From: an uncultured Gammaproteobacteria bacterium
GTDB lineage: Bacteria > Myxococcota_A > UBA796 > JAJRTE01
Length of the DNA stretch: 64,000 bases
Reading direction: 5' to 3'
Assembly: GCA_964418585.1 (NCBI GenBank)
Contig: CAYQMG010000137.1
Coordinates: 13,327-77,326, forward strand
Shown: positions 1 through 64,000 of the stretch, in pieces
Layout of the letters: every line of letters starts with the position of its first letter
Numbering within the stretch: position 1 is the stretch's first letter
Translations under genes and position numbers: made by a program
The notes under the pieces: generated by a model
Told to the model about the DNA's origin: nothing
Seen by the model: only the letters and a program-made list of their open reading frames with translations
The model's database searches: none

Positions 1-270
1 CACCCCGTCCCACGGCTCGGGTGACTGAGGCGGGCGCCATCGCCTTGGTCCCACCGGGGGCGCGGCATAGGGTACCCCCTTCCACACACATGTCCCCGTC
101 TCCAGATCCGCGTCTCCCTGCACGAGGCCGGCCGCGGTCTGGACCGGATCGATACACGGGGCGAGTTCCGCGGGGAGAGGCGCTTGCTCCTGGGCAGGCG
201 TTGAAGGGGCGGTCAAAAATGGGAGCAACAGGACGAGGAACCAGGTCGGAAGGCGTGACCGTGTACGCAT
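1..270 (-). CDS. Type-B carboxylesterase family protein, 5' part only (runs off the left edge)
   Basis: Not in the ORF track. Hand translation from ATG at 270 (GAGGAGG upstream) gives MRTRSRLPTWFLVLLLPFLTAPS...VQTAAGLVQG...WKGVPYAAPPVGPRRWRPPQSPEPWDGV: a signal peptide plus the conserved type-B carboxylesterase N-terminal motif G(I/V)PYAxPPVGxxRWxxP. Confidence 0.85.
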   Translation of the reverse strand, partial: MRTRSRLPTWFLVLLLPFLTAPSTPAQEQAPLPAELAPCIDPVQTAAGLVQGDADLETGTCVWKGVPYAAPPVGPRRWRPPQSPEPWDGV

Positions 271-457
271 CAAAGGTGGCCTCCTCGAGTCCATGACCGG
301 CCAAACAGACCCAACGAGGAATATACTTGTCCTGTGCCGGACTCGCAAGTCTGTCGCGCCGCCGGTCCGGTGTGATTGCTTTTGACCGCGCCCCTCCCCG
401 ATGGTACCCTGGCTCCCCTGGCTCCGGCCGGCAGGCCGGGAGACACGAGGCGCCTGG

Positions 458-1052
458 ATGAGATCGCTTCTGATTTCGTGCTGCCCATGTGTGGCAGGGT
501 GCATGGCGGCCTGCAGCGGTGGGGAGCCCGAACCGGTGGAAACGCCAAACCCGGAAGGCACGGCGCGGGTCACGGCAACCCCGGAACCGACACCTGGGCC
601 AGCGGGTCCTCCGGCGGTTACGGGACCCCCTGGATCGCCCCCTCCGGTGGGCTCCACGGAGACGCACCGGAGAATGCCACGTCCGGCCCGGACTGCCACC
701 TGTTCGCCATCGACGAACGCAGTGGTCGTATCTCGTGGTGTTCCGACAGGATGAACGCCCACGCCGTCACCTCCTCACCGGTCGTGGACGTGGACGGAAA
801 CATCTATCTTGGCGACAACCGGGCCATGGTGAGCTTCACGCCGCCTTCGACGCGCTCTCCAGCGCGGGGCTGGACTCGGAGCCGTTCGGTCAAGGCACCC
901 TCACGGTCGGAACGACCATCGCTGCGACCGGCCGTGTCCTCTTCGGTACGTTGACCCATGGCCTGGTGGTCTGTGAACCGACCTCGTCCCGGACGGTCCG
1001 CACCCGGGCGTCGAGCCATGCCTCCAATCGTCCAGCCAGGAGGAAGAATTGA
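458..1052 (+). pseudogene. Degraded PQQ/BamB-like beta-propeller lipoprotein gene (fragments in three frames)
   Basis: One frame gives a lipoprotein signal and Pro/Thr linker (MRSLLISCCPCVAGCMAACSGG...). A second gives propeller-like blades (CHLFAIDERSGRISWCS..VTSSPVVDVDGNIYLGD). A third gives a C-terminal blade (GTTIAATGRVLFGTLTHGLVV). Frame changes occur near 650 and 840. Confidence 0.6.
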
Positions 1053-1076
1053 CATCAAACGGGCGGGCCGTATACT
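1049..1076 (+). promoter_or_regulatory. sigma70-type promoter TTGACA-N16-TATACT
   Basis: TTGACA at 1049-1054 and TATACT at 1071-1076; the ATG at 1084 falls at the expected transcription start. Confidence 0.7.
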
Positions 1077-1083
1077 TGAGGGC

Positions 1084-1536
1084 ATGAATGATCGGCATGC
1101 CACATCCGATGGACCGGGCCTCCGTGCCTGGTGGATGCGCCTCGAGAAACTGTTCCCGCACACGGCCGGAATCGGGCCGAGGGCGGGCGGGGCGGCGTGG
1201 CGTGGCGGAAGCGGCCGGCGGTTCATCATGCTGGTGGTCGCCGCAGCGGTCCTTCTGGTCGCGTTCGGCCACGTGGCCGGAGCCTGGGCGTTCCAGCCTG
1301 GAAACGCGCCGATCTGTTGCACCTCACAGGCGCCTCTACCCGGAGGCGCCGAGCCCGGCTTGCCCGGTGACGCCGGCTGCGCTTGCTGCTGCACCGTGTG
1401 TGGTACCATGCTGGAACCCCCGGTGTCCCGCCCCGAAGGTCCGCCCCAACTGCTCGATGCCGGCCTCGTAGACCTGTCCGAATCCATCTACCTGGACGAC
1501 GTGGTTCAGTCCATCTTCCATCCTCCACGGTTCTGA
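1084..1536 (+). CDS. Cys-rich small exported/membrane protein (CzcI/DUF2946-like) upstream of the metal efflux genes
   Basis: Hydrophobic segment (FIMLVVAAAVLLVAFGHVAGAWA), Cys clusters (ICCTS, GCACCCTVC), C-terminal IFHPPRF, and position before czcBA-like genes. Confidence 0.6.
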   Translation: MNDRHATSDGPGLRAWWMRLEKLFPHTAGIGPRAGGAAWRGGSGRRFIMLVVAAAVLLVAFGHVAGAWAFQPGNAPICCTSQAPLPGGAEPGLPGDAGCACCCTVCGTMLEPPVSRPEGPPQLLDAGLVDLSESIYLDDVVQSIFHPPRF

Positions 1537-1713
1537 CTCCTCACCATCGTTTCGGTCCTCGGGTCCTTCCGCCAGGCGGAAGGGCGGAGCAGGTCGTCGT
1601 GTCGCCCGAGCAGGCGTGTGGAACGTGATTGAAGCGCGTTGCAACGGGCGACCAGGATAGGAGCGCGGGCGCAAGGGTCCGTCCAGTATTAAACAGCTTG
1701 GAGAGACACAGAA

Positions 1714-3189
1714 ATGATTAGTTATAAACGTCGTGGGTGGTCCGGGGGCCGAACCCTGGTTTGGGTGGTGTGGCTCGTGTGGGCCGCTCCGGCCGGGTGC
1801 GGTCCGCAGGAGCGTGCGCTCCAGGTGGCCGATCGCGAGGGAGTGGGAGAGCGCGTCGAGGCCTCGAGTGGAGAGGTTGTCAGGAGCGGAGCAAGGGAGC
1901 GGGGATCCGAGGCGAGTGGGTCCGGCGGAGAGCATGAAGGGGAGGGCGGGGCGGGCCATGAGTCGGAATCGGGTCACGAATCGGGTCACGACCATGGGTC
2001 GGGGCACGGGTCGGAGGAGGCGTCGGATCTCGATCTCTCGGTGGACGCGCTGTTCGAGCTCGAGTGTGAGCACGGGTTGAAGACACATGAATGTGAGGAG
2101 TGTCGGTACGAGGTGGGCGTGGTGAAGGCGCCGCCGGAATTGTTCGAGCGTGGTCTGTTGAGTTCTGTTGTCCCCTCGAAGCGGCCGGTGGTGGTACCGC
2201 TGCGGGTGACCGGCGAGGTGCAGTTCGATGAGCGGCGGGTGATCCACGTGAGCACGCAGGCGGAGGGGATAGTGAGGCGCGTGCGTGTGACGTTGGGCGA
2301 CCGAGTGGAGAAGGGTCAACCCATGGTGGAGCTGGATTCGGTGCGCGTGGGAGATGCCGAGGCGGCCTACCTGGAGGCGCGGAGCATGCTGGAATTGGCG
2401 CGGCGGAATCTTTTGCGTGTCAAGGCGCTACGAGAGGAAGGGATTGCGTCTGAGAAGGAGTTCCTGGTGGCGGAACAGGCCGAGCAGGCGGCGAGGATTC
2501 GAGTCGACGCCGCCCTGGGGCGTCTGGTGCGACTGGGCATGCCGGAGGCGGAAGCCCGTGCGTTGACGCAGGCCAACGCAACCGGGCGGTTGGTGCTTCG
2601 GGCGCCCATGGGCGGGACTGTGCTGAGGCTTCACGCGGTTCCCGGGGAGATTGCCCAGCCCAACGAATCCCTGGCCACGGTTGGCAACAGTGAGACGGTT
2701 TGGGTGTGGGCGGACCTGTACCAGCGGGATCTGGCGCGTGTGGTGCGGGCCCAGGCGAGTGCGCCGATCGAGGCGCGGGTGATGGCGCGCGCCTATCCCG
2801 GGGAGCAGTTCCGGGGAGTGGTGGATTTCATTTCACCGGCCATGGACGAGGCGTCTCGGACCGCCCGGGTCCGGGTGAACGTACCGAATCCGGACGGGCG
2901 TTTGTTGGCCGGCATGTTCGTGGATGTGGACCTGTTCGTGCAGGATGACCGGGAGGCGATCGTGGTGCCCGAGGACGCGGTGTTGCAGGACGAGGGGCGG
3001 GAGTTCGTATTCGTGCACCACCGTGGGGCCTACTACGTGCGGCGGCCGGTCACGGTGGGTGCGGTGGTGGGAGACCTGGTGGAGATCACTCGAGGACTGG
3101 ACGGGACCGAGCGGGTGGTGGCCAACGGGGCGTTTCTCATGAAATCGGACGTGCTGCGCTCGAAGATGGGCGCGGGTTGCGCGGACTGA
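1714..3189 (+). CDS. czcB: Heavy-metal RND efflux periplasmic adaptor (CzcB/CusB family) with His-rich N-terminus
   Basis: Lipobox-like PAGC; membrane-fusion-protein motifs (LGDRVEKGQPMVELDS, LRAPMGGTV, ISPAMDEASRTARVRV, LLAGMFV); His/Glu-rich tract and CEH...HECEEC motif. Confidence 0.88.
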   Translation: MISYKRRGWSGGRTLVWVVWLVWAAPAGCGPQERALQVADREGVGERVEASSGEVVRSGARERGSEASGSGGEHEGEGGAGHESESGHESGHDHGSGHGSEEASDLDLSVDALFELECEHGLKTHECEECRYEVGVVKAPPELFERGLLSSVVPSKRPVVVPLRVTGEVQFDERRVIHVSTQAEGIVRRVRVTLGDRVEKGQPMVELDSVRVGDAEAAYLEARSMLELARRNLLRVKALREEGIASEKEFLVAEQAEQAARIRVDAALGRLVRLGMPEAEARALTQANATGRLVLRAPMGGTVLRLHAVPGEIAQPNESLATVGNSETVWVWADLYQRDLARVVRAQASAPIEARVMARAYPGEQFRGVVDFISPAMDEASRTARVRVNVPNPDGRLLAGMFVDVDLFVQDDREAIVVPEDAVLQDEGREFVFVHHRGAYYVRRPVTVGAVVGDLVEITRGLDGTERVVANGAFLMKSDVLRSKMGAGCAD

Positions 3190-3203
3190 GAGGGGAGGGG
3201 AAT

Positions 3204-6200
3204 GTGTTTGCCTTGCTTGAATTCCTGTTGCGTCGCCGGATGTTGCTGGGAATCGGAACCATCATACTCGTGGTGGCCGGTGCGATTTCCTGGATGCGGC
3301 TTCCGATCGATGCGTTTCCAGACGTCACCAATCAGCAAGTAATGATCCTGACCGAGGCCGAAGGACTCGGGCCTCTCGACGTGGAGCAGCAACTTACCTT
3401 CCCGGTCGAATGGGTGATGGGGGGACTGCCCAACGTCAAGATGGTGCGTTCTCTGTCCAAGACCGGGCTTTCCCAGGTGGTGGTCATTTTCGAGGACGAT
3501 GTGGATACCTACTTTGCCCGGCAACTCGTGTTCGAGCGCCTTCAGTTGGCCAAGGAGCAGTTGCCGGAGGGAGTGGAGCCCGAAATGGGTCCGATCAGCA
3601 CCGGGTTGGGGGAGATTTTCCAGTACACTTTGACCAGCGACCGGCACAGTCTGACCGAGTTGCGGACCTTGCAAGACTGGATGGTGGCTCCCCGACTTCG
3701 CATGCTACCAGGTGTCAACGAAGTGAACAGCATGGGAGGATTCGTTCGGCTCATTCAGGTGCGCGTAAGCCCGGAGCGGCTTCTGGAATACGGATTGACC
3801 CTCCCGGAAATCGTGGACTCGGTGGCCCGCAACAACGCCAACGCAGGCGGCAGTTTCATCACTCGAGGCTGGGAGCAGGAAAACGTGCGGAGCGTCGGCC
3901 TGTTTTCGACCATGGACGACATTCGCGACGTGGTGGTTCGAGCCGAAGATGGAACGCCGGTCTACCTGTCCGAGGTTGCCGACGTGGTCGAGAGTTCGAT
4001 GGCCCGGATGGGTGCGGTGACCCGCGATGGGCAAGGGGAAGCGGTGGCCGGGATGGTCATCATGCTCAAGGGCGAGAACTCCAAGGAGGTGGTGGAGCGG
4101 GTCAAGGCGGCTCTTCCATCCATTCAGAAAGCGTTGCCGGAAGGAGTCCAGATCGATGTCTACTATGACCGGACCGATCTGATTGAGGCCGTCATCGGCA
4201 CGGTCACCGGTGCGTTGCTCCAGGGCGGCATCTTCGTGGTCCTCGTCCTGTTCTTGCTCATCGGCAACCTACGTTCCGCCCTGGTCGTGGCGACCAGCCT
4301 GCCACTGACCGCGCTCGCCGCCTTCATCGCCATGGACGGTGCCGCGGTAACCGCCAACCTGATGAGCCTCGGGGGACTGGCCATCGCCATCGGAATGGTC
4401 GTGGACGGCTCAATTGTGGTGACCGAGAACGTGGTGCGTCACCTCAAGGAGAACCGGAACCGACCCTTGCTCGAGGTCGTGATCGGGGCCACTCGGGAGG
4501 TGGCCCGCCCGGTGCTTTTCTCCATTCTCATCATCGTGCTCGTCTTCGTGCCGCTGCTCACCCTGGGCGGCATGGAGGGCAAGATGTTTGCACCGCTGGC
4601 CAAGACCATGGTGTTCGCCATGCTCGGCTCCCTCCTGGTGGCCTTGACCATCGTGCCCATGATCCTCACCTTCTTGATGGGCAAAGGGGTGGGGACCCGG
4701 GAACCCAGGGCGTTCCTCTGGCTCCAGCGACTCTATCTGCGCGGCCTCCGAAAGGTGGTCGCCCGGCCCGGCATCACCGCAGCCGTCGCCGCCTTGCTCC
4801 TGGTTGGCACCATTGCCGCCATTCCACTGCTCGGGACCGAGTTCCTGCCACAACTCGACGAGGGCGCCATCGCCATCAACGCCGTGCGCCTCCCCAATGC
4901 ATCGGTGGAAGGTTCCCTGGAGGTCAGTTCGTTCATCGAAAAGGAATTGCTCTCCTTCCCCGAGGTGCAGACTGTGGTCAGCAAGACCGGACGGGCCGAA
5001 ATCTCCGAGGACCCGATGGGACCGGAGCAGAACGACATCCTCGTCATGCTTCATCCAGAGTCGGAATGGACCACCGGGCGAACCAAGGAAGACCTGGTCG
5101 CGGCCATGCAGGACCGCCTCGCCAGCATCCCGGGACTCCGGTTGTCTTTCAGTCAGCCCATTGCGCTCCGGGTCAACGAACTCATCTCAGGCGTGAAAAG
5201 CGACCTGGCGGTCAAGATCTTCGGCGAAGACCTGGATGTGCTCAAGAAAAACGCCGACCGTATCGCCGCTGTCCTCGGTGGCATCGAGGGCGCCGAAGAC
5301 ATCCGGGTGGAGCAAGTCACCGGGTTCACCCAACTCGACATCGTCCCGGACCGGCGGGCCATGGCCCGGTACAGACTCAACATGGCCGACATCAATGACG
5401 TGGTGGAGACCGCGGTGGGTGGAAAGATCGCCACCACCTTCATTGATGGCCAGATGAGATTCGGCGTCCAGGTTCGTTTCCCCGAAGACGCCCGCCGGGA
5501 CATCGCCACACTGGAACGTATCCTGCTCCCCACCCCTTCCGGCGCACGTGTACCCCTCGGCGAGGTGGCCTCGATCGTGCGCGTCGAGGGACCTGCGCAG
5601 GTGAGCCGGGAGAACAACATGCGGCGGGTGGTCGTGGAGGCGAACATTCGCGGACGGGATCTGGGCGGATTCGTCGCCGAGGCACAGGAAAAGTTGGCGG
5701 ACATCACCGAGGCTCTGCCCCCCGGCTACTGGATCGAGTATGGCGGCACATTCGAAAATCAGCAGCGGGCCATGGCCCGGCTCGCCGTGGTCGTCCCCCT
5801 CTCCGTCATGCTCGTCTTCTTCATGCTCGTCTCCGCCCTCGGCTCCTTGAAAACCGCTGGCCTCGTGCTCGTCAACCTCCCCTTCGCACTCGTCGGCGGA
5901 ATCGCATCCATGCTGCTCCTCGGTATCACCCTCAACGTCCCCTCCACCGTCGGATTCATCGCCCTGTTCGGCGTCGCCGTCCAGAATGGAACCGTGCTGG
6001 TCACCTTCATCAACCAGCTCCGCCAAAGGGGACGTTCGGTGGACAACGCCGTGATCGAGGCGTGTGGACTCCGCTTCCGCGCACTCCTCATGACCGCCGC
6101 CACCACCGTGCTCGGACTCCTCCCCATGGTCTACGCCGTCGGCCCCGGCGCCGAAGTCCAGAGACCCCTCGCCGTCGTGGTCATCGGAGGCCTGTTCACC

Positions 6201-6290
6201 GCCACCACCCTCACCCTCTTCGTCCTGCCGTCCTTCTACCGATGGATCGCTCCGGACCTCCCACAGATCCCGGCGGCAACCCGGTCCTGA
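3204..6290 (+). CDS. czcA: Heavy-metal efflux RND permease (CzcA/CusA family)
   Basis: About 1028 aa; LPIDAFPDVTN, GPISTGLGEI, AIGMVVDGSIVVTEN, PFALVGG, GAEVQRPLAVVVIGGL. GTG at 3204 follows a GGAGG RBS. Confidence 0.93.
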   Translation: MFALLEFLLRRRMLLGIGTIILVVAGAISWMRLPIDAFPDVTNQQVMILTEAEGLGPLDVEQQLTFPVEWVMGGLPNVKMVRSLSKTGLSQVVVIFEDDVDTYFARQLVFERLQLAKEQLPEGVEPEMGPISTGLGEIFQYTLTSDRHSLTELRTLQDWMVAPRLRMLPGVNEVNSMGGFVRLIQVRVSPERLLEYGLTLPEIVDSVARNNANAGGSFITRGWEQENVRSVGLFSTMDDIRDVVVRAEDGTPVYLSEVADVVESSMARMGAVTRDGQGEAVAGMVIMLKGENSKEVVERVKAALPSIQKALPEGVQIDVYYDRTDLIEAVIGTVTGALLQGGIFVVLVLFLLIGNLRSALVVATSLPLTALAAFIAMDGAAVTANLMSLGGLAIAIGMVVDGSIVVTENVVRHLKENRNRPLLEVVIGATREVARPVLFSILIIVLVFVPLLTLGGMEGKMFAPLAKTMVFAMLGSLLVALTIVPMILTFLMGKGVGTREPRAFLWLQRLYLRGLRKVVARPGITAAVAALLLVGTIAAIPLLGTEFLPQLDEGAIAINAVRLPNASVEGSLEVSSFIEKELLSFPEVQTVVSKTGRAEISEDPMGPEQNDILVMLHPESEWTTGRTKEDLVAAMQDRLASIPGLRLSFSQPIALRVNELISGVKSDLAVKIFGEDLDVLKKNADRIAAVLGGIEGAEDIRVEQVTGFTQLDIVPDRRAMARYRLNMADINDVVETAVGGKIATTFIDGQMRFGVQVRFPEDARRDIATLERILLPTPSGARVPLGEVASIVRVEGPAQVSRENNMRRVVVEANIRGRDLGGFVAEAQEKLADITEALPPGYWIEYGGTFENQQRAMARLAVVVPLSVMLVFFMLVSALGSLKTAGLVLVNLPFALVGGIASMLLLGITLNVPSTVGFIALFGVAVQNGTVLVTFINQLRQRGRSVDNAVIEACGLRFRALLMTAATTVLGLLPMVYAVGPGAEVQRPLAVVVIGGLFTATTLTLFVLPSFYRWIAPDLPQIPAATRS

Positions 6291-6551
6291 CCCGCAACAC
6301 AGGCCGTGCCGCAATACGCCACCCTTCACCTCCAGTCCTTCGGGGCGGGGTGAGAACCTTGCATCTCCTTGCCCGGCATCGGATATTCCATTCGGCCCTT
6401 GCGCATGGCAGATAAAGATGCTAAAGATCGAGAGGATTTGTCGAGCTTTCTCGAAAAATCACTGGTCCGCGTTCCCCCGGTCGCCGCGCACGCCCTTTCC
6501 CACGACACGACACCGGTCGAATGCCACCAGCGCAACCCAGCGTGGCATCTG

Positions 6552-7976
6552 ATGAAAACCCCTGTTAGCCTGTTCATGCCGGCCATGTTCGTTCCGTTGC
6601 TGGTCTGCACTGCGGCCTCGAGGCGCCTGGAGGGCGCCGAGGGGGCGAGTGAGGGGGAGCATGGGGTCACCTGGGCCACGGTTCAGGGGTCCTACCGTGT
6701 GAGGGCGGCGGTCGGGGGTGTCGAAGACGAAGGGGGGGATGGGGCATATCTACCGGCCGAGGCGGTGCCGGAACGCGATCATGATGTTCGGTTGCTGGCC
6801 GACGGAGGTTACACCGGGCCGGGTGAGCGCTTTACGTTCACGGCGTCTGTGGGGATCTGGTACGACGTGGACGGTGTGACTCCGGGTGCAGTGGCGACCT
6901 TTGCCTCCCTGTACGACACTCCGCAACCGTGGGCGAACGTGCTGTCACTCGTTGCCGGGTACCGTTTTGCGGGTCGGGCGGGCGAGGTTTGGGGCGGACG
7001 GCTGACCACGCCGATGGGGCTTCCAGGTACGTTCGATGGCGCGTCTGTTTCGGTGGCGCCTGGGTCTGGTCGGGTGAGGTTCGTGGCTTTTGGAGGGCGG
7101 AGCGTTCACTTTTTCGAGATGGACGCAGGATTGTTCGAGGACTGGCTGGGTTCGTTGGGAGCGGTCGTGGACCTGGGGGAGCGGGCGAGGCTGGAAATCG
7201 ACTACCGGTATACGCGGGAGGACGTTTCGTCGAGCGTGGACGATCGGGCGACGGTGGTCGATCATACGTACGGAGTCCAGCTTTTCGGGCGGTGTGGGCG
7301 GGGGGTGATGGGGCGGGTCTTTGTCCGGGGGCTCGGGGGGGCCGTGTCTCACGCCGGGGGGCGCGGCCGACTCGTGGCCTCGAGTGGCTTTTTGGGGGTG
7401 GACCTGTCCTTGGCGGCCCAGTTGGTGGCGCTCGACGAGGTCAATGAGCAACTGGATCCCTACTATGCGGTGCTGGGCCGGAGCAACCCGAACATTCGTT
7501 GGGCCATGGATGCCTGGCGCCGGGAGGATACGGGGAAAGGGGTCGTCGCGCTGCACGCCGGATGGAGTGGACGACGTCTGCTGTCCGGGGAAGAAGGGCC
7601 GTTCAACCGCAATCTGTCGCGGTTTTACCTGCTTGGAGACGGTGCAGACCTGTTTGGAAAAGGGGTGGGCCTCGGCGCGTCGTTGGCGCGACACCAGGCG
7701 GGGCGGTCGGACGCGGGCACAGAACAAGGGGTGACCACGGTGGGAGGGTGGCTGTCCTGGGCACGGTCGGGATGGCATGTTGAGGCCGGAAGCGATTACC
7801 AGTCGTTCAAGTACGACTATTTTCAGGACATCCAGGAACAGGAATCCGTCCGCACCTGGTTTCTCCGGCTTGGCTGGGACCCGCTTCCAGGGCTGCGGGT
7901 GAGTGCGCGCTACACGTTCGAACGGTCGGACCGGGATTATCATACGCTGTTCCTTGCCCTGACCAGACGTTTCTGA
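6552..7976 (+). CDS. Outer-membrane beta-barrel, probable porin of a porin-cytochrome complex
   Basis: Signal peptide, alternating aromatic/hydrophobic beta-strand pattern, C-terminal LFLALTRRF ending in Phe, directly upstream of multiheme cytochromes. Start codon uncertain. Confidence 0.7.
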   Translation: MKTPVSLFMPAMFVPLLVCTAASRRLEGAEGASEGEHGVTWATVQGSYRVRAAVGGVEDEGGDGAYLPAEAVPERDHDVRLLADGGYTGPGERFTFTASVGIWYDVDGVTPGAVATFASLYDTPQPWANVLSLVAGYRFAGRAGEVWGGRLTTPMGLPGTFDGASVSVAPGSGRVRFVAFGGRSVHFFEMDAGLFEDWLGSLGAVVDLGERARLEIDYRYTREDVSSSVDDRATVVDHTYGVQLFGRCGRGVMGRVFVRGLGGAVSHAGGRGRLVASSGFLGVDLSLAAQLVALDEVNEQLDPYYAVLGRSNPNIRWAMDAWRREDTGKGVVALHAGWSGRRLLSGEEGPFNRNLSRFYLLGDGADLFGKGVGLGASLARHQAGRSDAGTEQGVTTVGGWLSWARSGWHVEAGSDYQSFKYDYFQDIQEQESVRTWFLRLGWDPLPGLRVSARYTFERSDRDYHTLFLALTRRF

Positions 7977-7988
7977 CTGGAGGATCTC

Positions 7989-8819
7989 ATGCAACCATCC
8001 CCCTTGCGTGTGTTCGCCTTTCTTTTGACCGCCTTGCTGGTGATCGCCGTGGCGGTTCAGGCGGAAGAGCCCGAGGGTGGGGTTGTGTTTCATCACCGGG
8101 TGCACCTGGACGAGGGACTCGAGTGTCAGGACTGTCATGATGTCAGCCGGAATCGACCGGTGCTGGACCGGGAGATATGCACCGACTGTCACGACGAGAC
8201 GCCGACGGGTTTCCGACTGCCGCTCCGGGCGTTGAGGCTTCCGTTTCAGTTCTTGCACGTGAAGCACTCGAGGCGGTTTGATTGCCGGACGTGCCATCAG
8301 GGCACGGTGGCGGAGCAGCAGGCGGCAGGGCGGGTGATGGTGGAGTATGGTGCCTGCATGGCATGCCACCGGGCACGGGGGGCGCCGGTGGTGGGGACAC
8401 GTTGCGTGCAATGTCACGGGGAGGACCGCGCTCGAGTGCGGCCTGGTGATCACCGTGCAGGATGGCTGGAACAGCACGGGAAAGAGAGTCGGTGGCGGTC
8501 GGTGAAGGCGCACGGAAAAACGTGTGGTCAGTGTCACCGAACCGACACCTGCCGTTCTTGTCACCGGACGCGGCGTCCGGCGAGTCACACCGCGTTGTGG
8601 CGGAATCGTCTTCATGGGCTTGAAGCCGGGTGGGATCGTGATGGGTGCAAGACCTGTCACGAGACGGGCACGTGCGTGCAGTGCCACCGTACGACGCGGC
8701 CGCAAAACCACGCGGGGTCGTGGTTGTCTGTGCATCCGTTGGTGGCCGGTAGTGTTGGCAACGAAACCTGTCGAGTCTGTCACACCCCCGGTTTTTGCAC
8801 CGGGTGCCACGAGGGGTGA
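7989..8819 (+). CDS. Periplasmic multiheme cytochrome c (11 CxxCH), cytochrome c3-like N-terminus
   Basis: Signal peptide; 11 CxxCH counted (CQDCH, CTDCH, CRTCH, CMACH, CVQCH, CGQCH, CRSCH, CKTCH, CVQCH, CRVCH, CTGCH); VFHHRVH and FLHVKH c3-type distal-His motifs. Confidence 0.93.
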   Translation: MQPSPLRVFAFLLTALLVIAVAVQAEEPEGGVVFHHRVHLDEGLECQDCHDVSRNRPVLDREICTDCHDETPTGFRLPLRALRLPFQFLHVKHSRRFDCRTCHQGTVAEQQAAGRVMVEYGACMACHRARGAPVVGTRCVQCHGEDRARVRPGDHRAGWLEQHGKESRWRSVKAHGKTCGQCHRTDTCRSCHRTRRPASHTALWRNRLHGLEAGWDRDGCKTCHETGTCVQCHRTTRPQNHAGSWLSVHPLVAGSVGNETCRVCHTPGFCTGCHEG

Positions 8820-8830
8820 AGAGGATGTGC

Positions 8831-10039
8831 ATGGGGCTTGACGCCGCATGGCGAGGGGGATTGTTGGCGCTGGGCGCTGGTGCGGTGGCGCTCGGTCTTG
8901 GGATTGTGCTGACGGGTTGTCCCTACGATCCCTTGGCCGACGGGTTGCCCGGATCCATCACCTGTCACGATTGCCATGGGAGTGAGGCCGGCCCGGCGCC
9001 TCCCCGGTCGGTGGAAGGGGCGACCGAGACCACGGACATCGCAGTGGGCGCACACCAGAGTCATTTGTTCGGAGACGCCGACCAGCAAGCTGCCATGTGT
9101 GCAGAGTGCCACGTGGTGCCCGAGCGTGTGGACGACCCGGGTCACGTGGACGGGTATCCACCGGAAGTGACCTTCGGGGTCCTGGCGGGCGCTGGTGGGT
9201 TGAATCCTGAGTGGGATCGGGAAGCGGTGCGGTGTACCAACGTTTACTGTCACGGTGCCTCCCTGGGAGACGGTGGCGCCGTGCCGATCTGGACCGTTGT
9301 GGACGGCACCCAGGCCGCCTGCGGCACCTGTCACGGAACGCCTCCCGAGGTGACTTCGGGGGGCGCAGCACACCCTCCATATTCGAACTGCTGGACCTGC
9401 CATCCGGACACCGTGCTGGCAGACGGGGCTCTCGATCCGGAGAGTGGGACCCACATCGACGGTGTCGTCGAAATTGGAGACCTGGCATGCAATGCCTGTC
9501 ATGGAGACGATGAGAGTCCAGCGCCTCCTCCGGACACCTCGGGCAATACAGATACCTCGGCTCCAGGCGTCGGGGCACATCGCTCTCATCTCGGACCTTC
9601 CGACTGGCATGCGGAGGTGGCGTGCAACGAGTGCCACCTGGTGCCCGAGGCCATGCCCGACCCGGGTCACGTGGATTCCGCCCTGCCTGCCGAGGTCGTC
9701 TTCGGCGACCGTGCCACCGCTGGTGGGACTGCCGAGCCGGTCTACGACCCGAACGCGCATTCCTGCAATGGCATGTATTGCCACGGTTACACCCTGTTCG
9801 ATGGCGGTCCTCCCTCGCCTCCTGTGTGGACGGCCGTGGGGACCGGGGTGGCCGATTGTGGTACCTGTCACGGGCTTCCACCTGCGGCGCCGCACCTCCA
9901 GTTGGACACCTGCGACGTGTGCCACGGGTGTGTGGTGGATGACCAGCAGGCGATCGTGCCCGGGCGAGCCTACCTTCACATCAATGGTGAGGTCAATCTG
10001 GAGCCGGTGGACGCCTGTCCCGGACCACCCCAGCCGTGA
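8831..10039 (+). CDS. Lipoprotein multiheme cytochrome with CxxxxCH/CxxCH repeats (8 CxxCH + 2 Cx4CH)
   Basis: Lipobox LTGC; duplicated unit (GAHxSH..CxECH..P..PGHVD..EVxFG..CxxxYCHG..CGTCHG) typical of Geobacter-type CxxxxCH...CxxCH cytochromes. Confidence 0.88.
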   Translation: MGLDAAWRGGLLALGAGAVALGLGIVLTGCPYDPLADGLPGSITCHDCHGSEAGPAPPRSVEGATETTDIAVGAHQSHLFGDADQQAAMCAECHVVPERVDDPGHVDGYPPEVTFGVLAGAGGLNPEWDREAVRCTNVYCHGASLGDGGAVPIWTVVDGTQAACGTCHGTPPEVTSGGAAHPPYSNCWTCHPDTVLADGALDPESGTHIDGVVEIGDLACNACHGDDESPAPPPDTSGNTDTSAPGVGAHRSHLGPSDWHAEVACNECHLVPEAMPDPGHVDSALPAEVVFGDRATAGGTAEPVYDPNAHSCNGMYCHGYTLFDGGPPSPPVWTAVGTGVADCGTCHGLPPAAPHLQLDTCDVCHGCVVDDQQAIVPGRAYLHINGEVNLEPVDACPGPPQP

Positions 10040-10204
10040 CGACCGGGACAAACAACGGCCCGGGGCCTGCGGGACCCGAATGAGGCGCGGTCCGTGCCCG
10101 GCCATGGTAGACTGCGGGCGTTCGGGCATTTCGGGTGGACGGGCGGTGGGCCGGTCCCTGATCCACGTCCGGTCTGAGGCTGTGGCCTGGAGGAGGAAAA
10201 ACAG

Positions 10205-11659
10205 ATGATGGAAAACGACGAACCCGAACCTTCCTCGAGTCCCTGGTGGGCCCCGGTGTTTCGCGCGGTCATGGCCAGTCGGGTGGCTCTGGGCGCTGTT
10301 GCCACGGTCACCGTGAGTGGGTGCTTGCTGGCCCTGGTGATCGTTGCAGAGTTCAGTGGCTTCGAGATCGACCAGTACTCAGCCCTGGTCGCCTACACGA
10401 TGCTCCCTGCCTGTTTTGTCGCCGGCCTGCTCGTGCTCCCGGGCGGTATCTTGCTCGGACGGCGGAAAGCGGCCAGGCAGCAGGCCATCGGCGACCCGCT
10501 CGTGCTCGATCTTCGGCAGCCCTGGTTGTGGCGTGCCGCCGGGTTTTTCACCGTGGCCACGGCGGTCAACATCGTGCTCCTCGCGTCGGCGTCCTACCAG
10601 GGCTACCACTACACCGAAACGGTGGCATTCTGTGGAACGCTTTGTCATACGGTGATGAGGCCCGAGTACACCGCCTATCAAGGGTCCCCGCACAGCCGCG
10701 TCAAGTGTGTGGAGTGCCACATCGGTTCCGGCGCCTCCTGGTTCGTCAAGTCCAAGTTGTCAGGACTCCGGCAGGTTGTTGCGGTGGTGACCGGAGACTA
10801 TCATAGGCCCATCCCAACCCCGGTCCACAACCTCCGGCCGGCAAGGGATACCTGCGAACAGTGCCACTGGCCCGCCAAGTTCCACGGAACCAGTATCAAG
10901 GCCTGGCGAAGATACCGCGATGGTGCCCTCGAAACGCCGCTGGTCTCCGCGGTCATGCTCAAGGTGGGCGGGCGCAACCCAAGAACCGGTAAGTATTCCG
11001 GTATCCACTGGCATGTCTCGGACGACAATCAGGTCTACTATCGTACCGACGACCCCACCCGGGAGGTCATCCCGGAGGTCAAGGTGGTGCGCAGTTCCGG
11101 AAAGGAAACCCTCTTTCGCCACCTGGACCTGCCTTCGCCTCCTCCCGAAACGCCTTGGCGACGGATGGACTGCATCGACTGCCACAACCGGCCCACCCAC
11201 GGGTTCGACACCGCCGAGGATGCGGTGGATCGGGCATTCTTCGAAGGCGACCTGGACCGGTCCCTTCCCAACATTCGGGCCGCCGCACTCGAAATCCTCG
11301 GCGCCGAGTATCCCACCAACGACGCCGGCAGAGAAGGCGTCCGAAAGGCGCTCCATGCCTATTACCTGGAACACTACCCGGAGGTCGCTGCGACCAGGAA
11401 AGAAAACATCGACCGGAGCGCCGAGGCACTCGCTGCGATTTACGGGCGCAACGTTTTCCCCGAAATGAAGGTGACCTGGGGGACCTATCGGAGCAACCTG
11501 GGTCACAAGCGCGCCCCAGGCTGCTTCCGGTGCCACGACGAGGAACACGAGTCGGAAGACGGCGTCGTGATCGCCCAGGACTGCGACCTGTGCCACGAGA
11601 TCCTCGCCGAGGACGAAACCGGGGTTCCCCCCCTCCTCAAGACCCTCGAGGGCACCTGA
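10205..11659 (+). CDS. imcH: ImcH-like inner-membrane multiheme quinol oxidoreductase (NapC/NirT-related)
   Basis: Three N-terminal TM helices, then FCGTLCHTVMRPEYTAY..SPHSRVKCVECHIGSGASWFVKSK..LRPARDTCEQCHWP, CIDCHNRP, WGTYRSNLGH..PGCFRCHD, CDLCH (5 CxxCH + 1 Cx3CH). Family assigned from my recollection of ImcH motifs. Confidence 0.72.
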   Translation: MMENDEPEPSSSPWWAPVFRAVMASRVALGAVATVTVSGCLLALVIVAEFSGFEIDQYSALVAYTMLPACFVAGLLVLPGGILLGRRKAARQQAIGDPLVLDLRQPWLWRAAGFFTVATAVNIVLLASASYQGYHYTETVAFCGTLCHTVMRPEYTAYQGSPHSRVKCVECHIGSGASWFVKSKLSGLRQVVAVVTGDYHRPIPTPVHNLRPARDTCEQCHWPAKFHGTSIKAWRRYRDGALETPLVSAVMLKVGGRNPRTGKYSGIHWHVSDDNQVYYRTDDPTREVIPEVKVVRSSGKETLFRHLDLPSPPPETPWRRMDCIDCHNRPTHGFDTAEDAVDRAFFEGDLDRSLPNIRAAALEILGAEYPTNDAGREGVRKALHAYYLEHYPEVAATRKENIDRSAEALAAIYGRNVFPEMKVTWGTYRSNLGHKRAPGCFRCHDEEHESEDGVVIAQDCDLCHEILAEDETGVPPLLKTLEGT

Positions 11660-11769
11660 TTCCAGCCCCTCGAACCCTTTTCCCTTTCACTCTCCCATCC
11701 GGATCGGCTATCCGAATGAAGTCGAACAGAGGGTACTCACCCAACCTCGCAACGACTCGGGAGGATGCC

Positions 11770-13005
11770 ATGGACTCCACCAACCTTCAGGTCGACACGA
11801 CCCGCGCCACGCGACCCGGTACCCGAAGCCACAAATTTCGCCTCGGGCCCTTCAGCCCCTGCTTGGTCTTGCTCCTCGCCGGAATCAGCACCTCCGCGTT
11901 CGTCGCCGCCGGGTGTCACACCAACGAAAGCGACGACGCGGCAGTAACCACAGCGCCGACCACCAACACGCCCTCGTCGCCAACGGCCACACCCACTCCC
12001 TCGAGCGCGGGCGATGACGATTGCCTCTCCAATCCAACGCCTCCGCCAGGGGATGACGACACCACCCGGACGCCGGAAAACACGCCGGGCGCTTCGACGG
12101 CGACCCCCACGCCGCCTCCCTCCACGCCTCCCCCGTCCGGCACCCCTTCGCCCTCCCCGTCAGATACCCCGGGACAGGGCACGCCTGCACCTTCCCCCAC
12201 TCCGACGCCTGCCGGAACCCCCACACAGGACGCGGACGGAGACGGGTTTCCCGCTGCATCCGATTGCGACGACGCAGACCCGGCCGTCTATCCCGGGGCG
12301 GAAGAACAATGCGATACCAAGGACAATGACTGCGACGGCCTCACCGACGAGGATGCAGGCTGCCCTGCGCCTTGCCCAGAGGACATGGTGGCGTTCAGCG
12401 ACCGGGTATGTATCGACCGGTACGAAGCCTCTCGCCCCGACGCCACCGAGAATTCGGCTGGAACCGACGAGAGCCGTGCCACGAGTCGTCCCGGCGTCCT
12501 CCCGTGGATGGTGAATCCCATGTCCAGCGAACAGTTGGAAACGTTTGCCAGTGCCTGCAAGGCCGCAGGGAAACGCCTGTGCACGGCCGATGAGTGGCAC
12601 GATGCGTGCACCGGCCCTGACCCCGGCACCTACTATGTCTATGGCGACTCCTTCGACCGCGAAGCGTGCAACTGCGTCGATTCGTTCTGTGACGACTATT
12701 GCGCCGACCACGGGATCCAGGATGCCGAGTGCAGTCTGTCCCCCAACTGCGGCTACGAGTACAACTGTTTCCATGTGGTCCCAACCGGTCAGTTCGAATC
12801 GTGCACCAATGCGTTCGGCACGTTCGACATGAACGGCAACGTCTGGGAGGCGGTATCTTCCACTTCGGACGCTCGAGGCTACGAACTGCGAGGCGGCGCC
12901 TTCAATTGTGCCTCGGCTTCCTCGAGGGTGAATTGTGCCTACAATGCCACCTGGGAGTCTCTCTACGCCGGGTTCCGGTGTTGCCTGGACAGAACGCGCG
13001 GGTAA
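11770..13005 (+). CDS. Lipoprotein: Pro/Thr linker + one MopE-related (DxDGDG..DCDD..P..P...C) motif + FGE/SUMF1-like domain
   Basis: GGGAGGA RBS; AAGC lipobox; DADGDGFPAASDCDDADPAVYPGAEEQCDTKDNDCDG; CIDRYEAS, FGTFDMNGNVWE, LRGGAF, GFRCC. Confidence 0.82.
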   Translation: MDSTNLQVDTTRATRPGTRSHKFRLGPFSPCLVLLLAGISTSAFVAAGCHTNESDDAAVTTAPTTNTPSSPTATPTPSSAGDDDCLSNPTPPPGDDDTTRTPENTPGASTATPTPPPSTPPPSGTPSPSPSDTPGQGTPAPSPTPTPAGTPTQDADGDGFPAASDCDDADPAVYPGAEEQCDTKDNDCDGLTDEDAGCPAPCPEDMVAFSDRVCIDRYEASRPDATENSAGTDESRATSRPGVLPWMVNPMSSEQLETFASACKAAGKRLCTADEWHDACTGPDPGTYYVYGDSFDREACNCVDSFCDDYCADHGIQDAECSLSPNCGYEYNCFHVVPTGQFESCTNAFGTFDMNGNVWEAVSSTSDARGYELRGGAFNCASASSRVNCAYNATWESLYAGFRCCLDRTRG

Positions 13006-13063
13006 CCCCGGTTCGGCACGGTCGCACCCGGAACCACGCCACACCCGGAAGCCCCGCTCCCGG

Positions 13064-13978
13064 TCATTCCTCTGCGTTGAGTTGCTCCACGGTCTCCAGC
13101 AAGTCTCCTATCAAGTAGAAATCCACGGTCACGAAGTTGGGCCGTTTCCCTGTCTCGTTCCAGCATTGATAGGCACGGTTCACCAGGAACGGGTTGTAGT
13201 TGACCTGTGCGGCGAGGGAGCGCCTGGCCAGGGGCCAGGTCAGGAAATGGTTCAGGATGAACAGGCTGTTGCTGGGATCTCCACGATTGTAGTCACAGGT
13301 GAGATCCTCGGGAGACCGGGCCGAGTAGTCGGTTTCAACCGCAAAGTCCCACACATCCAGGTACCAGTCCCGGAGTCCTCCATCGCGGTCGGTGAAGACC
13401 ACGAGGCGGCGGTTCTGGTCGATCATCTCTCCGAGCGTGGGCCAGGGGGCTCCCACCGGTTGCGGGTAGGCGTAGTCGATGAGGCCGCTGTCGATGAAGG
13501 CCTGTTCCATCCGATCCACGGTGACGTAGCTTTCGAAAATGATGGTGACCACCTCACGGGAGTAGGTATCGAGAAATTCTCGGATGCTCCGCAGGACATC
13601 GGTGAGTGGTTCGGCGCCCAGGTCGCAGAACTGGTGGCAGACGCAGACCTTCCCGGCGAGGGTGGGGTCATGGCCGTTGTATTCATGGGCGTCGATCATG
13701 AGGCCGCGGACCCCGCCGCGGAGCTGGTGTGGGATATCCACCTGCTGATTTGGAAACCAAAATTGTGTTGGTCCGTAGGCGTAGTTGAACGCATTGTGTG
13801 TGGTGGCGTAGGACACCTGGTCGTATCGGCGGGCACACAGGTGTGGGCTTCCATTGCAAACGGTGGCGGCGGCGATGGAGCCTGGGATGGTGAGGGCGAG
13901 GGAAAGGAGGGCGACCGAGAGGGCAATGGGAGGGTGAACCGGCGTCTTTGTGGTGGACGTGCATTCGAATCGTTGCAT
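13064..13978 (-). CDS. Secreted PI-PLC X-domain-like phosphodiesterase
   Basis: GGAGG RBS; signal peptide; CNGSPHLCARRYDQVSYATTHNA, QLRGGVRGLMIDAH, EVVTIIFE, RLVVF, LFILNHF, KRPNFVTVDFY. Confidence 0.85.
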   Translation of the reverse strand: MQRFECTSTTKTPVHPPIALSVALLSLALTIPGSIAAATVCNGSPHLCARRYDQVSYATTHNAFNYAYGPTQFWFPNQQVDIPHQLRGGVRGLMIDAHEYNGHDPTLAGKVCVCHQFCDLGAEPLTDVLRSIREFLDTYSREVVTIIFESYVTVDRMEQAFIDSGLIDYAYPQPVGAPWPTLGEMIDQNRRLVVFTDRDGGLRDWYLDVWDFAVETDYSARSPEDLTCDYNRGDPSNSLFILNHFLTWPLARRSLAAQVNYNPFLVNRAYQCWNETGKRPNFVTVDFYLIGDLLETVEQLNAEE

Positions 13979-14037
13979 GGGAGACCTCCGTGACATGCCT
14001 GGAACGCGGGCGACCCGGGGACCACGCCGCGGGGGAA

Positions 14038-15285
14038 TCATCGGTCTTGTTGGAGCCTCGTTCGCCAGATGGCCTCGATCAGCCGTTCGCTGAAGTCGAT
14101 GGACCGCATGAGTTGCCCGATGTCGAGGTTCTCGAGGGTATCGCTCGGGTGATGGTAGTGTCTTGGGCACCCGAATTCGGGGTCGACGCACCCGAGGGAG
14201 ATGCCATCGTACCCCTGAGCGCGGAAGGGGAGGACGTCGGTGGCCCCGGAGGGGATCTGGAACGGGGCGACCCCGCCCAGTTCGGGGGTCTGGGCTGCAG
14301 TCCGGGTGGCCAGGTCGGCGAGCCATCGTGGGGTGGGGACAGGGAGGATCTCTCCTTCCTCGAAGAACTTGAGGTCTCCATTTGACAGGCTGTCCAGGGC
14401 GACGACCACGGTTTTCGTCGTCTCCCAGTCCTTTCGGTGTGCCCGGGCCAGGGCTGCGGCCCCGCCTGTGCCGGCTTCTTCACACCCGGTCACCACGAAG
14501 ACCAGTTCCACGGAATCCGGTTTCCTGGGACCCAGTCGCCGTGCCAGTTCCACCGTGGCGGCCGCCCCGGAGAGGTTGTCGTTGGCGCCAGGTACGATTT
14601 CGTCGCGCAATACCACCTCGAGGTTGGCGGCGAACGCGATGGCGGCAGGCAGTCCGAGGGCGAGCGAGACGGGCCACAGGGCGGATCCTCTGGGGAGGGT
14701 GGCGCGGAGGAGCGCGAAACCCGCCGAGGCGAACTGGGACCAGGTGGCGATGGCCAGGGACCGTCCGAGCCAGGCCATGGACTCGGGCATGTCGTGCGGT
14801 GTGAACCGCTTGATCACCTCGGGATTGAAGAGGAACCCGGTATAGGCCGCGTCCGCGTGTCCGATCACCACGATGCGCAGCTCGGGCGTGCCCCGCGCCT
14901 TGAGGGTGGCGAGCAGGTTGTGAGACGTCTTCCAGGGGAGCAGTCGGCGGAGCACGTAGGCCTTGCGCGTCGAGTCCGCCAGGTAGGAGCCGGCCGCAAG
15001 GCTACTCAGGGCCGCGGACAGGCCCGGTCGACGGCCGGCCAGGAGTGTGCCAACCAGCCCGGTGCCGAAATGGAGCGCCAGGTTGGCATAGAGGTGTGCG
15101 TTGAACCGAAACGGTTCCAGGCGGGTCTCGATCCCCATTGCCTCGAAGGCCGATTTGAGCAGGAGTTGCGTCTCGAGTTCCTCCTGGCTGGCAGGGGCAC
15201 GTCGAGGGTAGGCCTCGAGGATACGTTCGATCAACTGTCGTGTTTCCTGAGCCGGATCCCGGCACTCTCCTGTGGTATCGTTCAC
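14038..15285 (-). CDS. M28-family metallopeptidase with membrane segments
   Basis: IVVIGHADAA, GANDNLSG, TGCEEAGTGG, SGATDVLPF, YHHPSDT zinc-ligand motifs; inserted hydrophobic segments; GTG start at 15285 after AGGGAG. Confidence 0.85.
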   Translation of the reverse strand: MNDTTGECRDPAQETRQLIERILEAYPRRAPASQEELETQLLLKSAFEAMGIETRLEPFRFNAHLYANLALHFGTGLVGTLLAGRRPGLSAALSSLAAGSYLADSTRKAYVLRRLLPWKTSHNLLATLKARGTPELRIVVIGHADAAYTGFLFNPEVIKRFTPHDMPESMAWLGRSLAIATWSQFASAGFALLRATLPRGSALWPVSLALGLPAAIAFAANLEVVLRDEIVPGANDNLSGAAATVELARRLGPRKPDSVELVFVVTGCEEAGTGGAAALARAHRKDWETTKTVVVALDSLSNGDLKFFEEGEILPVPTPRWLADLATRTAAQTPELGGVAPFQIPSGATDVLPFRAQGYDGISLGCVDPEFGCPRHYHHPSDTLENLDIGQLMRSIDFSERLIEAIWRTRLQQDR

Positions 15286-15433
15286 GAGCTGCTCCCTGTC
15301 GTTCGGGTGGGGGGGAGGCAACCGGCGCCCGGTTCCATCGGTTCGACCGGACGCCTCGAGCAAACGTACGTCGGGCCGATTCCGGGGCGGGCTCCACCTT
15401 TTTCAAGATTCTGCCTGCTCTTGCGCCGCGGCG

Positions 15434-17476
15434 TCAATCAGCATTGCTCGCCCGGATCCTCCACCGGTCGGACCCGAACGTGTATTCGAGCACTTCAGTG
15501 GCTCCCGGCCGAATGACGGTGACGTAGCTTCCTTGCCGACCGGTGACCGGGTCGTATACCCGAATGGTGCGTCTGCCTGCAGCCACCCGGTAGGTGGCGT
15601 TTTCTCCAGTGGGTCCCAGTTCCCGGCCATCCACGGACAGGGTGCCGGACGGATAGGCAATCACCATCAGTTGGCCGGTCTGAATTCGAGCCGCCGCCCG
15701 CTCCAGGTCGAGCACCACCTCGGTGACCTCGCCCGGCACCAGGGTGACTGTCTGGGTCGCCGCCTTGTATCCGCTCAAGGTGGCACGCACCTGGTGAGGG
15801 TCGCCGGAAAACAGGCCGCCCACTTCCACTGGAGACCGTCCTCGAGCCTTGCCGTCCACGCTGATCCGTGCCCCCGGGGGAAGCGTGAGCACCCGTACCG
15901 TGGCCGGGCCGGGGGGACGCTTCTCGAACTGGAAGTGAAACTCCACCTGGTCTCCCGAGCGTACGGACAACGTCTGGGCAGGCGGGGGGTAGTATCCGCG
16001 AAGCCGGGCCTTGAGCGCCACGGTTCCGTCTTCTGCAACGTGGACCGGGATCTTCAGGGGGGTGGTGCCCAGCACCTTTCCGTCCGGTAGTTCGATGGTC
16101 GCTCCTGCTGGATCGGAAGTGACCACCGCGAGCGCCATCGGACCTCCGGGAGGTTCCAGGAAGCGCGCAAGCCGATCCCGGGCGCCGAACAGGACCAGGG
16201 CCACCAGCACCACCGCCGCAACCGCGACCAAACGTCTCGCACGGGAACTCCAACCGGTCCCGGACTCGGACCCATCTTCCTCCGTCTCCCCGTCTCCGGA
16301 AACCGGGGTCACGGTCATGGTGCTTTCCGAGAAAACACTCTCGTCTCGAGGCACGTTGCGAAGCGCCTCCAGAACCGCCTCTTCGCCGCGTGCCATCTGG
16401 GCGAGTTCCGGCATGGGCGGTGCACTCCCGGCCAGGTATGTGGCCAACGCGCCGCCCGACCCGGGATCCCGCCATTGCTTGAGCGACCGGTGCAAGGTCG
16501 CCATGGGTGGACGGTGCCCCGGCTCCGTGGACACGCAGGATGCGAGCAGGCGCAGGAGGGTATCCGGCAACCGATGGCGCGACAGGAGCGCAAGTTGATC
16601 CTTGTGGGGCAGCTTGAGCTGGACCGGGGTGAGTCGTCCGAGGGCGAGCAGGTGAATGGCCAGGGCACCGACCGAGAACACATCCACCGGTGGAGAGGGA
16701 TTGCTCCAGTGCAGCGCGCGCTCCGGAGCGATGAACTGGCGGCGTGGATCGTGTCGGTCCAGGGCGCGGACCACGAACTCGTTGAGTGGGCCGATCTCGA
16801 AGTCGGATACCCGCACCATGCCCGATACGTCCAGCCATACCGAAGAAGGCTGGAGCGCTCCGTGGACCAGGGGCGTTCCGGGCCGCGCATGGACGCTGGC
16901 GAGCAGGTGGGCCACCGGGAGGACGATGGCGGCCACCACCTCCGGCGGAAAAGACCTCGCCGCATCCTCCTGCGCGTGACACAGTTCACCCAGGTTCCAT
17001 CCGGGCTCGAGGCCGAACACCGCGTGGGGCACGCTCGAGACGATCCCGAATTCGAGCGGTCGCCGCATGCACGGATGGAGCACGGCCTGGCTCTCCCGGC
17101 AGCGGCCTCGAAATGCCTGGACATACTCGGGCCCCTGGCTGTACGGAGGCAGCAGACGTCGTACCAGGCAGGGGACATACGCGCCTTCCGCCCGAACCTC
17201 TCCATACCAGAAATCGAAAATCGCGCTCTGCGTGAGACAGCGTTTCAGCAGGAAGTGTCCGTAGTCCACGAGCGTCGAGCTGATCATGAGCCCACCCGTT
17301 TCCAAACCCGCCAGCCGCAATCGCCAGGCACCGACAAGAACCGCCTCATCCCCGGAGACCCGGTCTCCGCCTCCAGCCCGGGGGCCTCCACGCCTGCTGG
17401 GCGATGTGCCACCACTATCGCACGGGTCCCCGGTCTCGTCAACGCCGTTCGCGTGGCGCGTATTTCCGCCTGTCAT
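15434..17476 (-). CDS. Membrane pseudokinase (degenerate Ser/Thr kinase domain) with C-terminal PEGA domains
   Basis: Kinase-fold remnants HGALQPSSV, VSDFEIG, FIAPE, DVFSVG; TM LVAVAAVVLVALVLFGA; three PEGA-like repeats (VTSDPAGATI, VLTLPPGARISVDG, AYPSGTLSVDG). Start codon uncertain. Confidence 0.78.
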   Translation of the reverse strand: MTGGNTRHANGVDETGDPCDSGGTSPSRRGGPRAGGGDRVSGDEAVLVGAWRLRLAGLETGGLMISSTLVDYGHFLLKRCLTQSAIFDFWYGEVRAEGAYVPCLVRRLLPPYSQGPEYVQAFRGRCRESQAVLHPCMRRPLEFGIVSSVPHAVFGLEPGWNLGELCHAQEDAARSFPPEVVAAIVLPVAHLLASVHARPGTPLVHGALQPSSVWLDVSGMVRVSDFEIGPLNEFVVRALDRHDPRRQFIAPERALHWSNPSPPVDVFSVGALAIHLLALGRLTPVQLKLPHKDQLALLSRHRLPDTLLRLLASCVSTEPGHRPPMATLHRSLKQWRDPGSGGALATYLAGSAPPMPELAQMARGEEAVLEALRNVPRDESVFSESTMTVTPVSGDGETEEDGSESGTGWSSRARRLVAVAAVVLVALVLFGARDRLARFLEPPGGPMALAVVTSDPAGATIELPDGKVLGTTPLKIPVHVAEDGTVALKARLRGYYPPPAQTLSVRSGDQVEFHFQFEKRPPGPATVRVLTLPPGARISVDGKARGRSPVEVGGLFSGDPHQVRATLSGYKAATQTVTLVPGEVTEVVLDLERAAARIQTGQLMVIAYPSGTLSVDGRELGPTGENATYRVAAGRRTIRVYDPVTGRQGSYVTVIRPGATEVLEYTFGSDRWRIRASNAD

Positions 17477-17572
17477 GCCTGAGTGCAGAGCGCTCGAGAC
17501 ACGTATGCGCCGACATTTCTGGACGCGGCCGGCGCCACTCGGCGCCCGGGTTGTGTTTGGGCAACGTCTCGG

Positions 17573-17601
17573 TTGACAATCCAGTGGATGTTTGGCACAA
17601 T
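17573..17601 (+). promoter_or_regulatory. Possible sigma70 promoter TTGACA-N17-CACAAT
   Basis: Perfect -35 at 17573-17578; weak -10 preceded by TG; lies in the divergent intergenic region. Confidence 0.35.
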
Positions 17602-17713
17602 TGGCAAGACGTGTGTGTCCACGTAGCGCGAAGTAGTATATGGCGGGCTGACGTGCCATTCCTGTCCATCGCTGGGCGTTCGGTCCGCCTGTTTTTTTGT
17701 CTGGGAGGTCTCC

Positions 17714-18589
17714 ATGGCCGAAGGACTCGAGAGAGTTCCGCTCGTTGCCGGGCTCATCCTCGGGGTGGCGTTGCTCGGGGTGGACGAGTGTCGCGTGGGG
17801 ACTCCCGTGGTGGTGTCCGTCGTGGACGCCGCGGGCGCGGCGGTGGAGAGCTTTTCGGTCCGGGTGGACGAGCGTGCCCAGTGGACCCGGAGTGTCACCT
17901 TTCAGGTGGACGGAACCGGGTCGTTCGTCTATTTCGTCACCGATCCCGAAGCCACGGTGTTGTTTTTTGTGTCGCACCCCGACTATCATCCCGGAGTGGC
18001 CGTGCTGGACCCTCTGGCCGTTGCCTCGAGTGACCCTGTCGCGGTCACGATTCCGCTGGTGCCCGTCGATACCTGCCTTGGGTTTTCCAACGCCTGTTCA
18101 ACCTCGAGCGGGGGGGGCGCTGCAACTTCCGGGCCTGGAACAGGGACGGTCGTGGTGGGGATGAACGACTGGGTTTATGCGGCTGAGGTACCGCTGATTC
18201 TCGCCCCCTACTGCCTGAGTGTCGAGGTGGAGGAGTCGGTGGACAGCTTCGCGATGTGGACCGACCTGGTGGAGGGGGATCTGGGGGCCACGCTTGCCGT
18301 CCTGGAGTCGAGTGGGATGGTGCTGTGGGCCGACGCTCGGGGGTACTCGGGCGAGTACGAGGGCACGCCCATCCTGGTCCAGTTTCAGGTGGGGGTCTCG
18401 ATCAACGATGCCCAGGCCCTGGTCCAGGCCACGCCGGGACTCGAATGGCTGGAGACGGTCCTGGCCCCGACCTGGGGCACGGTGGAGGTCCGTTCCGGCT
18501 CGGAGTCCCTCTGGGCGTGCACTCTGGAGGAAGATCCGAACATCGAGTATGCGCACGGAGACTTCGTGCTTCCCATCTCCAGCCCCTGA
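17714..18589 (+). CDS. Hypothetical exported protein ending in a subtilase-propeptide-like domain
   Basis: Signal-like N-terminus with Cys (LLGVDEC); C-terminus ILVQFQVGVSINDAQALV...LEEDPNIEYAHGDF resembles S8 prodomains. Confidence 0.55.
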   Translation: MAEGLERVPLVAGLILGVALLGVDECRVGTPVVVSVVDAAGAAVESFSVRVDERAQWTRSVTFQVDGTGSFVYFVTDPEATVLFFVSHPDYHPGVAVLDPLAVASSDPVAVTIPLVPVDTCLGFSNACSTSSGGGAATSGPGTGTVVVGMNDWVYAAEVPLILAPYCLSVEVEESVDSFAMWTDLVEGDLGATLAVLESSGMVLWADARGYSGEYEGTPILVQFQVGVSINDAQALVQATPGLEWLETVLAPTWGTVEVRSGSESLWACTLEEDPNIEYAHGDFVLPISSP

Positions 18590-18673
18590 GGCGGCGGTGG
18601 GTTCCGGAAACAGGCAACGGTTCGCCGGAATGTAGCCATGGCCCCCGATCGAGCGTTCTGGAAAACGGGAGGC

Positions 18674-18715
18674 GGGGTCCGGGCCCCGGTCCGCTTCGGC
18701 TCGAGCCCGGACCCC
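18674..18715. repeat. Perfect 11-bp inverted repeat (GGGGTCCGGGC/GCCCGGACCCC), intergenic hairpin
   Basis: Arms at 18674-18684 and 18705-18715, 20-nt loop, no U-tract. Confidence 0.6.
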
Positions 18716-18774
18716 GGGGGTGGTTTCGACTCATGCCGGTCGTGCCCCCCACCGGCCGCGGAACGGAGGGTCCC

Positions 18775-19554
18775 ATGGGACTGGTCGTCCACGTCGTCCC
18801 CTGTTTGCACGACAACTACGCTTATGTCCTTCAGTGCAGCCGCACCAACGCGCTCGCCGTTGTGGACCCTGGAGAATCCGGACCGGTCATCGAGACCGTC
18901 GCAGCTCTGGGGGGGCGGCTCGAGGCCGTGTTTGCGACGCACCATCATCGAGATCACACCGGGGGGGCGCCGGCGCTCCTGGAGCGGTTCCCGGACGCGC
19001 GGTTCCATGTTCATGTGCAAGACCGCGCGCGTATCGCCTGGTTCGGGGTTGGCCTGGAGGAGGGGATCGATGTTCCGGTGGGAGAGTTGATGGTGCATGT
19101 CTTGCACGTTCCCGGGCACACATTGGGGTCGGTGGCCTACCGGGTGGAGGACGCCGTGTTCACGGGGGACACCTTGTTCGGTGGCGGGTGCGGTCGGTTG
19201 TTCGAGGGAACGGCGGCCATGATGTATCGTTCCCTGAACCACCGACTGGACGGGCTTCCGGGAAGCACTCGAGTCTATTTTGGGCACGAGTACACGGTGG
19301 ACAACCTGATGTTTGCCCGAACCCTGGAGCCGCGCAACGAGATTCTGGCCGAGCGGCTGAAGCGAGCCATGGAGCGTATCAGCGCGGGAGGGACGACCGT
19401 TCCCTCCACGCTGGCGTTGGAGCGCCGGACCAATCCCTTTCTGCGGTGTGGATTGCCCGAGTTGTCGGAAGCGGTGGCGGCGGCGCACGGGAAGCAAGTT
19501 CTGGATCCAGTCGGCCTGTTCGAGTACGTTCGGGCACTGAAGGATCGGTTCTGA
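18775..19554 (+). CDS. gloB: Hydroxyacylglutathione hydrolase (glyoxalase II)
   Basis: DNYAY, VVDPG, THHHRDHTGG, PGHTLG, FTGDTLFGGGCGRLFEG, GHEYT, VPSTLALERRTNPFLR. Confidence 0.95.
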   Translation: MGLVVHVVPCLHDNYAYVLQCSRTNALAVVDPGESGPVIETVAALGGRLEAVFATHHHRDHTGGAPALLERFPDARFHVHVQDRARIAWFGVGLEEGIDVPVGELMVHVLHVPGHTLGSVAYRVEDAVFTGDTLFGGGCGRLFEGTAAMMYRSLNHRLDGLPGSTRVYFGHEYTVDNLMFARTLEPRNEILAERLKRAMERISAGGTTVPSTLALERRTNPFLRCGLPELSEAVAAAHGKQVLDPVGLFEYVRALKDRF

Positions 19555-19774
19555 TCGGGCGTTGAACCGGGAAGGCCCGGCAAAAAACGCACTTCCCTTG
19601 TGGGGCGGGAAGCTATATACTGCAATCCTGACCCGGGAGTCGGGGGGATTGGTCCTGGAGGCATGGTGTCGCCGTGTAGGCCCTGTGTTTTCCTGGAAGG
19701 AACTATATGATTCGAGGTGCTCGGAGGTCCCCTCCAGGCAAAGCCGTGTTCTCACCAGCGAACGGAGCGTTATC

Positions 19775-22700
19775 GTGAAGAAATTTGGTGTGCAGCTATT
19801 GTTGTTCCTGTGGTTCCTCGGCATGAGTGTCGGGGTGATGACTGGGTGTTCTTCCGACGACGATGACGACGCGACCACCTACTACACGTCGGAGACGCCT
19901 CCCATCGAGGATGACGATGCGACGGGTGACGACGACGCGACCGGTGACGATGACACCGGAGGGGTGACCCCCACGCCGCCTGTGCGGCCGGGGCCGACGC
20001 CTTCGCCGACCCCGTTGCCGCCCACGCCGACAGCGACCGTACCTCCGGACCACGACGGGGACGGCTACTCCTTGGCCGAGGACTGTGACGACAAGAACCC
20101 CGACGTTCATCCTGGAGCCACCGAGGTGTGCGACAACGTGGACAACGACTGCGATGGTGTGGTCGATGGGGAGAATGCCCAGGACCGGCAGGAGTGGTAC
20201 CCGGATGCGGACCAGGACGGGTATGGAACGTCGACGGACGCGGTCATGGCCTGTTTCCAGCCGGAGGGGTATGCGGACAACGATCAGGACTGTGACGACA
20301 CCAATGCCGGGGTGAACCCGGGGGCGGAGGAGGTTTGCGACGACGAGGACCTGGACGAGAACTGTAACGGTGTCGCCGACGATGCGGACAGCAAGGCCGA
20401 CCCGGCGACCTTCAACACGTTCTATCCGGACGTGGATGACGACGGATTCGGGGACGAAAACGGGGTGCCGGTGCTCCAGTGCGACGTGCCCAAGGGATAC
20501 TCGGACAACAATCTCGACTGCAACGACGAGGATCCCAGGTTCAACCCGGACGCCCAGGAAGACGACTGCACCGATCCGAACGACTACAATTGCGACGGGA
20601 CCACCGGGTATGCCGATGCGGACGGCGACGGCTATGCCGCCTGTCAGGACTGCGACGACGGAAATCCTGCGGTGAACCCCGGGGCGACCGAGGTGTGTGA
20701 CCCGGACAATGTGGACGAGAACTGCAACGACCTGGCCGACAACGACGATCCCAAGGCGGACGATACCACCAAGAGCGCTTTCTACATCGACGCGGACGGG
20801 GACGGCTACGGTGACGAGAACGGCGTGCGGCTCGTGCTCTGCGATCCTCCCGAGGGTTACGTGGACAACAATGGGGACTGCGACGACTCCGACCCGGCTT
20901 ACAATCCCGGGGCCGTCGAGGACGACTGCACCGACCCGAACGACTACAACTGCGACGGCTCCATCGGCTCGGACGACCTGGACGGTGACGGTGTTCCAGC
21001 GTGTGAGGACTGCAACGACAACGATCCGGACATCAGCCCCCTTGCCACCGAGGTGTGCGACCCGGACAACGTGGACGAGAACTGCAACGGCCTCGCCGAC
21101 GACGCCGACGACACCACCGACCCGCTGACCAAGACCGCGTACTACCCCGACGTGGACGGCGACGGCTATGGAGACGAGACCGATCTGGGCACGCTCTACT
21201 GCGACCCGCCTGAAAACCACGTCGCGGACAACACCGACTGCAACGACGCCGATCCGGCTTACAATCCGGGGGCTGTCGAAGATGACTGCACCGATCTCGA
21301 GGACTACAACTGCGACGGCTTTTCAGGCGCCGCCGACCTCGACGGGGACGGCTTCCCCACCTGCAACGACTGTGACGACACCAACCCGGACATCAACCCC
21401 GGAGCCACCGAGGTGTGCGACCCGGACAACGTGGATGAAAACTGCAACGGCACCGCGGACGACGAGGACGCCACCGTCGATGCCGCCACTCAAGCCACCT
21501 ACTATCCGGACAGCGATCAGGACGGGTATGGAGACATGAACGACGCCGGTACCCTCTATTGCGACCCGCCCGAGGGTTACCTGCTGGACCACAGCGACTG
21601 CAACGACACGGACCCGGCCTACAATCCAGCGGCGGTCGAGACCGACTGTGAGGACCCGAACGACTACAACTGCGACGGGTTCGCAGGCGCTGATGACAAC
21701 GATGGGGACGGCTATCTCTCCTGTGAGGACTGCAACGACAGCGACCCGGCTATCAACCCCGGCGCCACCGAGGTGTGTGACGACGCGAATACCGACGAGG
21801 ACTGCGACGGGTTGGCGGACAACGACGACGACAGCGCCGCTCTCCGCACCAAGATTCGTGCCTACGTGGACAAGGATGGGGACGGCTACGGCGCCTCCGA
21901 CGACTCCGGGATTCGCGTGTGTGACCCGCCGGAGGGCTACGCGGACAACAACGGCGACTGCGACGACGGCGACGCCGGCCGCAACCCGGGCCTGCCGGAG
22001 GTGTGCGACCCGGACAACGTGGACGAGAACTGCAACGGCGTCGCCGACAACCGCGACGACACGACCGACCCTGAATCCATGTACAGCTTCTATCCCGACG
22101 CGGACGGCGACGAATATGGTGACATGAACGCCGAACCCATCGTGCGTTGTGATGTCCTCGGGGCCTACTCCACCCTCGGCACCGACTGTGACGATGCCGA
22201 CCCGGAGATCAACCCGGCGGTACAGGAGATCTGCGATGACGAGACAGACAACGACTGCGATGGGAGCACCGACTGCGACGATGGCGACTGTTCCCAGACC
22301 GCAGAGTGCATCGTGATTCCTTGCCCCTATGACGACCTCGGGTCCGCCATGGGCGAGGCTGTGGTCACCGGCTCCAACGAAGGGATGGGCGCGAACCTCA
22401 GCGGGAGTTGCCGTATCGACAGCACCGGCGAAGACGTGGCCTACAGTTGGACCGCACCGCACGACGGCACCTACACCTTCAATACCGACGGGTCGGAATA
22501 CGACACCGTCCTCTACATCCGCGACACGGACTGCGATGGGGACGAACTGGACTGTGACGACGACAGTGGTGAGGGCACACGGTCTCAGATCGTGTTGGAC
22601 CTTGTCGAGGGCCAGGTGATCGTCATTGTGATCGATGCCTACAGCAGCAACTATTCCGGTACCTACCAGCTCAATATCTTCGAGGAGCTGCCACCCACGC

Positions 22701-25700
22701 CGACCCCCGTGCCTCAGTGCCCCGACTATGACCTCGGGTCCGCGGTGGGAGACGCCGTGGCCACGGGTAGTTCCGACGGGGCCGTCGACCGCTACGAACC
22801 CTCCTGTGTCTATTCCAGCGGTGGCGGCGAAATCACCTTCCGCTGGGTGGCGCCCGAGACCGGGGAGTACGTGTTCGACACCAACGGCTCCGACTACGAT
22901 ACCACGCTCGCCCTGTTCCGGAGCTGTGCCGACCCGGTCGAACTCGAGTGCGACGACGACGGCGGAGACGGCCTCCAGTCCAGTCTCTCCTACACCTTCT
23001 CCGCAGGGGACGAGGTCCTCATCATCCTGGACTCGAGCAGCTCGAGCGCCAGCGGCAGCTATGTGCTGAACATCAACCTCCTGGCCGCGGTGACCCCCGG
23101 CCCCACGGCAACGCCGGTCGCCACCGCGACGCCCGCTCCCACGGCGACCCCGGCGCCCTCCTGTCCACAGTACGACCTCGGATCCGTCGTGGGTTCCGCC
23201 GTCGCCACCGGAAGCAACCTGAACGAGGTGAGCAACTTCGATGGTAGCTGCGCTTACAGCACCGGAGGCAGGGATGTCTCCTTCGCATGGACAGCACCTG
23301 AAACCGGAACCTACACGTTCGACACCATCGGCTCTTCCTACGACACGGTCCTGATGTTGTACGACACCTGCGGAGGGACCGAACTCGCTTGTGACGACGA
23401 CGGGGCCGGCTCCCTCAAGTCGGAGATCACTCGAGACTTCGTCGCTGGAGAATCCGTTATCATCGTCATCGATGGCGCCTTCTCCACTTCCTCCGGGGAC
23501 TATGTGCTCAACATCTCGGGCGGCGCCGTGGTGACCCCCACGCCCAGCCCGACACCGCCGCCCACCGCCTCACCGTTCCCTTCCGTCTGTCCGGACGCCG
23601 ACCTGGGGAGCGCCGTGGGACCGGCAGTGGTAGAAGGTAGCAACGTGGGAACGGGGAACGAGTTCGAGGGGTCCTGCGCCTACAGTACGGGCGGTGAGGA
23701 CGTGGCCTTCACCTGGACCGCTCCAAACAGTGGTACCTATGTGTTCGACACCGTCGGGTCGGACTATGACACCGTGCTCATGATCTACTCGGAATGCGGT
23801 GGAACCGAACGTGCCTGCGACGACGACGGGGCCGGCTCCCTCAAGTCCCGTATCTCCATGGACCTGCTCGCAGGCGACATGATCCTCATTGTGATCGACG
23901 CCGCTTCTTCCTACTCGAGCGGCAACTATGTCCTCAACATCACCCCGCCCTCTCTGGAGACGCCCACGCCCACCCCGATCGGCTGTCCGGAATTCGACCT
24001 GGGTTCTGCGATCGGCCCGGCTGTAGCCATCGGGGACAACACAGGGGCCGGCGATGACTTCGAGGGTGATTGCGCCTGGGCTTTCGGAGGGGAGGACGTG
24101 ACCTACGGTTGGGTCGCCCCTGAGACCGGGACCTACACCTTCGACACCATTGGGAGCAGCTTTGACACGGTGCTCTTCCTCTATGCAGACGGCCAGTGCG
24201 GCGGGACCGAACTCGGCTGCAACGAGGACATCGGTGGGGGTGTGTACCAGTCTTCCGTGACCGTCGACCTCGAGGCCGGAGAGTCCGTCGTCATCGTTGT
24301 GGATGGTTATTCCGGATCCACGAACGGTGAGTACGTCCTCAACATCACCCAGGAGACCACCCCCTCCACGTGCACCTCCATCTACGACATTCAGGATGTG
24401 AGCAGCCTGGCCCATCCTGCCGAGGATACTCTCCTGGACGTGTGTCCCGCCGTGGTCACCGCCGTGCTGAACAGTGGGGCCTTCTACATGCAGGCAGCGG
24501 AGGGAGGAGCCTACAGCGGGATCTTCGTCTACCAGTCGAGTTCCACCGGGATTACCCCGGAGGACCTGGCCATCGGGGATGTGGTGGAGGTCACCGGCAC
24601 TTACGTTGAGTACAACGGCCTGTCCGAAATCAGTCTCACCGCGAACAAGGACAGTTCGTCTGTCACCGTGGTCGGGCAAGTGGCGCCGTTGGCCCCTGAA
24701 ATCGTGGACTCCCCGGCGGACATCGGCACCACCGTGGGGGACTGCAGCAACAAGACTGCGGGACCGTTGGCCGAGGCCTATGAAAGCGTGCTCGTCGCGG
24801 TCGAAAACGTGGTGGTCACCGACACCGACCCCTGCGGGGAAGGGTCCTACGGGATCTGGGAGGTCAGTGACTCCATGCTGGTGGACGACACGTTCGACTA
24901 CCTGTACGTCCCCAACGTTGGAGACGAGATCAACCTCCTGGCCGGTATTTCCACTTACGCCTACGGCGAGTTCAGACTGCTGCCGCGGAGCAACCGTGAC
25001 ATCGATCTGGCGGCCTGGAAGAGCATCGAGTTCAAGGCCACGGTGCCCCCCAATACCCCGGCGAGCGACATGATTTATGTATCCGGCGATGTTGCAGAGT
25101 TGGGAAGCTGGGACGCTGCTGGAGTTCCGATGGAGACTGAGGACGGGGTCATCTGGACCGCCACCGTGCTCATCCCTGCGGGAGTCGAGTTCCAGTACAA
25201 GTACACTCGAGGCACCTGGGACACGGTGGAGGGAACCGCTGATTGCGGATACATGGACAATCGGACCGGTTTGGCGAATGCCAACAAGACCATTGTGGAC
25301 ACCATCGCCGGATGGGAGGACTGCCCCGCGGTACAGTTGGCGTGCACACCGGATCAGGATCTGGGCGCCTCGATCGGCTACTACGTGGCAACCGGGAGCA
25401 ATGCGTCCGCCACCGACGACTACAGTCCCTCCACCTGCGCGTCGGGCAGTGTGGGCGGGAAGGACGTGACGTTCAAGTGGAGCGTACCGGAAAGCGGGTG
25501 CTACTACTTCGATACCTATGCGCCCTATTACTCGTCCAGCTACGACACCGTTCTGTACATCCTCGAGACCGATTGCTCCACGGAGATCGCCTGTGATGAC
25601 GATGGAAGTTACTCCTACTGGGGTGAGTCCGAAATCGAGTCCTTCTGCCTCGACGCCGGCACCACCGTCGTCATTGTGGTGGACGCCTACTCGTCGACCG

Positions 25701-25741
25701 ATACCGGAGACTATTACCTCACGATTCTCGGCCCCTATTAG
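19775..25741 (+). CDS. 1988-aa surface lipoprotein: 12 MopE-related Cys/Asp repeats, 6 PPC-like beta-sandwiches, 2 OB-fold-like domains, CBM20-like domain
   Basis: GTG start with GGAG RBS; MTGC lipobox; repeats DxDGDG..DC(D/N)D..P..NP.A.E.C; repeated DLGS..A..GS..SC..G.DV.F.W.AP..GTY.FDT.GS.YDTVL; SIYDIQ..AVVTAV..FYMQ..SGIFVY and YGEFRLLPR; IEFKATVP..IYVSGDVAELGSWD..FQYKYTRG. Confidence 0.85.
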   Translation: MKKFGVQLLLFLWFLGMSVGVMTGCSSDDDDDATTYYTSETPPIEDDDATGDDDATGDDDTGGVTPTPPVRPGPTPSPTPLPPTPTATVPPDHDGDGYSLAEDCDDKNPDVHPGATEVCDNVDNDCDGVVDGENAQDRQEWYPDADQDGYGTSTDAVMACFQPEGYADNDQDCDDTNAGVNPGAEEVCDDEDLDENCNGVADDADSKADPATFNTFYPDVDDDGFGDENGVPVLQCDVPKGYSDNNLDCNDEDPRFNPDAQEDDCTDPNDYNCDGTTGYADADGDGYAACQDCDDGNPAVNPGATEVCDPDNVDENCNDLADNDDPKADDTTKSAFYIDADGDGYGDENGVRLVLCDPPEGYVDNNGDCDDSDPAYNPGAVEDDCTDPNDYNCDGSIGSDDLDGDGVPACEDCNDNDPDISPLATEVCDPDNVDENCNGLADDADDTTDPLTKTAYYPDVDGDGYGDETDLGTLYCDPPENHVADNTDCNDADPAYNPGAVEDDCTDLEDYNCDGFSGAADLDGDGFPTCNDCDDTNPDINPGATEVCDPDNVDENCNGTADDEDATVDAATQATYYPDSDQDGYGDMNDAGTLYCDPPEGYLLDHSDCNDTDPAYNPAAVETDCEDPNDYNCDGFAGADDNDGDGYLSCEDCNDSDPAINPGATEVCDDANTDEDCDGLADNDDDSAALRTKIRAYVDKDGDGYGASDDSGIRVCDPPEGYADNNGDCDDGDAGRNPGLPEVCDPDNVDENCNGVADNRDDTTDPESMYSFYPDADGDEYGDMNAEPIVRCDVLGAYSTLGTDCDDADPEINPAVQEICDDETDNDCDGSTDCDDGDCSQTAECIVIPCPYDDLGSAMGEAVVTGSNEGMGANLSGSCRIDSTGEDVAYSWTAPHDGTYTFNTDGSEYDTVLYIRDTDCDGDELDCDDDSGEGTRSQIVLDLVEGQVIVIVIDAYSSNYSGTYQLNIFEELPPTPTPVPQCPDYDLGSAVGDAVATGSSDGAVDRYEPSCVYSSGGGEITFRWVAPETGEYVFDTNGSDYDTTLALFRSCADPVELECDDDGGDGLQSSLSYTFSAGDEVLIILDSSSSSASGSYVLNINLLAAVTPGPTATPVATATPAPTATPAPSCPQYDLGSVVGSAVATGSNLNEVSNFDGSCAYSTGGRDVSFAWTAPETGTYTFDTIGSSYDTVLMLYDTCGGTELACDDDGAGSLKSEITRDFVAGESVIIVIDGAFSTSSGDYVLNISGGAVVTPTPSPTPPPTASPFPSVCPDADLGSAVGPAVVEGSNVGTGNEFEGSCAYSTGGEDVAFTWTAPNSGTYVFDTVGSDYDTVLMIYSECGGTERACDDDGAGSLKSRISMDLLAGDMILIVIDAASSYSSGNYVLNITPPSLETPTPTPIGCPEFDLGSAIGPAVAIGDNTGAGDDFEGDCAWAFGGEDVTYGWVAPETGTYTFDTIGSSFDTVLFLYADGQCGGTELGCNEDIGGGVYQSSVTVDLEAGESVVIVVDGYSGSTNGEYVLNITQETTPSTCTSIYDIQDVSSLAHPAEDTLLDVCPAVVTAVLNSGAFYMQAAEGGAYSGIFVYQSSSTGITPEDLAIGDVVEVTGTYVEYNGLSEISLTANKDSSSVTVVGQVAPLAPEIVDSPADIGTTVGDCSNKTAGPLAEAYESVLVAVENVVVTDTDPCGEGSYGIWEVSDSMLVDDTFDYLYVPNVGDEINLLAGISTYAYGEFRLLPRSNRDIDLAAWKSIEFKATVPPNTPASDMIYVSGDVAELGSWDAAGVPMETEDGVIWTATVLIPAGVEFQYKYTRGTWDTVEGTADCGYMDNRTGLANANKTIVDTIAGWEDCPAVQLACTPDQDLGASIGYYVATGSNASATDDYSPSTCASGSVGGKDVTFKWSVPESGCYYFDTYAPYYSSSYDTVLYILETDCSTEIACDDDGSYSYWGESEIESFCLDAGTTVVIVVDAYSSTDTGDYYLTILGPY
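20400..21840 (+). repeat. Intragenic tandem repeat with an exact 360-nt (120-aa) period, about 4 copies
   Basis: GACTACAA(T/C)TGCGACGG recurs at 20582, 20942, 21302 and 21662. Confidence 0.85.
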
Positions 25742-25763
25742 CCACCAGGGCGCCGACCTCTGA

Positions 25764-25790
25764 CAGGGGTGACCACCCCGGTCTCCCCTG
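25764..25790 (+). terminator. GC-rich hairpin after the giant lipoprotein gene
   Basis: CAGGGGTGACC-ACCCC-GGTCTCCCCTG, 10 of 11 bp paired; no U-tract, so the terminator role is uncertain. Confidence 0.4.
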
Positions 25791-25888
25791 CCACCATCCC
25801 TTCCAGAACGTTCCCCGGGGGCGGTCGACGGACCGCGCGCCCGGGCCCTGCCTTCGAAAGCAGGCAACGCCTGTGCGGGCAGGCCCCT

Positions 25889-25916
25889 TTGTTCCTCCGG
25901 TTCTGCCGGGTATACT
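25889..25916 (+). promoter_or_regulatory. Possible sigma70 promoter of the GRE operon (TTGTTC-N16-TATACT)
   Basis: TATACT at 25911-25916, about 43 nt before the ATG at 25959. Confidence 0.4.
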
Positions 25917-25958
25917 GTGCCGAGAGACTTTTCTGGCCCGACGAACGAGGAGCTACCC

Positions 25959-28502
25959 ATGGAGACCACGCTTCACCCTTCGCAGCCAGTTGTCGAACCC
26001 ACCCCGTCCCGGCCGGCGTTGAAGCAACCTCGCAGCCTCACACCGCGGATTCAGCGGCTTCGGGACTACTACTTTCGGGGTGTTTCGCGGAAGTGGAACA
26101 ATGAATTCACAGCCTGGACGACAGGAACGCCCTGGGATGTCCAGTACGACGAGTTCAACTACTACATCGTGCCGGAGACCTATCCGTTTCTGCAGACATT
26201 TCGTTCTTCGTTTCGGCAGGTTGCGAGGCGGGTGGCGCTGCCTCCTGATTTCTGGAAGTGGCGTATCGTGGAGCGTCGTGCCTGGTTCATCAAGGAGGTG
26301 ATGGTCCGGTATCTTCCGCACGAGATCTTGCCGGGAGACCTGCTGGCTGGAGCGCGATTCAACATTCAGGCGTCGCGATGCTTGAATCGTGCGGAAGCGC
26401 GCGAACGGGATCGGCGGCTGTTGGGGCGGCGAGGGGCGCGTGCTCGGGTGAAGTGGTTTCACGATCACGGGTATGGGAATGCAGGTGCCACGAGTGGGCA
26501 TATCATCCCTGACTATGCTCGGGTATTGCGGGAGGGGTGGAAAGGCATTCACGCGGACCTGGAGGCCCGGTATCACGGGTTGTCTGCGCGTGAGCGGCGT
26601 TCGGAGAAGGGGGCGCAGCTTCGTGCGATGATGACGGCGGCGTTGATGCCTGGAGAACTGGCGGTTCGCTATGCATCTGAGTGTCGACGGCTTGCGGACG
26701 AGGAATCGGATCCGGGTCGGAAGGAGGAGCTTTTGACCATGGCCGGCAACCTGGATCGAGTGCCCTGGCAGCCGGCCCGCACTTTTTGGGAGGCGGTTCA
26801 ATCGTTGTGGATGACCCATTTGTTGGTGATGGCCGACGAGAACTACCCCGGGCCCGGGTTGTCGTTTGGTCGACTGGACCAGTACCTTTATCCCTACTGG
26901 AAGGCGTCCATCGAGGAGGGGATGAGCCGCTCGTTCGGCAAGGAGATCCTCGAGTGCTTCTGGGTCCACGCCAACACAGCGTATGACGCGATGATTCGGG
27001 TCGGAGCGAACCAGGGGATCACCGCGGGGTATGGCCAGCTTTTCAACATCGGCGGTCTTGGTCCAGGGGGTCGCGACATGACCAACGAACTCACCTGGGT
27101 GTTGTTGGAAGTGATCGACGAGATGAGCCCCATCCTGGAGCCCAAGCCCAACGTGCGGTTGCATCGAAAGACGCCTGAGCCGCTCCTGGACCGGGTGGTG
27201 GACATGATCGCCGGTAGTCAGGGCGCGCCGTTTCTTCTGAACTTTGACGAGCGGTCCATGGCGGGTCTGCTGCGGGAGGCCAGGGAAGCAGGGATCGAGC
27301 ATCTGATCAACGAGTCGAACGTACACGACTACGCCTCGGTGGGATGTTTGGAGAACACGATGGTGGGGAACGACCGGTCGGGCACGGTCAACCTGAACCT
27401 GAATCTGCTCAAGGCGGTGGAACTTGCCTTGAACGACGGTCGAGACCTGTTGCCCGTCCGGGACATGGTGACCGGCAAGGTGGAGCCGATTCGGCAGGCC
27501 GGGCCGAGAACCGGAGATCCCACCACCTTCACCACGTGGGAGCAGTTCTGGGATGCCTACGTGGCCCAGACCAGATACATCGTGAAGGCGGCGGTGGACC
27601 TGTACGAATTGACCGAGGCGGTGCGGGCGCGGTTTTCGCCCACGCCGTACCTGTCCTGCCTGGTGCGAGGCTGCGCCGAGAAGGCGTTGGACGTGACTCG
27701 AGGCGGTGCCGAGATCAACTTTGCGACCATTGAGGGGGTCACATTTGCGACCACGGTGGACTCGCTTTTGGCGGTGAAGTACCTCGTGTTTGACGAGAAG
27801 CACTGTACCATGGCGGAACTGGTCCGGGCGTTGAAGGACAACTGGGAGGGGCATGAAGTGCTCCAGGCCAAGGCTCGGTTCAAGGCCCCGAAGTATGGGC
27901 GGGACGACGACGAGGCGGACGCGATGGCCGAGCGGGTCATGGCGCTGTGGGCCGGGGAGACGTGGAAGCACAGGACCCGGTCCACGGGCGTTCAGTTCCG
28001 TCCTGGCATGTTGAGCTGGAACTACTGGGTGGGAGATGGCTATGTACTGGCCGCGAGTCCGGATGGGAGGCCCAAGGGGCGCTTCCTGTCCAATGCCATC
28101 TGCCCTTCGAACGGTGCCGACACCGAAGGTCCGACAGCCAACGCGAACTCGGTGGGCAAGGCCCTTGGGGGGAGGGCCGTCGGCAAGCCGGGCGACTGGG
28201 AGAGTTACCTCAACCATTTGCCCAATGGCGCCAGCCACACCATGACCTTCAATCCGTCGTTGCTTCGGGACCCGGAACATCGGGCCAAGTTCAAGGCGTT
28301 CCTGCGGGGCTATGCCGAGAACGGGGGGACCGCACTCCAGATCAACGTGCTGGACGCGGACATGCTCAGGGAGGCCCAAAGACATCCCCGCGAGTATCGT
28401 CACCTCCTCGTGCGCGTGACAGGCTACAATGCCTACTTCACCAGCATCGGGCGGGAGTTGCAGGATGAAATCATCGCTCGCGAGAGCCACAGCAAGTATT
28501 GA
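25959..28502 (+). CDS. Glycyl radical enzyme (PFL superfamily), substrate unknown
   Basis: 847 aa; C-terminal glycine loop LLVRVTGYNAYF; Cys loop YASVGCLENT (single Cys, GCxE); FWEAVQSLW, GRLDQYLYPY, PKYGRDDDEAD, ASPDGR. Confidence 0.93.
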   Translation: METTLHPSQPVVEPTPSRPALKQPRSLTPRIQRLRDYYFRGVSRKWNNEFTAWTTGTPWDVQYDEFNYYIVPETYPFLQTFRSSFRQVARRVALPPDFWKWRIVERRAWFIKEVMVRYLPHEILPGDLLAGARFNIQASRCLNRAEARERDRRLLGRRGARARVKWFHDHGYGNAGATSGHIIPDYARVLREGWKGIHADLEARYHGLSARERRSEKGAQLRAMMTAALMPGELAVRYASECRRLADEESDPGRKEELLTMAGNLDRVPWQPARTFWEAVQSLWMTHLLVMADENYPGPGLSFGRLDQYLYPYWKASIEEGMSRSFGKEILECFWVHANTAYDAMIRVGANQGITAGYGQLFNIGGLGPGGRDMTNELTWVLLEVIDEMSPILEPKPNVRLHRKTPEPLLDRVVDMIAGSQGAPFLLNFDERSMAGLLREAREAGIEHLINESNVHDYASVGCLENTMVGNDRSGTVNLNLNLLKAVELALNDGRDLLPVRDMVTGKVEPIRQAGPRTGDPTTFTTWEQFWDAYVAQTRYIVKAAVDLYELTEAVRARFSPTPYLSCLVRGCAEKALDVTRGGAEINFATIEGVTFATTVDSLLAVKYLVFDEKHCTMAELVRALKDNWEGHEVLQAKARFKAPKYGRDDDEADAMAERVMALWAGETWKHRTRSTGVQFRPGMLSWNYWVGDGYVLAASPDGRPKGRFLSNAICPSNGADTEGPTANANSVGKALGGRAVGKPGDWESYLNHLPNGASHTMTFNPSLLRDPEHRAKFKAFLRGYAENGGTALQINVLDADMLREAQRHPREYRHLLVRVTGYNAYFTSIGRELQDEIIARESHSKY

Positions 28503-28512
28503 ATCGGTCGAG

Positions 28513-29529
28513 GTGGAGACCCTCCAGGATGACGCGCGTTCCCGGGAGGGGCTGGTGCTCAACATCCAGCGCATGTCCACCGAGGACGGCCCGGGCATAC
28601 GCACCACCGTATTCTTCAAGGGGTGTACCCTGGCGTGCTACTGGTGCCACAATCCAGAGAGTATCTCCCCTCGCCCCCAACTCCAGTGGTTCGACGTCCG
28701 GTGTATCGGCTGCCGGACGTGCCTCGACGTGTGCCCGCAGCGCGCCCTCTCCGTTCTGGAGGACGCGGTTTCCATTCGGCGAGACCTCTGTCTGGGTTGC
28801 GGCACCTGCACCGACGCCTGCCCCTCCACCGCGCTTGAACTCCTGGGACGCCCCTGGTCAGTGGATTCACTGGTGCGCGAGGTCTCGAAGGATCGGGCCT
28901 ATTTCGAGCAATCCGGAGGCGGCGTCACGGTTTCCGGTGGAGAACCGGCGGTTCAGGCCCCATTTGTGGCGCGATTCCTCGCCGCCTGTCAGGAAGCGGG
29001 GTTGCACACAGCACTGGACACCTGCGGCATGTGCAGTCAGCGTGCACTCGATCGCCTGCTCGCGCACAGTGATCTGGTCCTGTACGATATCAAGGAGATC
29101 GACCCGGTGCGCCACCGCCGGTTCACCGGACGGAGCAACGAGCGGGTGTTGGCCAATGCGGCGCGGGTGGCGGAGTACATGGAAGGCGAAGGGCGGTCGA
29201 CCGTGCTCTGGATCCGGACGCCGCTCATCCCGGGGGCCACGGCCACGGAGGAGAACATCGACGGTATTGGGAAGTTCATCGCCCGAACCTTCGGGGATCG
29301 CGTGTCACGCTGGGAGATCTGTGCCTTCAACAACCTGTGTCGGGACAAGTACCTCCGACTCGGAGAGGCGTGGCGGTGCGTCGATCAACCGCTGCTCAGC
29401 CGGGAGGAGCTGGAACGGTTCGCAGACGTGGCCCGGGGGTCTGGTGTGGATCCGACCATCGTGGTTCCCACCGGGGCGGTTCGTCCGGACGGGGAGGGAA
29501 CGCCCAACAAGGAGAATGGGCCTGGGTAG
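28513..29529 (+). CDS. Glycyl-radical enzyme activating enzyme (radical SAM) with ferredoxin insert
   Basis: EDGPGIRTTVFFKGCTLACYWCHNPES; two extra CxxCxxCxxxC motifs (CIGCRTCLDVC, CLGCGTCTDAC); GGVTVSGGEP. Confidence 0.95.
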   Translation: METLQDDARSREGLVLNIQRMSTEDGPGIRTTVFFKGCTLACYWCHNPESISPRPQLQWFDVRCIGCRTCLDVCPQRALSVLEDAVSIRRDLCLGCGTCTDACPSTALELLGRPWSVDSLVREVSKDRAYFEQSGGGVTVSGGEPAVQAPFVARFLAACQEAGLHTALDTCGMCSQRALDRLLAHSDLVLYDIKEIDPVRHRRFTGRSNERVLANAARVAEYMEGEGRSTVLWIRTPLIPGATATEENIDGIGKFIARTFGDRVSRWEICAFNNLCRDKYLRLGEAWRCVDQPLLSREELERFADVARGSGVDPTIVVPTGAVRPDGEGTPNKENGPG

Positions 29530-29616
29530 CCGGTGGCATGGGGTCCGATTTCGTCGAGCAATGGTGACGGAGCCTGGACAGAGTGCGGTTCGGGGCGTCA
29601 CAGGGGGAGGAAGTCA

Positions 29617-30480
29617 ATGGCAAGGAAATACCGGTGCTTCGAGAACGGCGACATGGAGAAATTCGAGGCGGAGGCCAAGATTGCCCTGTTGGCCACCATC
29701 TCGGAGAGCCGTCAGCCCCATTTGACCTTCCTCTCGTCCCTTCAGGCCAAGACGACCAACACCCTGATGTTCGGGCAGTTTTCCGAGGGGCTGAGCAAGA
29801 AACACGTCAAGTGGAACCCGAACGCTGGATTTCTCATCATGAGTCTGGAGCGGGAGTTGTGGCGGGGTAAGGCCCGCTGGACTCACGAGGTGGGGGAAGG
29901 GGATGACTTCGAGTATTTCAACCGCAAACCAATGTTTCGGTACAACGCCTACTTCGGCATCCATACCGTCCATTACCTGACGTTGATCGAGGTTTCGAGG
30001 CGGCAGCGTCTCCCGTTGCCCGGTATCGTGGCAGGCTCGCTCAAGACCCTGGTCGCGCGGGGCGGAGCGCGGAGCGGTCGGGGCGGCGGCCGGGACGTGT
30101 CTCCCGTGCTTACTCCCTGGGCGGAGTCGCTGTTTCGGCGCCTGGATACGCTCAAGTTTCTCTCCTGGATAGAATCGGACGGGTACCCCACGATCGTCCC
30201 TGTGCTTCAGTGTCAGGCTGCGGACCCCGGCCGGCTCGTCTTCACGCCCACCCCTTTTTCCCAGGATCTCGAGGCGCTCGAGGCCGGTACCTCGGTGGCG
30301 GTTTTCGGGCTGTCCATGCAGATCGAGAACGTGTTGGTCCGCGGGATCTTCACCGGCTTTCGGCGCAGACGGGGAATCCGGTTGGGCCACATCGACCTCG
30401 AGTGGGCCTACAACTCCATGCCGCCCGTTCCGGGACAGATCTATCCCCCGGTGCCCCTCGAGCCGGTGCTCGAATCCTGA
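29617..30480 (+). CDS. Pyridoxamine 5'-phosphate oxidase-like (tandem split-barrel) protein
   Basis: Two related halves (KIALLATISESRQPHLTFLSSL / KFLSWIESDGYPTIVPVLQCQ) with split-barrel spacing; GGGGGAGG RBS. Confidence 0.72.
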   Translation: MARKYRCFENGDMEKFEAEAKIALLATISESRQPHLTFLSSLQAKTTNTLMFGQFSEGLSKKHVKWNPNAGFLIMSLERELWRGKARWTHEVGEGDDFEYFNRKPMFRYNAYFGIHTVHYLTLIEVSRRQRLPLPGIVAGSLKTLVARGGARSGRGGGRDVSPVLTPWAESLFRRLDTLKFLSWIESDGYPTIVPVLQCQAADPGRLVFTPTPFSQDLEALEAGTSVAVFGLSMQIENVLVRGIFTGFRRRRGIRLGHIDLEWAYNSMPPVPGQIYPPVPLEPVLES

Positions 30481-30680
30481 ACGCTCCACGGATCCGGCCC
30501 CGGAACGGGGCGGCGGCGTCCCGTGACTTCCCAACCCGATGGTGACCCCTGGAACCTCGATCCCGTCCCGGTGCTGTTCCTGCTTGCGTGTCACTTGCGA
30601 CAACATTAAAATCGCACTACTCTGGACCAGGACCCTGGCCCTGGACGAAGCGATCCTCGAGCACGAGACCGGAGAGAAAC

Positions 30681-32912
30681 ATGACCCCCACACAGCCTGC
30701 TCAGACCAAGGTGCCCGCATGGAAGGCCTACTTCAACCGGCTCGCCCGTGACCCCGCCGTGGCCCGGCTCCGGGGACAGGTTGAGAAGCTCCTCGCAGAC
30801 CTGGACGTGGTCATTCCCCTGGAGCATGGCGACGTGGACGGCGCTGCCTACGAATTGCTCAAGCGGCGCAAGGACGCCGACCCAAAGGAACTGGAGGCCA
30901 TCGACTTCATCCTCACTCACCGGCGATTGCTCGACGCTGGAGAAACCTTCTCTCCGCCCCGGTCGTTCCGTCTGCTTGGCACCGGCACACAACTTCACGG
31001 CCCTGCAGACTACGATCCTTCCGACAAGACCTTCCTGGCCACCCGACGCCTCACCCTGCTCGGCATTCCGATCCTCATTCTGGGGGCCTACCGGGTCACG
31101 CGCGACCAGAAGGGCCGGCTCCTCCCCCTGTCTCGAGTTCCTCTCGAGCCCCATCTCCTGGCCGGCAGACGGATCAAGAGGCGGCTCGTCTTCGCCGTGT
31201 TGGCGCTTGCGGTTCTGGGAGGGCTCTTCGTCTCACGCCCGGACATGGTGTCCTTTTCCTCCTTGCCCAGCGCGCTCCACATCGTAAATGGGCTCGAGTT
31301 CCCGGTCTCGGTCGCCGTGGGGGATGAGACGGTGAACGTCCCTGCACTCGGCCACGTGTCTCACCCGCTCAAGAAGGAGTACTACCATCTCGTGGCCCAC
31401 AACCGCGCGGGCGAGATCATGGAGGAGGAGAACGTGGACAACGCCTCGGGCGAAGGGGTGTTCACCTACAACATCCTGGGCGTTGCCCCCCTGTACACCG
31501 AGGTCGTCAGTTACGCTGCCGACGGGATTGCGGAGCGTTCCCGCACCTGGATGGCACTTCAGCGAACGCAGGAAGTCACCGGCGTTCATGGGGTGTTTGT
31601 GGCCGTCCCGGATCAGGTGCGGGTGCCGTTTTGGAAGGAGGCCGTGGAGCGGCGGTTCGTGGAGGTCGGACCAGGCGGTTGGCTGGATACCGTGCGGGCC
31701 CTGGAGAATGTGGATGACGCCTGGACCGTCCTGACCCGGACGATCGTGGCCGATCCGGAGAACGAGGCGGCTTATCGTGCCGGAGTGGATGTGCTCTATG
31801 CGATGGAGCCCAGGGACGCCATTCAGGCCGCGCGGATGTTTTACTCCAACAACTGGGATTCCACCAATGCCCAGCGCATGCTGATGTGGACGATGATCCG
31901 GGCGGCGGGGAGGGAAGGGGCCGTCGATGCGTACCAGCAGCTCCAGAAAATCGAGCCTGCCACCGCGATTGGCGCGTTGCTGACCGCGCAGGTGGAGCTG
32001 CCCGAGGCCGCGGCAAAACGCCTGGTGCCCGCGGTCAAGCTCTACTCCAAGGATTACTTCCTCCGTCTCGAACTCGGCCGGGCCTTCTATCTCCTGGGGC
32101 GGTTCGAGGACGCCGTGCGGGAGTTCGAGACGTTGGAAAAGCAGAACGAACGGGCGATTCGATCCTGTTATCGGGAGCACGCGCTTTCCCTGATCGCCCT
32201 CGGGAAGCGCTCCGAGGCTGCGCACCTGGTGGCGAATGCGGGCGATCTGGACGGCTTCCCGGTGGATTTCGAGTTCGCGCGCTTCTACGCCACTGTGACC
32301 GCAGGCGTTTCCACCGCACTGAAACCCTACCCATTCGATCACTACCTCGACCGGTCGTCGTTCTACCACCAGGATGAGGTCTATGCCGGAACCCTGTTCC
32401 GTGCACTCACTTCCAGGACCGTGCCCGATCAGGAGGTCCTGGACGCCCTCGCCAACGACACCCAGCGCAATCTCGTGCACCTGGCCGGCGTGATTGCGAG
32501 CGACCTGGACCTCGCCGTCGCCCTCACCCGCGACCTGCCGCTCGAGGCCCTGCGCAAGCTCGACGACGTATCCCTCATTCTGCTCGCCGGCGAGTTCCTC
32601 CGGCGCGGCGCAGAAGATGATGCCGGCGTATGCTTGAACGCGCTTCGCCTGTGGGCTCCCTGGCGTTCCGTCGTCGTTGCAGCGTTGAAGGAACAATCGA
32701 ATCCACCCGAGGTCCTCGACCTGGACCTGGAAATCCAGGCTGCCCTCAAGCTCGTGCAGGCGCGCAGGCTCGGAAAAGCACACAAGGAGTTCGACGCGCT
32801 GATCAAGGAAGCCCGGCGGCTGGACGTGGTCAGTGGAATCGTCACAGCAGCCATACGTTGGCCCATCTCCCCCCTACCGGGTCAGGCCCCGGCCACCCAA
32901 GCCGGGCGATGA
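30681..32912 (+). CDS. Hypothetical membrane protein with TPR-like C-terminal region
   Basis: 743-aa ORF with RBS; TM segments (RLTLLGIPILILGAYRV, LVFAVLALAVLGGLF); TPR-like LELGRAFYLLGRFEDAVREFE. Confidence 0.7.
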   Translation: MTPTQPAQTKVPAWKAYFNRLARDPAVARLRGQVEKLLADLDVVIPLEHGDVDGAAYELLKRRKDADPKELEAIDFILTHRRLLDAGETFSPPRSFRLLGTGTQLHGPADYDPSDKTFLATRRLTLLGIPILILGAYRVTRDQKGRLLPLSRVPLEPHLLAGRRIKRRLVFAVLALAVLGGLFVSRPDMVSFSSLPSALHIVNGLEFPVSVAVGDETVNVPALGHVSHPLKKEYYHLVAHNRAGEIMEEENVDNASGEGVFTYNILGVAPLYTEVVSYAADGIAERSRTWMALQRTQEVTGVHGVFVAVPDQVRVPFWKEAVERRFVEVGPGGWLDTVRALENVDDAWTVLTRTIVADPENEAAYRAGVDVLYAMEPRDAIQAARMFYSNNWDSTNAQRMLMWTMIRAAGREGAVDAYQQLQKIEPATAIGALLTAQVELPEAAAKRLVPAVKLYSKDYFLRLELGRAFYLLGRFEDAVREFETLEKQNERAIRSCYREHALSLIALGKRSEAAHLVANAGDLDGFPVDFEFARFYATVTAGVSTALKPYPFDHYLDRSSFYHQDEVYAGTLFRALTSRTVPDQEVLDALANDTQRNLVHLAGVIASDLDLAVALTRDLPLEALRKLDDVSLILLAGEFLRRGAEDDAGVCLNALRLWAPWRSVVVAALKEQSNPPEVLDLDLEIQAALKLVQARRLGKAHKEFDALIKEARRLDVVSGIVTAAIRWPISPLPGQAPATQAGR

Positions 32913-32977
32913 GCGGAAGCGCCTCGGCCTGGCCTCGGACGTTTCCCGGTTGACGTTCCTGACCGGGGCCGCCAAGC

Positions 32978-33015
32978 TGGTGCGAAGGTTGCGGCGACCT
33001 GGCCCGTTTCTTGCA
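32978..33015 (+). promoter_or_regulatory. Two tandem sigma54 -24/-12 promoter matches upstream of the activator gene
   Basis: TGGTGCGAAGGTTGCG (32978-32993) and TGGCCCGTTTCTTGCA (33000-33015), both GG-N10-GC. Confidence 0.6.
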
Positions 33016-33133
33016 CAGTACCGCCCGCGAAAACAGGCAGCCCGCCACCTGTCGTGGCAGGCACGCAGGCAACCCTCGAGTACACGCGGCCCCCGGGAAG
33101 GCCGCCGCGCAGAACCTGGGCGCATGGTAGGCA

Positions 33134-34486
33134 ATGGAAGGCAATCTCGACAAAAAGTTCCTCGAAACGATCCTCAACTGCATCGCCGACGGCGTGTTCA
33201 CCGTGGACAAGGACTGGAGGATCACCTCGTTCAACAAGGCCGCGGAACGGATTACCGGCGTTCCTTCCGCGCTCGCACTCGGCAAACGGTGCTCCGAAGT
33301 GTTCCACGCCGACATCTGCGAGCACGGCTGTGCGCTGCGCAAAACCGTGGAAACAGGCAAGGACCTGATCGACCTGCCCGCCAGGATACTCAATGCCCGT
33401 GGGCGCGGCGTCCCCATCTCCCTCAGCACATCGGTGCTTCGCGGCCCGGATGGTGAAGTCCTCGGCGCGGTGGAGACCTTTCGCGACCTCTCCGCGATCG
33501 AGACTCTGCGGCGTGAGATCAATAGCAAGTATACCTTCGAGGACATCGTCGGACGCAGCGACGCCCTCAAAAAGGTGTTCGCCATCCTCCCTGATGTCGC
33601 GGAAAGCGACGCCACCGTGCTGATCGAAGGTCCGAGTGGTTCCGGAAAAGAACTCCTCGCCCGTGCCGTACACAACCTCAGCCCCAGACGCAACGCCCCC
33701 TACGTCGTGGTCAATTGCGGCTCCCTCCCGGTCAGCCTGTTCGAATCCGAGCTGTTCGGCTATACCCAGGGTGCGTTCACCGATGCCAAGCGCAACAAGC
33801 CCGGTCGCCTCGCCCTCGCAGAAGGCGGCACCCTCTTCCTCGATGAGGTCTCCGAACTTCCACCTCCAACACAGGTAAAACTCCTCCGGGTCCTCCAGGA
33901 ACGCGAGTACGAACCCCTCGGCGCCGTCAAAACCGTCCGCGCCAACGTCCGAATCGTCGCTGCCACCAACCAAAGACTCGCAGAGCTCGTCACCCGCGGC
34001 GAGTTCCGCGACGACCTCTACTTCCGACTCGCCGTCGTCCGCCTCTCCATCCCCAGCCTCAAAGACCGAAGGGAGGACGTCCCTTACCTCGTCGAGCACT
34101 TCATCCGAAGGTTCAACGCAAAACGGGGAAAAAGCATCACCGGCGTCTCCCCACCCGTCATGGACACCTTGATGCGCTACGACTACCCGGGAAATGTCCG
34201 GGAACTCGAAAACATCATCGAGTACGCCTTCGTGCTTTGTCATGGCCGCATCATCGAAATGGTTCACCTGCCCGAAGAACTCCAGTCGTTCGCAAGAAAA
34301 CTCGGCACCAAGGCAGGGAGCCGCAACGGCACCAGACTCCAGTGGGCAGAAGCCGACATGATTCGATCCGTGCTCGAAAAGGTCGGAGGCCGCGTGGGCC
34401 TCGCCGCCAAGGAGTTGGGAATCAGTCGAACCACCCTCTGGCGCAAGATGAAGCGGCACGGCATCACCCTGTACGAGTTCAAGTAG
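33134..34486 (+). CDS. PAS-sigma54 enhancer-binding protein with Fis HTH; PAS carries C-x8-C-x3-C (OrpR-like)
   Basis: PAS (FNKAAERITG); CSEVFHADICEHGC; GPSGSGKE, ESELFG, GAFTDA, LFLDE, LLRVLQ, RDDLYFRL, PGNVRELEN; HTH GISRTTLWRK. Confidence 0.93.
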   Translation: MEGNLDKKFLETILNCIADGVFTVDKDWRITSFNKAAERITGVPSALALGKRCSEVFHADICEHGCALRKTVETGKDLIDLPARILNARGRGVPISLSTSVLRGPDGEVLGAVETFRDLSAIETLRREINSKYTFEDIVGRSDALKKVFAILPDVAESDATVLIEGPSGSGKELLARAVHNLSPRRNAPYVVVNCGSLPVSLFESELFGYTQGAFTDAKRNKPGRLALAEGGTLFLDEVSELPPPTQVKLLRVLQEREYEPLGAVKTVRANVRIVAATNQRLAELVTRGEFRDDLYFRLAVVRLSIPSLKDRREDVPYLVEHFIRRFNAKRGKSITGVSPPVMDTLMRYDYPGNVRELENIIEYAFVLCHGRIIEMVHLPEELQSFARKLGTKAGSRNGTRLQWAEADMIRSVLEKVGGRVGLAAKELGISRTTLWRKMKRHGITLYEFK

Positions 34487-34522
34487 CGCCAATGTTTCCC
34501 CCCGATACGACATCGCACCGAC

Positions 34523-34556
34523 ATGTTGCAATGTCGCAACGTTGTTTCTGAAACAT
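34523..34556. promoter_or_regulatory. Candidate upstream activating sequences (paired palindromes)
   Basis: GTTGC-N6-GCAAC (34525-34540) and TGTTTC-T-GAAACA (34543-34555), about 210-240 bp upstream of a sigma54 promoter. Confidence 0.55.
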
Positions 34557-34764
34557 TGTTCCAATCCTGGTCCACATGGGAACATCCTTCGGGCTGGTGA
34601 ACCCGAAAATCGAGCCGGTCTCGCTGTTCCAAGGCACCGGTGGGGCGCGAGGGGAGGCGGATGGGCGTTTGTGAGCGGACGATGGTGTGGTTCATGGGTG
34701 AGGAGGGGATGTTTCGAGGGAGGAGGGGGCCGATGTATCGAGAGTGGGGTTGGGCGTGGCGAAC

Positions 34765-34780
34765 TGGCCCGGAGGTTGCA
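34765..34780 (+). promoter_or_regulatory. sigma54 promoter TGGCCCGGAGGTTGCA
   Basis: GG-N10-GC with TTGCA, upstream of the two receiver genes. Confidence 0.6.
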
Positions 34781-34928
34781 GGCAATGGGCGGCGGAGCCG
34801 GTGGCCGGCGGGGGGAAGTTGCCGGACTCGGGGTGCCGGGTTTGGGGGAGGGGACGGGGCGGGCTGGGTGGTGCATGGGGGAGGGGGGTCCAGTCGTTCG
34901 AGCAAGCGGGGGAGGGCGAGGCGTTTTC

Positions 34929-35468
34929 ATGGCAAGGGCGAAGGTGAAGACGGTCCTGGTCGTGGACGACGAGCCGCACCTCAGGCACTATCTTCGGATG
35001 GTGCTGGAGGATGCCGGGTACTGCGTGTTGACAGCCGCAGACGGGCTCGAGGGATTGAATCTGGCTCGGGCGCACCGGCCGGATTTGGTGTCGGTGGATC
35101 TGGCCATGCCGCGGAAGACGGGGTACCGGCTGCTCGTGGAGATGCGGCGTGAGGAGGGGTTGAAGGACATTCCGGTGGTGATCGTGACAGCGCATGCCCG
35201 CGATTCGGTGGGGGTACGTGCGCTCACGGAGCTTCGAGCGGCGGGCTACGATCTGTCGCGGAGCGACTACCTGGAGAAGCCGGTTTCGGCCTCCACCTAT
35301 TTGGCGGCGGTGGCGCGTGCACTTGGCGTGGAGGGGCGTGAGGATTCGCGTTCGGTGGGGGAGTTGCGGGAGTTGTTGAGGAACCGCATCGAGGACGCGG
35401 GGCCTGAAGCGCTGAAGCGGGCGCTGGAGGCCCTGGCGAGGAGTTTGCCGGGGGAGGAGGAGCGGTGA
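34929..35468 (+). CDS. Response regulator receiver protein with short helical C-terminal extension
   Basis: VLVVDDE, PDLVSVDLAMP, IVTAH, LEKP. Confidence 0.9.
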   Translation: MARAKVKTVLVVDDEPHLRHYLRMVLEDAGYCVLTAADGLEGLNLARAHRPDLVSVDLAMPRKTGYRLLVEMRREEGLKDIPVVIVTAHARDSVGVRALTELRAAGYDLSRSDYLEKPVSASTYLAAVARALGVEGREDSRSVGELRELLRNRIEDAGPEALKRALEALARSLPGEEER

Positions 35469-35546
35469 TCGAAGGGGGGAGGTTTGTCGGCCGTGGGTCG
35501 GAGCTGAATCCGAGAGACGATCAACTTGATGAAAGGAGAGGAGAAG

Positions 35547-35954
35547 ATGACGGCGAGTGCCGGGAAGAAGAGGATACTCATTGTGGAGGATGAGCCGCAC
35601 GTGGCGATGTATCTGGAGACGTTGCTTCAGGATCACGGCTACGAAACGGAGATAGCGGCGAACGGGCGTGAGGCGTGGGAGCGAGCCCGGAAGAAACGGC
35701 CCGACCTGGTGTCTCTCGACATCACGATGCCGGAAGAGTCGGGGATCCGGTTCTATCGGCGCCTGAAGGAAGACCCTGACCTGGCCGACGTCCCGGTCAT
35801 TGTGGTGACCGCGGTGACCGGCTACGGTGGGGACCCGGAACCATTCAAGAACTTCCTGGACACTCGTCGACAAGTTCCACCGCCTGAGGGCTTTTTCTCG
35901 AAGCCCATCGATCGGGATGCTTTCCTGGAAGCAGTGGCCCGGCAACTCGCCTGA
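35547..35954 (+). CDS. Single-domain response regulator (CheY/DivK-like)
   Basis: ILIVEDE, PDLVSLDITMP, VVTAV, FSKP. Confidence 0.92.
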   Translation: MTASAGKKRILIVEDEPHVAMYLETLLQDHGYETEIAANGREAWERARKKRPDLVSLDITMPEESGIRFYRRLKEDPDLADVPVIVVTAVTGYGGDPEPFKNFLDTRRQVPPPEGFFSKPIDRDAFLEAVARQLA

Positions 35955-36165
35955 ATGGCCGGTCTGGGAAAGGCGCGTTCCAGCTTGTTCCCTGCCTCGC
36001 AAGATGCTACCGTTCGCATGAGTCCGTTTGGCGCTCGTTGCGGTTCCTGTCCAGGCCGCGGGGCCGAGGTGTATGATACGGGCTCGAGGCGGTGGCCGCG
36101 GCGCGGAGAAGGGTCGGCGTGCGGGGTCGCGTGCCGGGGGGGGCGTCGTTTCGAGGAGGATGCGC

Positions 36166-37749
36166 ATGACTGCCGGTGGTCGGAAATACATCCTGGCGGT
36201 GGACCTCGGCACCTCGGGGCCCAAGGTGGCGTTGTTCGATGCGGGTGGGACGATGGTGACTTCGTGTTTCGTCCCCACACCGACCATTTTGCTCCCAGGA
36301 GGCGGTGCGGAGCAACGGCCGGACGACTGGTGGCAGGCCATCGTTCGGGGCACCCGTGAGGTGGTATCGGCGAGCGGGGTGTCTCCTGCGGAGGTGGTGG
36401 CGATCGGGTGTTCGGCGCAGTGGTCCGGCACGGTCGCGGTGGACCGGGCGGGTCGGCCGTTGATGAACGCGATCATCTGGATGGATTCTCGAGGTGCGCC
36501 GTACTTGCGCGAGATCGGGGAGGGGGCGTTCAAGATCGAGGGGTATGCGTTGCGCAAGCTGGTCTACTGGCTGCGGCTTACCGGAGGATTGCCGGGGCCG
36601 TCTGGCAAGGACGCCATTGCCCACATGTTGTTCATCAAGCATGAGCGACCGGAGGTGTACGAGGCCACGGACAAGTTTCTCGAGCCATTGGACTACCTGA
36701 ACTTGCGCATGACAGGAAAGGCCGCGGCCTCTTACCATTCCATCTCGCTTGCCTGGGTCACGGACAACCGGCAGGTCGGCTCGGTGCACTACGACGATCG
36801 TCTCATTGCCATGACGACCATTGACCGGGACAAGTTTCCTGACCTGCTGCCGGTGGATGCCGTGCTCGGGCCGCTCACTGCCGAGGCTGCCGGGGAGCTG
36901 GGGCTGACGGAGGCGACGCAGGTGGTGATGGGTGCGCCGGACCTTCATGCTGCAGCGGTGGGCTCGGGTGCGGTGGACGACTATGATGGGCACCTGTACA
37001 TCGGTACCTCCTCGTGGATCACTTGCCATGTGCCGTTCAAGAAAGTGGATGTGATCCGCAACATTGCCAGCCTGCCATCGGCCATCCCGGGCCGGTATTT
37101 CGTGGCCGACGAGCAGGAGACCTCCGGGGCCTGTCTGAATTTCCTGCGAGACAACGTGTTCTTCCCTTCTGACGAGTTGGAGACCGCGGCGCCGGATGAC
37201 GTGTTCCAACGTTTTGACCGGATGGCGGCTCGAGTTCCGCCCGGGTCGGGCAAGCTCATCTTTCTCCCATGGCTTTACGGGGAGCGGACACCGGTGGAGG
37301 ATCGGTTTGTTCGGGGTGGTTTCGTGAATCTTTCCCTGGATGCCACTCGAGCGCATATGGTCCGGGCGGTGTTGGAAGGTGTGGGATACAATCTCCGGTG
37401 GCTGTGCGGTGCCGTGGAGCACTTCATTGGGAGGCCGTTCGCCCGTTTGAACATCATCGGAGGCGGTGCGAAGTCGGACGTGTGGTGCCAGATTCTGGCG
37501 GACATCCTGGATCGAGAGATTCGGCAGGTGCGTGATCCGATCATGGCCAATGTGCGGGGAGCGGCCTTTCTGGCCGCGCATGCCATGGGTTTTCTCGACT
37601 TCTCTGACATTCCCGGGCGCGTGTCCATTGCGCGAACGTTCCGACCCAACCCGGAGAATCGGGCGATCTACGATGAACTCTACGAACAATTCGGCCGGTT
37701 GTATCGAGCCAACAGGCGCATCTTTGCTCGATTGAACCGAACCCAGTGA
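36166..37749 (+). CDS. FGGY-family carbohydrate kinase (xylulokinase-like)
   Basis: [59 protein letters not shown]; GAGGAGG RBS. Confidence 0.93.
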
Positions 37750-37768
37750 GCCTTCATGGAGCAGGACG

Positions 37769-39277
37769 ATGGACCCAATCGCGTTTTCGACCAGGTATCT
37801 TTCCCGGGTGGACCCTCGAGTGCTGCGTTTTCTGGAGCGGCAGCTACGGAAGTTGCCGCCTGTGCGGCGTATGATTGAAGCGGAATACGACAAGCTTCTG
37901 GGCGACATCGAGGAGGAGGTGAAGCCCTACCGCAAGGAGTATGGGTCCCTGGATCGGCTTCCCAAGGAGGGGCGGAGCCGAGAGGACATCCTGGCGGAGA
38001 TGGAAGCGATTCGGGACCGGGAATCCGCGCGCTGGCGGGACGGGTTGGTGTCGGGCGCGGTCTATCACGGGGACGAGGGGCACGTGGATTTCCTCAATCG
38101 GGTTTATGCGATCAACTCGCAGGCCAATCCGCTTCACTCGGACCTGTGGCCGAGCACCACGCGGTACGATGCCGAGGTGGTCGCCATGACTGCTCACATG
38201 CTTGGGGCGGATCGGACAGGCGACGAGATCTGCGGCACGGTCACCTCGGGCGGGACCGAGAGTATCCTGTTGGCCATGAAGAGCTACCGGGATCGCGCTC
38301 GAGACACTCGAGGCATACGGCGGCCGGAGATGGTGGCGCCGGTGACTGCGCATGCCGCGTTTGACAAGGCGTGCCAGTATTTCAACATCGAGAAGGTGAC
38401 CGTGCCGGTGGATGCGAGTGGGCGTGCGGTGGTGTCGGAGGTCAAGGCGGCGATCTCGAGGAACACGGTGGTGGTGGTGGGGTCGGCCCCCTCTTTTCCT
38501 CACGGAGCCATCGATCCCATCGAGGAGATGTCTGCCCTGGCCGCCGAGCGGGGGATCGGATTCCACACGGACGCCTGTCTCGGCGGTTTCGTGCTTCCCT
38601 GGGCCGAAAAACTGGGCTACGACGTGCCTCCATTCGACTTTCGTCTTCCCGGCGTCACCTCCATCTCGGTGGACACGCACAAGTTCGGGTATGCCGCCAA
38701 GGGGACATCGGTCGTGCTGTATCGTGGACGGGAGTTGAGGCATTATCAGTACTTCACGACCACGGATTGGCCGGGCGGGATCTACTTCTCTCCCACGTTT
38801 GCAGGCAGTCGTCCTGGTGCGTTGAGTGCTGCGGCCTGGGCGGCGATGGTGAGCATGGGAGAGAAAGGGTATCTCGATGCCACGAAAAAGATCCTGGAGA
38901 CGGCGGCCCGGTTTCGAGAGGCGGTGGAGGCGATCCCGGAACTCGAGCTGGTCGGCAATCCACTTTGGGTGATCGCGTTCCGGTCACCATCTCTGGACAT
39001 CTACCAGGTGATGCAGAACATGACGGATCGAGGTTGGAACCTCAACGGGCTCCACAAGCCTCCGTGCGTGCACATCTGCATCACCCTTCGTCACACCCAG
39101 CCGGGTGTGGCCGATCGGTTCGCCCAGGACCTTCAGGCTGCAGTCGCGGAGGCGAAGCAGCGTCCTGGAGTTCGGGAAGGGATGGCGCCGGTCTACGGGA
39201 TGGCAGCCACCATGCCGCTTCGGGGCCTGGTTGGTGAGATGTTGAAGCGGTACATGGACCTGCTCTACAAGGTGTGA
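37769..39277 (+). CDS. spl: Sphingosine-1-phosphate lyase-like PLP-dependent enzyme
   Basis: [59 protein letters not shown] (PLP Lys), FAGSRPG; N-terminal helical extension typical of S1P lyases. Confidence 0.8.
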
Positions 39278-42200
39278 CCCCCCATTCGGGCCTCGAGGCC
39301 GCGCACTTCGTCCGGGCGGTTCAGGGCTTCCCACAGGCGCATGGCCAGGCCGAACGCGCGAGCGGCGCGGATTTTCTCGCCTGCTGCCTCGCACCGCTCC
39401 CCGGCGCCCTGGATCATCCACGCATCATCTTCCTCCACCACGCCCAGGGTCGCCAGGTGCTGGTCAGCGCGCTCGAGGTGGTGGTCGAACGCTTCCCAGT
39501 CCTTGCGCTCTGCGTGGCAGCGGGCAAGGGCCGCGTGGAAGGCACCGAGGACCCGACGGTGGCCTTGCTTCGTCAGCCGTTCTGGCACGCCTGAGAGCAG
39601 TTCCAGTGCCTCGTCGAACCGGCCCTGCCGGATGCGGACCGTGGCCAGGTTGAGGGTGGGAACCGCCCACATGCCGGCCTCGGTGTCGCGTGCCTTTTCT
39701 GTGGCCTTGCGATAGGCCCGGGCGGCGCGTTCCAGGTCTCCGGTGTACCGTGCGATCTCCCCTGCCTCGTTCAGGAAGAAGACCAGGGCGTGCTTGCCGC
39801 CGATCCGGTCGATCAAGGTTTTGGCCTGCCGGAGGTAGGAGAGGGCCTTGTCCGGATCCCGGTCGTCGTACAGGGCCAGGCGTCCCAGACCGCGGAGTGC
39901 ATCCGAGACTCCGGCCAGGTGGCCGTGCTTGCGGCCCAGGGTCATGGCTTTCTGGAAGTAGTCGCGTGCCTGTTCGGTGGCGCCGGTCTGCTGCGCCACG
40001 TGTCCGAGGAACACCAGGCAGGACACCTGGCGATAGGAGTCCCCTTCCTTTTCGTACAGTTCCAGCGCTCGCTCATAGAGTTCCACGGTGCGTCGGGTCA
40101 GGCCCTGTTCCCAGGCCACGTTGGCCAGTCCACGAAGGCAGTGGGCCGTTTCCCTCCCCTCGTTCCGCAACACCAGTTGGGGGAGGGCCGCCTGGTACAG
40201 GGCCTCCGCAGTCACGTAGTCTCCACGGTATCGCGCCAGGTCCCCCTTGAGACGCATCGCGCTCGCGGCAAGACGGTTCCACTCCCCACGCCGCGCAGCC
40301 TCCTCGATCCGGCGGATGTACTGCGCCACCGCTTCCGGCCGCTCCTGGTCCAGGTCCATTTGGGCCAGCAGCAGCCACCCGGTACCAAGTCGGACATCGA
40401 GGCCTTCGCCGCCAAGCGCACGAATCGCCTCCTCTCGCCTTCGAATGAGTACTCGAGCTGCGTGATAGTCACTGCTCTCCCTTCTTTGCTCGGCAGCCCG
40501 TAGGAGTGGCTGGAGACAGCGCTCGAATTCTCCTGCAGCAAAGTAGTGGCGTCCGATCCGCTCTGATATCCCTGGTTCCGACTCCCCGTAGCGCTTGCGC
40601 AGCATGTTGGCGCAGGCAAGGTGATGGCTTCTGGCCCGTCCCCCATCCCGGGCTGAGCGCTCCAGGCTTTCGCGCAGCATGGCATGAACGAAGGACCAGA
40701 AAATCTGTTGGGGCGACCGACCCGCCCGTTTGCCCAGACTGATACGGACCAGTCGATGGGCAAGGAGGTTGTCCAGTTGACCTTCTGGAAAGGTCAGTCC
40801 CGCTTCTGCACAGGCCGCACGCCACTCCTCGAGCAACACGGTCTGGCCCAGGGCTGCGGCCAGCTCCAGCGCGTGGTGTGCAGTCGGTGGTTGGCCCTGC
40901 ATGGCGCGCTGAATCCGGGCGGTCCACACCTGATGGATGTCGTCCGGGAGGGTGAGGGGGACGCCCTGCTTGAGCACGAATCCCTTGTCTCCGGGGACCA
41001 GGACGCCGCGCTGGACCCAGTCGCCGATGAGCTGCACGGCGAACATGGGATTTCCGGCTGTGCGCGCTTCCACCCGGCTTGCGAGGCGCGGCTCGAGGCC
41101 CAGGAGTTCGCGAACAAGCCGGGCATGGTCGGCCGGAGAAAGGGGCGGAACGAAAATGCCTCGAGCGTCGGGGCTTCCCATGAGTTTGTCGAGGAGTCCG
41201 GTCTCGTATGGTCGTTCCGCCAGCGCGTCGTCCTGGGCGGTGATGAGGAACAGGACGCGGGGCAGGGGGTCCTGGAGATGGTTCAAGACGTGGTAGACGA
41301 AGCGAAGCGAGTCCCCGCCCCATTGCGCGTCGTCCAGCCACACGATGGCAGGACGCTCCTCGGTCAGTTTCTCCAGGTAGCGGCCGATGACCACGTAGCG
41401 TTCGGCCGGATTCCGGAATCGTACCGGCCGCTCACGCTCCTCCTGGTCGTCGGACCGGACGAGCAGGGCGGGTTTCATGATTTCCGCCAGAGCTTGCCAC
41501 TCGTAAGAGTCGGTCACTCCCAGGTCGCCAAGCAGGCGCTCGAGGCGTTGCTCGGCCTCGCTCAGAGACAGGCCCACGCAGCGGGTGAATCGTGCCAGCA
41601 TGGCCGGTAGGCCGTGAGCCGGGCTCTGGTCCGGTCCGTGCGTGGCGGTGAGGACTCGAGCGCCACCCACGTCCAGTGCCCGTTCCGTCATCCACTCGGC
41701 CAGGCGGCTCTTGCCGGTCCCCGCAGCGCCGTGGATGAGCACCAGCCGAGGCTTCCGCTCCTCGTGCACCTCGTGCAGCGCCTGCCAGATGAGATCCCGT
41801 TCCCGCTCCCGATCCACGAAGGGGATGGTTCGGATTCCGTACAGGCCGAGCCCGGCTCCTTCGAGCAAGATGGTGTGTTCGGCCGGTGTTTCGGTCCGCC
41901 AGGATTCAGGCAGGGGAGGGGTGACCACCGGAGGGAGATCATAGTCGGATGCGACGCTGCTCGAGGTGGCTTCGCCGGCGACCAGCGTGATGTTCTCCAG
42001 GGCCTCCTCGGTGTCCACTCCCAGGCGCTGAGGACGGAATTCGTCCATCGGCGCATCGAGCGTCGCCGGGGCCGGTCGCTCGACACGGTTCCCCTCCAGG
42101 TCGCTTGAAATGGGGGGAGGTCCCGATTCACTCGTCCTGTCCGGGTCGCCTCGCTCCTGATCGAACCAGAGGGATTGCGGTCGAGGCCCGGGTTCGACCG

Positions 42201-43275
42201 GTTCGGTGATCAACCTCGAGATACCGCGGCGGTCCACTTCGGAGCGCCATGCTGTGCCTTCTGTGCCCGGCAGTTCTCCCGCTTCCGGGTGTATCGTTTG
42301 AATGGCGAGAATTTCTCCTGCTGCTTCCTCTTGCAACGAGTCGTCCGCTTCCTCCAGATCCTCGAGAAGGGAGAGAGCATAGGCAGCGTCTGCAGCGAAC
42401 TGAAACCGATTTGCAGGCTTTTTTTCCAGGAGCCGGAGCACCCAGGCCGCAAACCCGGACGGTATTTCGAACAGGGGCTCGAGCGCCGGAGCGGGATCGT
42501 ACCAGTGGGCCTGGGCGAGTTGGAGCGCACTGGGTCGCTCGAAAGGCGGTTTGCCGCAGACCATCTCGTAGGCGATACAGCCGAGGGCGTACAGGTCGGT
42601 CCACGGACCGAAATCACGCCACTGAGCTGCGAACTGTTCCGGCGCCATGTAGATCGGGGTTCCCATGAGGGGAACCGCGGGGTCCAGGTCATCTTCAGAG
42701 TGAGCGCTGTCGTCGGAGTTCCCGGGGAATCCCGGAAGGCGTGCGTGGCCCATGCGGCGCATGGCGTGGGCGATACCGAAGTCCGTGAGTTTCAGACCTT
42801 CCAGGCTGCGGTCTTTCGGGAGGAGCACGTTGTCCGGCTTGAGGTCCAGGTGAACCACGCCTCGAGCGTGTGCGTGGGCCAGGGCGTCGAGCAGCAAGGT
42901 CAGCACCCCTCGGACCTGTTTCCATCTGCGCATGGGCAAGATCTGGGCGAGCGTGCCGCCGGCCATGAACTCCATTGCGAGAAAAGGGGCGCCCCGGCGC
43001 AAACGGCCCTTGCTAAGCCACTGGGCGTCCGCGGACACGGTGCCGTCATCGTAGATCAGGATGATGTTGGGATGATTCAGCCCCGCAACCGCACGGACCT
43101 CGTTGAGAAACCCCGCTCGATAGGCCGGATTGTCCGTGTGCTCCTCGGTCATCACCTTGATGGCCACAGGCAGGTCGCGGGCAGGATGGCGCGCCTTCCA
43201 GACGTCCGCCATACCCCCTCGTCCAATGGGCTCGAGCAGTTCGAAGGGGCCGAGCATGATGCGGTTGGATGTCAC
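39265..43275 (-). CDS. Ser/Thr kinase + P-loop ATPase (STAND-like) + TPR protein
   Basis: [36 protein letters not shown]; Walker A GAAGTGKS, Walker B WLDD, GNPMF; C-terminal TPRs. Overlaps the spl 3' end by 13 nt. Confidence 0.9.
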
Positions 43276-43428
43276 AGTGCCCCCTCCTGGTTCGCCCAGG
43301 CGATACCACCAGGTACGCTTCTCGGGACGATGGATCTACTATACCTGAAAACCGCTCAATGTCGATTCGAGAAGGTGGAGCCGACCGCGCATCCGGGCAG
43401 GCAGCCCCGGCGGCGCAGGACATTTGGC

Positions 43429-43458
43429 TTGACAACCCGCGAAGCGGGCTGATATGTT
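43429..43458 (+). promoter_or_regulatory. sigma70 promoter TTGACA-N18-TATGTT with extended -10 TG
   Basis: TTGACA at 43429-43434, TG at 43450-43451, TATGTT at 43453-43458. Confidence 0.45.
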
Positions 43459-43579
43459 CGGTCCGCATTTGGGCGCGGCCCCTCCAAGGGCCGGGTCACC
43501 AGGAACGAAAGGCTTCCGGAAGCATGAAGCCGCGTTCGGATACGGCCGGGGAAAACAACCTCCTTCCCGCGGAGGTACC

Positions 43580-45403
43580 TTGCGAATAGTACAATCGTCC
43601 GCGTTGCGCTCGGCCGGATGCGCCTGCGCCTTGGGCGGACTTCTTCTGTTCACATGGGTCACCGGGGAGATTCGCGCCGCGGAGTCGGTGGACCCGGGGG
43701 CGTGGCCGGTGTTGCCGGACTATCCACCCCGCGTGACCAACCTTGCCGAATACCAGGCACGGACGTTGACCGGGCCGTTTCACCGGGGTGCGCCCGCGGG
43801 GTACCCCCGGTCGGATGGGAAACCGGTCCTCCTGCCTTCTGCTGTGCCTGCCGAGATGGCTGAAAAGGGCAAGGTGCCCGATCCGTTCGAGATCTCCAGC
43901 CGCGTGCCGGCTCCGGAAACCATCGACCTCACCGGCCGTGACCTGTCTCGCAAGAAGTGCCTGTCCATCGGGGCCCCCAATCGGGGGCGGCTGGTCAACG
44001 GTATCCCCATGCGGCCGTTTCCTGGTTTCCTCGTTCGTCCCACGGTACACCATGTGTATGGGACCCCGGAGACCATCGCAGCCCTCCACTACGCGGTGGC
44101 TCGAGTGCACCAGCAGTTCCCGGGAGCCCACGACCTCGTGGTGGGAGACCTTTCCAGGCGCAGGGGCGGTCGACTGCCGCCGCACCTGTCGCACCAGTCA
44201 GGTCGGGATGCGGATGTCGGATTCTACCACCGAAATATCGACGCCCCCCGGTCATTCGTTGAGGCCACACCGGCCAACCTGGATGTGGAACGGACCTGGG
44301 CCTTTATCGAGGCCTTGCTCGAGGACCACAAGGTCGAATACATTTTCATCGATTATTCGATTCAGCGGCTGCTCTATCGCTATGTCAAGTATACCCTTGG
44401 AGCCCCGGAAGCCTACCTTCGGATGGTCTTCTCCTATCCCAGACGCTCCAGGACGGCTTTCATTCGCCATGCACCGAAGCACAGGGACCATCTCCACGTC
44501 CGGTTCTGGTCTCCCATCGCAGTGGCGGCAGCTCGAGGGGTTACACTGACACCGGCGGATGGCCGGTGGTTCACCCCCGAGGAGGTCGCAGCCTACACCC
44601 GCGGTGGATACGTGGCCTTGAACCATTTCGACCGCGTGGACTGGGGAGTGGGCCCCGGACACGCCTTGCCGGACCGTAGCCTGTACGCCACGTACCGGGT
44701 GCGGTCGGGGGATACGTTGAGCACCATTGCCGGCCGCTATCACGTTTCCACCGCTGCGCTCATGGAATTGAACGGGCTGCACGCGCGTTCGATCATTCGG
44801 CCCGGCCAGCGACTGTTGCTCCCCATCAGGCGATCAACAACACCCGCGGCCACTGGAAGCTCAAGCGTGGCCGTGGCCAGGACCGGCGACGGGGGGGGAC
44901 CCCCCGGCCGGACCACTCAGGCCTCGGGGAGCGGGAAGGATGGCGAGGTGTGGATCTACCGGGTGGAGCCGGGCGACTATCCGGGCAAGATCGCCCGACG
45001 GTTCGGCGTCCCTGTGGATCGACTGCTTCAGGCCAACGGCTTGACCCGGTCGTCCCGCATCTATCCGGGCCAGCGACTCGTGGTGCCGGCGGATGGGCGG
45101 GTTTCCGCAACCACAGTGGCCACGGCCGAGCACCAACAGGGGGTGGGTGAGGAGAATCAGGCCTACCGGTTGGTGCGAAGAACTTCCTGGGTTACCGTCA
45201 CCCGTGGGGATTCACTCTGGTCCATCGCCCGCCGTCACGGCACCACCGTGGATCGGCTGTGCGCCCTGAACGGTCTTCGCCGCGACAGCGTGCTGCAGGT
45301 CGGCCAGCACCTCAAGGCGGCCGAGTGGTATGAGCGGGTGCCGGTCGCACCTCAACCCGTGCTTACCTCGCAGCCTCAGCCGGACGTTCCTGCAGGACGA
45401 TGA
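43580..45403 (+). CDS. Penicillin-insensitive murein endopeptidase (MepA-like) with three LysM domains
   Basis: TTG start after GGAGG; SIGAPNRGRLVNG, VGDLSRRRGG, HLSHQSGRDAD, HRDHLHVRF; LysMs YRVRSGDTLSTIA, YRVEPGDYPGKIA, VTRGDSLWSIA. Confidence 0.9.
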   Translation: MRIVQSSALRSAGCACALGGLLLFTWVTGEIRAAESVDPGAWPVLPDYPPRVTNLAEYQARTLTGPFHRGAPAGYPRSDGKPVLLPSAVPAEMAEKGKVPDPFEISSRVPAPETIDLTGRDLSRKKCLSIGAPNRGRLVNGIPMRPFPGFLVRPTVHHVYGTPETIAALHYAVARVHQQFPGAHDLVVGDLSRRRGGRLPPHLSHQSGRDADVGFYHRNIDAPRSFVEATPANLDVERTWAFIEALLEDHKVEYIFIDYSIQRLLYRYVKYTLGAPEAYLRMVFSYPRRSRTAFIRHAPKHRDHLHVRFWSPIAVAAARGVTLTPADGRWFTPEEVAAYTRGGYVALNHFDRVDWGVGPGHALPDRSLYATYRVRSGDTLSTIAGRYHVSTAALMELNGLHARSIIRPGQRLLLPIRRSTTPAATGSSSVAVARTGDGGGPPGRTTQASGSGKDGEVWIYRVEPGDYPGKIARRFGVPVDRLLQANGLTRSSRIYPGQRLVVPADGRVSATTVATAEHQQGVGEENQAYRLVRRTSWVTVTRGDSLWSIARRHGTTVDRLCALNGLRRDSVLQVGQHLKAAEWYERVPVAPQPVLTSQPQPDVPAGR

Positions 45404-45473
45404 TAGGGCGTCCCAGTTCATTTGAGCAGCGTGCCCGACGTGGTGTTGCCTGTGTTCCCGGTTCGGACCCGTC

Positions 45474-45502
45474 TTGACATTCAGTTTCCAGGCGGCTACC
45501 AT
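45474..45502 (+). promoter_or_regulatory. sigma70 promoter TTGACA-N17-TACCAT upstream of pilC
   Basis: TTGACA at 45474-45479 and TACCAT at 45497-45502. Confidence 0.6.
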
Positions 45503-45656
45503 GCCCGTAGTGTTCGACAGGAAGGTGTGAACTGCATCCGTCGAGCTGTGCGTGCTCCCTCAGAAGCGCTGGCTGCCGTACCCAACCCCACTCCGGTGAC
45601 CGTCGAACCTTGTGCCTCGTGACTCATGTCCAGGGACAGTCGGAGGGACCCACTTC

Positions 45657-47087
45657 ATGGCAGACCTCAAGAAGGAGGAACAGGCGCTCCGGGCCAAGGG
45701 GGCGGCTCGTGTCTCTTCCGGCGGAGGGAGCGGGCGGGGGCGTACCGCGCGCAGAGTACATCAGGCAAGACAGCTCGAGCGCGCGCGCAAGGCAGCAATA
45801 GCCCGGCGCAACGAAGCGGTTCGTAGAGGCGCCCCCGTTCCGAGGCGCCCTTTGCCCCCGAAGCCCTCCGAGGTCGCGGCCGGAGGGGCGGCGGCCACCG
45901 CGGAGATGGCGCGGCGGCAGAAAGCCGAGGCCTTGATGCGGCGGCTCAAGGCCCAACCCAGGCGGACCGGAACCCCGATCAAGGCGGCTGCCGTGTCGCC
46001 CTTGCGGCGGCTGATCAGTCGTGTTGACATTCCTTTTGTCACCCGGACAGTTTCCGATCGGGACTTGATGGTTTTCACCCGGCAGTTCGCCACCATGATC
46101 AATGCCGGACTTCCCCTGGTCCAGAGTCTGGCCATCCAGTGTCTCCAGGTGCCGAACCCCCTGTTTCGAGAACAGTTGACCGTGGTCAAGGAGCGGGTCC
46201 AGTCCGGGTCCACCCTGGCTGGCGCACTCAAGAAGTTTCCCAAGACCTTTGACCCGTTGTACGTGAATCTGATCGCCGCAGGCGAAATGGGGGGCGTGCT
46301 GGACGAAATCCTCCTCCGCCTGGCCGTGCACATCGAAAAGTCGTCTCAACTCAAGCGCCAGGTCAAGGCCGCCCTGGTCTATCCCGCCGCCATCGTGACC
46401 GTGGCCATCTCCGTACTCATCCTCCTGCTCCTCAAGGTGGTCCCGGTCTTTCAGCGGATGTTCCTGGGCGTGGGCACCGAGATTCCCGCTCCAACCCAGG
46501 CGATCATCGACCTGTCCTACTTCGTCAAGACGAACTTCCTCGGCATCTCGGTGGTCATCCTGGGCCTCATCGTCCTGTTCATCGCATTCTACAACATCTC
46601 GTTCGGCCGGACCTTGATCGACCGGATGATGCTCAAGGCTCCGGTACTTGGAGACATCGTCACCAAGATCGAGGTGGCCCGCTTCGCCAGGACCCTGAAC
46701 ACCATGCTGGCGTCTGGCGTGTCCATCATCGATGCGCTCGAGGTGAGCGCCCGGGCAGCGACAAACATTCACGTGAGGCGTGCCATCGCGTCGGCGATGA
46801 AAGGAGTCACCGAGGGCAAGATGCTTGGCCGGCGCCTGGCCGGGTCGAAGATCATACCCGGGCTGGTGTGTCAAATGATCACGGTGGGAGAGGCGACAGG
46901 CGCGCTGGACACCATGTTGGCCAAGCTGGCGGATTTCTACGAAGGTGAGGTAGAAACCGCGGTCGGCGCCCTGGTCTCGCTCATCGAACCAGCACTGATG
47001 ATATTCCTGGGCCTGGTGGTGGGCGGGTTGCTCATCGCCATGTACATGCCCATCTTCATCATGGCCGGTGCGGTAGGCGGGGTGTGA
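45657..47087 (+). CDS. pilC: Type IV pilus / T2SS inner-membrane platform protein (PilC/GspF)
   Basis: FTRQFATMINAGLPL, LIAAGEMGGVLDEIL, ALVYPA, RFARTLNTMLASGV, VGEATGALDTML, LIEPALM. Confidence 0.92.
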   Translation: MADLKKEEQALRAKGAARVSSGGGSGRGRTARRVHQARQLERARKAAIARRNEAVRRGAPVPRRPLPPKPSEVAAGGAAATAEMARRQKAEALMRRLKAQPRRTGTPIKAAAVSPLRRLISRVDIPFVTRTVSDRDLMVFTRQFATMINAGLPLVQSLAIQCLQVPNPLFREQLTVVKERVQSGSTLAGALKKFPKTFDPLYVNLIAAGEMGGVLDEILLRLAVHIEKSSQLKRQVKAALVYPAAIVTVAISVLILLLLKVVPVFQRMFLGVGTEIPAPTQAIIDLSYFVKTNFLGISVVILGLIVLFIAFYNISFGRTLIDRMMLKAPVLGDIVTKIEVARFARTLNTMLASGVSIIDALEVSARAATNIHVRRAIASAMKGVTEGKMLGRRLAGSKIIPGLVCQMITVGEATGALDTMLAKLADFYEGEVETAVGALVSLIEPALMIFLGLVVGGLLIAMYMPIFIMAGAVGGV

Positions 47088-47116
47088 GGGCGTCCCCTCT
47101 TGTGCCCCCGTCGGTC

Positions 47117-47154
47117 CAGCCGGTCCCGGTGTGCCTCGGTTCCTGGACCGGCTG
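47117..47154. terminator. Perfect 10-bp hairpin between convergent genes
   Basis: CAGCCGGTCC (47117-47126) / GGACCGGCTG (47145-47154). Confidence 0.5.
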
Positions 47155-47167
47155 CCGGTGCGCCGCC

Positions 47168-47209
47168 GATTCAAGATCTGTGATTCAAGAACTGTGATTT
47201 AGGAGTCGG
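47168..47209. repeat. Short AT-rich 14-bp/7-bp tandem repeat
   Basis: GATTCAAGATCTGT GATTCAAGAACTGT GATTTAGGAGTCGG. Confidence 0.6.
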
Positions 47210-47270
47210 GTCTCGCCATTCGTCGCTGCCGCTTCCTCGGTTGCCGGTGGGCTTCAGACCGTGGCGGGGA

Positions 47271-48665
47271 TCATTCGCCCGACTCGAGCGCGGTGAGGGC
47301 CAGAGCTGTTGCCTGTCTCGGCCCGGCCACCAGGAGGACCTGGGTCCCGTGTCGGCGCACTGCTCGCACGGTCCCGGACCGCCCCGCACACAGCCTCTCC
47401 GGGGCGACCGCGCCCAGAGCCTGCTCGAATTCGGTCGCGTCTTGAGGGGTATCCCACACGGTGCGCCAGACGAGGAGAAGGCCTTGTTCCGGGTGACGGA
47501 GCACGACGTACTGGTCCCCACCCCAGCCCGCCGCTGCCTGGACCTTGACCCCCCGGTTGTGCTCGTCAAAGAATACGAGCACCCCTGCCTCTCCAAGCGT
47601 GTTGCGAAAGACCTCGGTCCAGGGTGGGTCCAGGCGCTGGGCCAGGTCGGGAAGCGTGACCTGTCGGGGTTCTTCTCGAGGCGGTACGAGCTTCTCCGGG
47701 TGGAGTACCTGTTCAGTGGAAGTGGGCGGGTTCTGAAACAGGGCGTCCACCCCCGCCCATCCCTGGGCCGCCTGAACCCTGTGGATACAGTACTGGCCTT
47801 TCAAATAGGGCTCCTGGAGTCCCCAGAACAGGTATCCGGGCACCGACGACAGGGCCTCCACTGCCCGACGCACATCGTCCCCATCGGGGCCGGGCGGTTG
47901 GCTGGACAGGGCATTGGTCATCAGGCGTTCCCTGCTGAGGACCCGGAGGGACTGGAAGAACGCTTCCCGCTTCTCCAGGGACAGGGGGTGGCTCCCGTTG
48001 TCCTCCCGGGTCAGGTAGTCCATGGTCATCAGGTAGCTTGCCTCCCCCTCGTAGAGGTATGGAAGGGTTGCCCGTCGATCTTCGTTGGCACTGGCCAGGG
48101 CTGCGTCGCGCATGGCGCCGAGGTCGAAGTACTGGTCCTGGAGAGCGTGGGCCAGTTCGTGGATCAGCAGCACCTCGAGCTGGGCATCGGGCAGGTTGCT
48201 TCTGAGCACGTAGAACGTGTCCGCGTCCGGGTCGTAATACGCCCCTGCCTGGCTCACGTAGAGGTCCTCCAGGCCCTTTCTCAGATCATAGCCGGGGGGG
48301 AGCAGGCCGAAAGCCTGCAGGGCGATTGATTCCTTTTCCGCAAGCTCCGGGGGTAACTGCGCGCGAAGTTCCCGGTCCACATAGGCGCGAAAGTCTGCTT
48401 CGTCCTGAAGGACCACCGGGACTGGATGCTTGAACTTCTTGCCCCGGAGCGCTTCGAGCCGCGCGGTTGCCCTGGCCGCCATGGCGCGAATGGCCTCGAT
48501 CCGGGCGGTGCCGGGCGTGGCGATGGACTCGGTGGCTGCCTGTGGGTCACCGGGGCGCGGCGTCTGCCCGTCTCGAGCCTGGGCGTTGGCGGTTGCCCAT
48601 GAGACCGGCAGGAGGAGCAGCAACGAGAAGACGAGGGACCTGAAGCTGACGGAGCGGTGGATCAT
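47271..48665 (-). CDS. Exported putative zinc metallopeptidase-like protein (HExxH...E)
   Basis: Signal peptide; LRGKKFK..VPV, AGAYYDP, IHELAHALQDQYFDL, EGEA, YLKG, PPTSTEQVLHPEK, AAAGWGGD. Confidence 0.7.
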   Translation of the reverse strand: MIHRSVSFRSLVFSLLLLLPVSWATANAQARDGQTPRPGDPQAATESIATPGTARIEAIRAMAARATARLEALRGKKFKHPVPVVLQDEADFRAYVDRELRAQLPPELAEKESIALQAFGLLPPGYDLRKGLEDLYVSQAGAYYDPDADTFYVLRSNLPDAQLEVLLIHELAHALQDQYFDLGAMRDAALASANEDRRATLPYLYEGEASYLMTMDYLTREDNGSHPLSLEKREAFFQSLRVLSRERLMTNALSSQPPGPDGDDVRRAVEALSSVPGYLFWGLQEPYLKGQYCIHRVQAAQGWAGVDALFQNPPTSTEQVLHPEKLVPPREEPRQVTLPDLAQRLDPPWTEVFRNTLGEAGVLVFFDEHNRGVKVQAAAGWGGDQYVVLRHPEQGLLLVWRTVWDTPQDATEFEQALGAVAPERLCAGRSGTVRAVRRHGTQVLLVAGPRQATALALTALESGE

Positions 48666-48829
48666 GGTGCGCCTTGTGTCTGGCAAGGGGTACCCGACCC
48701 CGGCGGGGACGGGCCTCCAGTTGGTGTTTCGGGGCGACAATCTGCAGGGGTCATTGTACACTAACCCGCTGGAGTCGAGGGGAACGAATTTTGGATCGAA
48801 TCGCTTCCAGCAGGAGGAGAGGGACCAGG

Positions 48830-49810
48830 ATGAAAGCAGTGGTGATCACGCGATTCGGTGGACCCGAGGTACTGGAAATTCAGGAGCGGGCCACGCCTCG
48901 AGCAGGACCGGGGCAGGTACTGGTGGCGGTCCGGGCCGTTGGTCTGAACCGTGCGGATCTGCTGCAGCGTCGCGGGCGCTATCCGGCTCCGCCGGGCGTA
49001 CCTGCGGACATTCCTGGGCTGGAGTATGCCGGTACGGTGCTCGAGGTCGGTTCGGGGGTGACCGGGCGTCAGGCGGGCGACCGGGTGATGGGGATCGTGG
49101 GCGGCGGCGCGTTCGCCGAGTACGTGGTGGTGCACGAACGGGAGACCTTGCCGATACCTCGAGTCCTTTCATTCGAGCAGGCCGCGGCGATTCCCGAGGC
49201 GTTCATCACGGCGTTCGACGCTCTCTGTTTGCAGTGTCGCATGGAGGTGGGCGATCGGATCGTGGTTCACGCCGTTGGGAGCGGCGTGGGTACGGCGGCC
49301 ATCCAGTTGGCCCGGGCTTCCGGTTGTGTGACGGTGGGGACTTCGAGAACGCCGGACAAGCTCAAGGCTGCCGTGGGCCTTGGCCTGGACCATCCCGTAC
49401 TGGTGGAGGATGACCGTTTCCTCGATCAGGCGCTCGGGGTTCTCGAGGGTCGTCGGGCCGACATCGTGATGGACTTCGTGGGGGCTCCCTATCTTGACCA
49501 GAACCTGAACCTGCTCAGGACCGGCGGTCAACTCGTTCTGGTCGGCCTGATGGGGGGGGGTCGAGGGGAGTTGCCGATGGGCACCTTGCTGACCCGGCGG
49601 CTTCAAATCCGTGGAACGACCCTGCGGACCCGACCGTTGGAGGAGAAGATTCGGCTCGCCCGGGCGTTCGAGGCGCGAATCCTCCCCATGTTTGACACTG
49701 CCACGCTTCGACCGGTGCTCGATCGGGTCCTGCCCATGGATGAGGTGCGAAAAGCGCACGAGCAGATGGAGCGGAATCAGACGTTTGGGAAAGTGGTGCT
49801 GACGTGGTGA
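48830..49810 (+). CDS. NAD(P)H-quinone oxidoreductase (PIG3/zeta-crystallin MDR family)
   Basis: MKAVVITRFGGPEVL, GLNRADLLQRRGRYP, PGLEYAG, AAIPEAFITA, HAVGSGVGTAAIQLA, GKVVL. Confidence 0.93.
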   Translation: MKAVVITRFGGPEVLEIQERATPRAGPGQVLVAVRAVGLNRADLLQRRGRYPAPPGVPADIPGLEYAGTVLEVGSGVTGRQAGDRVMGIVGGGAFAEYVVVHERETLPIPRVLSFEQAAAIPEAFITAFDALCLQCRMEVGDRIVVHAVGSGVGTAAIQLARASGCVTVGTSRTPDKLKAAVGLGLDHPVLVEDDRFLDQALGVLEGRRADIVMDFVGAPYLDQNLNLLRTGGQLVLVGLMGGGRGELPMGTLLTRRLQIRGTTLRTRPLEEKIRLARAFEARILPMFDTATLRPVLDRVLPMDEVRKAHEQMERNQTFGKVVLTW

Positions 49811-49843
49811 AGGGTCGGACGGGGGGAGTGGTGGCCGAACGGG

Positions 49844-50995
49844 CTAGAGCACGTCGGTCTGCACGTCGAGCAAGGCGGCCCGGATTCGCCGTGCCTGGTC
49901 GCGGTCTCCCAGCGATTCATACGCATCGGCGAGAGCGTTGAAGGCCTTTTCCAGCATGGACGGAGCAAGGCGCGGGGCCGTGCCGTCCAGCACCGCCTGG
50001 ACGACCGGTCCCATGTAGCGCTTCACCTCGAGCGGCTGGGGCGGCCGATGGCGGTTGTAGCGACCGTCGAAGAACTCCACCGACATGTTGGAGCCCAGTG
50101 CATACCGGGCATAGAAGGCCGCGGTGGTGTCGGGGTAGAGGTTGATGATCTGCCGGAGCGCTGCGATACCGTCCTCGAGGTGGTCGCCTTCGCCCCACAT
50201 CATGAACAGGCCCTGTTCGTTGCCTCCCATGAGCAGGTCGGCAGCTTCCTGATCCAGGTCGGTCCCCGGGTTGACCACGATGGTGACCACATTCGAATCC
50301 AGCCGTTCGGCATCGTCGGTGAGGCCGCGGTAGAGGGCCTGGATACGGTACTCACCCACATCGGAGAACATCCATCCGTCCTTGTCGAAGAAGATGGGAA
50401 TGTCCTCGGTAGCTGATTCGCCGGGGGCCAGTTCCACGTCCAGAAGGTTGCCCCGGGTGCAGGCGATGGTCACGGGCGAGTAGCCCATGAGGCGTCCGGA
50501 AGGGCCGGTGATGATGAAGCGGTTGTACTGGAACTGCGGGTCCAACTTGGTGGGAAGCACCTTCACATAGTCGGACACGTTTTCGATGGTGGCCCGGACG
50601 ATGACCGGTTCTCCGATCACGTAGTCGGTCTTGGGGGTGGAGATGGTGAACCGAAGTCCTTCGGACAGGGGCACTTGCTGGTGCTCCTCGATGATATGAC
50701 GGGCAAAGGATTCGGGGTCGTACGCAGGCACGTTCGGGGTTCGAATGGCCTTGCCCAGATTCTTGGTGGATTCGTGGTACGCGATGGCCGCCTCCGACGC
50801 CTGGTCCAGGTCCCGAACCACGAACCGGTCCGGAGCGGTCGCCAGACGCCCCGCCGCGACCGCGTCATTCAGCACCGACACGGCCTCGTCCTGCACGCGC
50901 ACCGCCTCGGCACTTTCCTGGTCGCTCGATTGACATCCCAGTATCAACACGCCCGCAATGGCAAGTCCACGGGTCAAACTTCGTATGGCTTTCAT
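49844..50995 (-). CDS. Hypothetical lipoprotein with Ig-like domain and helical C-terminus
   Basis: ILGC lipobox; FTISTPKTDYVIGEPVIVRATIENVS...LAPGES...GEYRIQALY...SNVVTIVV; downstream of the metalloprotease gene. Confidence 0.7.
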   Translation of the reverse strand: MKAIRSLTRGLAIAGVLILGCQSSDQESAEAVRVQDEAVSVLNDAVAAGRLATAPDRFVVRDLDQASEAAIAYHESTKNLGKAIRTPNVPAYDPESFARHIIEEHQQVPLSEGLRFTISTPKTDYVIGEPVIVRATIENVSDYVKVLPTKLDPQFQYNRFIITGPSGRLMGYSPVTIACTRGNLLDVELAPGESATEDIPIFFDKDGWMFSDVGEYRIQALYRGLTDDAERLDSNVVTIVVNPGTDLDQEAADLLMGGNEQGLFMMWGEGDHLEDGIAALRQIINLYPDTTAAFYARYALGSNMSVEFFDGRYNRHRPPQPLEVKRYMGPVVQAVLDGTAPRLAPSMLEKAFNALADAYESLGDRDQARRIRAALLDVQTDVL

Positions 50996-51050
50996 GCTCT
51001 CTTCCCTCATCTCGATTGGGTTGCGTTCCTGTTTTCCCACCATGGACTGT

Positions 51051-52580
51051 CTACTGATTGAAGCAGCAGAACCACCGACACGACGTGCTCACGTGCTTCG
51101 AGGCATGCGCATCGGTCATGTTGTAGGAGCCATTGGTGGTGAAGTCCACCCCGTGCCCCGGCCGCGACCACTGCTCGGCCTCGCTGGACATCGTGTAGAT
51201 GCTGCCGGTGCTGAACGTCCAGTAGTTGGTGTTGTTGAACGCATATCCCATGATCGAGGAGCCTTTCTTGAACTTGGACATGGGAACTCGACCAGGACAG
51301 AAGTCCTCGTGATGCTGGTTGTACACGTGCCCGGTCTCATGGGTCATGCTCAGCAAGAGTTCGGCCTGCATGGAATCCCCTTCCGGCCACGACGTATCAT
51401 GAGCCTCATAGAAGACCGCGCAACCCTGACGCGGCTTCCCGTCCGTGTTCGTGGAGCCGTCGTCGAACATGATGCCCAGCACCCCCATGCCGCTCGACGA
51501 CTTGATTACGGTTCCCACCCAGCTATACCACTGGCTCGTGGAGTCCTGATATTCGTAGGTCTTGTTGGCCAGCATGATACTGTGCAATTCGGCGTTCGTG
51601 GTGGACGAGTCATTCGCAATGTTCGACTTGTCCTGCTTCACGTCCAAAATGTTGATCCCGGCCGTCGCAAATCCACTCTGCATCGAACGATACTCGTCGT
51701 ACACGGTCGTGCCGTCTTCGATGAACGAGACCGAGGTCATCTTGTCCTGCTCCACGAGCGCGTTCACCCGGTATGCCGCACGCGCGTACATGTCCGGCCC
51801 GGTGAGCCCGCTGCTCACATCGTGCAGAACGGTTTCGTACCAGAGCACGAAATCGACCGTCCGGCCCTGCCGTTCCAGGGACTCGCCGTCCACCAGGTCC
51901 CGAGGATGCGTGTCGGCCTCGCCCGGGTGGAACGCCACGGTGTAGACGCGAGCACCGTCCGCCGGGTTGGGTTCGAGCTGAAGTTGCGTCCCTTCCAGGT
52001 AGCTGTTCAGGTCGATGATTCCATACGCACGATCCCCGAGCGCCACCACCGACTCCGTCAGCACCGGCGTCATGTCAGCACCGTCCAGCAGGGCAGGCCG
52101 CGTCCCGGTCCGGCTCCCAACGTCCGGATCGAGCCGCCAGAAGAAGTGATAGTCACCGGTTGGACCCTCGAACTGGACCCATGCAGAAACCTGCGAATCA
52201 TCGCTGCCTTCGTCCGCCTGATCCACCAGCGTGTAGGCAATACGCGCAGTCACGGTGCCTTCCGACACAGGAACCGCATAGGTCGCAACCACCTGGGCAA
52301 ATCCATCGGCCTCCATCAAGGCGGGGCCCGCCACTCGGTAGGCATCCTTGAACTCGTATTTCTGTCCGTTCAGCTCGAAGAACGGGGTCGACGCACTGTA
52401 GAGCATGCTCTGACCCCTCAACGACACCTCGGACACCTCCAGTCCATCGTTGTCCGTGGGAAGTACCGATGGAAACGACCACTGCTGGGTGGACCCCATC
52501 GCTGCACCAGCACCCAGGAGCAGCGGCACCGCCAGCACCCCGGTTGCCACGCATTTCAAACTCGCACGCAATCTTGACAT
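51051..52580 (-). CDS. Secreted metzincin-type zinc metalloprotease
   Basis: Signal peptide; HETGHVYNQHH zinc motif (HExxHxxNxxH) and Met-turn SSIMGY. Confidence 0.75.
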   Translation of the reverse strand: MSRLRASLKCVATGVLAVPLLLGAGAAMGSTQQWSFPSVLPTDNDGLEVSEVSLRGQSMLYSASTPFFELNGQKYEFKDAYRVAGPALMEADGFAQVVATYAVPVSEGTVTARIAYTLVDQADEGSDDSQVSAWVQFEGPTGDYHFFWRLDPDVGSRTGTRPALLDGADMTPVLTESVVALGDRAYGIIDLNSYLEGTQLQLEPNPADGARVYTVAFHPGEADTHPRDLVDGESLERQGRTVDFVLWYETVLHDVSSGLTGPDMYARAAYRVNALVEQDKMTSVSFIEDGTTVYDEYRSMQSGFATAGINILDVKQDKSNIANDSSTTNAELHSIMLANKTYEYQDSTSQWYSWVGTVIKSSSGMGVLGIMFDDGSTNTDGKPRQGCAVFYEAHDTSWPEGDSMQAELLLSMTHETGHVYNQHHEDFCPGRVPMSKFKKGSSIMGYAFNNTNYWTFSTGSIYTMSSEAEQWSRPGHGVDFTTNGSYNMTDAHASKHVSTSCRWFCCFNQ

Positions 52581-52944
52581 CTGGTGACCTCCTCAGCCCG
52601 GGACCCCGTCACCACCGGCCTGTCCGGCAGCAGCAGGTACCCCTCGTCCGATGTTGCCAACACAACCTCGAGTCGACGGCCGGACGCTGCCCCCGTGGTC
52701 GCGACGGCAGCGCGGACACAGCTTCGCATCGCTGTCCGGCTACAGTCCAACATAGCATCGTATTTTCGTATGTAAACAAGTCCGGAACTCCCGGGTCAAA
52801 CCGCTGTGCCAACCGGGAGCGCACAGGGACATCCGTAGGGCTTGCTCCCTGGACACGGACTGACCTCGAGGATAGGATCTATCCAGGGCGCCCGGCTGTC
52901 AGGCCGGGGGCTGTCCGTCGCACAAAAAAACCAGGAGTGTCGCC

Positions 52945-54096
52945 ATGAATCACGTTCCCGCTCGCTTCTTCTCCCTCGGGTTCCCATTGATAGCTGCTTC
53001 CTTGCTTTGCTCCACAAGCGCCTTCGCCGACCCCTGCCGGGTCACCGCAACCGACGCTTTCCTCGGCGTCGATGCCTCGGGTACACCCGGGCACCTGGGC
53101 GTCCAGGCTCGAGTCAAAACCTTCCCCAACGACGGCTACCTGGCTGCCATGGGCGGAAAACCCGTGGCCGGCGTCCGCTTGCAGTTCCAGGTCATCTTCC
53201 CGGACGAAAGCGGATTGTGGGCGCTCGGGGAAGCCACCACCAACCGGGCAGGTTGGGCCGCCCTGGATCTCACGCCCCTGTACGGCCGGGATGAACAGGG
53301 ATTCTATCTCCTGGCCGGTGAACCCGGCATGCAGACCAAGCACCGGTTGCGGACCTCCCAGTACATCCAGGTCCTCGTCTGGAGTGTGGACGAGGTGGAC
53401 CAGTGCGACGATGGGGAGGTGCTTCCCGACGTGTACGGCTCCATGTATTTCCGTCATCCGCTGGACACCTCTCCGATACTCTTTTCCGATTTCGATGACA
53501 CCCTGTTCAATAGCTCGGACTTGGTGGACATCTTCCGAACCCTGGCTCGAGGCCACTACCTGCTGATTGACAATGCCGTGGTGGATGCCACGCGCAGTTT
53601 CCGCAATGCCGGCGGGGTGTTCATCGGCGTCACCGCCCAGTTCTCCTCCCTGCGGCCCTTTACCCGCAGCGAGTTGCTCCAGTGGGAGTTCGACGTGGCC
53701 TACGACAGGCAGAACTACTACTATGACGACGCCGGGTTCGACGGCTCCTACCTGGCGCGCACGCTTACTTACCTTGCCAACAACGAATATCCCGGCACTC
53801 GGACCGGGGCCGACTACGATAGCGACCACTGCGCGTACAAGGTGGAAAAATTCACGCAACTGGTGGACGGTGTGTTCGGCGGCCACTGGGAACAGGTGGT
53901 GGGCATGATCGGCGACTCCGAGCACAGCGACGGGTGTGCGGCGCGTGAGACCGGGATCCACTGGTACGCGTTGATGGAGGGAAGCGACCGGGTCGAGGAT
54001 ACGAGCGACCCGGCGAGTTACACGGAGATCCTCGGCGGATGGTCCGAGGCACTCCCCATCCTGTGCGACGACGCCGGCCTGGCCTGCGGATGGTGA
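52945..54096 (+). CDS. Secreted Ig-like + HAD (LNS2/App1-like) phosphatase-domain protein
   Basis: Signal peptide; HAD motif I LFSDFDDTL, VTAQ, K..F, MIGDSEHSD. Confidence 0.62.
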   Translation: MNHVPARFFSLGFPLIAASLLCSTSAFADPCRVTATDAFLGVDASGTPGHLGVQARVKTFPNDGYLAAMGGKPVAGVRLQFQVIFPDESGLWALGEATTNRAGWAALDLTPLYGRDEQGFYLLAGEPGMQTKHRLRTSQYIQVLVWSVDEVDQCDDGEVLPDVYGSMYFRHPLDTSPILFSDFDDTLFNSSDLVDIFRTLARGHYLLIDNAVVDATRSFRNAGGVFIGVTAQFSSLRPFTRSELLQWEFDVAYDRQNYYYDDAGFDGSYLARTLTYLANNEYPGTRTGADYDSDHCAYKVEKFTQLVDGVFGGHWEQVVGMIGDSEHSDGCAARETGIHWYALMEGSDRVEDTSDPASYTEILGGWSEALPILCDDAGLACGW

Positions 54097-54145
54097 CCCG
54101 CGCACCGGCGTTCCCTGAAAGGGGCGACCGGTGTGATCCCGGCCG

Positions 54146-54610
54146 ATGGCAGGCCCGTGCGTGGGACCACTGCTCGATGTGAGGAACGCCGTGCCGGCAG
54201 ACCGCAAACACGAATGGAACGCGCCCGAACGACCCTCGAGGGAGGATACTGGACCGCTTCCGGGTGCGTGCGAGCCCGACCTCGAGTCGGACGGCCTGCC
54301 GTGGGACGACCCGGACAGGGTCGCGGCCATTCCAATCGAGGACGCCATCGACCTCCACACGTTTCGCCCCGGTGAAACAGCCTCGGTGGTGGGCGCATAC
54401 CTCGAGGAGGCGCATGCTCGCGGGTTTCGGGAGGTCCGAATCATTCATGGACGGGGCAAGGGGGTGCAGCGACGGATCGTTCGTAGCGCACTGGACCGCC
54501 ACCCCCTGGTGACCGGCTTCCAGGACGCGCCGCCCGAACGTGGCGGGTGGGGTGCAACGATCGTGTGGCTCTCTTCTCGTCGAAGCAGCCGGGAGGGTGG
54601 TGGACCTTGA
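54146..54610 (+). CDS. Small Smr (MutS2 C-terminal-like) domain protein
   Basis: IDLHTF, EVRIIHGRGKGVQRRIV, GGWGATIVWL. Start codon uncertain. Confidence 0.9.
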   Translation: MAGPCVGPLLDVRNAVPADRKHEWNAPERPSREDTGPLPGACEPDLESDGLPWDDPDRVAAIPIEDAIDLHTFRPGETASVVGAYLEEAHARGFREVRIIHGRGKGVQRRIVRSALDRHPLVTGFQDAPPERGGWGATIVWLSSRRSSREGGGP

Positions 54611-57282
54611 GACGCGGCGGGGACGACCACGGCCGTCCGCTCCCGGGCAGGGGCGCTCGCACCCCGGCCGCTCGACCGCTTCCCGCGGACTCGCTGAGGA
54701 GCGCCTTGCGACGCCTCTACACCGCGGTCCCGGCGGGTCCCGGCCACAACCCGTGTGACAACGACTCCGCCTGCTTCGAAGCAGACCTCCCCTCACCGGG
54801 ACCAACCGGCGAGTGGGTGGGGGACGCTCTGTTCCAACTGGCTTGCCTGCGCATGGCGCTCGAGCGGGGTTGGACAGCGCCGGGGGCCGTGTCGAACGGC
54901 GGGAGAGGGTTGCGCACCTGGCTGGAGAAGGCTCACGCCTGCCTCCCATGGGATACGCCCCTCGTGCCATGGCTTTGCACGATCGAACCTCCGGTGCTGC
55001 AGGAGGTCTGGGACCTGCTCGCGCCCCTGGAAACCTGTTCCCCGGACGCCCTCTTCCGGTGGATCCGACGAGAAAGGACCCGGCTGACTCGAGGCGGTCT
55101 CCAGGCTCAGGCCTCTGAGCGGCTCCAGGGACGCTACTACACCCCGGTCGCGCTGGCCCGCTTCATCGTGACCCAGGCCATTCCGATTACCCCTGGCGGC
55201 GACCCGGTCCGGGTCGACGAGTGGACCGTGCTCGACCTTTCGTGCGGGAGTGGGGTATTCCTCGCCGAGGCTGCGCGGCACCTGGCAGCCGGGCGAGGAA
55301 AAGGCGTTGAATCACCCGGGGAGGTGCTTCAACAGGTGGTGGAAAAGTGTCTGTTCGGCGTGGACCTGGATCGGGAGGCGGTCCGGGCCTGTCGATGGAA
55401 CTTGATGCTCCTGGGCCTTCACGACGGACGCCTTCCCCGGGTGGAGAACCGGATTCTGTTCGGCAACGCGCTGCTCGGCACCAGTCAGGAGACCCTGCCG
55501 TGGTCCGTGGACGCGAAGCATCCTCGTGCCCGGTTGCTCGCAGACGCCTGGACCTGTCGTTGCCTGGATCCGGATCGGAGCTGGCCGCCTGAGGATCACG
55601 GGTGTGATCGATTCCTCGAAGGCCTGGATACCGGGACCCTCGAGTGGGTCCGGGAAACCGCGCACCGGGAACGGTTCATCCATCCCTGGCTCGATTTCGA
55701 GCCTGTGGCCGATGGTGGGTTTGCCGCGGTGGTGGGCAATCCCCCGTACCTGAGCGAATTGCGGCGCGGAGCGACCCAGTCTGCGTTCATCCGTCGGTCG
55801 CCCAGAACCAGCCGGGATTACCAGGCCAAGGGGGACCTGTTTTACTACTTTCTGCTCGAGGGCATGCGTCTGGTGCGACCGGGGGGGCGCCTCGGGATGC
55901 TCATCCCTCCGTACTGGCGGACGCGGGCTTCCGGTCGCCGGGTGCGGGAGGCCCTGGAGGCCTGGGGAAGCGTGCGGTTGCGGCTCGATTTCGGAGATCG
56001 CCGCCTGTTCGAGGACGCGCCGGGACATCATTCGGAGGTCCTGGTGGTCGAGCGTGGTCCGGGAAGGCCGGGAGGCCGGGTTTGCCAGGTGCTGGATTCG
56101 ACTGTGGACCTCGAGACCGTGCTGGCGGCAGTGGAACACCCCGACGAATCGGCGGGGGTGGTGCGGTGCCTGGGGACGAGCGACCAGGCTGCCGGACGTG
56201 GCCTTGTGCCCGGCCCCGGGCCCCGACCGGGCCACGAAACGCGCCCTCACCCGGGTTGGTGGCGCATCCGCTCCTCGAGGGTGAGTCAGGGGCTCGTCAT
56301 GCCCCAGGCGACCCTGTCCCGACGCGGCCTCGCCCGTCTGTCCGATGGCACGGCCCGGGTCGGCGACGGCATCTTCTGGCTCCGGGACAACGAACTCGAG
56401 GCCCTCGAACTCAATCCCGCGGAGCAACGTCTGGTCAAGCCCTATCTCCCGGCGGGATGTATACAACCTTTTCGGGCCGGCGCGCCTCGAGGCTGGGTGC
56501 TCTACCTTGACCAGGCGGCACGCAAGGCGCTCGAGAAGACGCCCGAGCGGTACCCGGCTCTGGTGTCGCACCTGACGCGGTTTGCGCCGGCCATCACGTC
56601 GGAACGAGGGCCGTTTCAACTTCACCGGTCCCGGAGTTCCCATTGGTTCGAGGGGGAGGAGCGCGTCCTGGTGGTGCGCAAGTCGGCGGAAGTATGCGCC
56701 GCGCGGGTGCGTGGGCCTCGATACGTGGACCAGGGGGTGAACGTCATCCTGGTCCCGGACGCATCCCAGGCCCGGTACCTCGTGGGCCTCCTGTGCAGCC
56801 GTCCGGTACAGACGGTGCTCTACGAGACCAAGCGGCAGGGAAGAATGATCCAGGTGGACAAGGAAACCCTGGTCAACTTGCCCCTTCCCCCGGTTCCAAA
56901 ACCCGAACCCGACCACGTGGCCGAGGTGACACACGCTGCCCGCAGCGGAATCGGCCCGGTTGTGGCGCTTGCGCTCCAGCATGCCGAGGACCTATCCGGA
57001 ATCGCTCGAGCCGCACTCGAATGGCTCGTCGCCTCGATCGAGGAACGGCTGGAAATCCTGGCACATCCCGTGGGTCCCACTGTGGCGCGTATCACGCGAC
57101 CAGGACGTGGCGGGCGGTTCGAACCGGAAATTCCCCTGCATGACCCCGTGGTCCAGGTGCTTCGATCCGGGATCGACACGCTGGTAACGCACCTCATGGC
57201 GCGTGCCTCACGCCTCGCCCGTGCGCTCGCACCAGAACCGGATGGCGTTTTTTGTTGGCACGTTCCGGAGAATCGTCGATGA
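54607..57282 (+). CDS. N6-adenine DNA methyltransferase, Eco57I/TaqI-like (gamma class) with TRD
   Basis: GRYYTP, LDLSCGSGVFL, FGVDLD, GNAL, VVGNPPY, GDLFYYFL, LFEDA, TaqI-like C-terminal YLVGLLCSR. TTG start overlaps the Smr stop (TTGA) after GGGAGGG. Confidence 0.85.
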   Translation: MRRGGDDHGRPLPGRGARTPAARPLPADSLRSALRRLYTAVPAGPGHNPCDNDSACFEADLPSPGPTGEWVGDALFQLACLRMALERGWTAPGAVSNGGRGLRTWLEKAHACLPWDTPLVPWLCTIEPPVLQEVWDLLAPLETCSPDALFRWIRRERTRLTRGGLQAQASERLQGRYYTPVALARFIVTQAIPITPGGDPVRVDEWTVLDLSCGSGVFLAEAARHLAAGRGKGVESPGEVLQQVVEKCLFGVDLDREAVRACRWNLMLLGLHDGRLPRVENRILFGNALLGTSQETLPWSVDAKHPRARLLADAWTCRCLDPDRSWPPEDHGCDRFLEGLDTGTLEWVRETAHRERFIHPWLDFEPVADGGFAAVVGNPPYLSELRRGATQSAFIRRSPRTSRDYQAKGDLFYYFLLEGMRLVRPGGRLGMLIPPYWRTRASGRRVREALEAWGSVRLRLDFGDRRLFEDAPGHHSEVLVVERGPGRPGGRVCQVLDSTVDLETVLAAVEHPDESAGVVRCLGTSDQAAGRGLVPGPGPRPGHETRPHPGWWRIRSSRVSQGLVMPQATLSRRGLARLSDGTARVGDGIFWLRDNELEALELNPAEQRLVKPYLPAGCIQPFRAGAPRGWVLYLDQAARKALEKTPERYPALVSHLTRFAPAITSERGPFQLHRSRSSHWFEGEERVLVVRKSAEVCAARVRGPRYVDQGVNVILVPDASQARYLVGLLCSRPVQTVLYETKRQGRMIQVDKETLVNLPLPPVPKPEPDHVAEVTHAARSGIGPVVALALQHAEDLSGIARAALEWLVASIEERLEILAHPVGPTVARITRPGRGGRFEPEIPLHDPVVQVLRSGIDTLVTHLMARASRLARALAPEPDGVFCWHVPENRR

Positions 57283-57369
57283 TTCTCCCGGAAGGAAGTC
57301 GACCGCACCACCGGGCAGCCCCGGCGCAGTGAAGCGCGGGCAAGACCCCGGCAACCAGAGATCCGGGCA

Positions 57370-58134
57370 ATGAGCGACCATTCGGACGACCGCAAGACAC
57401 CGGCAAGGCCGGAACGGAAGCGCCCGTTCGAGGACTACGTCAAGGCCAAACGCGCCGGAGTGCCCGTGGACCTGTATCCGCTGCCACCAGGGGCTCGAGT
57501 GCCTCGAGCACGCCGTGTGTCGCCCATGCAGATCCGCTCCGTTCTGGTACTGTTGGCCGTGGTCGGAGGCGTGTTCGCCTATTTTCACCAGGCCGGCAAG
57601 AAGCCCGAAGCCCCGGCGGTCGGGCTCGAAGGCGCCCCAACCTCCACACCGGGACCCACCCCGGTCCCTCATCCGGAGATCCCCGGCGTCCGCGGTGTAC
57701 AGTACCTCGACCCGTCCAGGGAGGAACACCTCTCCGACTGGCGCAAGGGGATCCTCCGAAAGGGCGATTTCGTCACCGTCATGCCCAATGCCAGGGGCGT
57801 GGAATACCTCTACCTCATCTTGCTGGGCACTCGAGACACCTTCAAGCTCGCCCGGATCTATCCGCCCGAGCTGGTCAAGGGCGTCTCACCTCCTCGCAAG
57901 TTCGCAGTCAAGAGCGCCACCGCAGGACAGTTCCAGATCCTGCTGCTCGGGACCCAGGAGGACGTCACACGAAGGATTCAGGAACTGGCCCAGAAGGCGA
58001 ATGCCATGTTCGGCGTCACCGAAAAGGATGACCGGCAGGCCCGTATCAATCAGTTCATGGCAGACTTGAGCACCGAGTTGCCAAGCGGAACCTGGGCCTA
58101 CCACGCTCTGGACCCCATTCCATACAGGCCTTGA
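57370..58134 (+). CDS. Hypothetical bitopic membrane protein with extracytoplasmic beta-rich domain
   Basis: Single TM VLVLLAVVGGVFAYF, Pro/Thr linker, beta-rich domain; no family recognised with confidence. Confidence 0.65.
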   Translation: MSDHSDDRKTPARPERKRPFEDYVKAKRAGVPVDLYPLPPGARVPRARRVSPMQIRSVLVLLAVVGGVFAYFHQAGKKPEAPAVGLEGAPTSTPGPTPVPHPEIPGVRGVQYLDPSREEHLSDWRKGILRKGDFVTVMPNARGVEYLYLILLGTRDTFKLARIYPPELVKGVSPPRKFAVKSATAGQFQILLLGTQEDVTRRIQELAQKANAMFGVTEKDDRQARINQFMADLSTELPSGTWAYHALDPIPYRP

Positions 58135-58344
58135 CTACATGCCGCACACTCTGAATGATTTTTCCATGAAGACCCGCAATCCATCACCCCATGGAACCCG
58201 GAACCATCGACACCCGGACACAAACTTTTTTTCGTCAGCCGTTTTTTTCGCTTTTGCTCCTGGGCGGATCGCATTAACCTTGCAACGGTATCGCCAGTGT
58301 TCATGTCAACAAGAAGTTATTATGATGTCCTGGAGGCAGCACGA

Positions 58345-59256
58345 ATGACAGTCAGAGTTCTCGTAACCAGATCCCTGTTCTCGATGACCTGCGTGGCCCT
58401 GGCCGGGTTGGTCGCCTGTACACCGGTGGTGAAGGAAGAGGTGGACCAGGCCGAGGTGGTGACGTACAAGCTGGTGGAAAGCGGCACCCTCGAGGTCAAG
58501 TTGCGGGGCCAGGTCGTTGCGACGGAGACCTATTCCATCGAGGCGGGGAGCGACGGCAACTGGGTGGTCACGGCGACGCAGACGCCGAGCCAGGAAGGAC
58601 AGAACGTCCGCAACGTCCGGATGGAGCTTGACAGCACGTACAAGCCCATCCGGTACTCCGAGGATGCGGTGGGGCCGTCTCCGATGGGGATCTTCATCTC
58701 CTTCTTGCCCGACAAGACGGTGTTCAACATCAAGAAGGGGGATGAACCTCAGATATCGAAGACCGTGGAGGGGGAATACGACCTTTACGCCGATCCCAAG
58801 TTGTATCACCAGCAGGCCATTCTTGCCCGGGCCTATCTGTCCAGGAACACGACCGAGAAGGTGGAGTTTGCGTTGCTTGGTGGGGACAAGTTCATCGCCA
58901 AGCAGGAAGAGCCGATCATGGTCGAGACTGATCAGGGGCCGGTGGAGGTTCTTCATCTTCGGTTTGTGCTGAACCATGGGAAGCTGCGGGAGCACGTGTT
59001 CGTGAAGGCCGATGACCATCAACTTCTCAAGATTGAAGCGGGCCGCGGTGCTTTGCAGGTGTATCGTAGCGACATCCCGTACGCTTCCGAGTTGACCAGC
59101 CGGAAGGCGCGCAAGAAGAAGGCGGAAGAGGAGGCCAAGCCTCAGGCCGCGGGGGAGACCGCGGAGAGCGCCGGGGAGCCCGCGTCGAGCGGCGCGGAGA
59201 AGGCCTCGAGCGAGGCGCCTGCCGGGCAGCCTGCGGAGGAAGTTCAGGCCCAGTAG
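58345..59256 (+). CDS. Hypothetical lipoprotein (beta-rich, Ala/Glu-rich tail)
   Basis: GGAGG RBS; LVAC lipobox; low-complexity C-terminus. Confidence 0.7.
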   Translation: MTVRVLVTRSLFSMTCVALAGLVACTPVVKEEVDQAEVVTYKLVESGTLEVKLRGQVVATETYSIEAGSDGNWVVTATQTPSQEGQNVRNVRMELDSTYKPIRYSEDAVGPSPMGIFISFLPDKTVFNIKKGDEPQISKTVEGEYDLYADPKLYHQQAILARAYLSRNTTEKVEFALLGGDKFIAKQEEPIMVETDQGPVEVLHLRFVLNHGKLREHVFVKADDHQLLKIEAGRGALQVYRSDIPYASELTSRKARKKKAEEEAKPQAAGETAESAGEPASSGAEKASSEAPAGQPAEEVQAQ

Positions 59257-59485
59257 CGGCTCCTGCCCCGACGTTTTTTGTTTCCGCCGCCCCCAAATCT
59301 TCTTTCCGCCTCCCGGGGCAGCCTCGGCGCCTCGTGTGTTCGTGTTCGACGCGCGGTCGTGCAGCGTGTCATGCAAGACAATACCAGTGACGTGTGTCAG
59401 AAGGTGTGTGGTCCGTCGCAGGAGCTGAGGGTGATTTTTTGGCGGGAGTGTCGGGAGTGTGGAGCGGGTGAGTGGGCCGGGTGGG

Positions 59486-61330
59486 TCATAGTGTGTCCTG
59501 GAGGATCTCGAGGACCATCTTGACCCGGCCGAAGGGAACGGCGACCTGGGCGCCCTGGGTGTGAGGTCTGAGTTGTCGGAGCGTGTCCCTGGCCACCCGG
59601 GTACCGACTTCGAGGGCCTCCTCCTTGGTGCGCGCTTTTCTCATCTGGGCCATGATGTGGTCCGGCACCGCGGCTCCGGGGACCTCGTTGTTGAGGAATT
59701 CGGCATTTCGGAGCGACACGAGCGGCCAGATACCAGCGATGAGCGGGATGTGCCGGAGGTGTTCGATCCGGCGCAGGAACCGCTCGAAGATGTCCAGGTC
59801 GAACACCGGTTGGGTCACAATGAATTCGGCACCCGCCTCGATCTTGTAGTCCAGCCGTTTCAGTTCGTAGTCGAGGTTGATGGCGCCGGGATTCACGCCC
59901 ACGCCGACCAGGAACCCGGTGGGCGGGCCGATGGGGTTCTGGGCCAGGTCCAGCCCATGGTTCAAGTGGTTGAGCAGGTTGGTGAGACCGATGGAGTCCA
60001 CGTCGAACACGGCTGTGGCGTCGGGATAGTTCCCCAGCTTGGGGGGGTCTCCGGTCACCGCCAGGATGTTCCGCACGCCCAGCGCCCAGGCTCCCAGCAA
60101 GTCCGACTGCATCCCGATCACGTTCCGGTCCCGGCAGGTGTAGTGCAACAGCACCTCGATACCGACTCGTCGTTGAATGAGCAATGCCATCGCCAGCGCG
60201 GACATCCGAGAACTGGCTCGAGGCCCGTCCGGGATATTGATTGCATCCACGCCGTGGTGATAGAGGCGGCGGGCATAGCCCAGTTCCTTGTCCGCACTGA
60301 CGCCTCGAGGGGACACCAGCTCACACAGGGTGACGAAGCGTCCGTCCTCGAGCCGGCAGGCGAGGCGGGATTTTTGGGTCCGGTCGTAGGGCTTGACGTC
60401 TGGTGCCCGTTCCACCGAAGGCACGGTGATCTCGAATCGAGCGGTGGGCCGGGACGGCTCGATGGCCAGCACCGCGCGTCGAATCGCCCGGATGTGGTCG
60501 GGGGTGGTGCCGCAGCACCCGCCGACAATGGTGGCCCCGGTCTGGATGAGCCGTTTGGAGAACTCGGCCATGTACTCCGGAGATGACAGGTAGATGGTGC
60601 GACCCTCGATCACTCGAGGCGTCCCCGCGTTGGGCATGATGGAGATGGGCTTCTCGGTCCGGCCGACCACGTGCTCGAGGGCGTCGAGCATCTCCTTGGA
60701 GCCGAGAGCGCAGTTGAAGCCGACCACGTCTGCACCGAAGGCATCGAGTTTTTCGATGGCCTCAGTCACCGGCGTTCCAACCGCCAGGCTCGTGCCGCTG
60801 CTGAGCACCATCTGGGCGATGACCGGGAGGTCGCACTCGTCCCGGACCGCCTTGATGGCCTGCTCGATCTCCGACAGGTAGAGAAACGTCTCCAGAATGA
60901 TGAGATCCACGCCACCTTCGACCAGTGCGCGGACCCGTCGAGCAAAGTCTGCCCGGGCTTCGTCGAGGCCGACCCGACCCAGTGGTTCGATGGGCACGCC
61001 CAAGGGCCCGATGGATCCTGCCACGTAGCGGTCCTCTCCTGCCACCTCGCGGGCCAGTTCGGCGCCACGTCGGTTGATCTCGTCCACCTTGGCCGCAAGA
61101 CCATGAGGCTCCAATTTGTAGGTGCTCGCCCCAAACGTGTTGGTCTCGATCACGTCCGCACCGGCCTGCAGGTAGGCCTCGTGAATCTGCTTCACCAGGT
61201 GGGGAGCGCTCAGGTTCAGGGCGTCGTAGCATTGATTGACATAGACGCCTTTGGCGTAGAGCATCGTGCCCATGCCGCCATCGAATACGATGGTGCCGCG
61301 GCTCAGTCGCTCTCGGAATGGGATTCTCAT
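59486..61330 (-). CDS. yitJ: Bifunctional homocysteine S-methyltransferase / 5,10-methylenetetrahydrofolate reductase
   Basis: FDGGMGT, AGADVIETNTF, LETF, GFNCALG, PNAGTP, GGCCGTTPDHI; MTHFR half HYTCRDRN, VTGDPP, GAEFIVTQPVFD. Confidence 0.93.
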   Translation of the reverse strand: MRIPFRERLSRGTIVFDGGMGTMLYAKGVYVNQCYDALNLSAPHLVKQIHEAYLQAGADVIETNTFGASTYKLEPHGLAAKVDEINRRGAELAREVAGEDRYVAGSIGPLGVPIEPLGRVGLDEARADFARRVRALVEGGVDLIILETFLYLSEIEQAIKAVRDECDLPVIAQMVLSSGTSLAVGTPVTEAIEKLDAFGADVVGFNCALGSKEMLDALEHVVGRTEKPISIMPNAGTPRVIEGRTIYLSSPEYMAEFSKRLIQTGATIVGGCCGTTPDHIRAIRRAVLAIEPSRPTARFEITVPSVERAPDVKPYDRTQKSRLACRLEDGRFVTLCELVSPRGVSADKELGYARRLYHHGVDAINIPDGPRASSRMSALAMALLIQRRVGIEVLLHYTCRDRNVIGMQSDLLGAWALGVRNILAVTGDPPKLGNYPDATAVFDVDSIGLTNLLNHLNHGLDLAQNPIGPPTGFLVGVGVNPGAINLDYELKRLDYKIEAGAEFIVTQPVFDLDIFERFLRRIEHLRHIPLIAGIWPLVSLRNAEFLNNEVPGAAVPDHIMAQMRKARTKEEALEVGTRVARDTLRQLRPHTQGAQVAVPFGRVKMVLEILQDTL

Positions 61331-61761
61331 TGGCTTTCTCTCCAGGATGGTCTCCCCGCAGCAAGGGCGCACCGCACCCGCCAGGCTCCTCCAGGCCTCG
61401 AGTCCAGGGCCGCACCCCAGCCGTCGGGTGGAATGGATACCGTCCGATTGAACGGCGCAGCCTACTACTGTGCCACAGTGAAAGAAAAATGGCACGCCTT
61501 TCGTAGCGGCGGGCCAGGCGGTCACGTTCAATCCTGTGAGGGGGGGGCCCGGTGCGGTCCGGGCGGCGCGATACGTGCAGTTTGGGGGTCGCATCGGGCA
61601 TGGGGGTGTGTTACCATGCTAGAATGTTGGGGTAGGTGCCCGTAGGAGGCCTGCGGCGGAGACCGGGCGAGGGACGGGAACGCCTCGGCGACGCGGAAAT
61701 CGCAGAAAAGTGTCGAGACGAGTGGTTTGTTGTCGCTGCTCTGGAATTGAGAGGGAACTTC

Positions 61762-64000
61762 ATGCTGCGCGGCGCGGAATGCAACAGCGTCGGCTCGAGC
61801 AAGCCTCGGGCCCGGGCGAAACTGGTTTCGAAGCGAATGTGGATCGCAGGCGAGCTTGGTTTTGGAATCCACGTGGCCATTGCCATCTTGGGCATCCTGT
61901 TCGTTTCCGGGTGTCAGGACCCGGTGCTCGACCCCCCCAACGTCCAGGACTCCGATGGAGACGGATACACCGCCCTCGAGGGGGACTGCGACGACCGCGA
62001 TCCCATGATTGGACCCGATGTCGAGGAGGTGTGCAATCTCATCGACGACAACTGCAACGGTCAGATCGACGAAAACGTCCAGATCGAATACTACCTCGAC
62101 GCCGACCAGGACGGATTCGGCTCCTCATCCATGACCATGGGGGGCTGCACCGCACCGCCCCAGCACGTCGCCAACCGGGACGATTGTGACGACGAGAACG
62201 AGTTCGTCAACCCCAAGGCCGCCGAGATCTGTGACGGTATCGACAACAACTGTGACGGCGTGATCGACACCGACGCGGTGAACCGTATCGTCTACTACGC
62301 CGACTTCGACGGGGACGGATACGGGAATGCGCTTCAGCCCAAGAAGGGGTGTGAGGTGGAGCGCGGCTACGCCGACAACCCCGACGACTGCGACGACTAC
62401 TCGGCCGCCACGCATCCCGGGGCCTACGAGGCCTGCGACTACATCGACAACAACTGTGACGGCCAGATCGACGAGGGGCACGACAAGGACGGAGACGGCA
62501 CACCTGACTGCCAGGGCGTGGAGACCTGTGACGGCGTGGACAACAACGGCGTCGACGGCATCGACGAGGGGTACGACCAGGATGGGGACGGCTACACGCC
62601 TCTTTGGTGCGACTGCCGGGAAGATGCGGTGGAGACGTGCGGCAAGGACTGCGACGACCTGAATCCCAACATCAACCCGGATGCCATCGAGATCTGCGAT
62701 CCAGACAACGTGGACGAGGACTGCGATTTCGTGGCCGACAACGACGACGACAGCGCCGCGGTGAACGGCAAGACCCGTTTCTACGTGGACGCAGATGGAG
62801 ATGGGTTCGGGGACGAGAACGATCCCGGCCGGATGGAGTGCGACAATCCATCCGACGAAACCACCAAGTATGTGACCAACCCCGACGATTGCGACGATAC
62901 CGACCCGGAACGAAACCCGGCTGTCCCCGAGGACTGCGATTTCAAGGACAACGACTGTGACCACGTTGTCGACGAGGACTGGACCTACGTGCAGTTTTAC
63001 GAGGACAAGGACGGGGACGGGTACGGTAGCGACGCGTTCTACGAACTGCGTTGCAAGGCCCCGCCGGGGTACGTGGACAACCCTGATGACTGCAACGACG
63101 AAAACGAGTTCATCTACCCGGGAAGCTACGAGGTGTGCAGTGAGGATCTGGTCGACGAGGACTGCGACGGACTCGTGGACGACGAGGATCCCGACTCCAT
63201 GGTCGGTGTCCCCGAAGGGATCCCCGGTGAGGGGAAACTCCTCTACTATGAGGACGCGGACAACGACGGATTCGGAAACCGCGACGACATGGGAACCTAC
63301 AAGTGTCACGACCCGTCCTCCGACGAAATGCACTACGTCCTCAACAACCAGGACTGCGACGACTCGGACGCAACCATTTTCTACAACGCTCCAGAACTCT
63401 GTGACTACCTCGACAACGACTGCGACGGCCTCGTCGACAACAACGTGGACTACTACATGTTTTTCCCAGACCTGGACCACGACGGATACGGCAACTTCGA
63501 GGAACCAGGTTACCTGAGTTGCACCTACCCGGAGGACCAGTCCACCATACTCGTCGAAGTGGACACCGTGGACAACGACAACGACGGCAGGCCGGACGAG
63601 ATCCTGCACGTCTACAACGTGGAAGACCACGATTGCGACGACACCGCCACCGATGTGCCCCCCGAGGACATCGACTGCTCCATCCCCCCTGCCGACCGGC
63701 CTCCCGACTGGGGCGGCGCCTGCGTCAACCCCTCCGCTCCAGAATGGTGTGACCTCATCGACAACGACTGCGACGAACTCATCGACGAACCAGACGCCCA
63801 GGATGCCATCGTCTGGTACAGAGACCAGGACAATGACGGCTTTGGTGACCCCAATTCCACCACCACCGCATGCCCGGACGAGGCCCCCGACGGCTACGAC
63901 GAACTCCTCCCACCCACCGGATATACCGCCGTCGCAGGGGATTGCAACGACAACGACCCGGCCATCAGCCCCGCCGCCGTCGAACTCTGCAACGACTACA
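61762..64000 (+). CDS. MopE-related Cys/Asp-repeat lipoprotein, partial (runs off the right edge)
   Basis: Not in the ORF track. ATG 61762 after GAGGGA; ...AIAILGILFVSGCQDP lipobox; about 9-10 DxDGDG..DCDD..P..E.CD..DN.CDG units with no stop seen before 64000. Confidence 0.85.
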   Translation, partial: MLRGAECNSVGSSKPRARAKLVSKRMWIAGELGFGIHVAIAILGILFVSGCQDPVLDPPNVQDSDGDGYTALEGDCDDRDPMIGPDVEEVCNLIDDNCNGQIDENVQIEYYLDADQDGFGSSSMTMGGCTAPPQHVANRDDCDDENEFVNPKAAEICDGIDNNCDGVIDTDAVNRIVYYADFDGDGYGNALQPKKGCEVERGYADNPDDCDDYSAATHPGAYEACDYIDNNCDGQIDEGHDKDGDGTPDCQGVETCDGVDNNGVDGIDEGYDQDGDGYTPLWCDCREDAVETCGKDCDDLNPNINPDAIEICDPDNVDEDCDFVADNDDDSAAVNGKTRFYVDADGDGFGDENDPGRMECDNPSDETTKYVTNPDDCDDTDPERNPAVPEDCDFKDNDCDHVVDEDWTYVQFYEDKDGDGYGSDAFYELRCKAPPGYVDNPDDCNDENEFIYPGSYEVCSEDLVDEDCDGLVDDEDPDSMVGVPEGIPGEGKLLYYEDADNDGFGNRDDMGTYKCHDPSSDEMHYVLNNQDCDDSDATIFYNAPELCDYLDNDCDGLVDNNVDYYMFFPDLDHDGYGNFEEPGYLSCTYPEDQSTILVEVDTVDNDNDGRPDEILHVYNVEDHDCDDTATDVPPEDIDCSIPPADRPPDWGGACVNPSAPEWCDLIDNDCDELIDEPDAQDAIVWYRDQDNDGFGDPNSTTTACPDEAPDGYDELLPPTGYTAVAGDCNDNDPAISPAAVELCNDY

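What the first reader, a model, noticed from the sequence alone, without database searches (positions are those of the whole stretch)
1700..39300. Sawtooth G/C strand skew that resets at transcription-unit boundaries
On the + strand, composition drifts from G-rich to C-rich and then jumps back to G-rich near 6500, 13030, 17600, 25900 and 34550. Hand counts on selected 60-nt lines: 6181 C29/G9 vs 7261 G28/C11 (tandem junction); 11821 C26/G12 vs 13201 G26/C13 (convergent); 17281 C24/G12 vs 17761 G30/C13 (divergent); 33961 C24/G14 vs 34861 G35/C9 (tandem). So coding strands are G-rich at 5' and C-rich at 3' in both orientations. The effect is partly synonymous: the repeated NPGA motif reads AACCCGGGGGCG near 20315 but AACCCCGGCGCC near 21756. 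A chromosome arm normally keeps one skew sign. Possible causes are a transcription-linked mutation or repair gradient, mRNA-level selection, or frequent local replication initiation. The lines were hand-picked, so the pattern needs quantifying.
Basis: seen in the sequence. Interest (0 to 1): 0.62.

Follow-up and report, generated by a model that had tools for sequence, protein, structure and literature searches.

The report
Operon-scale sawtooth of strand composition
In this uncultured hydrothermal-vent myxobacterium, silent DNA positions run from G/T-rich to C/A-rich along each operon and reset at the next promoter region. The pattern is strong and genome-wide, a sister species lacks it, other relatives show it reversed, and I found no description of it for bacteria.

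Summary
All eight hand counts are exact. The six domains between 1.6 and 39.3 kb each fall in + strand skew at fourfold-degenerate sites, by up to +0.6 to -0.6 (z = -2.0 to -9.6).

The pattern is genome-wide. There are 275 upward against 88 downward skew jumps of 0.3 or more, and 86 against 8 at 0.4 or more. It is mainly synonymous, and resampling codons removes most of it. An independent sequencing run reproduces the sequence.

Jumps sit at intergenic regions that contain an AT-rich tract. On both sides, the strand running away from the region is G+T-rich, and this decays over 1-3 kb. The skew covers untranslated transcript ends but not spacer DNA. It does not depend on codon family or neighbouring base, and it shifts Asp/Glu, Asn/Lys and Ile/Met usage.

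A same-genus genome lacks the pattern. Three relatives from two lineages show the inverse polarity, and 15 other genomes sampled singly are flat. rho, mfd, rnhA, UDG, mutS and mutL are all present.

My best reading (about 40%) is a mutational footprint of single-strand exposure during transcription that starts at these regions in both directions. Rivals are RNA-level selection linked to Rho, another border-anchored DNA process, and phase-specific transcription-coupled repair. The mechanism is unresolved.

The parts
1573..6595 (+). Skew domain 1. HlyD-type adaptor (1765-3189) and AcrB-type pump (3204-6290) operon. Coding-strand fourfold skew runs +0.41/+0.45, then 0.04, -0.11, -0.26, -0.26, -0.57.
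   Evidence: z = -9.6, fitted +0.59 to -0.61.
6291..6551 (.). Intergenic switch region. It is C-rich just after the AcrB stop codon and has an AT-rich tract at about 6405-6460. The next gene most likely starts at ATG 6552, which opens a signal peptide. The cumulative-skew minimum is at 6595.
   Evidence: (jump 0.45 at 6624).
6552..13005 (+). Skew domain 2. Operon of multihaem cytochrome genes (7989-8819, 8825-10039, 10205-11659), preceded by a gene with no Pfam match and followed by an FGE-sulfatase/MopE-motif gene (11716-13005). Fourfold skew runs from +0.17..+0.59 down to -0.32.
   Evidence: z = -6.9.
13006..13161 (.). Switch at a convergent junction with a 58-nt gap. Both 3' ends are C-rich on their own coding strand. 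This is unusual, because short convergent gaps genome-wide show no jump.
   Evidence: minimum at 13161.
13064..17320 (-). Skew domain 3. Three minus-strand genes: PI-PLC-like, M28 peptidase and PEGA-domain kinase. Coding-strand skew runs from +0.13 at the 5' end (17287) to -0.52 near 13978.
   Evidence: z = -4.0 on the + strand.
17321..17713 (.). Divergent intergenic region with sigma-70-like hexamer pairs on both strands (+ 17573-17601, - 17442-17414). The switch point is at 17547.
17714..25741 (+). Skew domain 4. Two small genes plus a 1988-aa repeat protein (19775-25741). Skew is +0.33 at the start of the large gene, -0.30 by 21 kb, then plateaus near -0.2. NPGA motif codons drift from G-ending to C-ending.
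   Evidence: z = -5.0.
25742..26044 (.). Switch region ahead of the glycyl-radical enzyme gene. The cumulative-skew minimum is at 26044.
25917..34486 (+). Skew domain 5. Glycyl-radical enzyme, its activase, a PNPOx-like gene, a 743-aa gene and a sigma-54 activator. Fourfold skew runs from +0.66 to -0.75.
   Evidence: z = -9.6.
34487..34928 (.). Intergenic switch with the largest jump in the window (0.56). It has an AT-rich tract at 34487-34600, followed by a 300-nt G-run-rich stretch (34620-34920) on the + strand that may be a leader or an N-terminal extension.
   Evidence: minimum at 34590.
34929..39277 (+). Skew domain 6. Response regulator, small gene, FGGY kinase and PLP decarboxylase. Skew stays positive, from +0.50 to +0.24.
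   Evidence: z = -2.0.
49844..52550 (-). In this two-gene minus-strand unit, coding skew runs +0.39, +0.23, +0.03, -0.01, -0.14.
   Evidence: z = -3.9.

Best explanation
The sawtooth is a real, genome-wide and species-specific strand asymmetry at the nucleotide level, on the G+T versus C+A axis. It is anchored at intergenic regions that contain an AT-rich (promoter-like) tract. On both sides of such a region, the strand that runs 5'->3' away from it is enriched in G and T at silent sites, in untranslated transcript ends, and even at conservative amino-acid choices. The enrichment fades over about 1-3 kb. Between two such regions the two opposed gradients add up to a near-linear fall through zero. 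Because most neighbouring units in the window point the same way, this reads as 'G-rich 5' end, C-rich 3' end'.

The most likely cause is inferred, not shown. I read it as a mutational footprint of repeated single-strand exposure of the non-template strand (transcription bubbles, R-loops) by transcription that starts at these regions in both directions. Sense transcription runs into the downstream operon. Divergent or antisense transcription is untranslated and therefore R-loop-prone, and it runs into the upstream one. Deamination-type changes (C>T, A>G) on the exposed strand, combined with the genome's general pull towards GC, would give G>C and T>A at constant GC content.
For: - The effect is synonymous and at the nucleotide level. 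Fourfold skew swings by about +-0.5 while positions 1 and 2 barely move. Resampling codons cuts jumps of 0.3 or more from 275/88 to 47/12.
- Composition is mirror-symmetric. G-rich segments have G .56, C .22, A .08, T .14. C-rich segments have G .23, C .59, A .11, T .08.
- The shift in G/(G+C) is uniform across all 8 fourfold codon families (log-odds 1.06-1.40) and all next bases (1.20-1.36). Twofold sites move the same way: C/(C+T) .82 to .65 and G/(A+G) .64 to .78.
- Amino-acid pairs that differ by third-position G or C shift (E up and D down, K up and N down, M up and I down), as do V up and T down.
- The axis matches this genome's contig-scale, replication-type skew. The slope of AT4 on GC4 is -0.71 at contig scale and about -0.54 locally.
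- Jumps lie in intergenic regions, and the profile around 275 jumps is symmetric, decaying to zero by about 3 kb.
- Jump size tracks an AT-rich tract in the intergenic region (r = -0.27). Gap length drops out of a joint fit.
- The skew begins 100-150 nt before start codons, continues about 200 nt past stop codons, and is near zero in spacer DNA.
- Operon-internal junctions are continuous (r about 0.5).
- The gradient is the same on leading-type and lagging-type contigs.
- The pattern is lineage-specific and only weakly shared with orthologues in the congener (r 0.33, slope 0.22), as expected for a changeable mutational regime.
- Published support for one step: in E. coli, untranslated and antisense transcripts are the substrates for R-loops, whose displaced strand has chemically reactive cytosines (PMC5909445).
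Against: - No RNA data exist for this organism. Bidirectional initiation and antisense transcripts are assumed, not seen.
- The highly expressed tuf, rpoBC and ribosomal-protein cluster shows no large skew, with most genes within about +-0.2 (rpoB -0.01, rpoC -0.09, tuf +0.04). The effect therefore does not simply scale with transcription.
- Three relatives (G002, G008, G020) have the inverse polarity. Plain non-template deamination does not predict this.
- Long convergent intergenic regions also show upward jumps. This needs unannotated promoters or another cause.
- At 6460-6545 the stretch between the AT-rich tract and the start codon is C-rich, not G-rich.
- rho, mfd, RNase HI, two UDG genes, mutS and mutL are all present, so no repair loss explains why this species differs.
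- Transcription units were inferred with my own crude gene caller.
Confidence: 0.4

Rival explanations
1. Selection on transcript composition linked to Rho-dependent termination and polarity. G-rich, C-poor 5' parts would protect nascent RNA from premature Rho loading, where loss would be most costly. The 3' parts and 3' untranslated regions are rich in C and A, so they cannot fold and suit Rho, and they would promote termination before the next unit.
For: - Rho is present.
- Intrinsic-terminator-like hairpins are no commoner than in shuffled sequence in the window (14 vs 13.0, and 8 vs 11.4).
- C>G continues about 200 nt past stop codons. Even genes with average skew have C>G in the first 100 nt after the stop.
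- The skew is confined to transcribed DNA.
- At matched unit length, 3' ends before long intergenic regions are more C-rich, including convergent cases (-0.198 vs -0.005).
- A cost of premature termination that falls with distance would give a gradient.
Against: - The C-rich zone extends 1-3 kb into translated sequence, where Rho cannot load.
- The composition is an almost exact strand mirror image.
- The upstream flank of divergent promoters behaves exactly like the 3' end of an upstream tandem operon.
- Short convergent junctions show no C-rich 3' ends.
- The congener, whose Rho has the same open-frame length and a near-identical score, lacks the pattern. Relatives with Rho show the inverse polarity.
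Confidence: 0.2
2. A DNA process other than transcription that is anchored at the borders. AT-rich intergenic regions would act as frequent start sites of DNA unwinding or DNA synthesis (R-loop-primed or restart-type replication, or long repair tracts) moving outwards both ways. This would be a miniature analogue of the human skew N-domains around replication origins.
For: - The shape matches N-domains: abrupt upward jumps and a near-linear fall between them. Across 170 domains (median 6.9 kb) skew runs from +0.32 to about -0.28, the same for genes on either strand.
- Jump size tracks an AT-rich tract.
- Long convergent gaps show jumps too.
- The G+T/C+A signature is the same as this genome's contig-scale skew.
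- There is no simple scaling with expression.
Against: - Thousands of initiation sites in a bacterial chromosome have no precedent.
- RNase HI, which suppresses R-loop-primed replication, is present.
- The skew stops at transcript ends and is near zero in spacer DNA. This fits transcripts better than forks.
- The inverse polarity in relatives would need border-anchored termination instead of initiation.
Confidence: 0.13
3. Sense transcription alone, with two opposing transcription-coupled biases that dominate at different distances from the start. An example would be single-strand damage of the non-template strand near the 5' end against repair- or polymerase-linked asymmetry further on. This is what was proposed for the opposite 5'/3' skews of fungal genes. 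A change in their balance could flip the polarity between species.
For: - There is a sign change along units, including units that end at short convergent gaps (+0.08 to -0.005/-0.055).
- Genome-wide, skew declines with distance from gene start, from +0.05 to -0.12 over 4 kb.
- Both polarities exist among close relatives.
- Fungi show the same kind of reversal at fourfold sites and in untranslated regions (PMC3315797).
Against: - At matched unit length, C-richness at the 3' end depends on what lies downstream.
- Skew is continuous across short convergent junctions, where coding-strand skews correlate at -0.37. Both points implicate the neighbouring region rather than distance from the unit's own start alone.
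- Mfd is present in this genome but gave no full-length hit in the flat congener. That gives no simple repair correlate.
Confidence: 0.15
4. An artefact or a trivial cause: chimeric assembly, contamination, amino-acid composition, or chance in hand-picked lines.
For: The genome is a 211-contig metagenome-assembled genome.
Against: - Contigs from an independent 2025 study match with 0-1 differences per ~250 nt.
- The excess variance is unimodal across 78 contigs (0.08-0.33, median 0.20).
- Contamination is 1.3%.
- Codon-resampling and within-gene permutation controls were run.
- Domain trends reach z values down to -9.6.
Confidence: 0.02

Closest known systems
Human skew N-domains (Touchon 2005 and Huvet 2007, cited from my own knowledge; Audit et al. 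2009, PMC2764438, abstract read)
   Same: Both have abrupt upward skew jumps at borders, a near-linear decline between them, and combined GC and TA asymmetry. In both, borders sit in open or AT-rich, promoter-rich DNA.
   Different: N-domains are about 1 Mb and are attributed to replication origins. Here domains are 4-12 kb in a bacterium, borders are individual intergenic regions, and the skew stops at transcript ends.
[quoted passage not shown]
   Same: The skew sign reverses along the transcription unit. It is visible at fourfold sites, extends into untranslated regions, and alters amino-acid usage. The cause is unresolved, with both mutational and adaptive proposals.
   Different: Fungi are C-biased at the 5' end and G-biased at the 3' end. 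This genome is the opposite, while its relatives G002, G008 and G020 have the fungal polarity. Here the unit is the operon, and the pattern differs between congeneric species.
[quoted passage not shown] 2021, PMC8256042)
   Same: Both show intense, correlated GC and TA skews on the G+T versus C+A axis, strongest at third codon positions, with opposite signs within 1 kb. Val is enriched and Thr depleted on the G+T side. The cause is unknown.
   Different: GRINS are defined as duplicated regions (>500 bp, >80% identity) and are tied to gene conversion, mostly in polyketide synthases. Here the skew covers unrelated genes of different families genome-wide, and it is ordered by transcription-unit borders.
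Transcription-associated strand asymmetry in bacteria (Francino & Ochman; Beletskii & Bhagwat; cited from my own knowledge)
   Same: The non-template strand is enriched in G and T near 5' ends. The axis is the one expected from deamination of exposed single strands.
   Different: The known effect is weak, keeps one sign along the transcript, and grows with expression. Here the amplitude reaches +-0.5, the sign reverses within the unit, and the most highly expressed cluster shows little of it.
Replication-associated GC/keto skew and the single-strand-time gradient of vertebrate mitochondrial DNA (cited from my own knowledge)
   Same: The G+T-rich strand signature is the same. In mitochondria there is a linear gradient with time spent single-stranded.
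   Different: Chromosomal replication skew keeps one sign per replichore. This genome has that component too (contig-level +-0.05 to 0.19), and the sawtooth is superimposed on it independently of orientation.

Membership tests
Replication-associated chromosome-arm GC skew | One skew sign per replichore, switching only at origin and terminus | tested here: not met
   The sign switches every 4-12 kb. There are 275 upward jumps of 0.3 or more in 7 Mb. The unit-level gradient is identical on contigs of either overall sign.
Replication-associated chromosome-arm GC skew | G and T enriched together on one strand | tested here: met
   The local slope of AT4 on GC4 is about -0.54. The contig-level slope is -0.71, r -0.76.
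Bacterial transcription-associated strand asymmetry | Uniform sign along the transcript (non-template strand G/T-rich) | tested here: not met
   The sign reverses within operons, for example +0.45 to -0.57 across HlyD-AcrB.
Bacterial transcription-associated strand asymmetry | Strength increases with expression level | tested here: inconclusive
   Only one proxy was available. Most genes in the tuf / rpoBC / ribosomal-protein cluster lie within about +-0.2. No RNA data exist.
Skew N-domains | Abrupt upward jumps with a linear decline between borders | tested here: met
   Upward jumps outnumber downward 86 to 8 at 0.4 or more. The rescaled profile of 170 domains runs +0.32, +0.24, +0.12, +0.07, +0.02, +0.02, -0.05, -0.11, -0.21, -0.26.
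Skew N-domains | Borders are replication origins | not testable with these tools
   This needs replication profiling. I could only show that border strength tracks an AT-rich tract.
Fungal opposite 5'/3' gene skews | Skew of opposite sign at the two ends of the unit, seen at fourfold sites and extending into untranslated regions | tested here: met
Fungal opposite 5'/3' gene skews | Polarity: coding strand C-biased at the 5' end and G-biased at the 3' end | tested here: not met
   G000 runs G to C: unit 5' ends +0.069 and 3' ends -0.054 on average, and far more in the window. Relatives G002, G008 and G020 do have the fungal polarity.
GRINS | Mean |GC| and |TA| skews above 0.15, correlated with each other, strongest at third codon positions | tested here: met
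   (gene-level correlation of GC4 and AT4 skews -0.51).
GRINS | Duplicated region over 500 bp with over 80% identity to another copy (gene conversion) | tested here: not met
   No repeat search of the coding regions was run. The skewed units in the window are unrelated genes of different Pfam families, 18.8% of all 1-kb windows exceed 0.3, and only 24 short matches occur among 324 high-jump intergenic regions.
Rho-dependent terminator C>G regions | C-rich, G-poor untranslated RNA stretch of roughly 100 nt ahead of the termination point | tested here: inconclusive
   C>G persists for about 200 nt after stop codons and Rho is present. However, the C-rich zone extends kilobases into coding sequence, and termination sites are unknown.

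The most novel reading that the evidence does not exclude
Some bacterial lineages switch into a state in which a strand-specific mutational process, anchored at promoter-bearing intergenic regions, rewrites silent sites over kilobases. That process has not been described. Its polarity can differ between related species. One concrete version is a self-reinforcing loop: a G-rich nascent RNA escapes Rho and forms stable R-loops, these expose more single-stranded DNA, and that makes the strand still more G-rich. A congener without the pattern, plus relatives with the inverse pattern, would then form a natural comparative system for finding the responsible factor.
Probability: 0.25. Interest if true: 0.85.

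Novelty: new variant of a known kind. Interest (0 to 1): 0.68.

Why it matters
Strand composition is widely used to read replication and transcription history from sequence alone. In bacteria it is assumed to be smooth at the scale of a chromosome arm. Here a process tied to operon borders dominates silent-site composition: about 19% of 1-kb windows exceed |0.3|. It also changes protein composition and differs between congeneric species.

If it is mutational, it records where DNA is single-stranded in an uncultured organism. That would make transcription-associated mutagenesis, R-loops and antisense transcription in bacteria testable by comparative genomics.

If it is selected, it reveals a composition code for transcription termination or polarity.

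There are also practical consequences. Codon-usage-based gene finders trim or miss genes in the skewed zones, as mine did. Skew-based origin prediction and gene-transfer detection would be misled.

Tried and rejected
- **G-quadruplex motifs.** Density is 0.20 per kb, inside the range of relatives (0.02-0.53), so G-runs are not the driver.
- **A shared repeat or palindrome at the borders.** Only 24 short matches occur among 324 high-jump intergenic regions.
- **Thermophily.** The proteome-based growth-temperature estimate is 46 C. G002 gives 45 C and the flat G019 gives 65 C, so temperature is not distinctive.
- **Loss of repair or R-loop genes.** rho, mfd, RNase HI, two UDG genes, mutS and mutL are all present.
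- **Intergenic length as the determinant.** Length looked important but drops out once the AT-rich tract is included.
- **Replication orientation.** The gradient is the same on both contig classes.
- **Enzyme-like sequence context or tRNA-specific codon selection.** The shift is uniform across codon families and neighbouring bases.
- **tRNA gene flanks.** They show only an average-sized jump.
- **RNA-seq evidence.** No RNA runs are available.
- **Rfam and tRNA scans of the window.** Neither found anything.
- **Anticorrelation of orthologue skews with the inverse-polarity relative.** None was found (r = 0.01).
- **Literature.** Searches for a bacterial precedent found only GRINS, the fungal gene skews and the human N-domains.

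Full report
**Observation**

The window is C137:13327-77326 of a 7.0-Mb, 211-contig, 63.8% GC genome. Earlier notes of this scan call the organism an uncultured Myxococcota. Its best-holding run is a hydrothermal-vent metagenome.

The 1-kb skew profile shows the sawtooth directly: +0.30 falling to -0.16, a jump to +0.24 falling to -0.20, and a jump to +0.34 at 34.5 kb.

At fourfold-degenerate sites the coding-strand skew runs as follows:
- HlyD-AcrB operon: +0.41/+0.45 to -0.57.
- Cytochrome operon: up to +0.59, down to -0.32.
- Glycyl-radical-enzyme unit: +0.66 to -0.75.
- Minus-strand block 17287 to 13064: +0.13 to -0.52.

Trend tests per domain give z = -9.6, -6.9, -4.0, -5.0, -9.6 and -2.0. 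Switch points lie at 1573, 6595, 13161, 17547, 26044 and 34590.

**Amino acids and chance do not explain it**

Genome-wide, fourfold skew falls from +0.05 to about -0.12 over 4 kb from gene starts, while codon positions 1 and 2 do not fall.

I replaced every codon by a synonymous one drawn from genome-wide usage. This lowers the SD of 1-kb skew from 0.108 to 0.070 and cuts jumps of 0.3 or more from 275 up / 88 down to 47 / 12. Permuting synonymous codons within genes keeps 176 / 53, so much of the signal is differences between neighbouring genes along a unit.

18.8% of 1-kb windows have |GC4 skew| above 0.3, against 0.12% expected from binomial sampling. Increments of skew are positively skewed (+0.52 to +0.59). 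This statistic is unchanged by reverse complementation.

**Not an artefact**

- Contigs from the source run cover the stretch with essentially no differences. An independent 2025 study yields short contigs with 0-1 differences each.
- The excess between-gene SD of GC4 skew is unimodal across 78 contigs (median 0.20, range 0.08-0.33).
- Contamination is 1.3%.

**Anatomy**

- Upward jumps of 0.4 or more fall at 31 divergent, 29 tandem and 4 convergent junctions, and 21 fall inside called genes.
- Operon-internal junctions are continuous (correlation about 0.5, mean change -0.04). Junctions with long gaps reset by about +0.15.
- Around 275 jumps the fourfold profile is symmetric beyond the 1-kb selection window: -0.21, -0.13, -0.09, -0.06 on the left and +0.20, +0.12, +0.09, +0.02 on the right. 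The AT skew is mirrored. The profile is the same whether the left-hand genes point towards or away from the jump.
- Between consecutive jumps (170 domains, median 6.9 kb) the + strand skew falls almost linearly from +0.32 to about -0.28.
- The skew begins 100-150 nt before start codons, continues about 200 nt after stop codons, and is near zero in spacer DNA further out. It therefore covers transcribed DNA, coding or not.
- Jump size first appeared to depend on gap length for tandem, divergent and even convergent junctions. In a joint fit the minimum GC of a 40-nt window in the gap carries the effect (r = -0.27) and length drops out.
- At matched unit length, 3' ends are more C-rich when the downstream gap is long, whatever its orientation.
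- The unit-level gradient is the same on contigs of either overall skew sign.

**Signature**

- G-rich and C-rich segments are almost exact strand mirror images: G .56 / C .22 / A .08 / T .14 against G .23 / C .59 / A .11 / T .08, with GC4 nearly constant at .78-.81.
- The shift in G/(G+C) is uniform across the eight fourfold families and the four following bases. Twofold sites move in the same direction.
- Glu, Lys, Met, Val and Arg rise in G-rich segments, and Asp, Asn, Thr, Cys and Tyr fall.
- The pressure therefore acts on nucleotides rather than on codons or tRNAs.
- The axis is the same as this genome's contig-scale, replication-type skew.

**Relatives**

I sampled 35-465 kb from each of 19 class relatives, plus a pooled 47 kb from three more.
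- The same-genus genome G001 has only 66-75% nucleotide identity in the two matched operons and 73% median amino-acid identity. It is flat: SD 0.062, one jump of 0.3 or more in 399 kb where about 16 would be expected, and within-gene slope z values with SD 1.12. Its HlyD-AcrB orthologue runs only from +0.2 to -0.1.
- Orthologue skews correlate weakly between G000 and G001 (r 0.33, slope 0.22, n 160).
- G002 (same order, another family) is as heterogeneous as G000 but inverted. It has 15 downward against 4 upward jumps, increment skewness -0.67, unit 5' ends at -0.13 and 3' ends at +0.06, and downward steps at both divergent and convergent junctions. Its orthologues do not correlate with G000 (r 0.01).
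- G008 and G020, one genus of a further family, lean the same inverted way.
- The other 15 genomes sampled singly are flat; the pooled sample is too small to call.

**Gene content**

rho, mfd, RNase HI, two UDG-family genes, mutS and mutL are all present in G000. Only G001 lacks a full-length mfd match, and G001 is the flat genome. No simple repair-gene loss explains the pattern.

**Mechanism**

Shown here:
- The asymmetry is at the nucleotide level and is strand-symmetric.
- It is anchored at AT-rich intergenic regions and limited to transcribed DNA.
- It is independent of replication orientation.
- It changes on the timescale of species.

Inferred: it is mutational and comes from single-strand exposure of the strand that runs away from these regions. 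Downstream this would be sense transcription. Upstream it would be divergent or antisense transcription. The mirror composition, the context independence, the spill-over into amino acids and the kilobase extent fit mutation better than selection for a Rho loading site.

The selection rival keeps real support. C>G continues past stop codons, hairpin terminators are scarce, and 3' ends before long gaps are C-rich even at convergent junctions. An RNA poor in G and U is also the least able to fold.

A replication-like or repair-synthesis process starting at the AT-rich tracts would give the same shape. I cannot exclude it.

Three results weigh against the simplest transcription model:
- The inverse polarity in relatives.
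- The lack of a large skew in the tuf/rpoBC/ribosomal-protein cluster.
- The C-rich stretch just upstream of the 6552 start codon.

These keep my confidence near 0.4.

**Comparison with what is known**

The shape is that of human skew N-domains (PMC2764438). The sign reversal along a unit is that of fungal genes (PMC3315797), with opposite polarity in this genome. [quoted passage not shown]

Four literature searches found no bacterial description of an operon-anchored, sign-reversing gradient. Earlier unchecked notes of this scan report similar sawtooth patterns, of either polarity, in other uncultured lineages.

**Caveats**

- Genes and transcription units come from my own codon-statistics caller. 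It trims or misses some genes in skewed zones, for example the cytochrome gene at 7989-8819.
- No transcription data exist for this organism.
- The growth-temperature estimate and the promoter and terminator scans are crude.

Noticed in passing
window 7989-8819 (+): A 276-aa multihaem cytochrome gene (Pfam Cytochrome_C7, Cytochrom_c3_2) was missed by both versions of my codon-statistics gene caller. Strong local skew and unusual composition can defeat composition-based gene finding in this genome.
   Followed up: partly
window 34620-34920 (+): A 300-nt stretch packed with G-runs (for example GGGGGAGGGGACGGGGCGGGCTGGG) lies between the sigma-54 activator gene and the response-regulator gene. 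It sits inside a 308-aa ORF (34542-35468) whose receiver domain starts only at residue 138, so it is either a leader or a Gly/Arg/Glu-rich N-terminal extension. Genome-wide G-quadruplex motif density is not unusual.
   Followed up: partly
window about 12180-12360 (+), inside gene 11716-13005: A ~90-nt segment coding the MopE-type metal-binding motif (PF11617) matches about 80 places in the congener G001 and about 10 in G002 at 70-82% identity. It is a widely dispersed, repeated protein module in this clade.
   Followed up: no
G001 (same genus), whole genome: G001 gave no full-length mfd match (best hit 122 bits, probably a related helicase), whereas G000 and nine other relatives have one. This could be a true loss or a gap in a 94%-complete genome. 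G001 is the genome without the sawtooth.
   Followed up: no
G000 contigs of 40 kb or more: Contig-scale fourfold skew reaches +-0.19, but genes show no preference for the G-rich (presumed leading) strand. There are 738 against 734 units, and the correlation of contig skew with the fraction of genes on the + strand is 0.01.
   Followed up: partly
G000 C118:65830-67298, C16:16492-17365, C166:38534-38995, C93:10265-10857, C6:84678-85100: A small family of related intergenic sequences (37-97 nt matches at 84-93% identity) occurs among the intergenic regions with the strongest skew jumps. Its nature is unknown.
   Followed up: no
G000 genome-wide, first 100 nt after stop codons: Even genes with average skew have C>G (-0.16, -0.13) in the first 100 nt downstream of the stop codon when the downstream gap is long. 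Hairpin-plus-T terminators are not enriched in the window. This hints at mainly Rho-type termination.
   Followed up: partly
window 13006-13161: The convergent junction has only a 58-nt gap yet shows a clear upward switch, with both 3' ends C-rich. Short convergent gaps genome-wide show none (mean -0.045).
   Followed up: no

Follow-up and report, generated by a model that had tools for sequence, protein, structure and literature searches.

The locus comprises four genes on the plus strand between positions 6552 and 11659 of the 64-kb stretch of DNA that was analyzed (the window): a porin gene, two multiheme cytochrome genes, and an ImcH-type gene, designated here g1 to g4.

6552..7976, + strand: g1, predicted outer-membrane beta-barrel (474 aa)
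7989..8819, + strand: g2, predicted periplasmic 11-heme c-type cytochrome (276 aa)
8831..10039, + strand: g3, predicted lipoprotein cytochrome with 10 heme motifs (402 aa)
10040..10204, + strand: g3-g4 spacer (165 nt)
10205..11659, + strand: g4, predicted ImcH-family quinol oxidoreductase (484 aa)

Gaps of 12 nt (g1-g2) and 11 nt (g2-g3), accompanied by Shine-Dalgarno sequences, separate the first three genes, and 165 nt separate g3 from g4. The shared orientation and the spacing of about 12 nt are as originally predicted. An in-frame ATG at 8825 offers an alternative start for g3. Recounting gave 27 heme motifs over g2, g3, and g4 (24 CxxCH, two CxxxxCH, and one CxxxCH), identical in number and type to the earlier count. 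Six-frame ORFs of at least 60 aa in the rest of the window contained three single CxxCH motifs only, and the motif density of g2-g4 exceeds chance. Two same-strand genes ahead of the cluster, for a CzcB-like adaptor and for a CusA/CzcA heavy-metal RND pump, stop 262 nt short of it. The named relatives belong to the Myxococcota and Polyangia, in agreement with the myxobacteria-like lineage proposed at the outset.

The four genes had been proposed to form one operon. A terminator scan found no terminator in the 165-nt g3-g4 spacer, which also gave no Rfam match and no unusual RNA fold (z-score, -0.18) and was poorly conserved when aligned with two related loci, L001 and L085. We infer that g4 is cotranscribed with g1-g3. 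The operon proposal is compatible with the absence of a detected terminator before g4; it is weakened by the 165-nt gap that sets g4 off, inside which a promoter could sit.

g1 is predicted with confidence to be a 22-stranded outer-membrane beta-barrel. Its N terminus resembles a signal peptide, its C-terminal residue is Phe, and it has no heme motifs. The AF2 model, for which a 60-sequence alignment was the input, has 22 antiparallel strands and no plug domain (pLDDT, 86.2; pTM, 0.81), which bears out the claim of a porin. The g1 family has 462 representatives (E ≤ 1e-3, 50% identity level), and g1-like sequences show only 20 to 55% identity. No Pfam or NCBIfam family was matched by g1; a few members of its family matched Porin_4 weakly. 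Assignment to the MtrB/PioB barrels was rejected: g1 had no PF11854 match, and just 1 of 60 family members matched weakly (3e-4), in a search for which the MtrB of L059 served as positive control (1.4e-128). Matches in the PDB (Foldseek) were all generic outer-membrane barrels of the porin, usher, or TonB receptor type (TM ≤ 0.48). The concern that the barrel would prove to belong to an unrelated receptor family was not borne out, as g1 matched neither receptor nor Mtr families.

The 11 CxxCH motifs of g2 are arranged in c7-like modules (PF14522 match, 8.9e-13). A single N-terminal hydrophobic segment corresponds to a cleavable type I signal peptide (site AVQA/EE), and neither a lipobox nor a transmembrane (TM) helix besides the signal was found. 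g2 is thus predicted to be a secreted (periplasmic) 11-heme c-type cytochrome. Identity with MtrA/DmsE was rejected, since g2 scored 25.2 bits against TIGR03508 (cutoff, 192).

g3 carries eight CxxCH and two CxxxxCH motifs (CTNVYCH and CNGMYCH) in two tandem pentaheme repeats of ~175 aa, each with the order CxxCH, CxxCH, CxxxxCH, CxxCH, CxxCH (positions 45, 90, 135, 164, and 187 in the first and 220, 265, 312, 343, and 361 in the second). It matched TIGR01904 across two stretches (91.3 bits; cutoff, 27) and PF09698 (37 bits; cutoff, 21.7). Its lipobox, LTGC, is kept in relatives at L001, L083, L085, and L086. More than 1000 relatives were found, chiefly in Myxococcota, and most of them have three or four repeats. 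The TIGR01904 match and the lipobox uphold the designation of g3 as a 10-heme lipoprotein, and we assign it as a predicted outer-membrane lipoprotein cytochrome of the CxxxxCH/CxxCH domain class.

g4 has TM segments at approximately 29-50, 60-84, and 108-129 by hydropathy; those of Geobacter ImcH (GSU3259) are at 13-35, 45-67, and 100-122 (Table S3, PMC6295460). One CxxxCH motif (CGTLCH at 143, 14 residues past TM3) is followed by five CxxCH motifs at 168, 217, 323, 440, and 460, with a spacing of 25/49/106/117/20 versus 24/49/106/117/20 in GSU3259 (Table S3, PMC6295460). In an alignment of 19 sequences the six motifs did not vary, apart from a single sequence in which the first site reads CxxCH. 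Full-length homology was found to two sequences listed as ImcH family members in Table S3 (PMC6295460), those of Zixibacteria RBG-1 (40% identity over 473 aa; E, 9e-142) and Acidobacteria bacterium RIFCSPLOWO2_12_FULL_66_21 (43% over 455 aa; E, 1e-135). Three TM helices, CxxxCH plus CxxCH motifs, and full-length homology, the marks of the ImcH family (Levar 2014; Zhong & Shi 2018), were thus all present. The NapC/NirT/CymA/NrfH families were considered and rejected: these have one TM helix and four hemes, versus three and six in g4, which scored 13 bits against TIGR02161 (cutoff, 310.6) and 46 bits against the NrfH model (cutoff, 134). PF03264 covered the N-terminal part alone (profile positions 8-100 of 174), and the match of the g4 family profile to NrfH (2J7A) was confined to the TM helix and first heme region. 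The original prediction had named clustering with other NapC families as a risk to the ImcH label; g4 instead grouped with ImcH, apart from NapC, CymA, and NrfH. It is predicted to be an inner-membrane multiheme quinol oxidoreductase of the ImcH family.

Synteny agreed with the proposed association of porin and cytochromes. A g1-like gene with 400 nt or more of sequence after it was available at 36 loci, and at 35 of these a multiheme ORF started ~0 to 30 nt past the porin stop, ORF over-extension blurring the start in some. At 19 of these loci the porin gene was followed by one for an 11-heme g2-like protein of 276 to 286 aa, after which a CxxxxCH protein with 5 to 22 hemes was usually encoded. 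All members of the g1, g2, and g3 families came from MAGs; the four-gene set has a patchy distribution in Myxococcota and in a MAG labeled "Pseudomonadota." The full four-gene order, with ImcH directly downstream, occurred in four genomes (the window, L001, L085, and L083), and L099, L119, and L089 had ImcH close by. A CbcL-like gene lay directly upstream of the cassette in L087, L092, and L094 and was also present in L083 and L090, and L088 had an NrfCD-like module. Most cassettes of the g1 porin family have no adjacent ImcH, some have no quinol module at all, and the closest ImcH homologs in other Myxococcota are encoded alone; linkage of ImcH to the porin cassette is therefore optional, not obligatory. 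In Woeseiaceae, ImcH was found beside a true mtrCAB. Because nonhomologous but equivalent partners swap between loci, the pattern argues for functional coupling of a quinol module to the conduit cassette.

[quoted passage not shown] The steps of the mechanism, for which we infer complex assembly, flow direction, and acceptor, were drawn by analogy with MtrCAB and with Geobacter Pcc plus ImcH systems. g4 would oxidize menaquinol on the periplasmic side of the inner membrane and load its six c-hemes with the electrons. [quoted passage not shown] Geobacter depends on ImcH when the acceptor lies above -100 mV, and in vitro the protein reduces PpcA (PMC13591261); this role in supplying high-potential acceptors is a property known only for G. 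sulfurreducens.

The original prediction had described the pathway as self-contained, and this part was not supported: the six-frame ORF scan found no small periplasmic cytochrome encoded in the 64-kb window that could act as a shuttle, and Geobacter ImcH hands its electrons to PpcA (PMC13591261). A self-sufficient path from quinone pool to surface, in which the ImcH-type oxidase would dock directly on the periplasmic end of the 11-heme wire, itself sheathed by a 22-strand barrel of a family not recognized before, with no soluble carrier, seems unlikely to us. If true, it would be the first ImcH-based pathway in one block, transferable as a unit, and the patchy distribution hints at transfer.

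The same hardware might run inward, since NapC/NirT-type enzymes are able to work in reverse. With Fe(II), a reduced mineral, a cathode, or a partner cell as the donor outside the cell, the conduit would then take electrons in, and g4 would reduce the quinone pool or feed a periplasmic sink. Sequences fix no direction, the lineage is known from MAGs only, and homologs of Mtr, Mto, and Pio as well as CymA/CbcL-type enzymes are bidirectional (PMC6295460). Against this, ImcH homologs have so far been linked to quinol oxidation alone, and Fe(III) reducers are their only known hosts (PMC6295460); the midpoint potential of Geobacter ImcH, ~-196 mV (PMC13591261), is so low that electrons derived from Fe(II) would have to go uphill to reduce quinone. 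No Cyc2, carbon-fixation, or reverse-electron-transport genes lie beside the cluster in the window. We regard inward flow as improbable.

A third reading draws on the flanking genes. The cluster could belong to a metal-resistance island and encode a detoxifying surface reductase by which soluble toxic metal(loid)s, for example selenite, tellurite, chromate, Cu(II), or arsenate, are reduced outside the cell. The CzcB-like and RND pump genes just upstream fit this reading, as do an ArsP permease and a thioredoxin past ImcH in L085 and an LMWPc (ArsC-like fold) gene past ImcH in L001; the Geobacter porin ExtI is required for selenite and tellurite reduction (PMC6148476; PMC5877670). However, flanking genes differ among the four ImcH-linked loci and in the wider family, whose neighbors include kinases, sigma-54 regulators, and ResB/CcsA; in L001, ~10 kb of unrelated genes separate the RND pump from the porin; and coupling to a respiratory-family quinol oxidase suits energy metabolism better. 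A detoxifying rather than respiratory reductase is quite unlikely. That g1 is an ordinary diffusion porin beside cytochromes serving a periplasmic redox pathway, with no membrane crossing, would agree with the generic Foldseek matches and the weak Porin_4 matches, but is very improbable given the multiheme genes 0 to 30 nt downstream in essentially every relative despite 20 to 55% identity, a plug-less 22-strand barrel far wider than 16- to 18-strand diffusion porins, and the conserved g3 lipobox.

Only three families of entry points into extracellular electron transfer are known, and ImcH is among them. In Geobacter, imcH (GSU3259) is reported to lie away from the genes of the outer-membrane conduits, and because of this genetic separation the downstream partners of ImcH have been inferred biochemically. 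An ImcH gene that is conserved right after one particular porin-cytochrome cassette points to a definite set of candidate partners. mtrCAB plus cymA has earlier been transplanted into a laboratory host, and the four-gene locus is a candidate for moving a complete pathway in the same manner. The g1 proteins also define an unannotated family of outer-membrane barrels that its neighbors mark as a putative cytochrome sheath. Myxococcota are abundant yet uncultured in sediments and soils, and a model of the g1 family would improve the prediction of electroactive members there.

The conduits of Geobacter sulfurreducens (OmbB-OmaB-OmcB, ExtABCD, ExtEFG, and ExtHIJKL) share the three-part design and tight gene clustering. 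Their barrels have 18 to 22 predicted strands and are accompanied by periplasmic and lipoprotein multiheme cytochromes (PMC6148476, PMC4245776); in both, the periplasmic part is conserved and the surface cytochrome is variable (PMC6148476, PMC4245776). The CxxxxCH/CxxCH domain of g3 (TIGR01904) was first defined in G. sulfurreducens. No orthology with the Geobacter conduits was detected from the family models, in which g1 had no match, and g2, with 11 hemes, differs from OmaB (8) and from ExtA and ExtG (12). The order here is porin, periplasmic cytochrome, lipoprotein, and then the ImcH gene directly downstream.

Like the ImcH family, g4 has three N-terminal TM helices and an atypical CxxxCH by TM3, and it has the 49/106/117/20 spacing of GSU3259. 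It has six motifs versus seven in GSU3259, the C-terminal heme being missing as in entries from Anaeromyxobacter, Geothrix, and Acidobacterium. Its gene adjoins an outer-membrane conduit cassette, unlike the imcH loci of a 2018 survey, which had only c-type cytochromes as neighbors and no adjacent mtrAB (PMC6295460).

The same parts occur at single loci in Shewanella (MtrCAB and CymA) and in mtr/mto clusters with cymA or mtrH/mtoC (as in Sideroxydans ES-1 and Rhodoferax) (PMC4245776, PMC6295460), namely a quinol/quinone oxidoreductase, a sheath barrel with a decaheme-class cytochrome inserted in it, and a lipoprotein cytochrome at the surface. g1 differs from MtrB/PioB in strand number (22 versus 26 to 28) and length (474 versus ~700 aa), and the ImcH-type g4, with three TM helices and six hemes, differs from the single-TM tetraheme CymA. 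Pcc clusters with a cytoplasmic-membrane cytochrome (Dester_0351, Theam_0871, and Geob_1683; Shi et al. 2014) likewise include a predicted inner-membrane multiheme cytochrome, proposed to link the quinone pool to the conduit. Those proteins, from Aquificae and Geobacter, resemble the formate-dehydrogenase cytochrome b/CbcL type, not ImcH, and the porin and cytochromes found here belong to different, unnamed families. For Mtr and Pcc systems, gene clusters that unite a conduit with a quinol oxidase are on record; the ImcH version at this locus is an undescribed one.

The four genes of the predicted electron conduit lie on one strand of the window, and all four co-oriented ORFs show coding-type codon-position GC:

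6552-7976, + strand: g1, barrel (porin) gene, 474 aa
7989-8819, + strand: g2, 11-haem cytochrome gene, 276 aa
8831-10039, + strand: g3, decahaem CxxxxCH/CxxCH lipoprotein gene, 402 aa
10205-11659, + strand: g4, ImcH-family gene, 484 aa

The intergenic gaps g1-g2, g2-g3, and g3-g4 are 12, 11, and 165 nt, respectively, and Shine-Dalgarno-like sequences lie upstream of g2, g3, and g4. Haem-binding motifs comprise 11 CxxCH in g2, 8 CxxCH and 2 CxxxxCH in g3, and 5 CxxCH and 1 CxxxCH in g4, agreeing exactly with the 27 counted in the original prediction. In the rest of the 64-kb window only three ORFs contain CxxCH, with one motif each; the concentration of motifs in g2-g4 is therefore not due to chance. 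By this motif scan of ORFs, no other cytochrome c is encoded in the window.

Since the gaps between g1, g2, and g3 are so short (11-12 nt), these three genes are almost certainly transcribed together, and co-transcription of g4 with them is plausible. The g3-g4 spacer has no Rfam match and folds unremarkably as RNA, and a + strand search for terminator-like hairpins with T-runs found none there. Between the window and two related loci, L001 and L085 (L handles denote loci from other genomes or metagenomes), intergenic sequence shows no conservation. Because sigma-54 activators flank the clusters in L083 and L087, sigma-54 promoters were also sought; matches in the window were no commoner than in shuffled sequences, and the stretches preceding g1 and g4 had none.

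The ImcH family has been defined by three transmembrane helices, an adjoining atypical CX3CH motif, and five to nine CX2CH motifs (Zhong & Shi, PMC6295460). All three features are found in g4, whose three hydrophobic helices lead into CGTLCH and then five CxxCH. Its motifs lie at positions 143, 168, 217, 323, 440, and 460, and those of GSU3259, the ImcH of Geobacter sulfurreducens, at 132, 156, 205, 311, 428, 448, and 486 (Table S3, PMC6295460). Compared by these published positions, the spacings 49/106/117/20 are identical, and the seventh motif is absent in g4, as it is from the Anaeromyxobacter, Geothrix, and Acidobacterium ImcH proteins in the same table. Identity to two family members listed there was 43% over 455 aa (E 1e-135) and 40% over 473 aa (E 9e-142). 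Scores against the NapC/NirT, NrfH, and TorC models fell below the cutoffs by wide margins, and likeness to NrfH was confined to the membrane helix and first haem region. The ImcH-like assignment of g4 is upheld by these family features, identities, and failed models, with no clustering of g4 among other NapC families.

The two cytochromes of the putative outer conduit differ in predicted location. g2 carries a cleavable signal peptide, c7-like modules (PF14522, 8.9e-13), and PpcA-like matches, and packs 11 haems into ~250 mature residues. The lipobox of g3, LTGC, is kept in its relatives, and the protein scores 91 bits against TIGR01904 (CxxxxCH/CxxCH domain; curated cutoff 27). It consists of two pentahaem repeats of ~175 aa each. 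Of its more than 1000 relatives, annotated mostly as Myxococcota, the majority contain three or four repeats; by sequence, none of them has a solved structure. In g3 (window ~10000-10036) and the proteins of L001, L085, and L086, the C-terminus carries a conserved 'G/A-x-C-P-x-P-P' tail that adds an unpaired cysteine; this tail was seen in two-repeat CxxxxCH lipoproteins only.

The g1 protein matched no Pfam or NCBIfam family. It has a signal-like N-terminal segment and ends in Phe. A word-indexed homolog search gave only three relatives, as if g1 were near-unique; this rarity is a prefilter artifact, because an exhaustive profile/HMM search found 462 representatives at E ≤ 1e-3 and 77 at E ≤ 1e-30. 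Ten remote family members retrieved by cluster look-ups were all 'hypothetical protein' from MAGs. An initial weak AlphaFold (AF2) model built on a 4-sequence alignment (pLDDT 55) was superseded by one built on 60 sequences (pLDDT 86.2, pTM 0.81), which predicts 22 antiparallel strands, no plug, and short turns throughout. Foldseek matched this model to generic outer-membrane barrels only (ushers, BtuB, OccK, and AlgE; TM ≤ 0.48), with neither MtrB nor any specific structural relative among the top 50. By standard barrel geometry, 22 strands would give a backbone radius of ~20 Å, and the predicted lumen would be far wider than that of a diffusion porin and within the range for sheathing a haem-wire protein.

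The g1-g2-g3-g4 order was found in three further genomes: L001 (GCA_024278455.1), whose porin is 59% identical to g1 by BLASTP; L085 (GCA_964516475.1); and the much more divergent L083 (GCA_043821645.1), whose porin scores only 240 bits. With the family tests, this order in four genomes bears out the component identities and gene linkage that had been proposed. The L083 block is extended at both ends, and its eight genes (1336-15787) run from two added multihaem genes, one with CarboxypepD_reg, through porin, 11-haem, 15-haem CxxxxCH, and ImcH to two added CbcL-like genes; a sigma-54 activator lies upstream of this supercluster. The L083 MAG is labelled 'Pseudomonadota', and the closest named relatives of its cassette (the porin gene plus downstream multihaem cytochrome genes) are Myxococcota.

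Metagenomes were scanned for g1-like porins with a 14-sequence porin alignment. When all loci were taken together, 36 had 400 nt or more of sequence beyond the porin gene, and in 35 of these a multihaem ORF begins practically at the porin stop; in 19 of the 35 it encodes an 11-haem protein of 276-286 aa. A coincidental placing of a porin beside cytochromes is accordingly far less probable than a functional pairing. The next gene after the 11-haem gene usually encodes a CxxxxCH cytochrome with 5, 10, 15, or 20-22 haems; Geobacter conduits show the same pattern of a conserved periplasmic partner and a variable surface partner (PMC6148476). In one porin sub-branch (L107, L110, L114, L120, and L121), the gene after the barrel gene encodes a small 5-6-haem CxxxxCH protein (~207-255 aa), and a 27-30-haem protein (~690-760 aa) is encoded ~2 kb further on. 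A 2661-bp metagenome contig, L115 (JGI Ga0256914_1030777), matches the g1 end at 99% identity and also carries g2 and g3, so a public JGI sample contains the same organism.

An inner-membrane quinol module adjoins the cassette often, not always:

ImcH directly downstream: window, L001, L085, L083
ImcH divergent or nearby: L099, L119, L089
CbcL-like directly upstream: L087, L092, L094
CbcL-like in other positions: L083, L090
NrfCD-like module beside the cassette: L088
No quinol module beside the cassette: L086 and others

The nearest ImcH homologs of other Myxococcota stand alone or are paired only with a CbcL-like gene. The linkage of ImcH to the cassette is real and conserved; it is also optional, since the neighboring module varies or is absent and these homologs lie apart. 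At L087 (2861-16324), the cassette lies between a 911-aa CbcL-like gene upstream and a downstream group comprising ResB and CcsA (cytochrome maturation system II), genes for a histidine kinase and a sigma-54 response regulator, and a small cytochrome c3 gene. At L088 (374-10103), one operon combines the gene for a g1-like barrel (229 bits) with those for two multihaem cytochromes, a monohaem cytochrome c, NrfD, and a 4Fe-4S protein, an NrfCD/ACIII-like quinol module being among them; the operon is divergent from a gene for a 700-aa CxxxxCH cytochrome.

The component identities, predicted locations, predicted barrel fold, and gene linkage best support a Pcc-type conduit linked to a quinol oxidase of its own. 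Electrons would pass from menaquinol to the g4 haems, then, possibly through a soluble carrier, to g2 inside g1, and on through g3 to an external acceptor. Assembly of the complex, the outward direction, the type of acceptor, and energy conservation are parts of this pathway that we infer. According to a 2026 review (PMC13591261), the ImcH of Geobacter is required for acceptors above -100 mV, and in vitro it can reduce PpcA. That the wire is 'self-contained', as first proposed, is not established, because the window encodes no small cytochrome.

Two metal-transport genes precede the cassette:

1714-3189, + strand: CzcB-like adaptor
3177-6290, + strand: CusA/CzcA-family heavy-metal RND pump (TIGR00914, 1127 bits; cutoff 701)

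Directly downstream of g4 is a gene (11755-13005, +) for a secreted 416-aa protein with MopE-type putative metal-binding repeats and an FGE-sulfatase domain, and 19562-25741 (+) encodes a secreted 2059-aa protein with eight MopE-type putative metal-binding repeats and CBM20 and GLEYA domains. A MopE/CBM20 protein is also encoded near the L001 cluster, which has an RND pump ~10 kb upstream of its porin gene and an LMWPc gene after ImcH; ArsP and thioredoxin genes follow ImcH in L085. A metal(loid)-detoxifying reductase would fit the pump, which ends 262 nt upstream of g1 on the same strand, and the arsenic-related neighbors in L085 and L001; we consider it much less probable than a respiratory conduit fed by g4. 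Inward electron uptake, with the flow reversed, is likewise well behind that outward conduit.

The three-part design is alike in kind to the Geobacter Pcc/Ext conduits, and orthology of these with g1-g3 was not detectable, a distinction drawn from published descriptions and not from direct alignment to ExtB/ExtE or OmbB. Nor is the locus an Mtr system: g1 gave no PF11854 match and g2 fell well short of the TIGR03508 cutoff, and a true MtrB in L059, serving as positive control, scored 1.4e-128 against PF11854. An inner-membrane quinol enzyme is already known as part of conduit clusters of the Mtr/Mto type (CymA, MtrH/MtoC; PMC6295460, PMC4245776) and of some Pcc clusters (for instance Dester_0351; PMC4245776). 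A 2018 survey found imcH adjoining cytochrome genes and never mtrAB (PMC6295460). Our scan of GTDB genomes with an ImcH alignment gave at least 80 loci, mostly from Acidobacteriota and Gammaproteobacteria and, among the matches listed, none from Geobacter; they served as a control. Among the matches listed, none of the 80 ImcH loci held g1- or g3-like genes, L024 gave a weak g2 match, and a multihaem ORF lay within 3 kb of ImcH in 63 of 82 loci. Woeseiaceae and other gammaproteobacterial MAGs among these matches carry an ImcH homolog and a CbcL-like gene back-to-back with genuine mtrCAB. In L059 (1307-11404), and also in L009, L033, L036, and L073, genes for MtrB, a 10-haem MtrA-like protein, and a 10-haem MtrC-like protein are divergent from a CbcL-like gene (11 haems plus a cytochrome b domain) and the ImcH homolog. 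The listed Acidobacteriota loci place ImcH amid large multihaem and barrel-like genes. One-strand clusters in L020, L057, and L058 (Ca. Acidoferrum and Acidobacteriota MAGs) encode a 10-haem protein of ~340 aa and an 840-905-aa protein that ends in YAF, has no Pfam match, and is possibly a large barrel, followed by cytochrome b (PF00033), a 9-haem protein, the ImcH homolog, and a 13-haem protein.

Myxococcota have been reported to hold the most novel putative EET cytochrome clusters (preprint, 10.1101/2022.03.26.485925), and we found no published description of the g1-g4 cassette in the literature. Set beside the known systems, the locus joins a six-haem ImcH to a porin-cytochrome cassette of Myxococcota whose barrel belongs to an unnamed 22-strand family; it supplies a genetically defined partner set for ImcH and, being compact, is a candidate for moving an entire pathway into another host.

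Follow-up and report, generated by a model that had tools for sequence, protein, structure and literature searches.

A conserved cassette encoding a glycyl radical enzyme of unassigned class, its activase and a tandem split-barrel partner

The stretch of DNA analysed here (64,000 nt, called the window below) contains an intact three-gene module at 25959-30480 on the forward strand, encoding a glycyl radical enzyme (GRE), a radical-SAM activase and a double split-barrel partner (Table 1). Nearly identical cassettes are found in hundreds of uncultured anaerobic bacteria, and archaea carry a sister form. With about even confidence, we read the three genes as one module, in which an eliminase-type GRE with a dedicated flavin-fold partner converts a small hydroxylated molecule of polar character, which may be glycerol-related. 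An earlier note on this DNA had proposed new radical chemistry, which is unsupported as stated: the Cys-x-Glu motif and the His of glycerol dehydratase (GD) and HypD are kept, which speaks for the usual 1,2-elimination or isomerisation chemistry with a new substrate. What can be shown to be new lies in the substrate and in the third component of the cassette.

Table 1. Features of the cassette (window positions; GRE and partner residues in the numbering of the 847-aa and 287-aa products).
Feature	Residues	Position	Strand	Basis or remark
Ribosome-binding site GAGGAG ahead of GRE gene		25948-25953		upstream sequence read directly
GRE gene	847 aa	25959..28502	+	translation, Pfam, gene call with exact product on record
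GRE clade-specific remodelled N-terminal region	1-180	25959..26498	+	outside Pfam PFL-like profile and PDB GREs
GRE His181 codon	181	26499..26501	+	GD His164 (general acid), CutC Asp216 by alignment mapping
GRE Cys loop GCLE (G-C463-L-E465)	462-465	27342..27353	+	CxE motif, single Cys
GRE strand FRPGMLSWNYW	680-690	27996..28028	+	aligns to pocket-lining strand of IseG, GD and HypD
GRE glycyl radical loop RVTGY (G822)	819-823	28413..28427	+	
GRE-activating radical-SAM enzyme	354 aa	28465..29529	+	from ATG 28465; overlaps GRE stop
Alternative activase start (GTG)		28507		
Activase CX3CX2C (CTLACYWC)		28624-28647	+	
Activase ferredoxin motifs, two CxxCxxCxxxCP		28702-28737 and 28789-28824	+	
Tandem split-barrel (PNPOx/FMN-binding fold) partner	287 aa	29617..30480	+	
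Partner barrel 1		29677-29997	+	
Partner S60-K61 helix cap		29776-29808	+	conserved
Partner loop MFRYNAYFGIHTVH		29932-29973	+	conserved
Partner barrel 2		30151-30414	+	
Partner C-terminal tail		30403-30447	+	conserved

The first gene product has the features that define the GRE superfamily, a PFL-like barrel and a C-terminal glycine radical domain with the RVxG motif. Pfam PFL-like (PF02901) matches it with 418 bits (E=9e-125) and Gly_radical (PF01228) with 78 bits (E=1e-21), values that exclude a chance match, and its AF2 model (pLDDT 86.7, pTM 0.89) resembles all solved GREs. The single-Cys GCLE loop and the RVTGY Gly loop described earlier are both present, and the accompanying statement that this is not a canonical pyruvate formate-lyase (PFL) also stands: the Cys-Cys pair is absent, and the score on the PFL equivalog TIGR01255 is 71.6 bits vs a cut-off of 994. 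The second gene product scores 301.7 on NCBIfam TIGR02494 (cut-off 174) and has every sequence motif required for making the glycyl radical at Gly822 in the GRE. Its ferredoxin insert, correctly recognized before, is normal in non-PFL activases and therefore not a distinguishing feature.

The class of the GRE was left unassigned in the earlier note, and the comparisons made here agree. It falls below every curated NCBIfam cut-off, far below in the case of all equivalogs; the best score is to TIGR01774 (PFL2-3 subfamily; 417.5 vs 678), and that to NF043068 (HypD) is 390 vs 1100. Identity to solved GREs is 23-28%, with TM 0.72-0.82, and by Foldseek the solved eliminases all lie at much the same structural distance from the model, which falls among eliminases and isomerases, with BSS and MASS farther off. 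Alignment mapping of the substrate-residue sets of PFL, GD, HypD, CutC and IslA/HpsG found none of them conserved. In these scores and alignments, no tight clustering with a characterised GRE and no retention of such an enzyme's substrate residues was found.

The top Foldseek match is GD (Clostridium butyricum DhaB1/DhaB2; PDB 1R8W), with TMt 0.82 and 25% identity. The ten-stranded GRE barrel, the Gly loop, the CxE Cys loop and an adjacent ferredoxin-type activase are shared with it and with 1,2-propanediol dehydratase (PD); His181, Cys463, Glu465 and Gly822 align with GD His164, Cys433, Glu435 and Gly763, placing a His at the general-acid position in both. However, GD Ser282, Asp447, His281, Tyr339, and Tyr640 are replaced by Gly300, Val477, Pro299, Leu361, and Leu685, some 180 N-terminal residues are remodelled, and the third gene encodes a split-barrel protein, where glycerol dehydratase operons have an Fe-alcohol dehydrogenase. 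HypD (PDB 6VXC) is the best PDB sequence match (E=3e-96) and has both the CxE motif and the conserved His, but its Asp278, Ser334, Asp339, Phe340, Tyr450, and Thr645 correspond to Pro299, Thr355, Gln360, Leu361, Asn480, and Trp687. The operon logic of hypD clusters (GRE, activase, then a product-processing enzyme) resembles that of the window cassette. CutC and the C-S lyases IslA, IseG, and HpsG share fold, CxE motif and 1,2-elimination logic, and CutC Thr502 aligns with the invariant Thr476; but CutC Asp216 is His181 here, its aromatic box Phe389/Phe395 is Thr355/Leu361, and its Tyr506 is Asn480. The sulfonate-binding Arg187, Gln191, and Arg676 of IseG become Ala177, His181, and Gly683, the first two by extrapolation beyond the alignment start. 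Unlike CutC and these lyases, the cassette has no microcompartment genes: in line with the earlier note, precomputed Pfam annotation gave no BMC shell, small-subunit, or choline, diol or hydroxyproline pathway genes within +/-10 kb.

Cys463, Glu465, and His181 make up the catalytic trio of GRE dehydratases, retained in the window GRE. In alignments, C463-L-E465 is invariant in the family and in its sister clade; so is His181 (120/120 family members, and likewise in the sister clade). The pocket is rich in Asn, Gln, Ser, and Thr, with one conserved Arg and two Gly-rich loops. No variation was seen at its positions among the family members (120/120), and about 21 of its residues are invariant across family and sister clade in a 50-sequence alignment; the window GRE has an Asn at the near-invariant Asp478, a point against the reading given above. 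Residues facing the FRPGMLSWNYW strand in the alignment are IseG R676/V678/F680, GD Y640, and HypD T645, and R681 of this strand is at least 90% conserved. The N-terminal region is specific to the clade: the Pfam PFL-like match begins at residue 192 of the 861-aa ORF (about 178 in the 847-aa numbering), at profile position 156, and alignments to PDB GREs begin at about residue 180, while sister clades alone align from about residues 15-25. Residues 21-180 are modelled confidently by AF2 (pLDDT 81-98).

The conserved catalytic residues suggest a GRE 1,2-eliminase (dehydratase-type) mechanism. The activase would install the glycyl radical on Gly822, from which it would move to Cys463; this would abstract hydrogen from a hydroxyl-bearing carbon, Glu465 would deprotonate the hydroxyl, and His181 would protonate the leaving group on the neighbouring carbon. 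After its departure, the product radical would regain hydrogen, giving a carbonyl compound. In GD, Glu435 deprotonates and His164 protonates (2026 review, PMC13450708), and His160 is essential in HypD (PMC7077986). GRE isomerases use the same CxE motif as eliminases, so that net elimination and isomerisation look alike in sequence.

The make-up of this pocket, which matches no characterised GRE pocket, suggests that the substrate is small, polar, and hydroxylated. From the sparse recurrent neighbours, it could be a C2-C3 polyol or hydroxy-acid, or else a phosphorylated C3 compound, with an aldehyde as the likely product. These neighbours are a GntR/FadR-type regulator, glycerol kinase (GlpK), a lactate-type MFS transporter, a 2-hydroxyacid dehydrogenase, aldehyde:ferredoxin oxidoreductase (AOR) and Fe-alcohol dehydrogenase (Fe-ADH). 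The regulator (GntR/FCD) precedes the cassette in 36/80 loci. Against this reading, it is absent at the window copy, and no other neighbour exceeds about 10% of loci; apart from the regulator, neither neighbourhood clustering (80 loci) nor Pfam scans of flanking ORFs (242) brought up any pathway gene that is conserved. GlpK lies beside the cassette in about 6 of about 90 loci, five of them from Syntrophaceae and one from the sister clade, AOR and Fe-ADH follow it in loci L057 and L079, and the L-lactate-type transporter (above cut-off) and the dehydrogenase (glyoxylate-reductase-like) are likewise sparse.

Several other neighbours were considered and set aside. A sulfatase (5 loci), a CrtI-family FAD protein with an FNR-like reductase (about 8 loci) and a PlsC-type acyltransferase (about 5 related loci) are too sparse or lineage-bound to serve as pathway clues. 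The window's own FGGY kinase initially clustered with GlpK, but was dropped as evidence because it is xylulokinase-like and 5.5 kb away. Loci L047, L065, and L092 have a second GRE beside the cassette; these GREs are of the ordinary GCVE/GCNE type and fall outside the clade.

Relatives were found in at least 426 species-level genomes; identity within the clade is about 70% across phyla, and the sister clade includes Asgard and other archaea and Bacillota. Habitats among the loci examined are sediments, peat, aquifers, digesters, and vents, and no cultured organism is among the family members listed. No RNA-seq runs containing the sequence analysed here were found, and just two DNA runs, one of them a hydrothermal vent metagenome. 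The order GRE, activase, PNPOx-like partner held in 55 of 61 informative loci; the partner was present in 59 of these and the activase in 56. The same three-gene arrangement is found at sister-clade loci (Asgard archaea, Bacillota, and others), and reverse look-ups starting from the partner ended in the cassette in three cases out of three.

The partner was described earlier as a double PNPOx-like protein, and its predicted structure bears this out; its linkage to the GRE is conserved, which adds to the evidence given there. The AF2 model (pLDDT 86.8) has two beta-barrels, at residues 21-127 and 179-266, and each half matches HupZ, FMN-binding proteins and FDORs with a Foldseek probability of 1.0. 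At the sequence level the resemblance is fainter: Pfam PNPOx_N scores 29.3 bits on the 315-aa ORF (cut-off 28.1) and weakly matches both halves (E=5e-4 and 0.24), and hhalign weakly detects the internal repeat in the correct register (E=1.4e-3, probability 17%). The halves superpose on the barrels of about 120-150 aa of PNPOx-like proteins (HupZ, the Swol_0183 and D. vulgaris FMN-binding proteins, PhdC, and F420-dependent FDORs) with TMt 0.6-0.75 and 11-17% identity. Unlike these proteins, the partner carries both barrels on a single chain, as a pseudo-dimer, and its gene always stands next to one for a GRE. The Ser-Lys helix-cap motif is kept by the first barrel only; Ser60-Lys61 may be a phosphate site. 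Counting against a flavin, the best structural match by Foldseek is HupZ, a heme-binding protein. Among 52 partner sequences there is one invariant Cys (C199), without a metal-cluster motif.

The split-barrel protein probably works directly with the GRE, most likely as a flavin-type enzyme processing its product, and may do so in a physical complex. It would then parallel the third gene of known GRE operons, such as dhaT after the glycerol dehydratase genes or that for P5C reductase after hypD.

As a second possibility, which we consider rather unlikely but the best of the alternatives, the split barrel could be a non-catalytic or redox accessory subunit of the GRE, with a role like that of BSS beta/gamma, HPAD gamma and MASS delta, or a dedicated low-potential FMN electron donor for the activase, and in both cases no downstream enzyme. 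Like those subunits, it is a small additional protein whose gene accompanies that of a GRE and which plausibly binds the GRE. Its most conserved segments, where invariant residues cluster as they would in an interface, are a loop (residues 105-119, pLDDT 68-73) and the C-terminal tail (263-277, pLDDT about 50-77); conserved but modelled with low confidence, they are no worse a fit to a docking subunit than to a free enzyme, and the clade-specific N-terminal 180 residues of the GRE could serve as the docking site. The partner stays beside the GRE where the activase is not adjacent (4 loci; also L089), which speaks against a role with the activase only. In L083 the activase stop overlaps the partner start, and the fold resembles that of the electron-carrier-like FMN-binding protein of D. 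vulgaris. No account of this clade turned up in literature searches for GREs with a split-barrel or PNPOx partner, and no GRE is known to have been described with a dedicated partner of this fold; the sole related mention was LssP, a PNPOx-like protein of unassigned role in a limonenylsuccinate synthase operon (PMC12583861), which also favours a subunit or donor. The argument against is that known GRE small subunits are all metalloproteins: a comprehensive 2026 review includes only HiPIP-like [4Fe-4S] or rubredoxin-like Fe proteins, while the partner, with its 287 aa, two split barrels and single invariant Cys, has no metal-cluster motif.

A bolder variant, which we think doubtful, would make the split barrel an obligate subunit bearing flavin or another cofactor, coupling the radical transformation to electron or hydride transfer, for example in a reductive dehydroxylation or net redox conversion. 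We know of no PFL-like GRE that does this. Were this so, the conservation of the pair would reach from Myxococcota as far as Asgard archaea.

It also seems improbable, to a similar degree, that the GRE acts as an HplG/YbiW/PflD-type isomerase, breaking a C-O or C-N bond in a ring or ether by radical chemistry to give an isomeric ketone, with no net elimination. The CxE motif and hydrogen-abstraction logic would be the same, YbiW, PflD, and HplG are structurally about as close as the eliminases, and FGGY kinases recur near the cassette; the Gly-rich loops (GPG 298-300, SGT 474-476) and Arg681 could conceivably bind the phosphate of a sugar phosphate. But GD, HypD, and PD take the best sequence and fold scores, His181 corresponds to the dehydratase general acid, and aldolase or sugar-phosphate pathway genes are not conserved nearby in the loci examined.

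Less probable again is a second type of B12-independent dehydratase of glycerol (or of ethylene glycol or propanediol), with the partner gene incidental. The catalytic His, Cys, and Glu are those of GD, GlpK adjoins the cassette in two lineages, the AOR and Fe-ADH genes of L057 and L079 are placed as in diol disproportionation, and the existence of a GRE ethanediol dehydratase was proposed for Pelobacter (PMC3543383). However, the GD substrate ligands are replaced in the window GRE, GlpK is present at only a small minority of loci, and the linkage of the partner (59/61), with its recurrence beside bacterial and Asgard sister-clade GREs, is not incidental. Finally, many database entries name family members as PFL or benzylsuccinate synthase (BSS), but the window GRE is very unlikely to be either, given its single Cys and low PFL score, the lack of BSS small-subunit genes, and the position of BSS and MASS as the most distant structural matches among the best 50 listed.

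GREs carry out reactions that are otherwise hard without oxygen, and every newly assigned GRE clade has so far led to a new anaerobic pathway. Public databases name this family variously as PFL, benzylsuccinate synthase or HypD, and with such conflicting labels metabolic reconstructions from metagenome-assembled genomes may wrongly infer formate or hydrocarbon metabolism. The clade is unusually conserved, in its level of identity across phyla and in its invariant pocket; once identified, its substrate and the role of the partner would give the GRE superfamily both a further pathway and an architecture new to it.

The interval 25959-30480 is filled by three co-directional genes (see table), encoding a glycyl radical enzyme (GRE), its radical-SAM activase, and a tandem split-barrel PNPOx-like protein, here called the partner. 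In the GRE, the Cys loop (G-C463-L-E465) contains one Cys and the glycyl loop reads R-V-T-G822-Y; the activase has a CX3CX2C motif and two CxxCxxCxxxCP ferredoxin motifs. Within ±10 kb of the cassette, precomputed Pfam annotation shows neither shell proteins of a microcompartment nor small GRE subunits, and nothing from choline, diol, or hydroxyproline pathways. Gene calls, motifs, and this annotation therefore bear out in every particular what an earlier note had observed: the GCLE and RVTGY loops, the ferredoxin-insert activase (by its two motifs and TIGR02494 score), the double PNPOx-like partner (two AlphaFold beta-barrels, each matched to split barrels by Foldseek), and the absence of adjacent subunit, shell, and pathway genes. 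Such an insert is usual in non-PFL activases and does not set this one apart. The window has a G+C content of 64% and its sequence is present in a hydrothermal vent metagenome; among genomes, a Myxococcota MAG (L002) is nearest, at 87% amino-acid identity over the GRE.

Features in and around the GRE cassette (window positions)
Feature	Position	Strand	Remarks
Giant protein, ~2000 aa	19775-25741	+	nine Cu-binding_MopE repeats
GRE	25959-28502	+	847 aa; Pfam PFL-like E=9e-125, Gly_radical E=1e-21
GRE codon 478	27390-27392	+	Asn478, shared with the closest relative (L002)
Radical-SAM activase	ATG 28465 or GTG 28507 to 29529	+	score above TIGR02494 cut-off
Partner	29617-30480	+	287 aa; N-terminal half weakly matches PNPOx_N
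743-aa protein	within 30681-39277		downstream of cassette; no Pfam match
PAS-sigma54 activator	33134-34486		downstream of cassette
Xylulokinase-like FGGY kinase	36028-37749		downstream of cassette
Two stand-alone response regulators and a PLP-dependent decarboxylase	within 30681-39277		downstream of cassette

The GRE falls outside all characterised clades. In profile searches it scores below each of the NCBIfam equivalog cut-offs (HypD, 390 vs. 1100; CutC, 314 vs. 1050; sulfopropanediol dehydratases, 374 and 355 vs. 1000; PFL, 72 vs. 994), and does not reach that of the general PFL2-3 subfamily (417 vs. 678). Its top PDB sequence match is HypD (trans-4-hydroxy-L-proline dehydratase; E=3e-96), and all PDB matches start near residue 180. 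The AlphaFold model (pLDDT 86.7, pTM 0.89) is about equidistant from glycerol dehydratase (GD), HypD, propanediol dehydratase, Archaeoglobus fulgidus PFL2, CutC, HpsG, YbiW, HplG, and IslA, with TM scores of 0.72-0.82 and 23-28% identity; BSS/MASS are farther away. The class thus remains unassigned, as the earlier note had it: the enzyme neither clusters tightly with a characterised GRE nor conserves the substrate residues of one. A search of 1.84 billion representatives clustered at 50% identity places the family in a single cluster (65% identity, 1317 bits); a few sister clusters (36-48% identity) have the same distinctive N-terminal ~180 residues, and the next matches are generic GREs (33-38%) aligned only from residue ~175. 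Five sister-cluster proteins (P0242, P0245, P0248, P0251, and P0256) have this N-terminal domain yet are degenerate: four stop before the glycyl radical domain and lack the CxE, and in P0242 Phe replaces the catalytic Cys. They may be GRE-like pseudoenzymes that carry no radical.

Among GTDB species representatives, a scan gave 426 stretches encoding relatives, of which the best 80 were retrieved. All 80 are from MAGs, with GRE identities of 68-87%, and come from Myxococcota, Spirochaetota, Chloroflexota (Anaerolineae), Thermodesulfobacteriota/Desulfobacterota lineages, Binatia, Bacteroidota, Caldisericota, Bdellovibrionota, and others. Sixty-one loci extend 2.3 kb or more past the GRE; of these, 55 have the order GRE-activase-partner, four have GRE-partner without an intervening activase, one has the activase only, and one has neither. 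The partner's link to the GRE (59/61) is thus no looser than that of the activase (56/61). Compared with the window proteins, median identity is 71% for the GRE, 57% for the activase, and 50% for the partner. In a reverse look-up from three partner homologues on long contigs, each proved to lie in a GntR-GRE-activase-partner cassette. The sister clade (44-54% identical) includes Jordarchaeales, Freyarchaeota, Nezhaarchaeales, Abyssubacteria, Bacillota, and Dehalococcoidia; five of six distinct loci inspected there (L083 and L084 being near-identical) keep the arrangement; in one case the partner is beside the GRE with no activase between. The three genes are intact, and the module they form is conserved across bacteria and archaea. 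Further GRE genes also occur near the cassette: a second GRE of the ordinary GCVE type directly follows the partner gene at L047:12440-14809 and L092:6881-9250 (the latter with no activase called beside it), and others lie at L065:14609-17113 and L087:16037-.

Partner homologues form 2902 clusters (E<=1e-5), typically of 281 aa and named hypothetical or PNPOx family. The AlphaFold model (pLDDT 86.8, pTM 0.85) has beta-barrels at 21-127 and 179-266 with a helix between. Each half resembles split barrels of about 120-150 aa at 11-17% identity, including HupZ, Syntrophomonas and Desulfovibrio FMN-binding proteins, the prFMN maturase PhdC, and F420-dependent reductases; hhalign picks up the internal repeat in register at low significance (E=1.4e-3, probability 17%). 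The first barrel alone retains a helix cap, Ser60-Lys61, with N-P after it; this resembles the phosphate-binding motif of PNPOx-type proteins, a lead to a possible phosphate site. When 52 sequences are aligned, 55 columns are invariant. Among the best-conserved stretches are the loop MFRYNAYFGIHTVH (residues 106-119) and the C-terminal tail W-x-Y-N-S-M-P-P-x-P-G-Q-I-Y-P, both low-confidence in the model, a combination often seen in segments that fold against a partner. Sister-clade partners are tandem (261-338 aa) or, at L088:10318-10776 and L089:9539-9961, a single split barrel (140-152 aa), which makes the tandem form look like a homodimer fused into one chain. In a Syntrophobacteraceae MAG, the operon of another GRE, limonenylsuccinate synthase, includes an expressed gene for LssP, a PNPOx-like protein of unassigned role (PMC12583861), so that PNPOx-fold proteins may accompany more than one kind of GRE.

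Literature-defined pocket residues (GD, CutC, IslA/IseG, and HpsG from PMC13450708; HypD from PMC7077986) were mapped onto the GRE by HMMER alignments. The mapping is internally consistent: GD Phe333, CutC Phe389, and HypD Ser334, equivalent according to the HypD paper (PMC7077986), all fall on Thr355. The dehydratase catalytic trio is retained (His181, equivalent to GD His164; Cys463; Glu465), as is Gly822, and every substrate-specific set is replaced: GD His281/Ser282/Asp447/Tyr339/Tyr640 by Pro299/Gly300/Val477/Leu361/Leu685; HypD Asp278/Ser334/Asp339/Phe340/Tyr450/Thr645 by Pro299/Thr355/Gln360/Leu361/Asn480/Trp687; CutC Asp216/Phe389/Phe395/Tyr506 by His181/Thr355/Leu361/Asn480; and IseG Arg676 by Gly683. 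The replacements are invariant in all 120 family members listed. About 21 pocket residues are also invariant when the sister clade is aligned (H181, G298, G300, S302, Q360, L361, C463, E465, N466, T467, S474, G475, T476, V477, N480, G683, L685, S686, W687, N688, and Y689), with Arg681 kept in at least 90%. These conserved residues predict a small, polar pocket rich in Asn/Gln/Ser/Thr, with Gly-rich loops and one Arg. Position 478 is Asp in 74/76 loci and 118/120 database members, and near-invariant in the sister clade too; the window's Asn478 is a lineage-specific change adjoining pocket residues Thr476 and Val477.

The conserved His, Cys, and Glu, taken with established GRE eliminase mechanisms (2026 GRE review, PMC13450708), suggest an eliminase-type mechanism. 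The GRE would abstract a hydrogen next to a hydroxyl, which Glu465 would deprotonate; a vicinal leaving group would depart with acid assistance, giving a carbonyl product. In known GRE operons the third gene handles the product (dhaT, P5C reductase), and this analogy, together with the flavin-type fold, makes it most likely that the product of the GRE is what the partner acts on, possibly within a complex. The main rival to such a product-processing role makes the partner an accessory or redox subunit, which would be new, since known GRE subunits are HiPIP-like or rubredoxin-like (2026 GRE review). For the GRE itself, an isomerase reaction is possible on sequence grounds. New radical chemistry, proposed in the earlier note, is possible but not indicated by the evidence: the conserved His, Cys, and Glu fit a GRE of familiar mechanistic type.

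Neighbouring genes hint at the substrate of the proposed elimination. Around the best 80 of the 426 loci, just one additional gene is frequent: in 36/80, a GntR/FadR-type (FCD) regulator immediately precedes the cassette in the same orientation. It is nearest, below threshold, to NanR, LldR, GlcC, PdhR, and FadR. The window copy lacks it, and has instead the giant MopE-repeat protein directly upstream, which also carries a T9SS-associated galactose-binding-like domain and a CBM20 starch-binding domain, and has an orthologue in the matching place in L002. Five Syntrophaceae loci have a true glycerol kinase immediately upstream of the cassette, and one sister-clade cassette has one in divergent orientation. 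Other sparse recurrent neighbours are an L-lactate-type MFS transporter (above cut-off), a glyoxylate/hydroxypyruvate-reductase-like dehydrogenase, aldehyde:ferredoxin oxidoreductase, Fe-alcohol dehydrogenase, sulfatases (five loci, four phyla), and, in several phyla, a CrtI/phytoene-desaturase-family FAD protein (L012, L019, L031, L048, L049, L057, L090, and L091), sometimes with an FNR-like reductase bearing a 2Fe-2S domain. Together they hint that the substrate is a small hydroxylated C2-C3 compound and the product an aldehyde; each is too infrequent for a substrate to be assigned. None of the window genes at 30681-39277 is conserved beside the cassette elsewhere in the loci examined.

The comprehensive 2026 GRE review, which states that entire clades are still unvalidated, includes no such clade or partner (PMC13450708), and full-text literature searches found no description of a GRE clade with a split-barrel partner. 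On that basis, the cassette combines a GRE of probably familiar mechanistic type, whose highly conserved pocket matches no assigned one, with a dedicated third component previously undescribed in the literature searched. Family members are named in databases as pyruvate formate-lyase, formate C-acetyltransferase, benzylsuccinate synthase alpha subunit, trans-4-hydroxy-L-proline dehydratase, or hypothetical. The PFL and BSS annotations carried by many entries are contradicted, and none of the four enzyme names fits the active site, so metabolic inferences based on MAGs may be affected.
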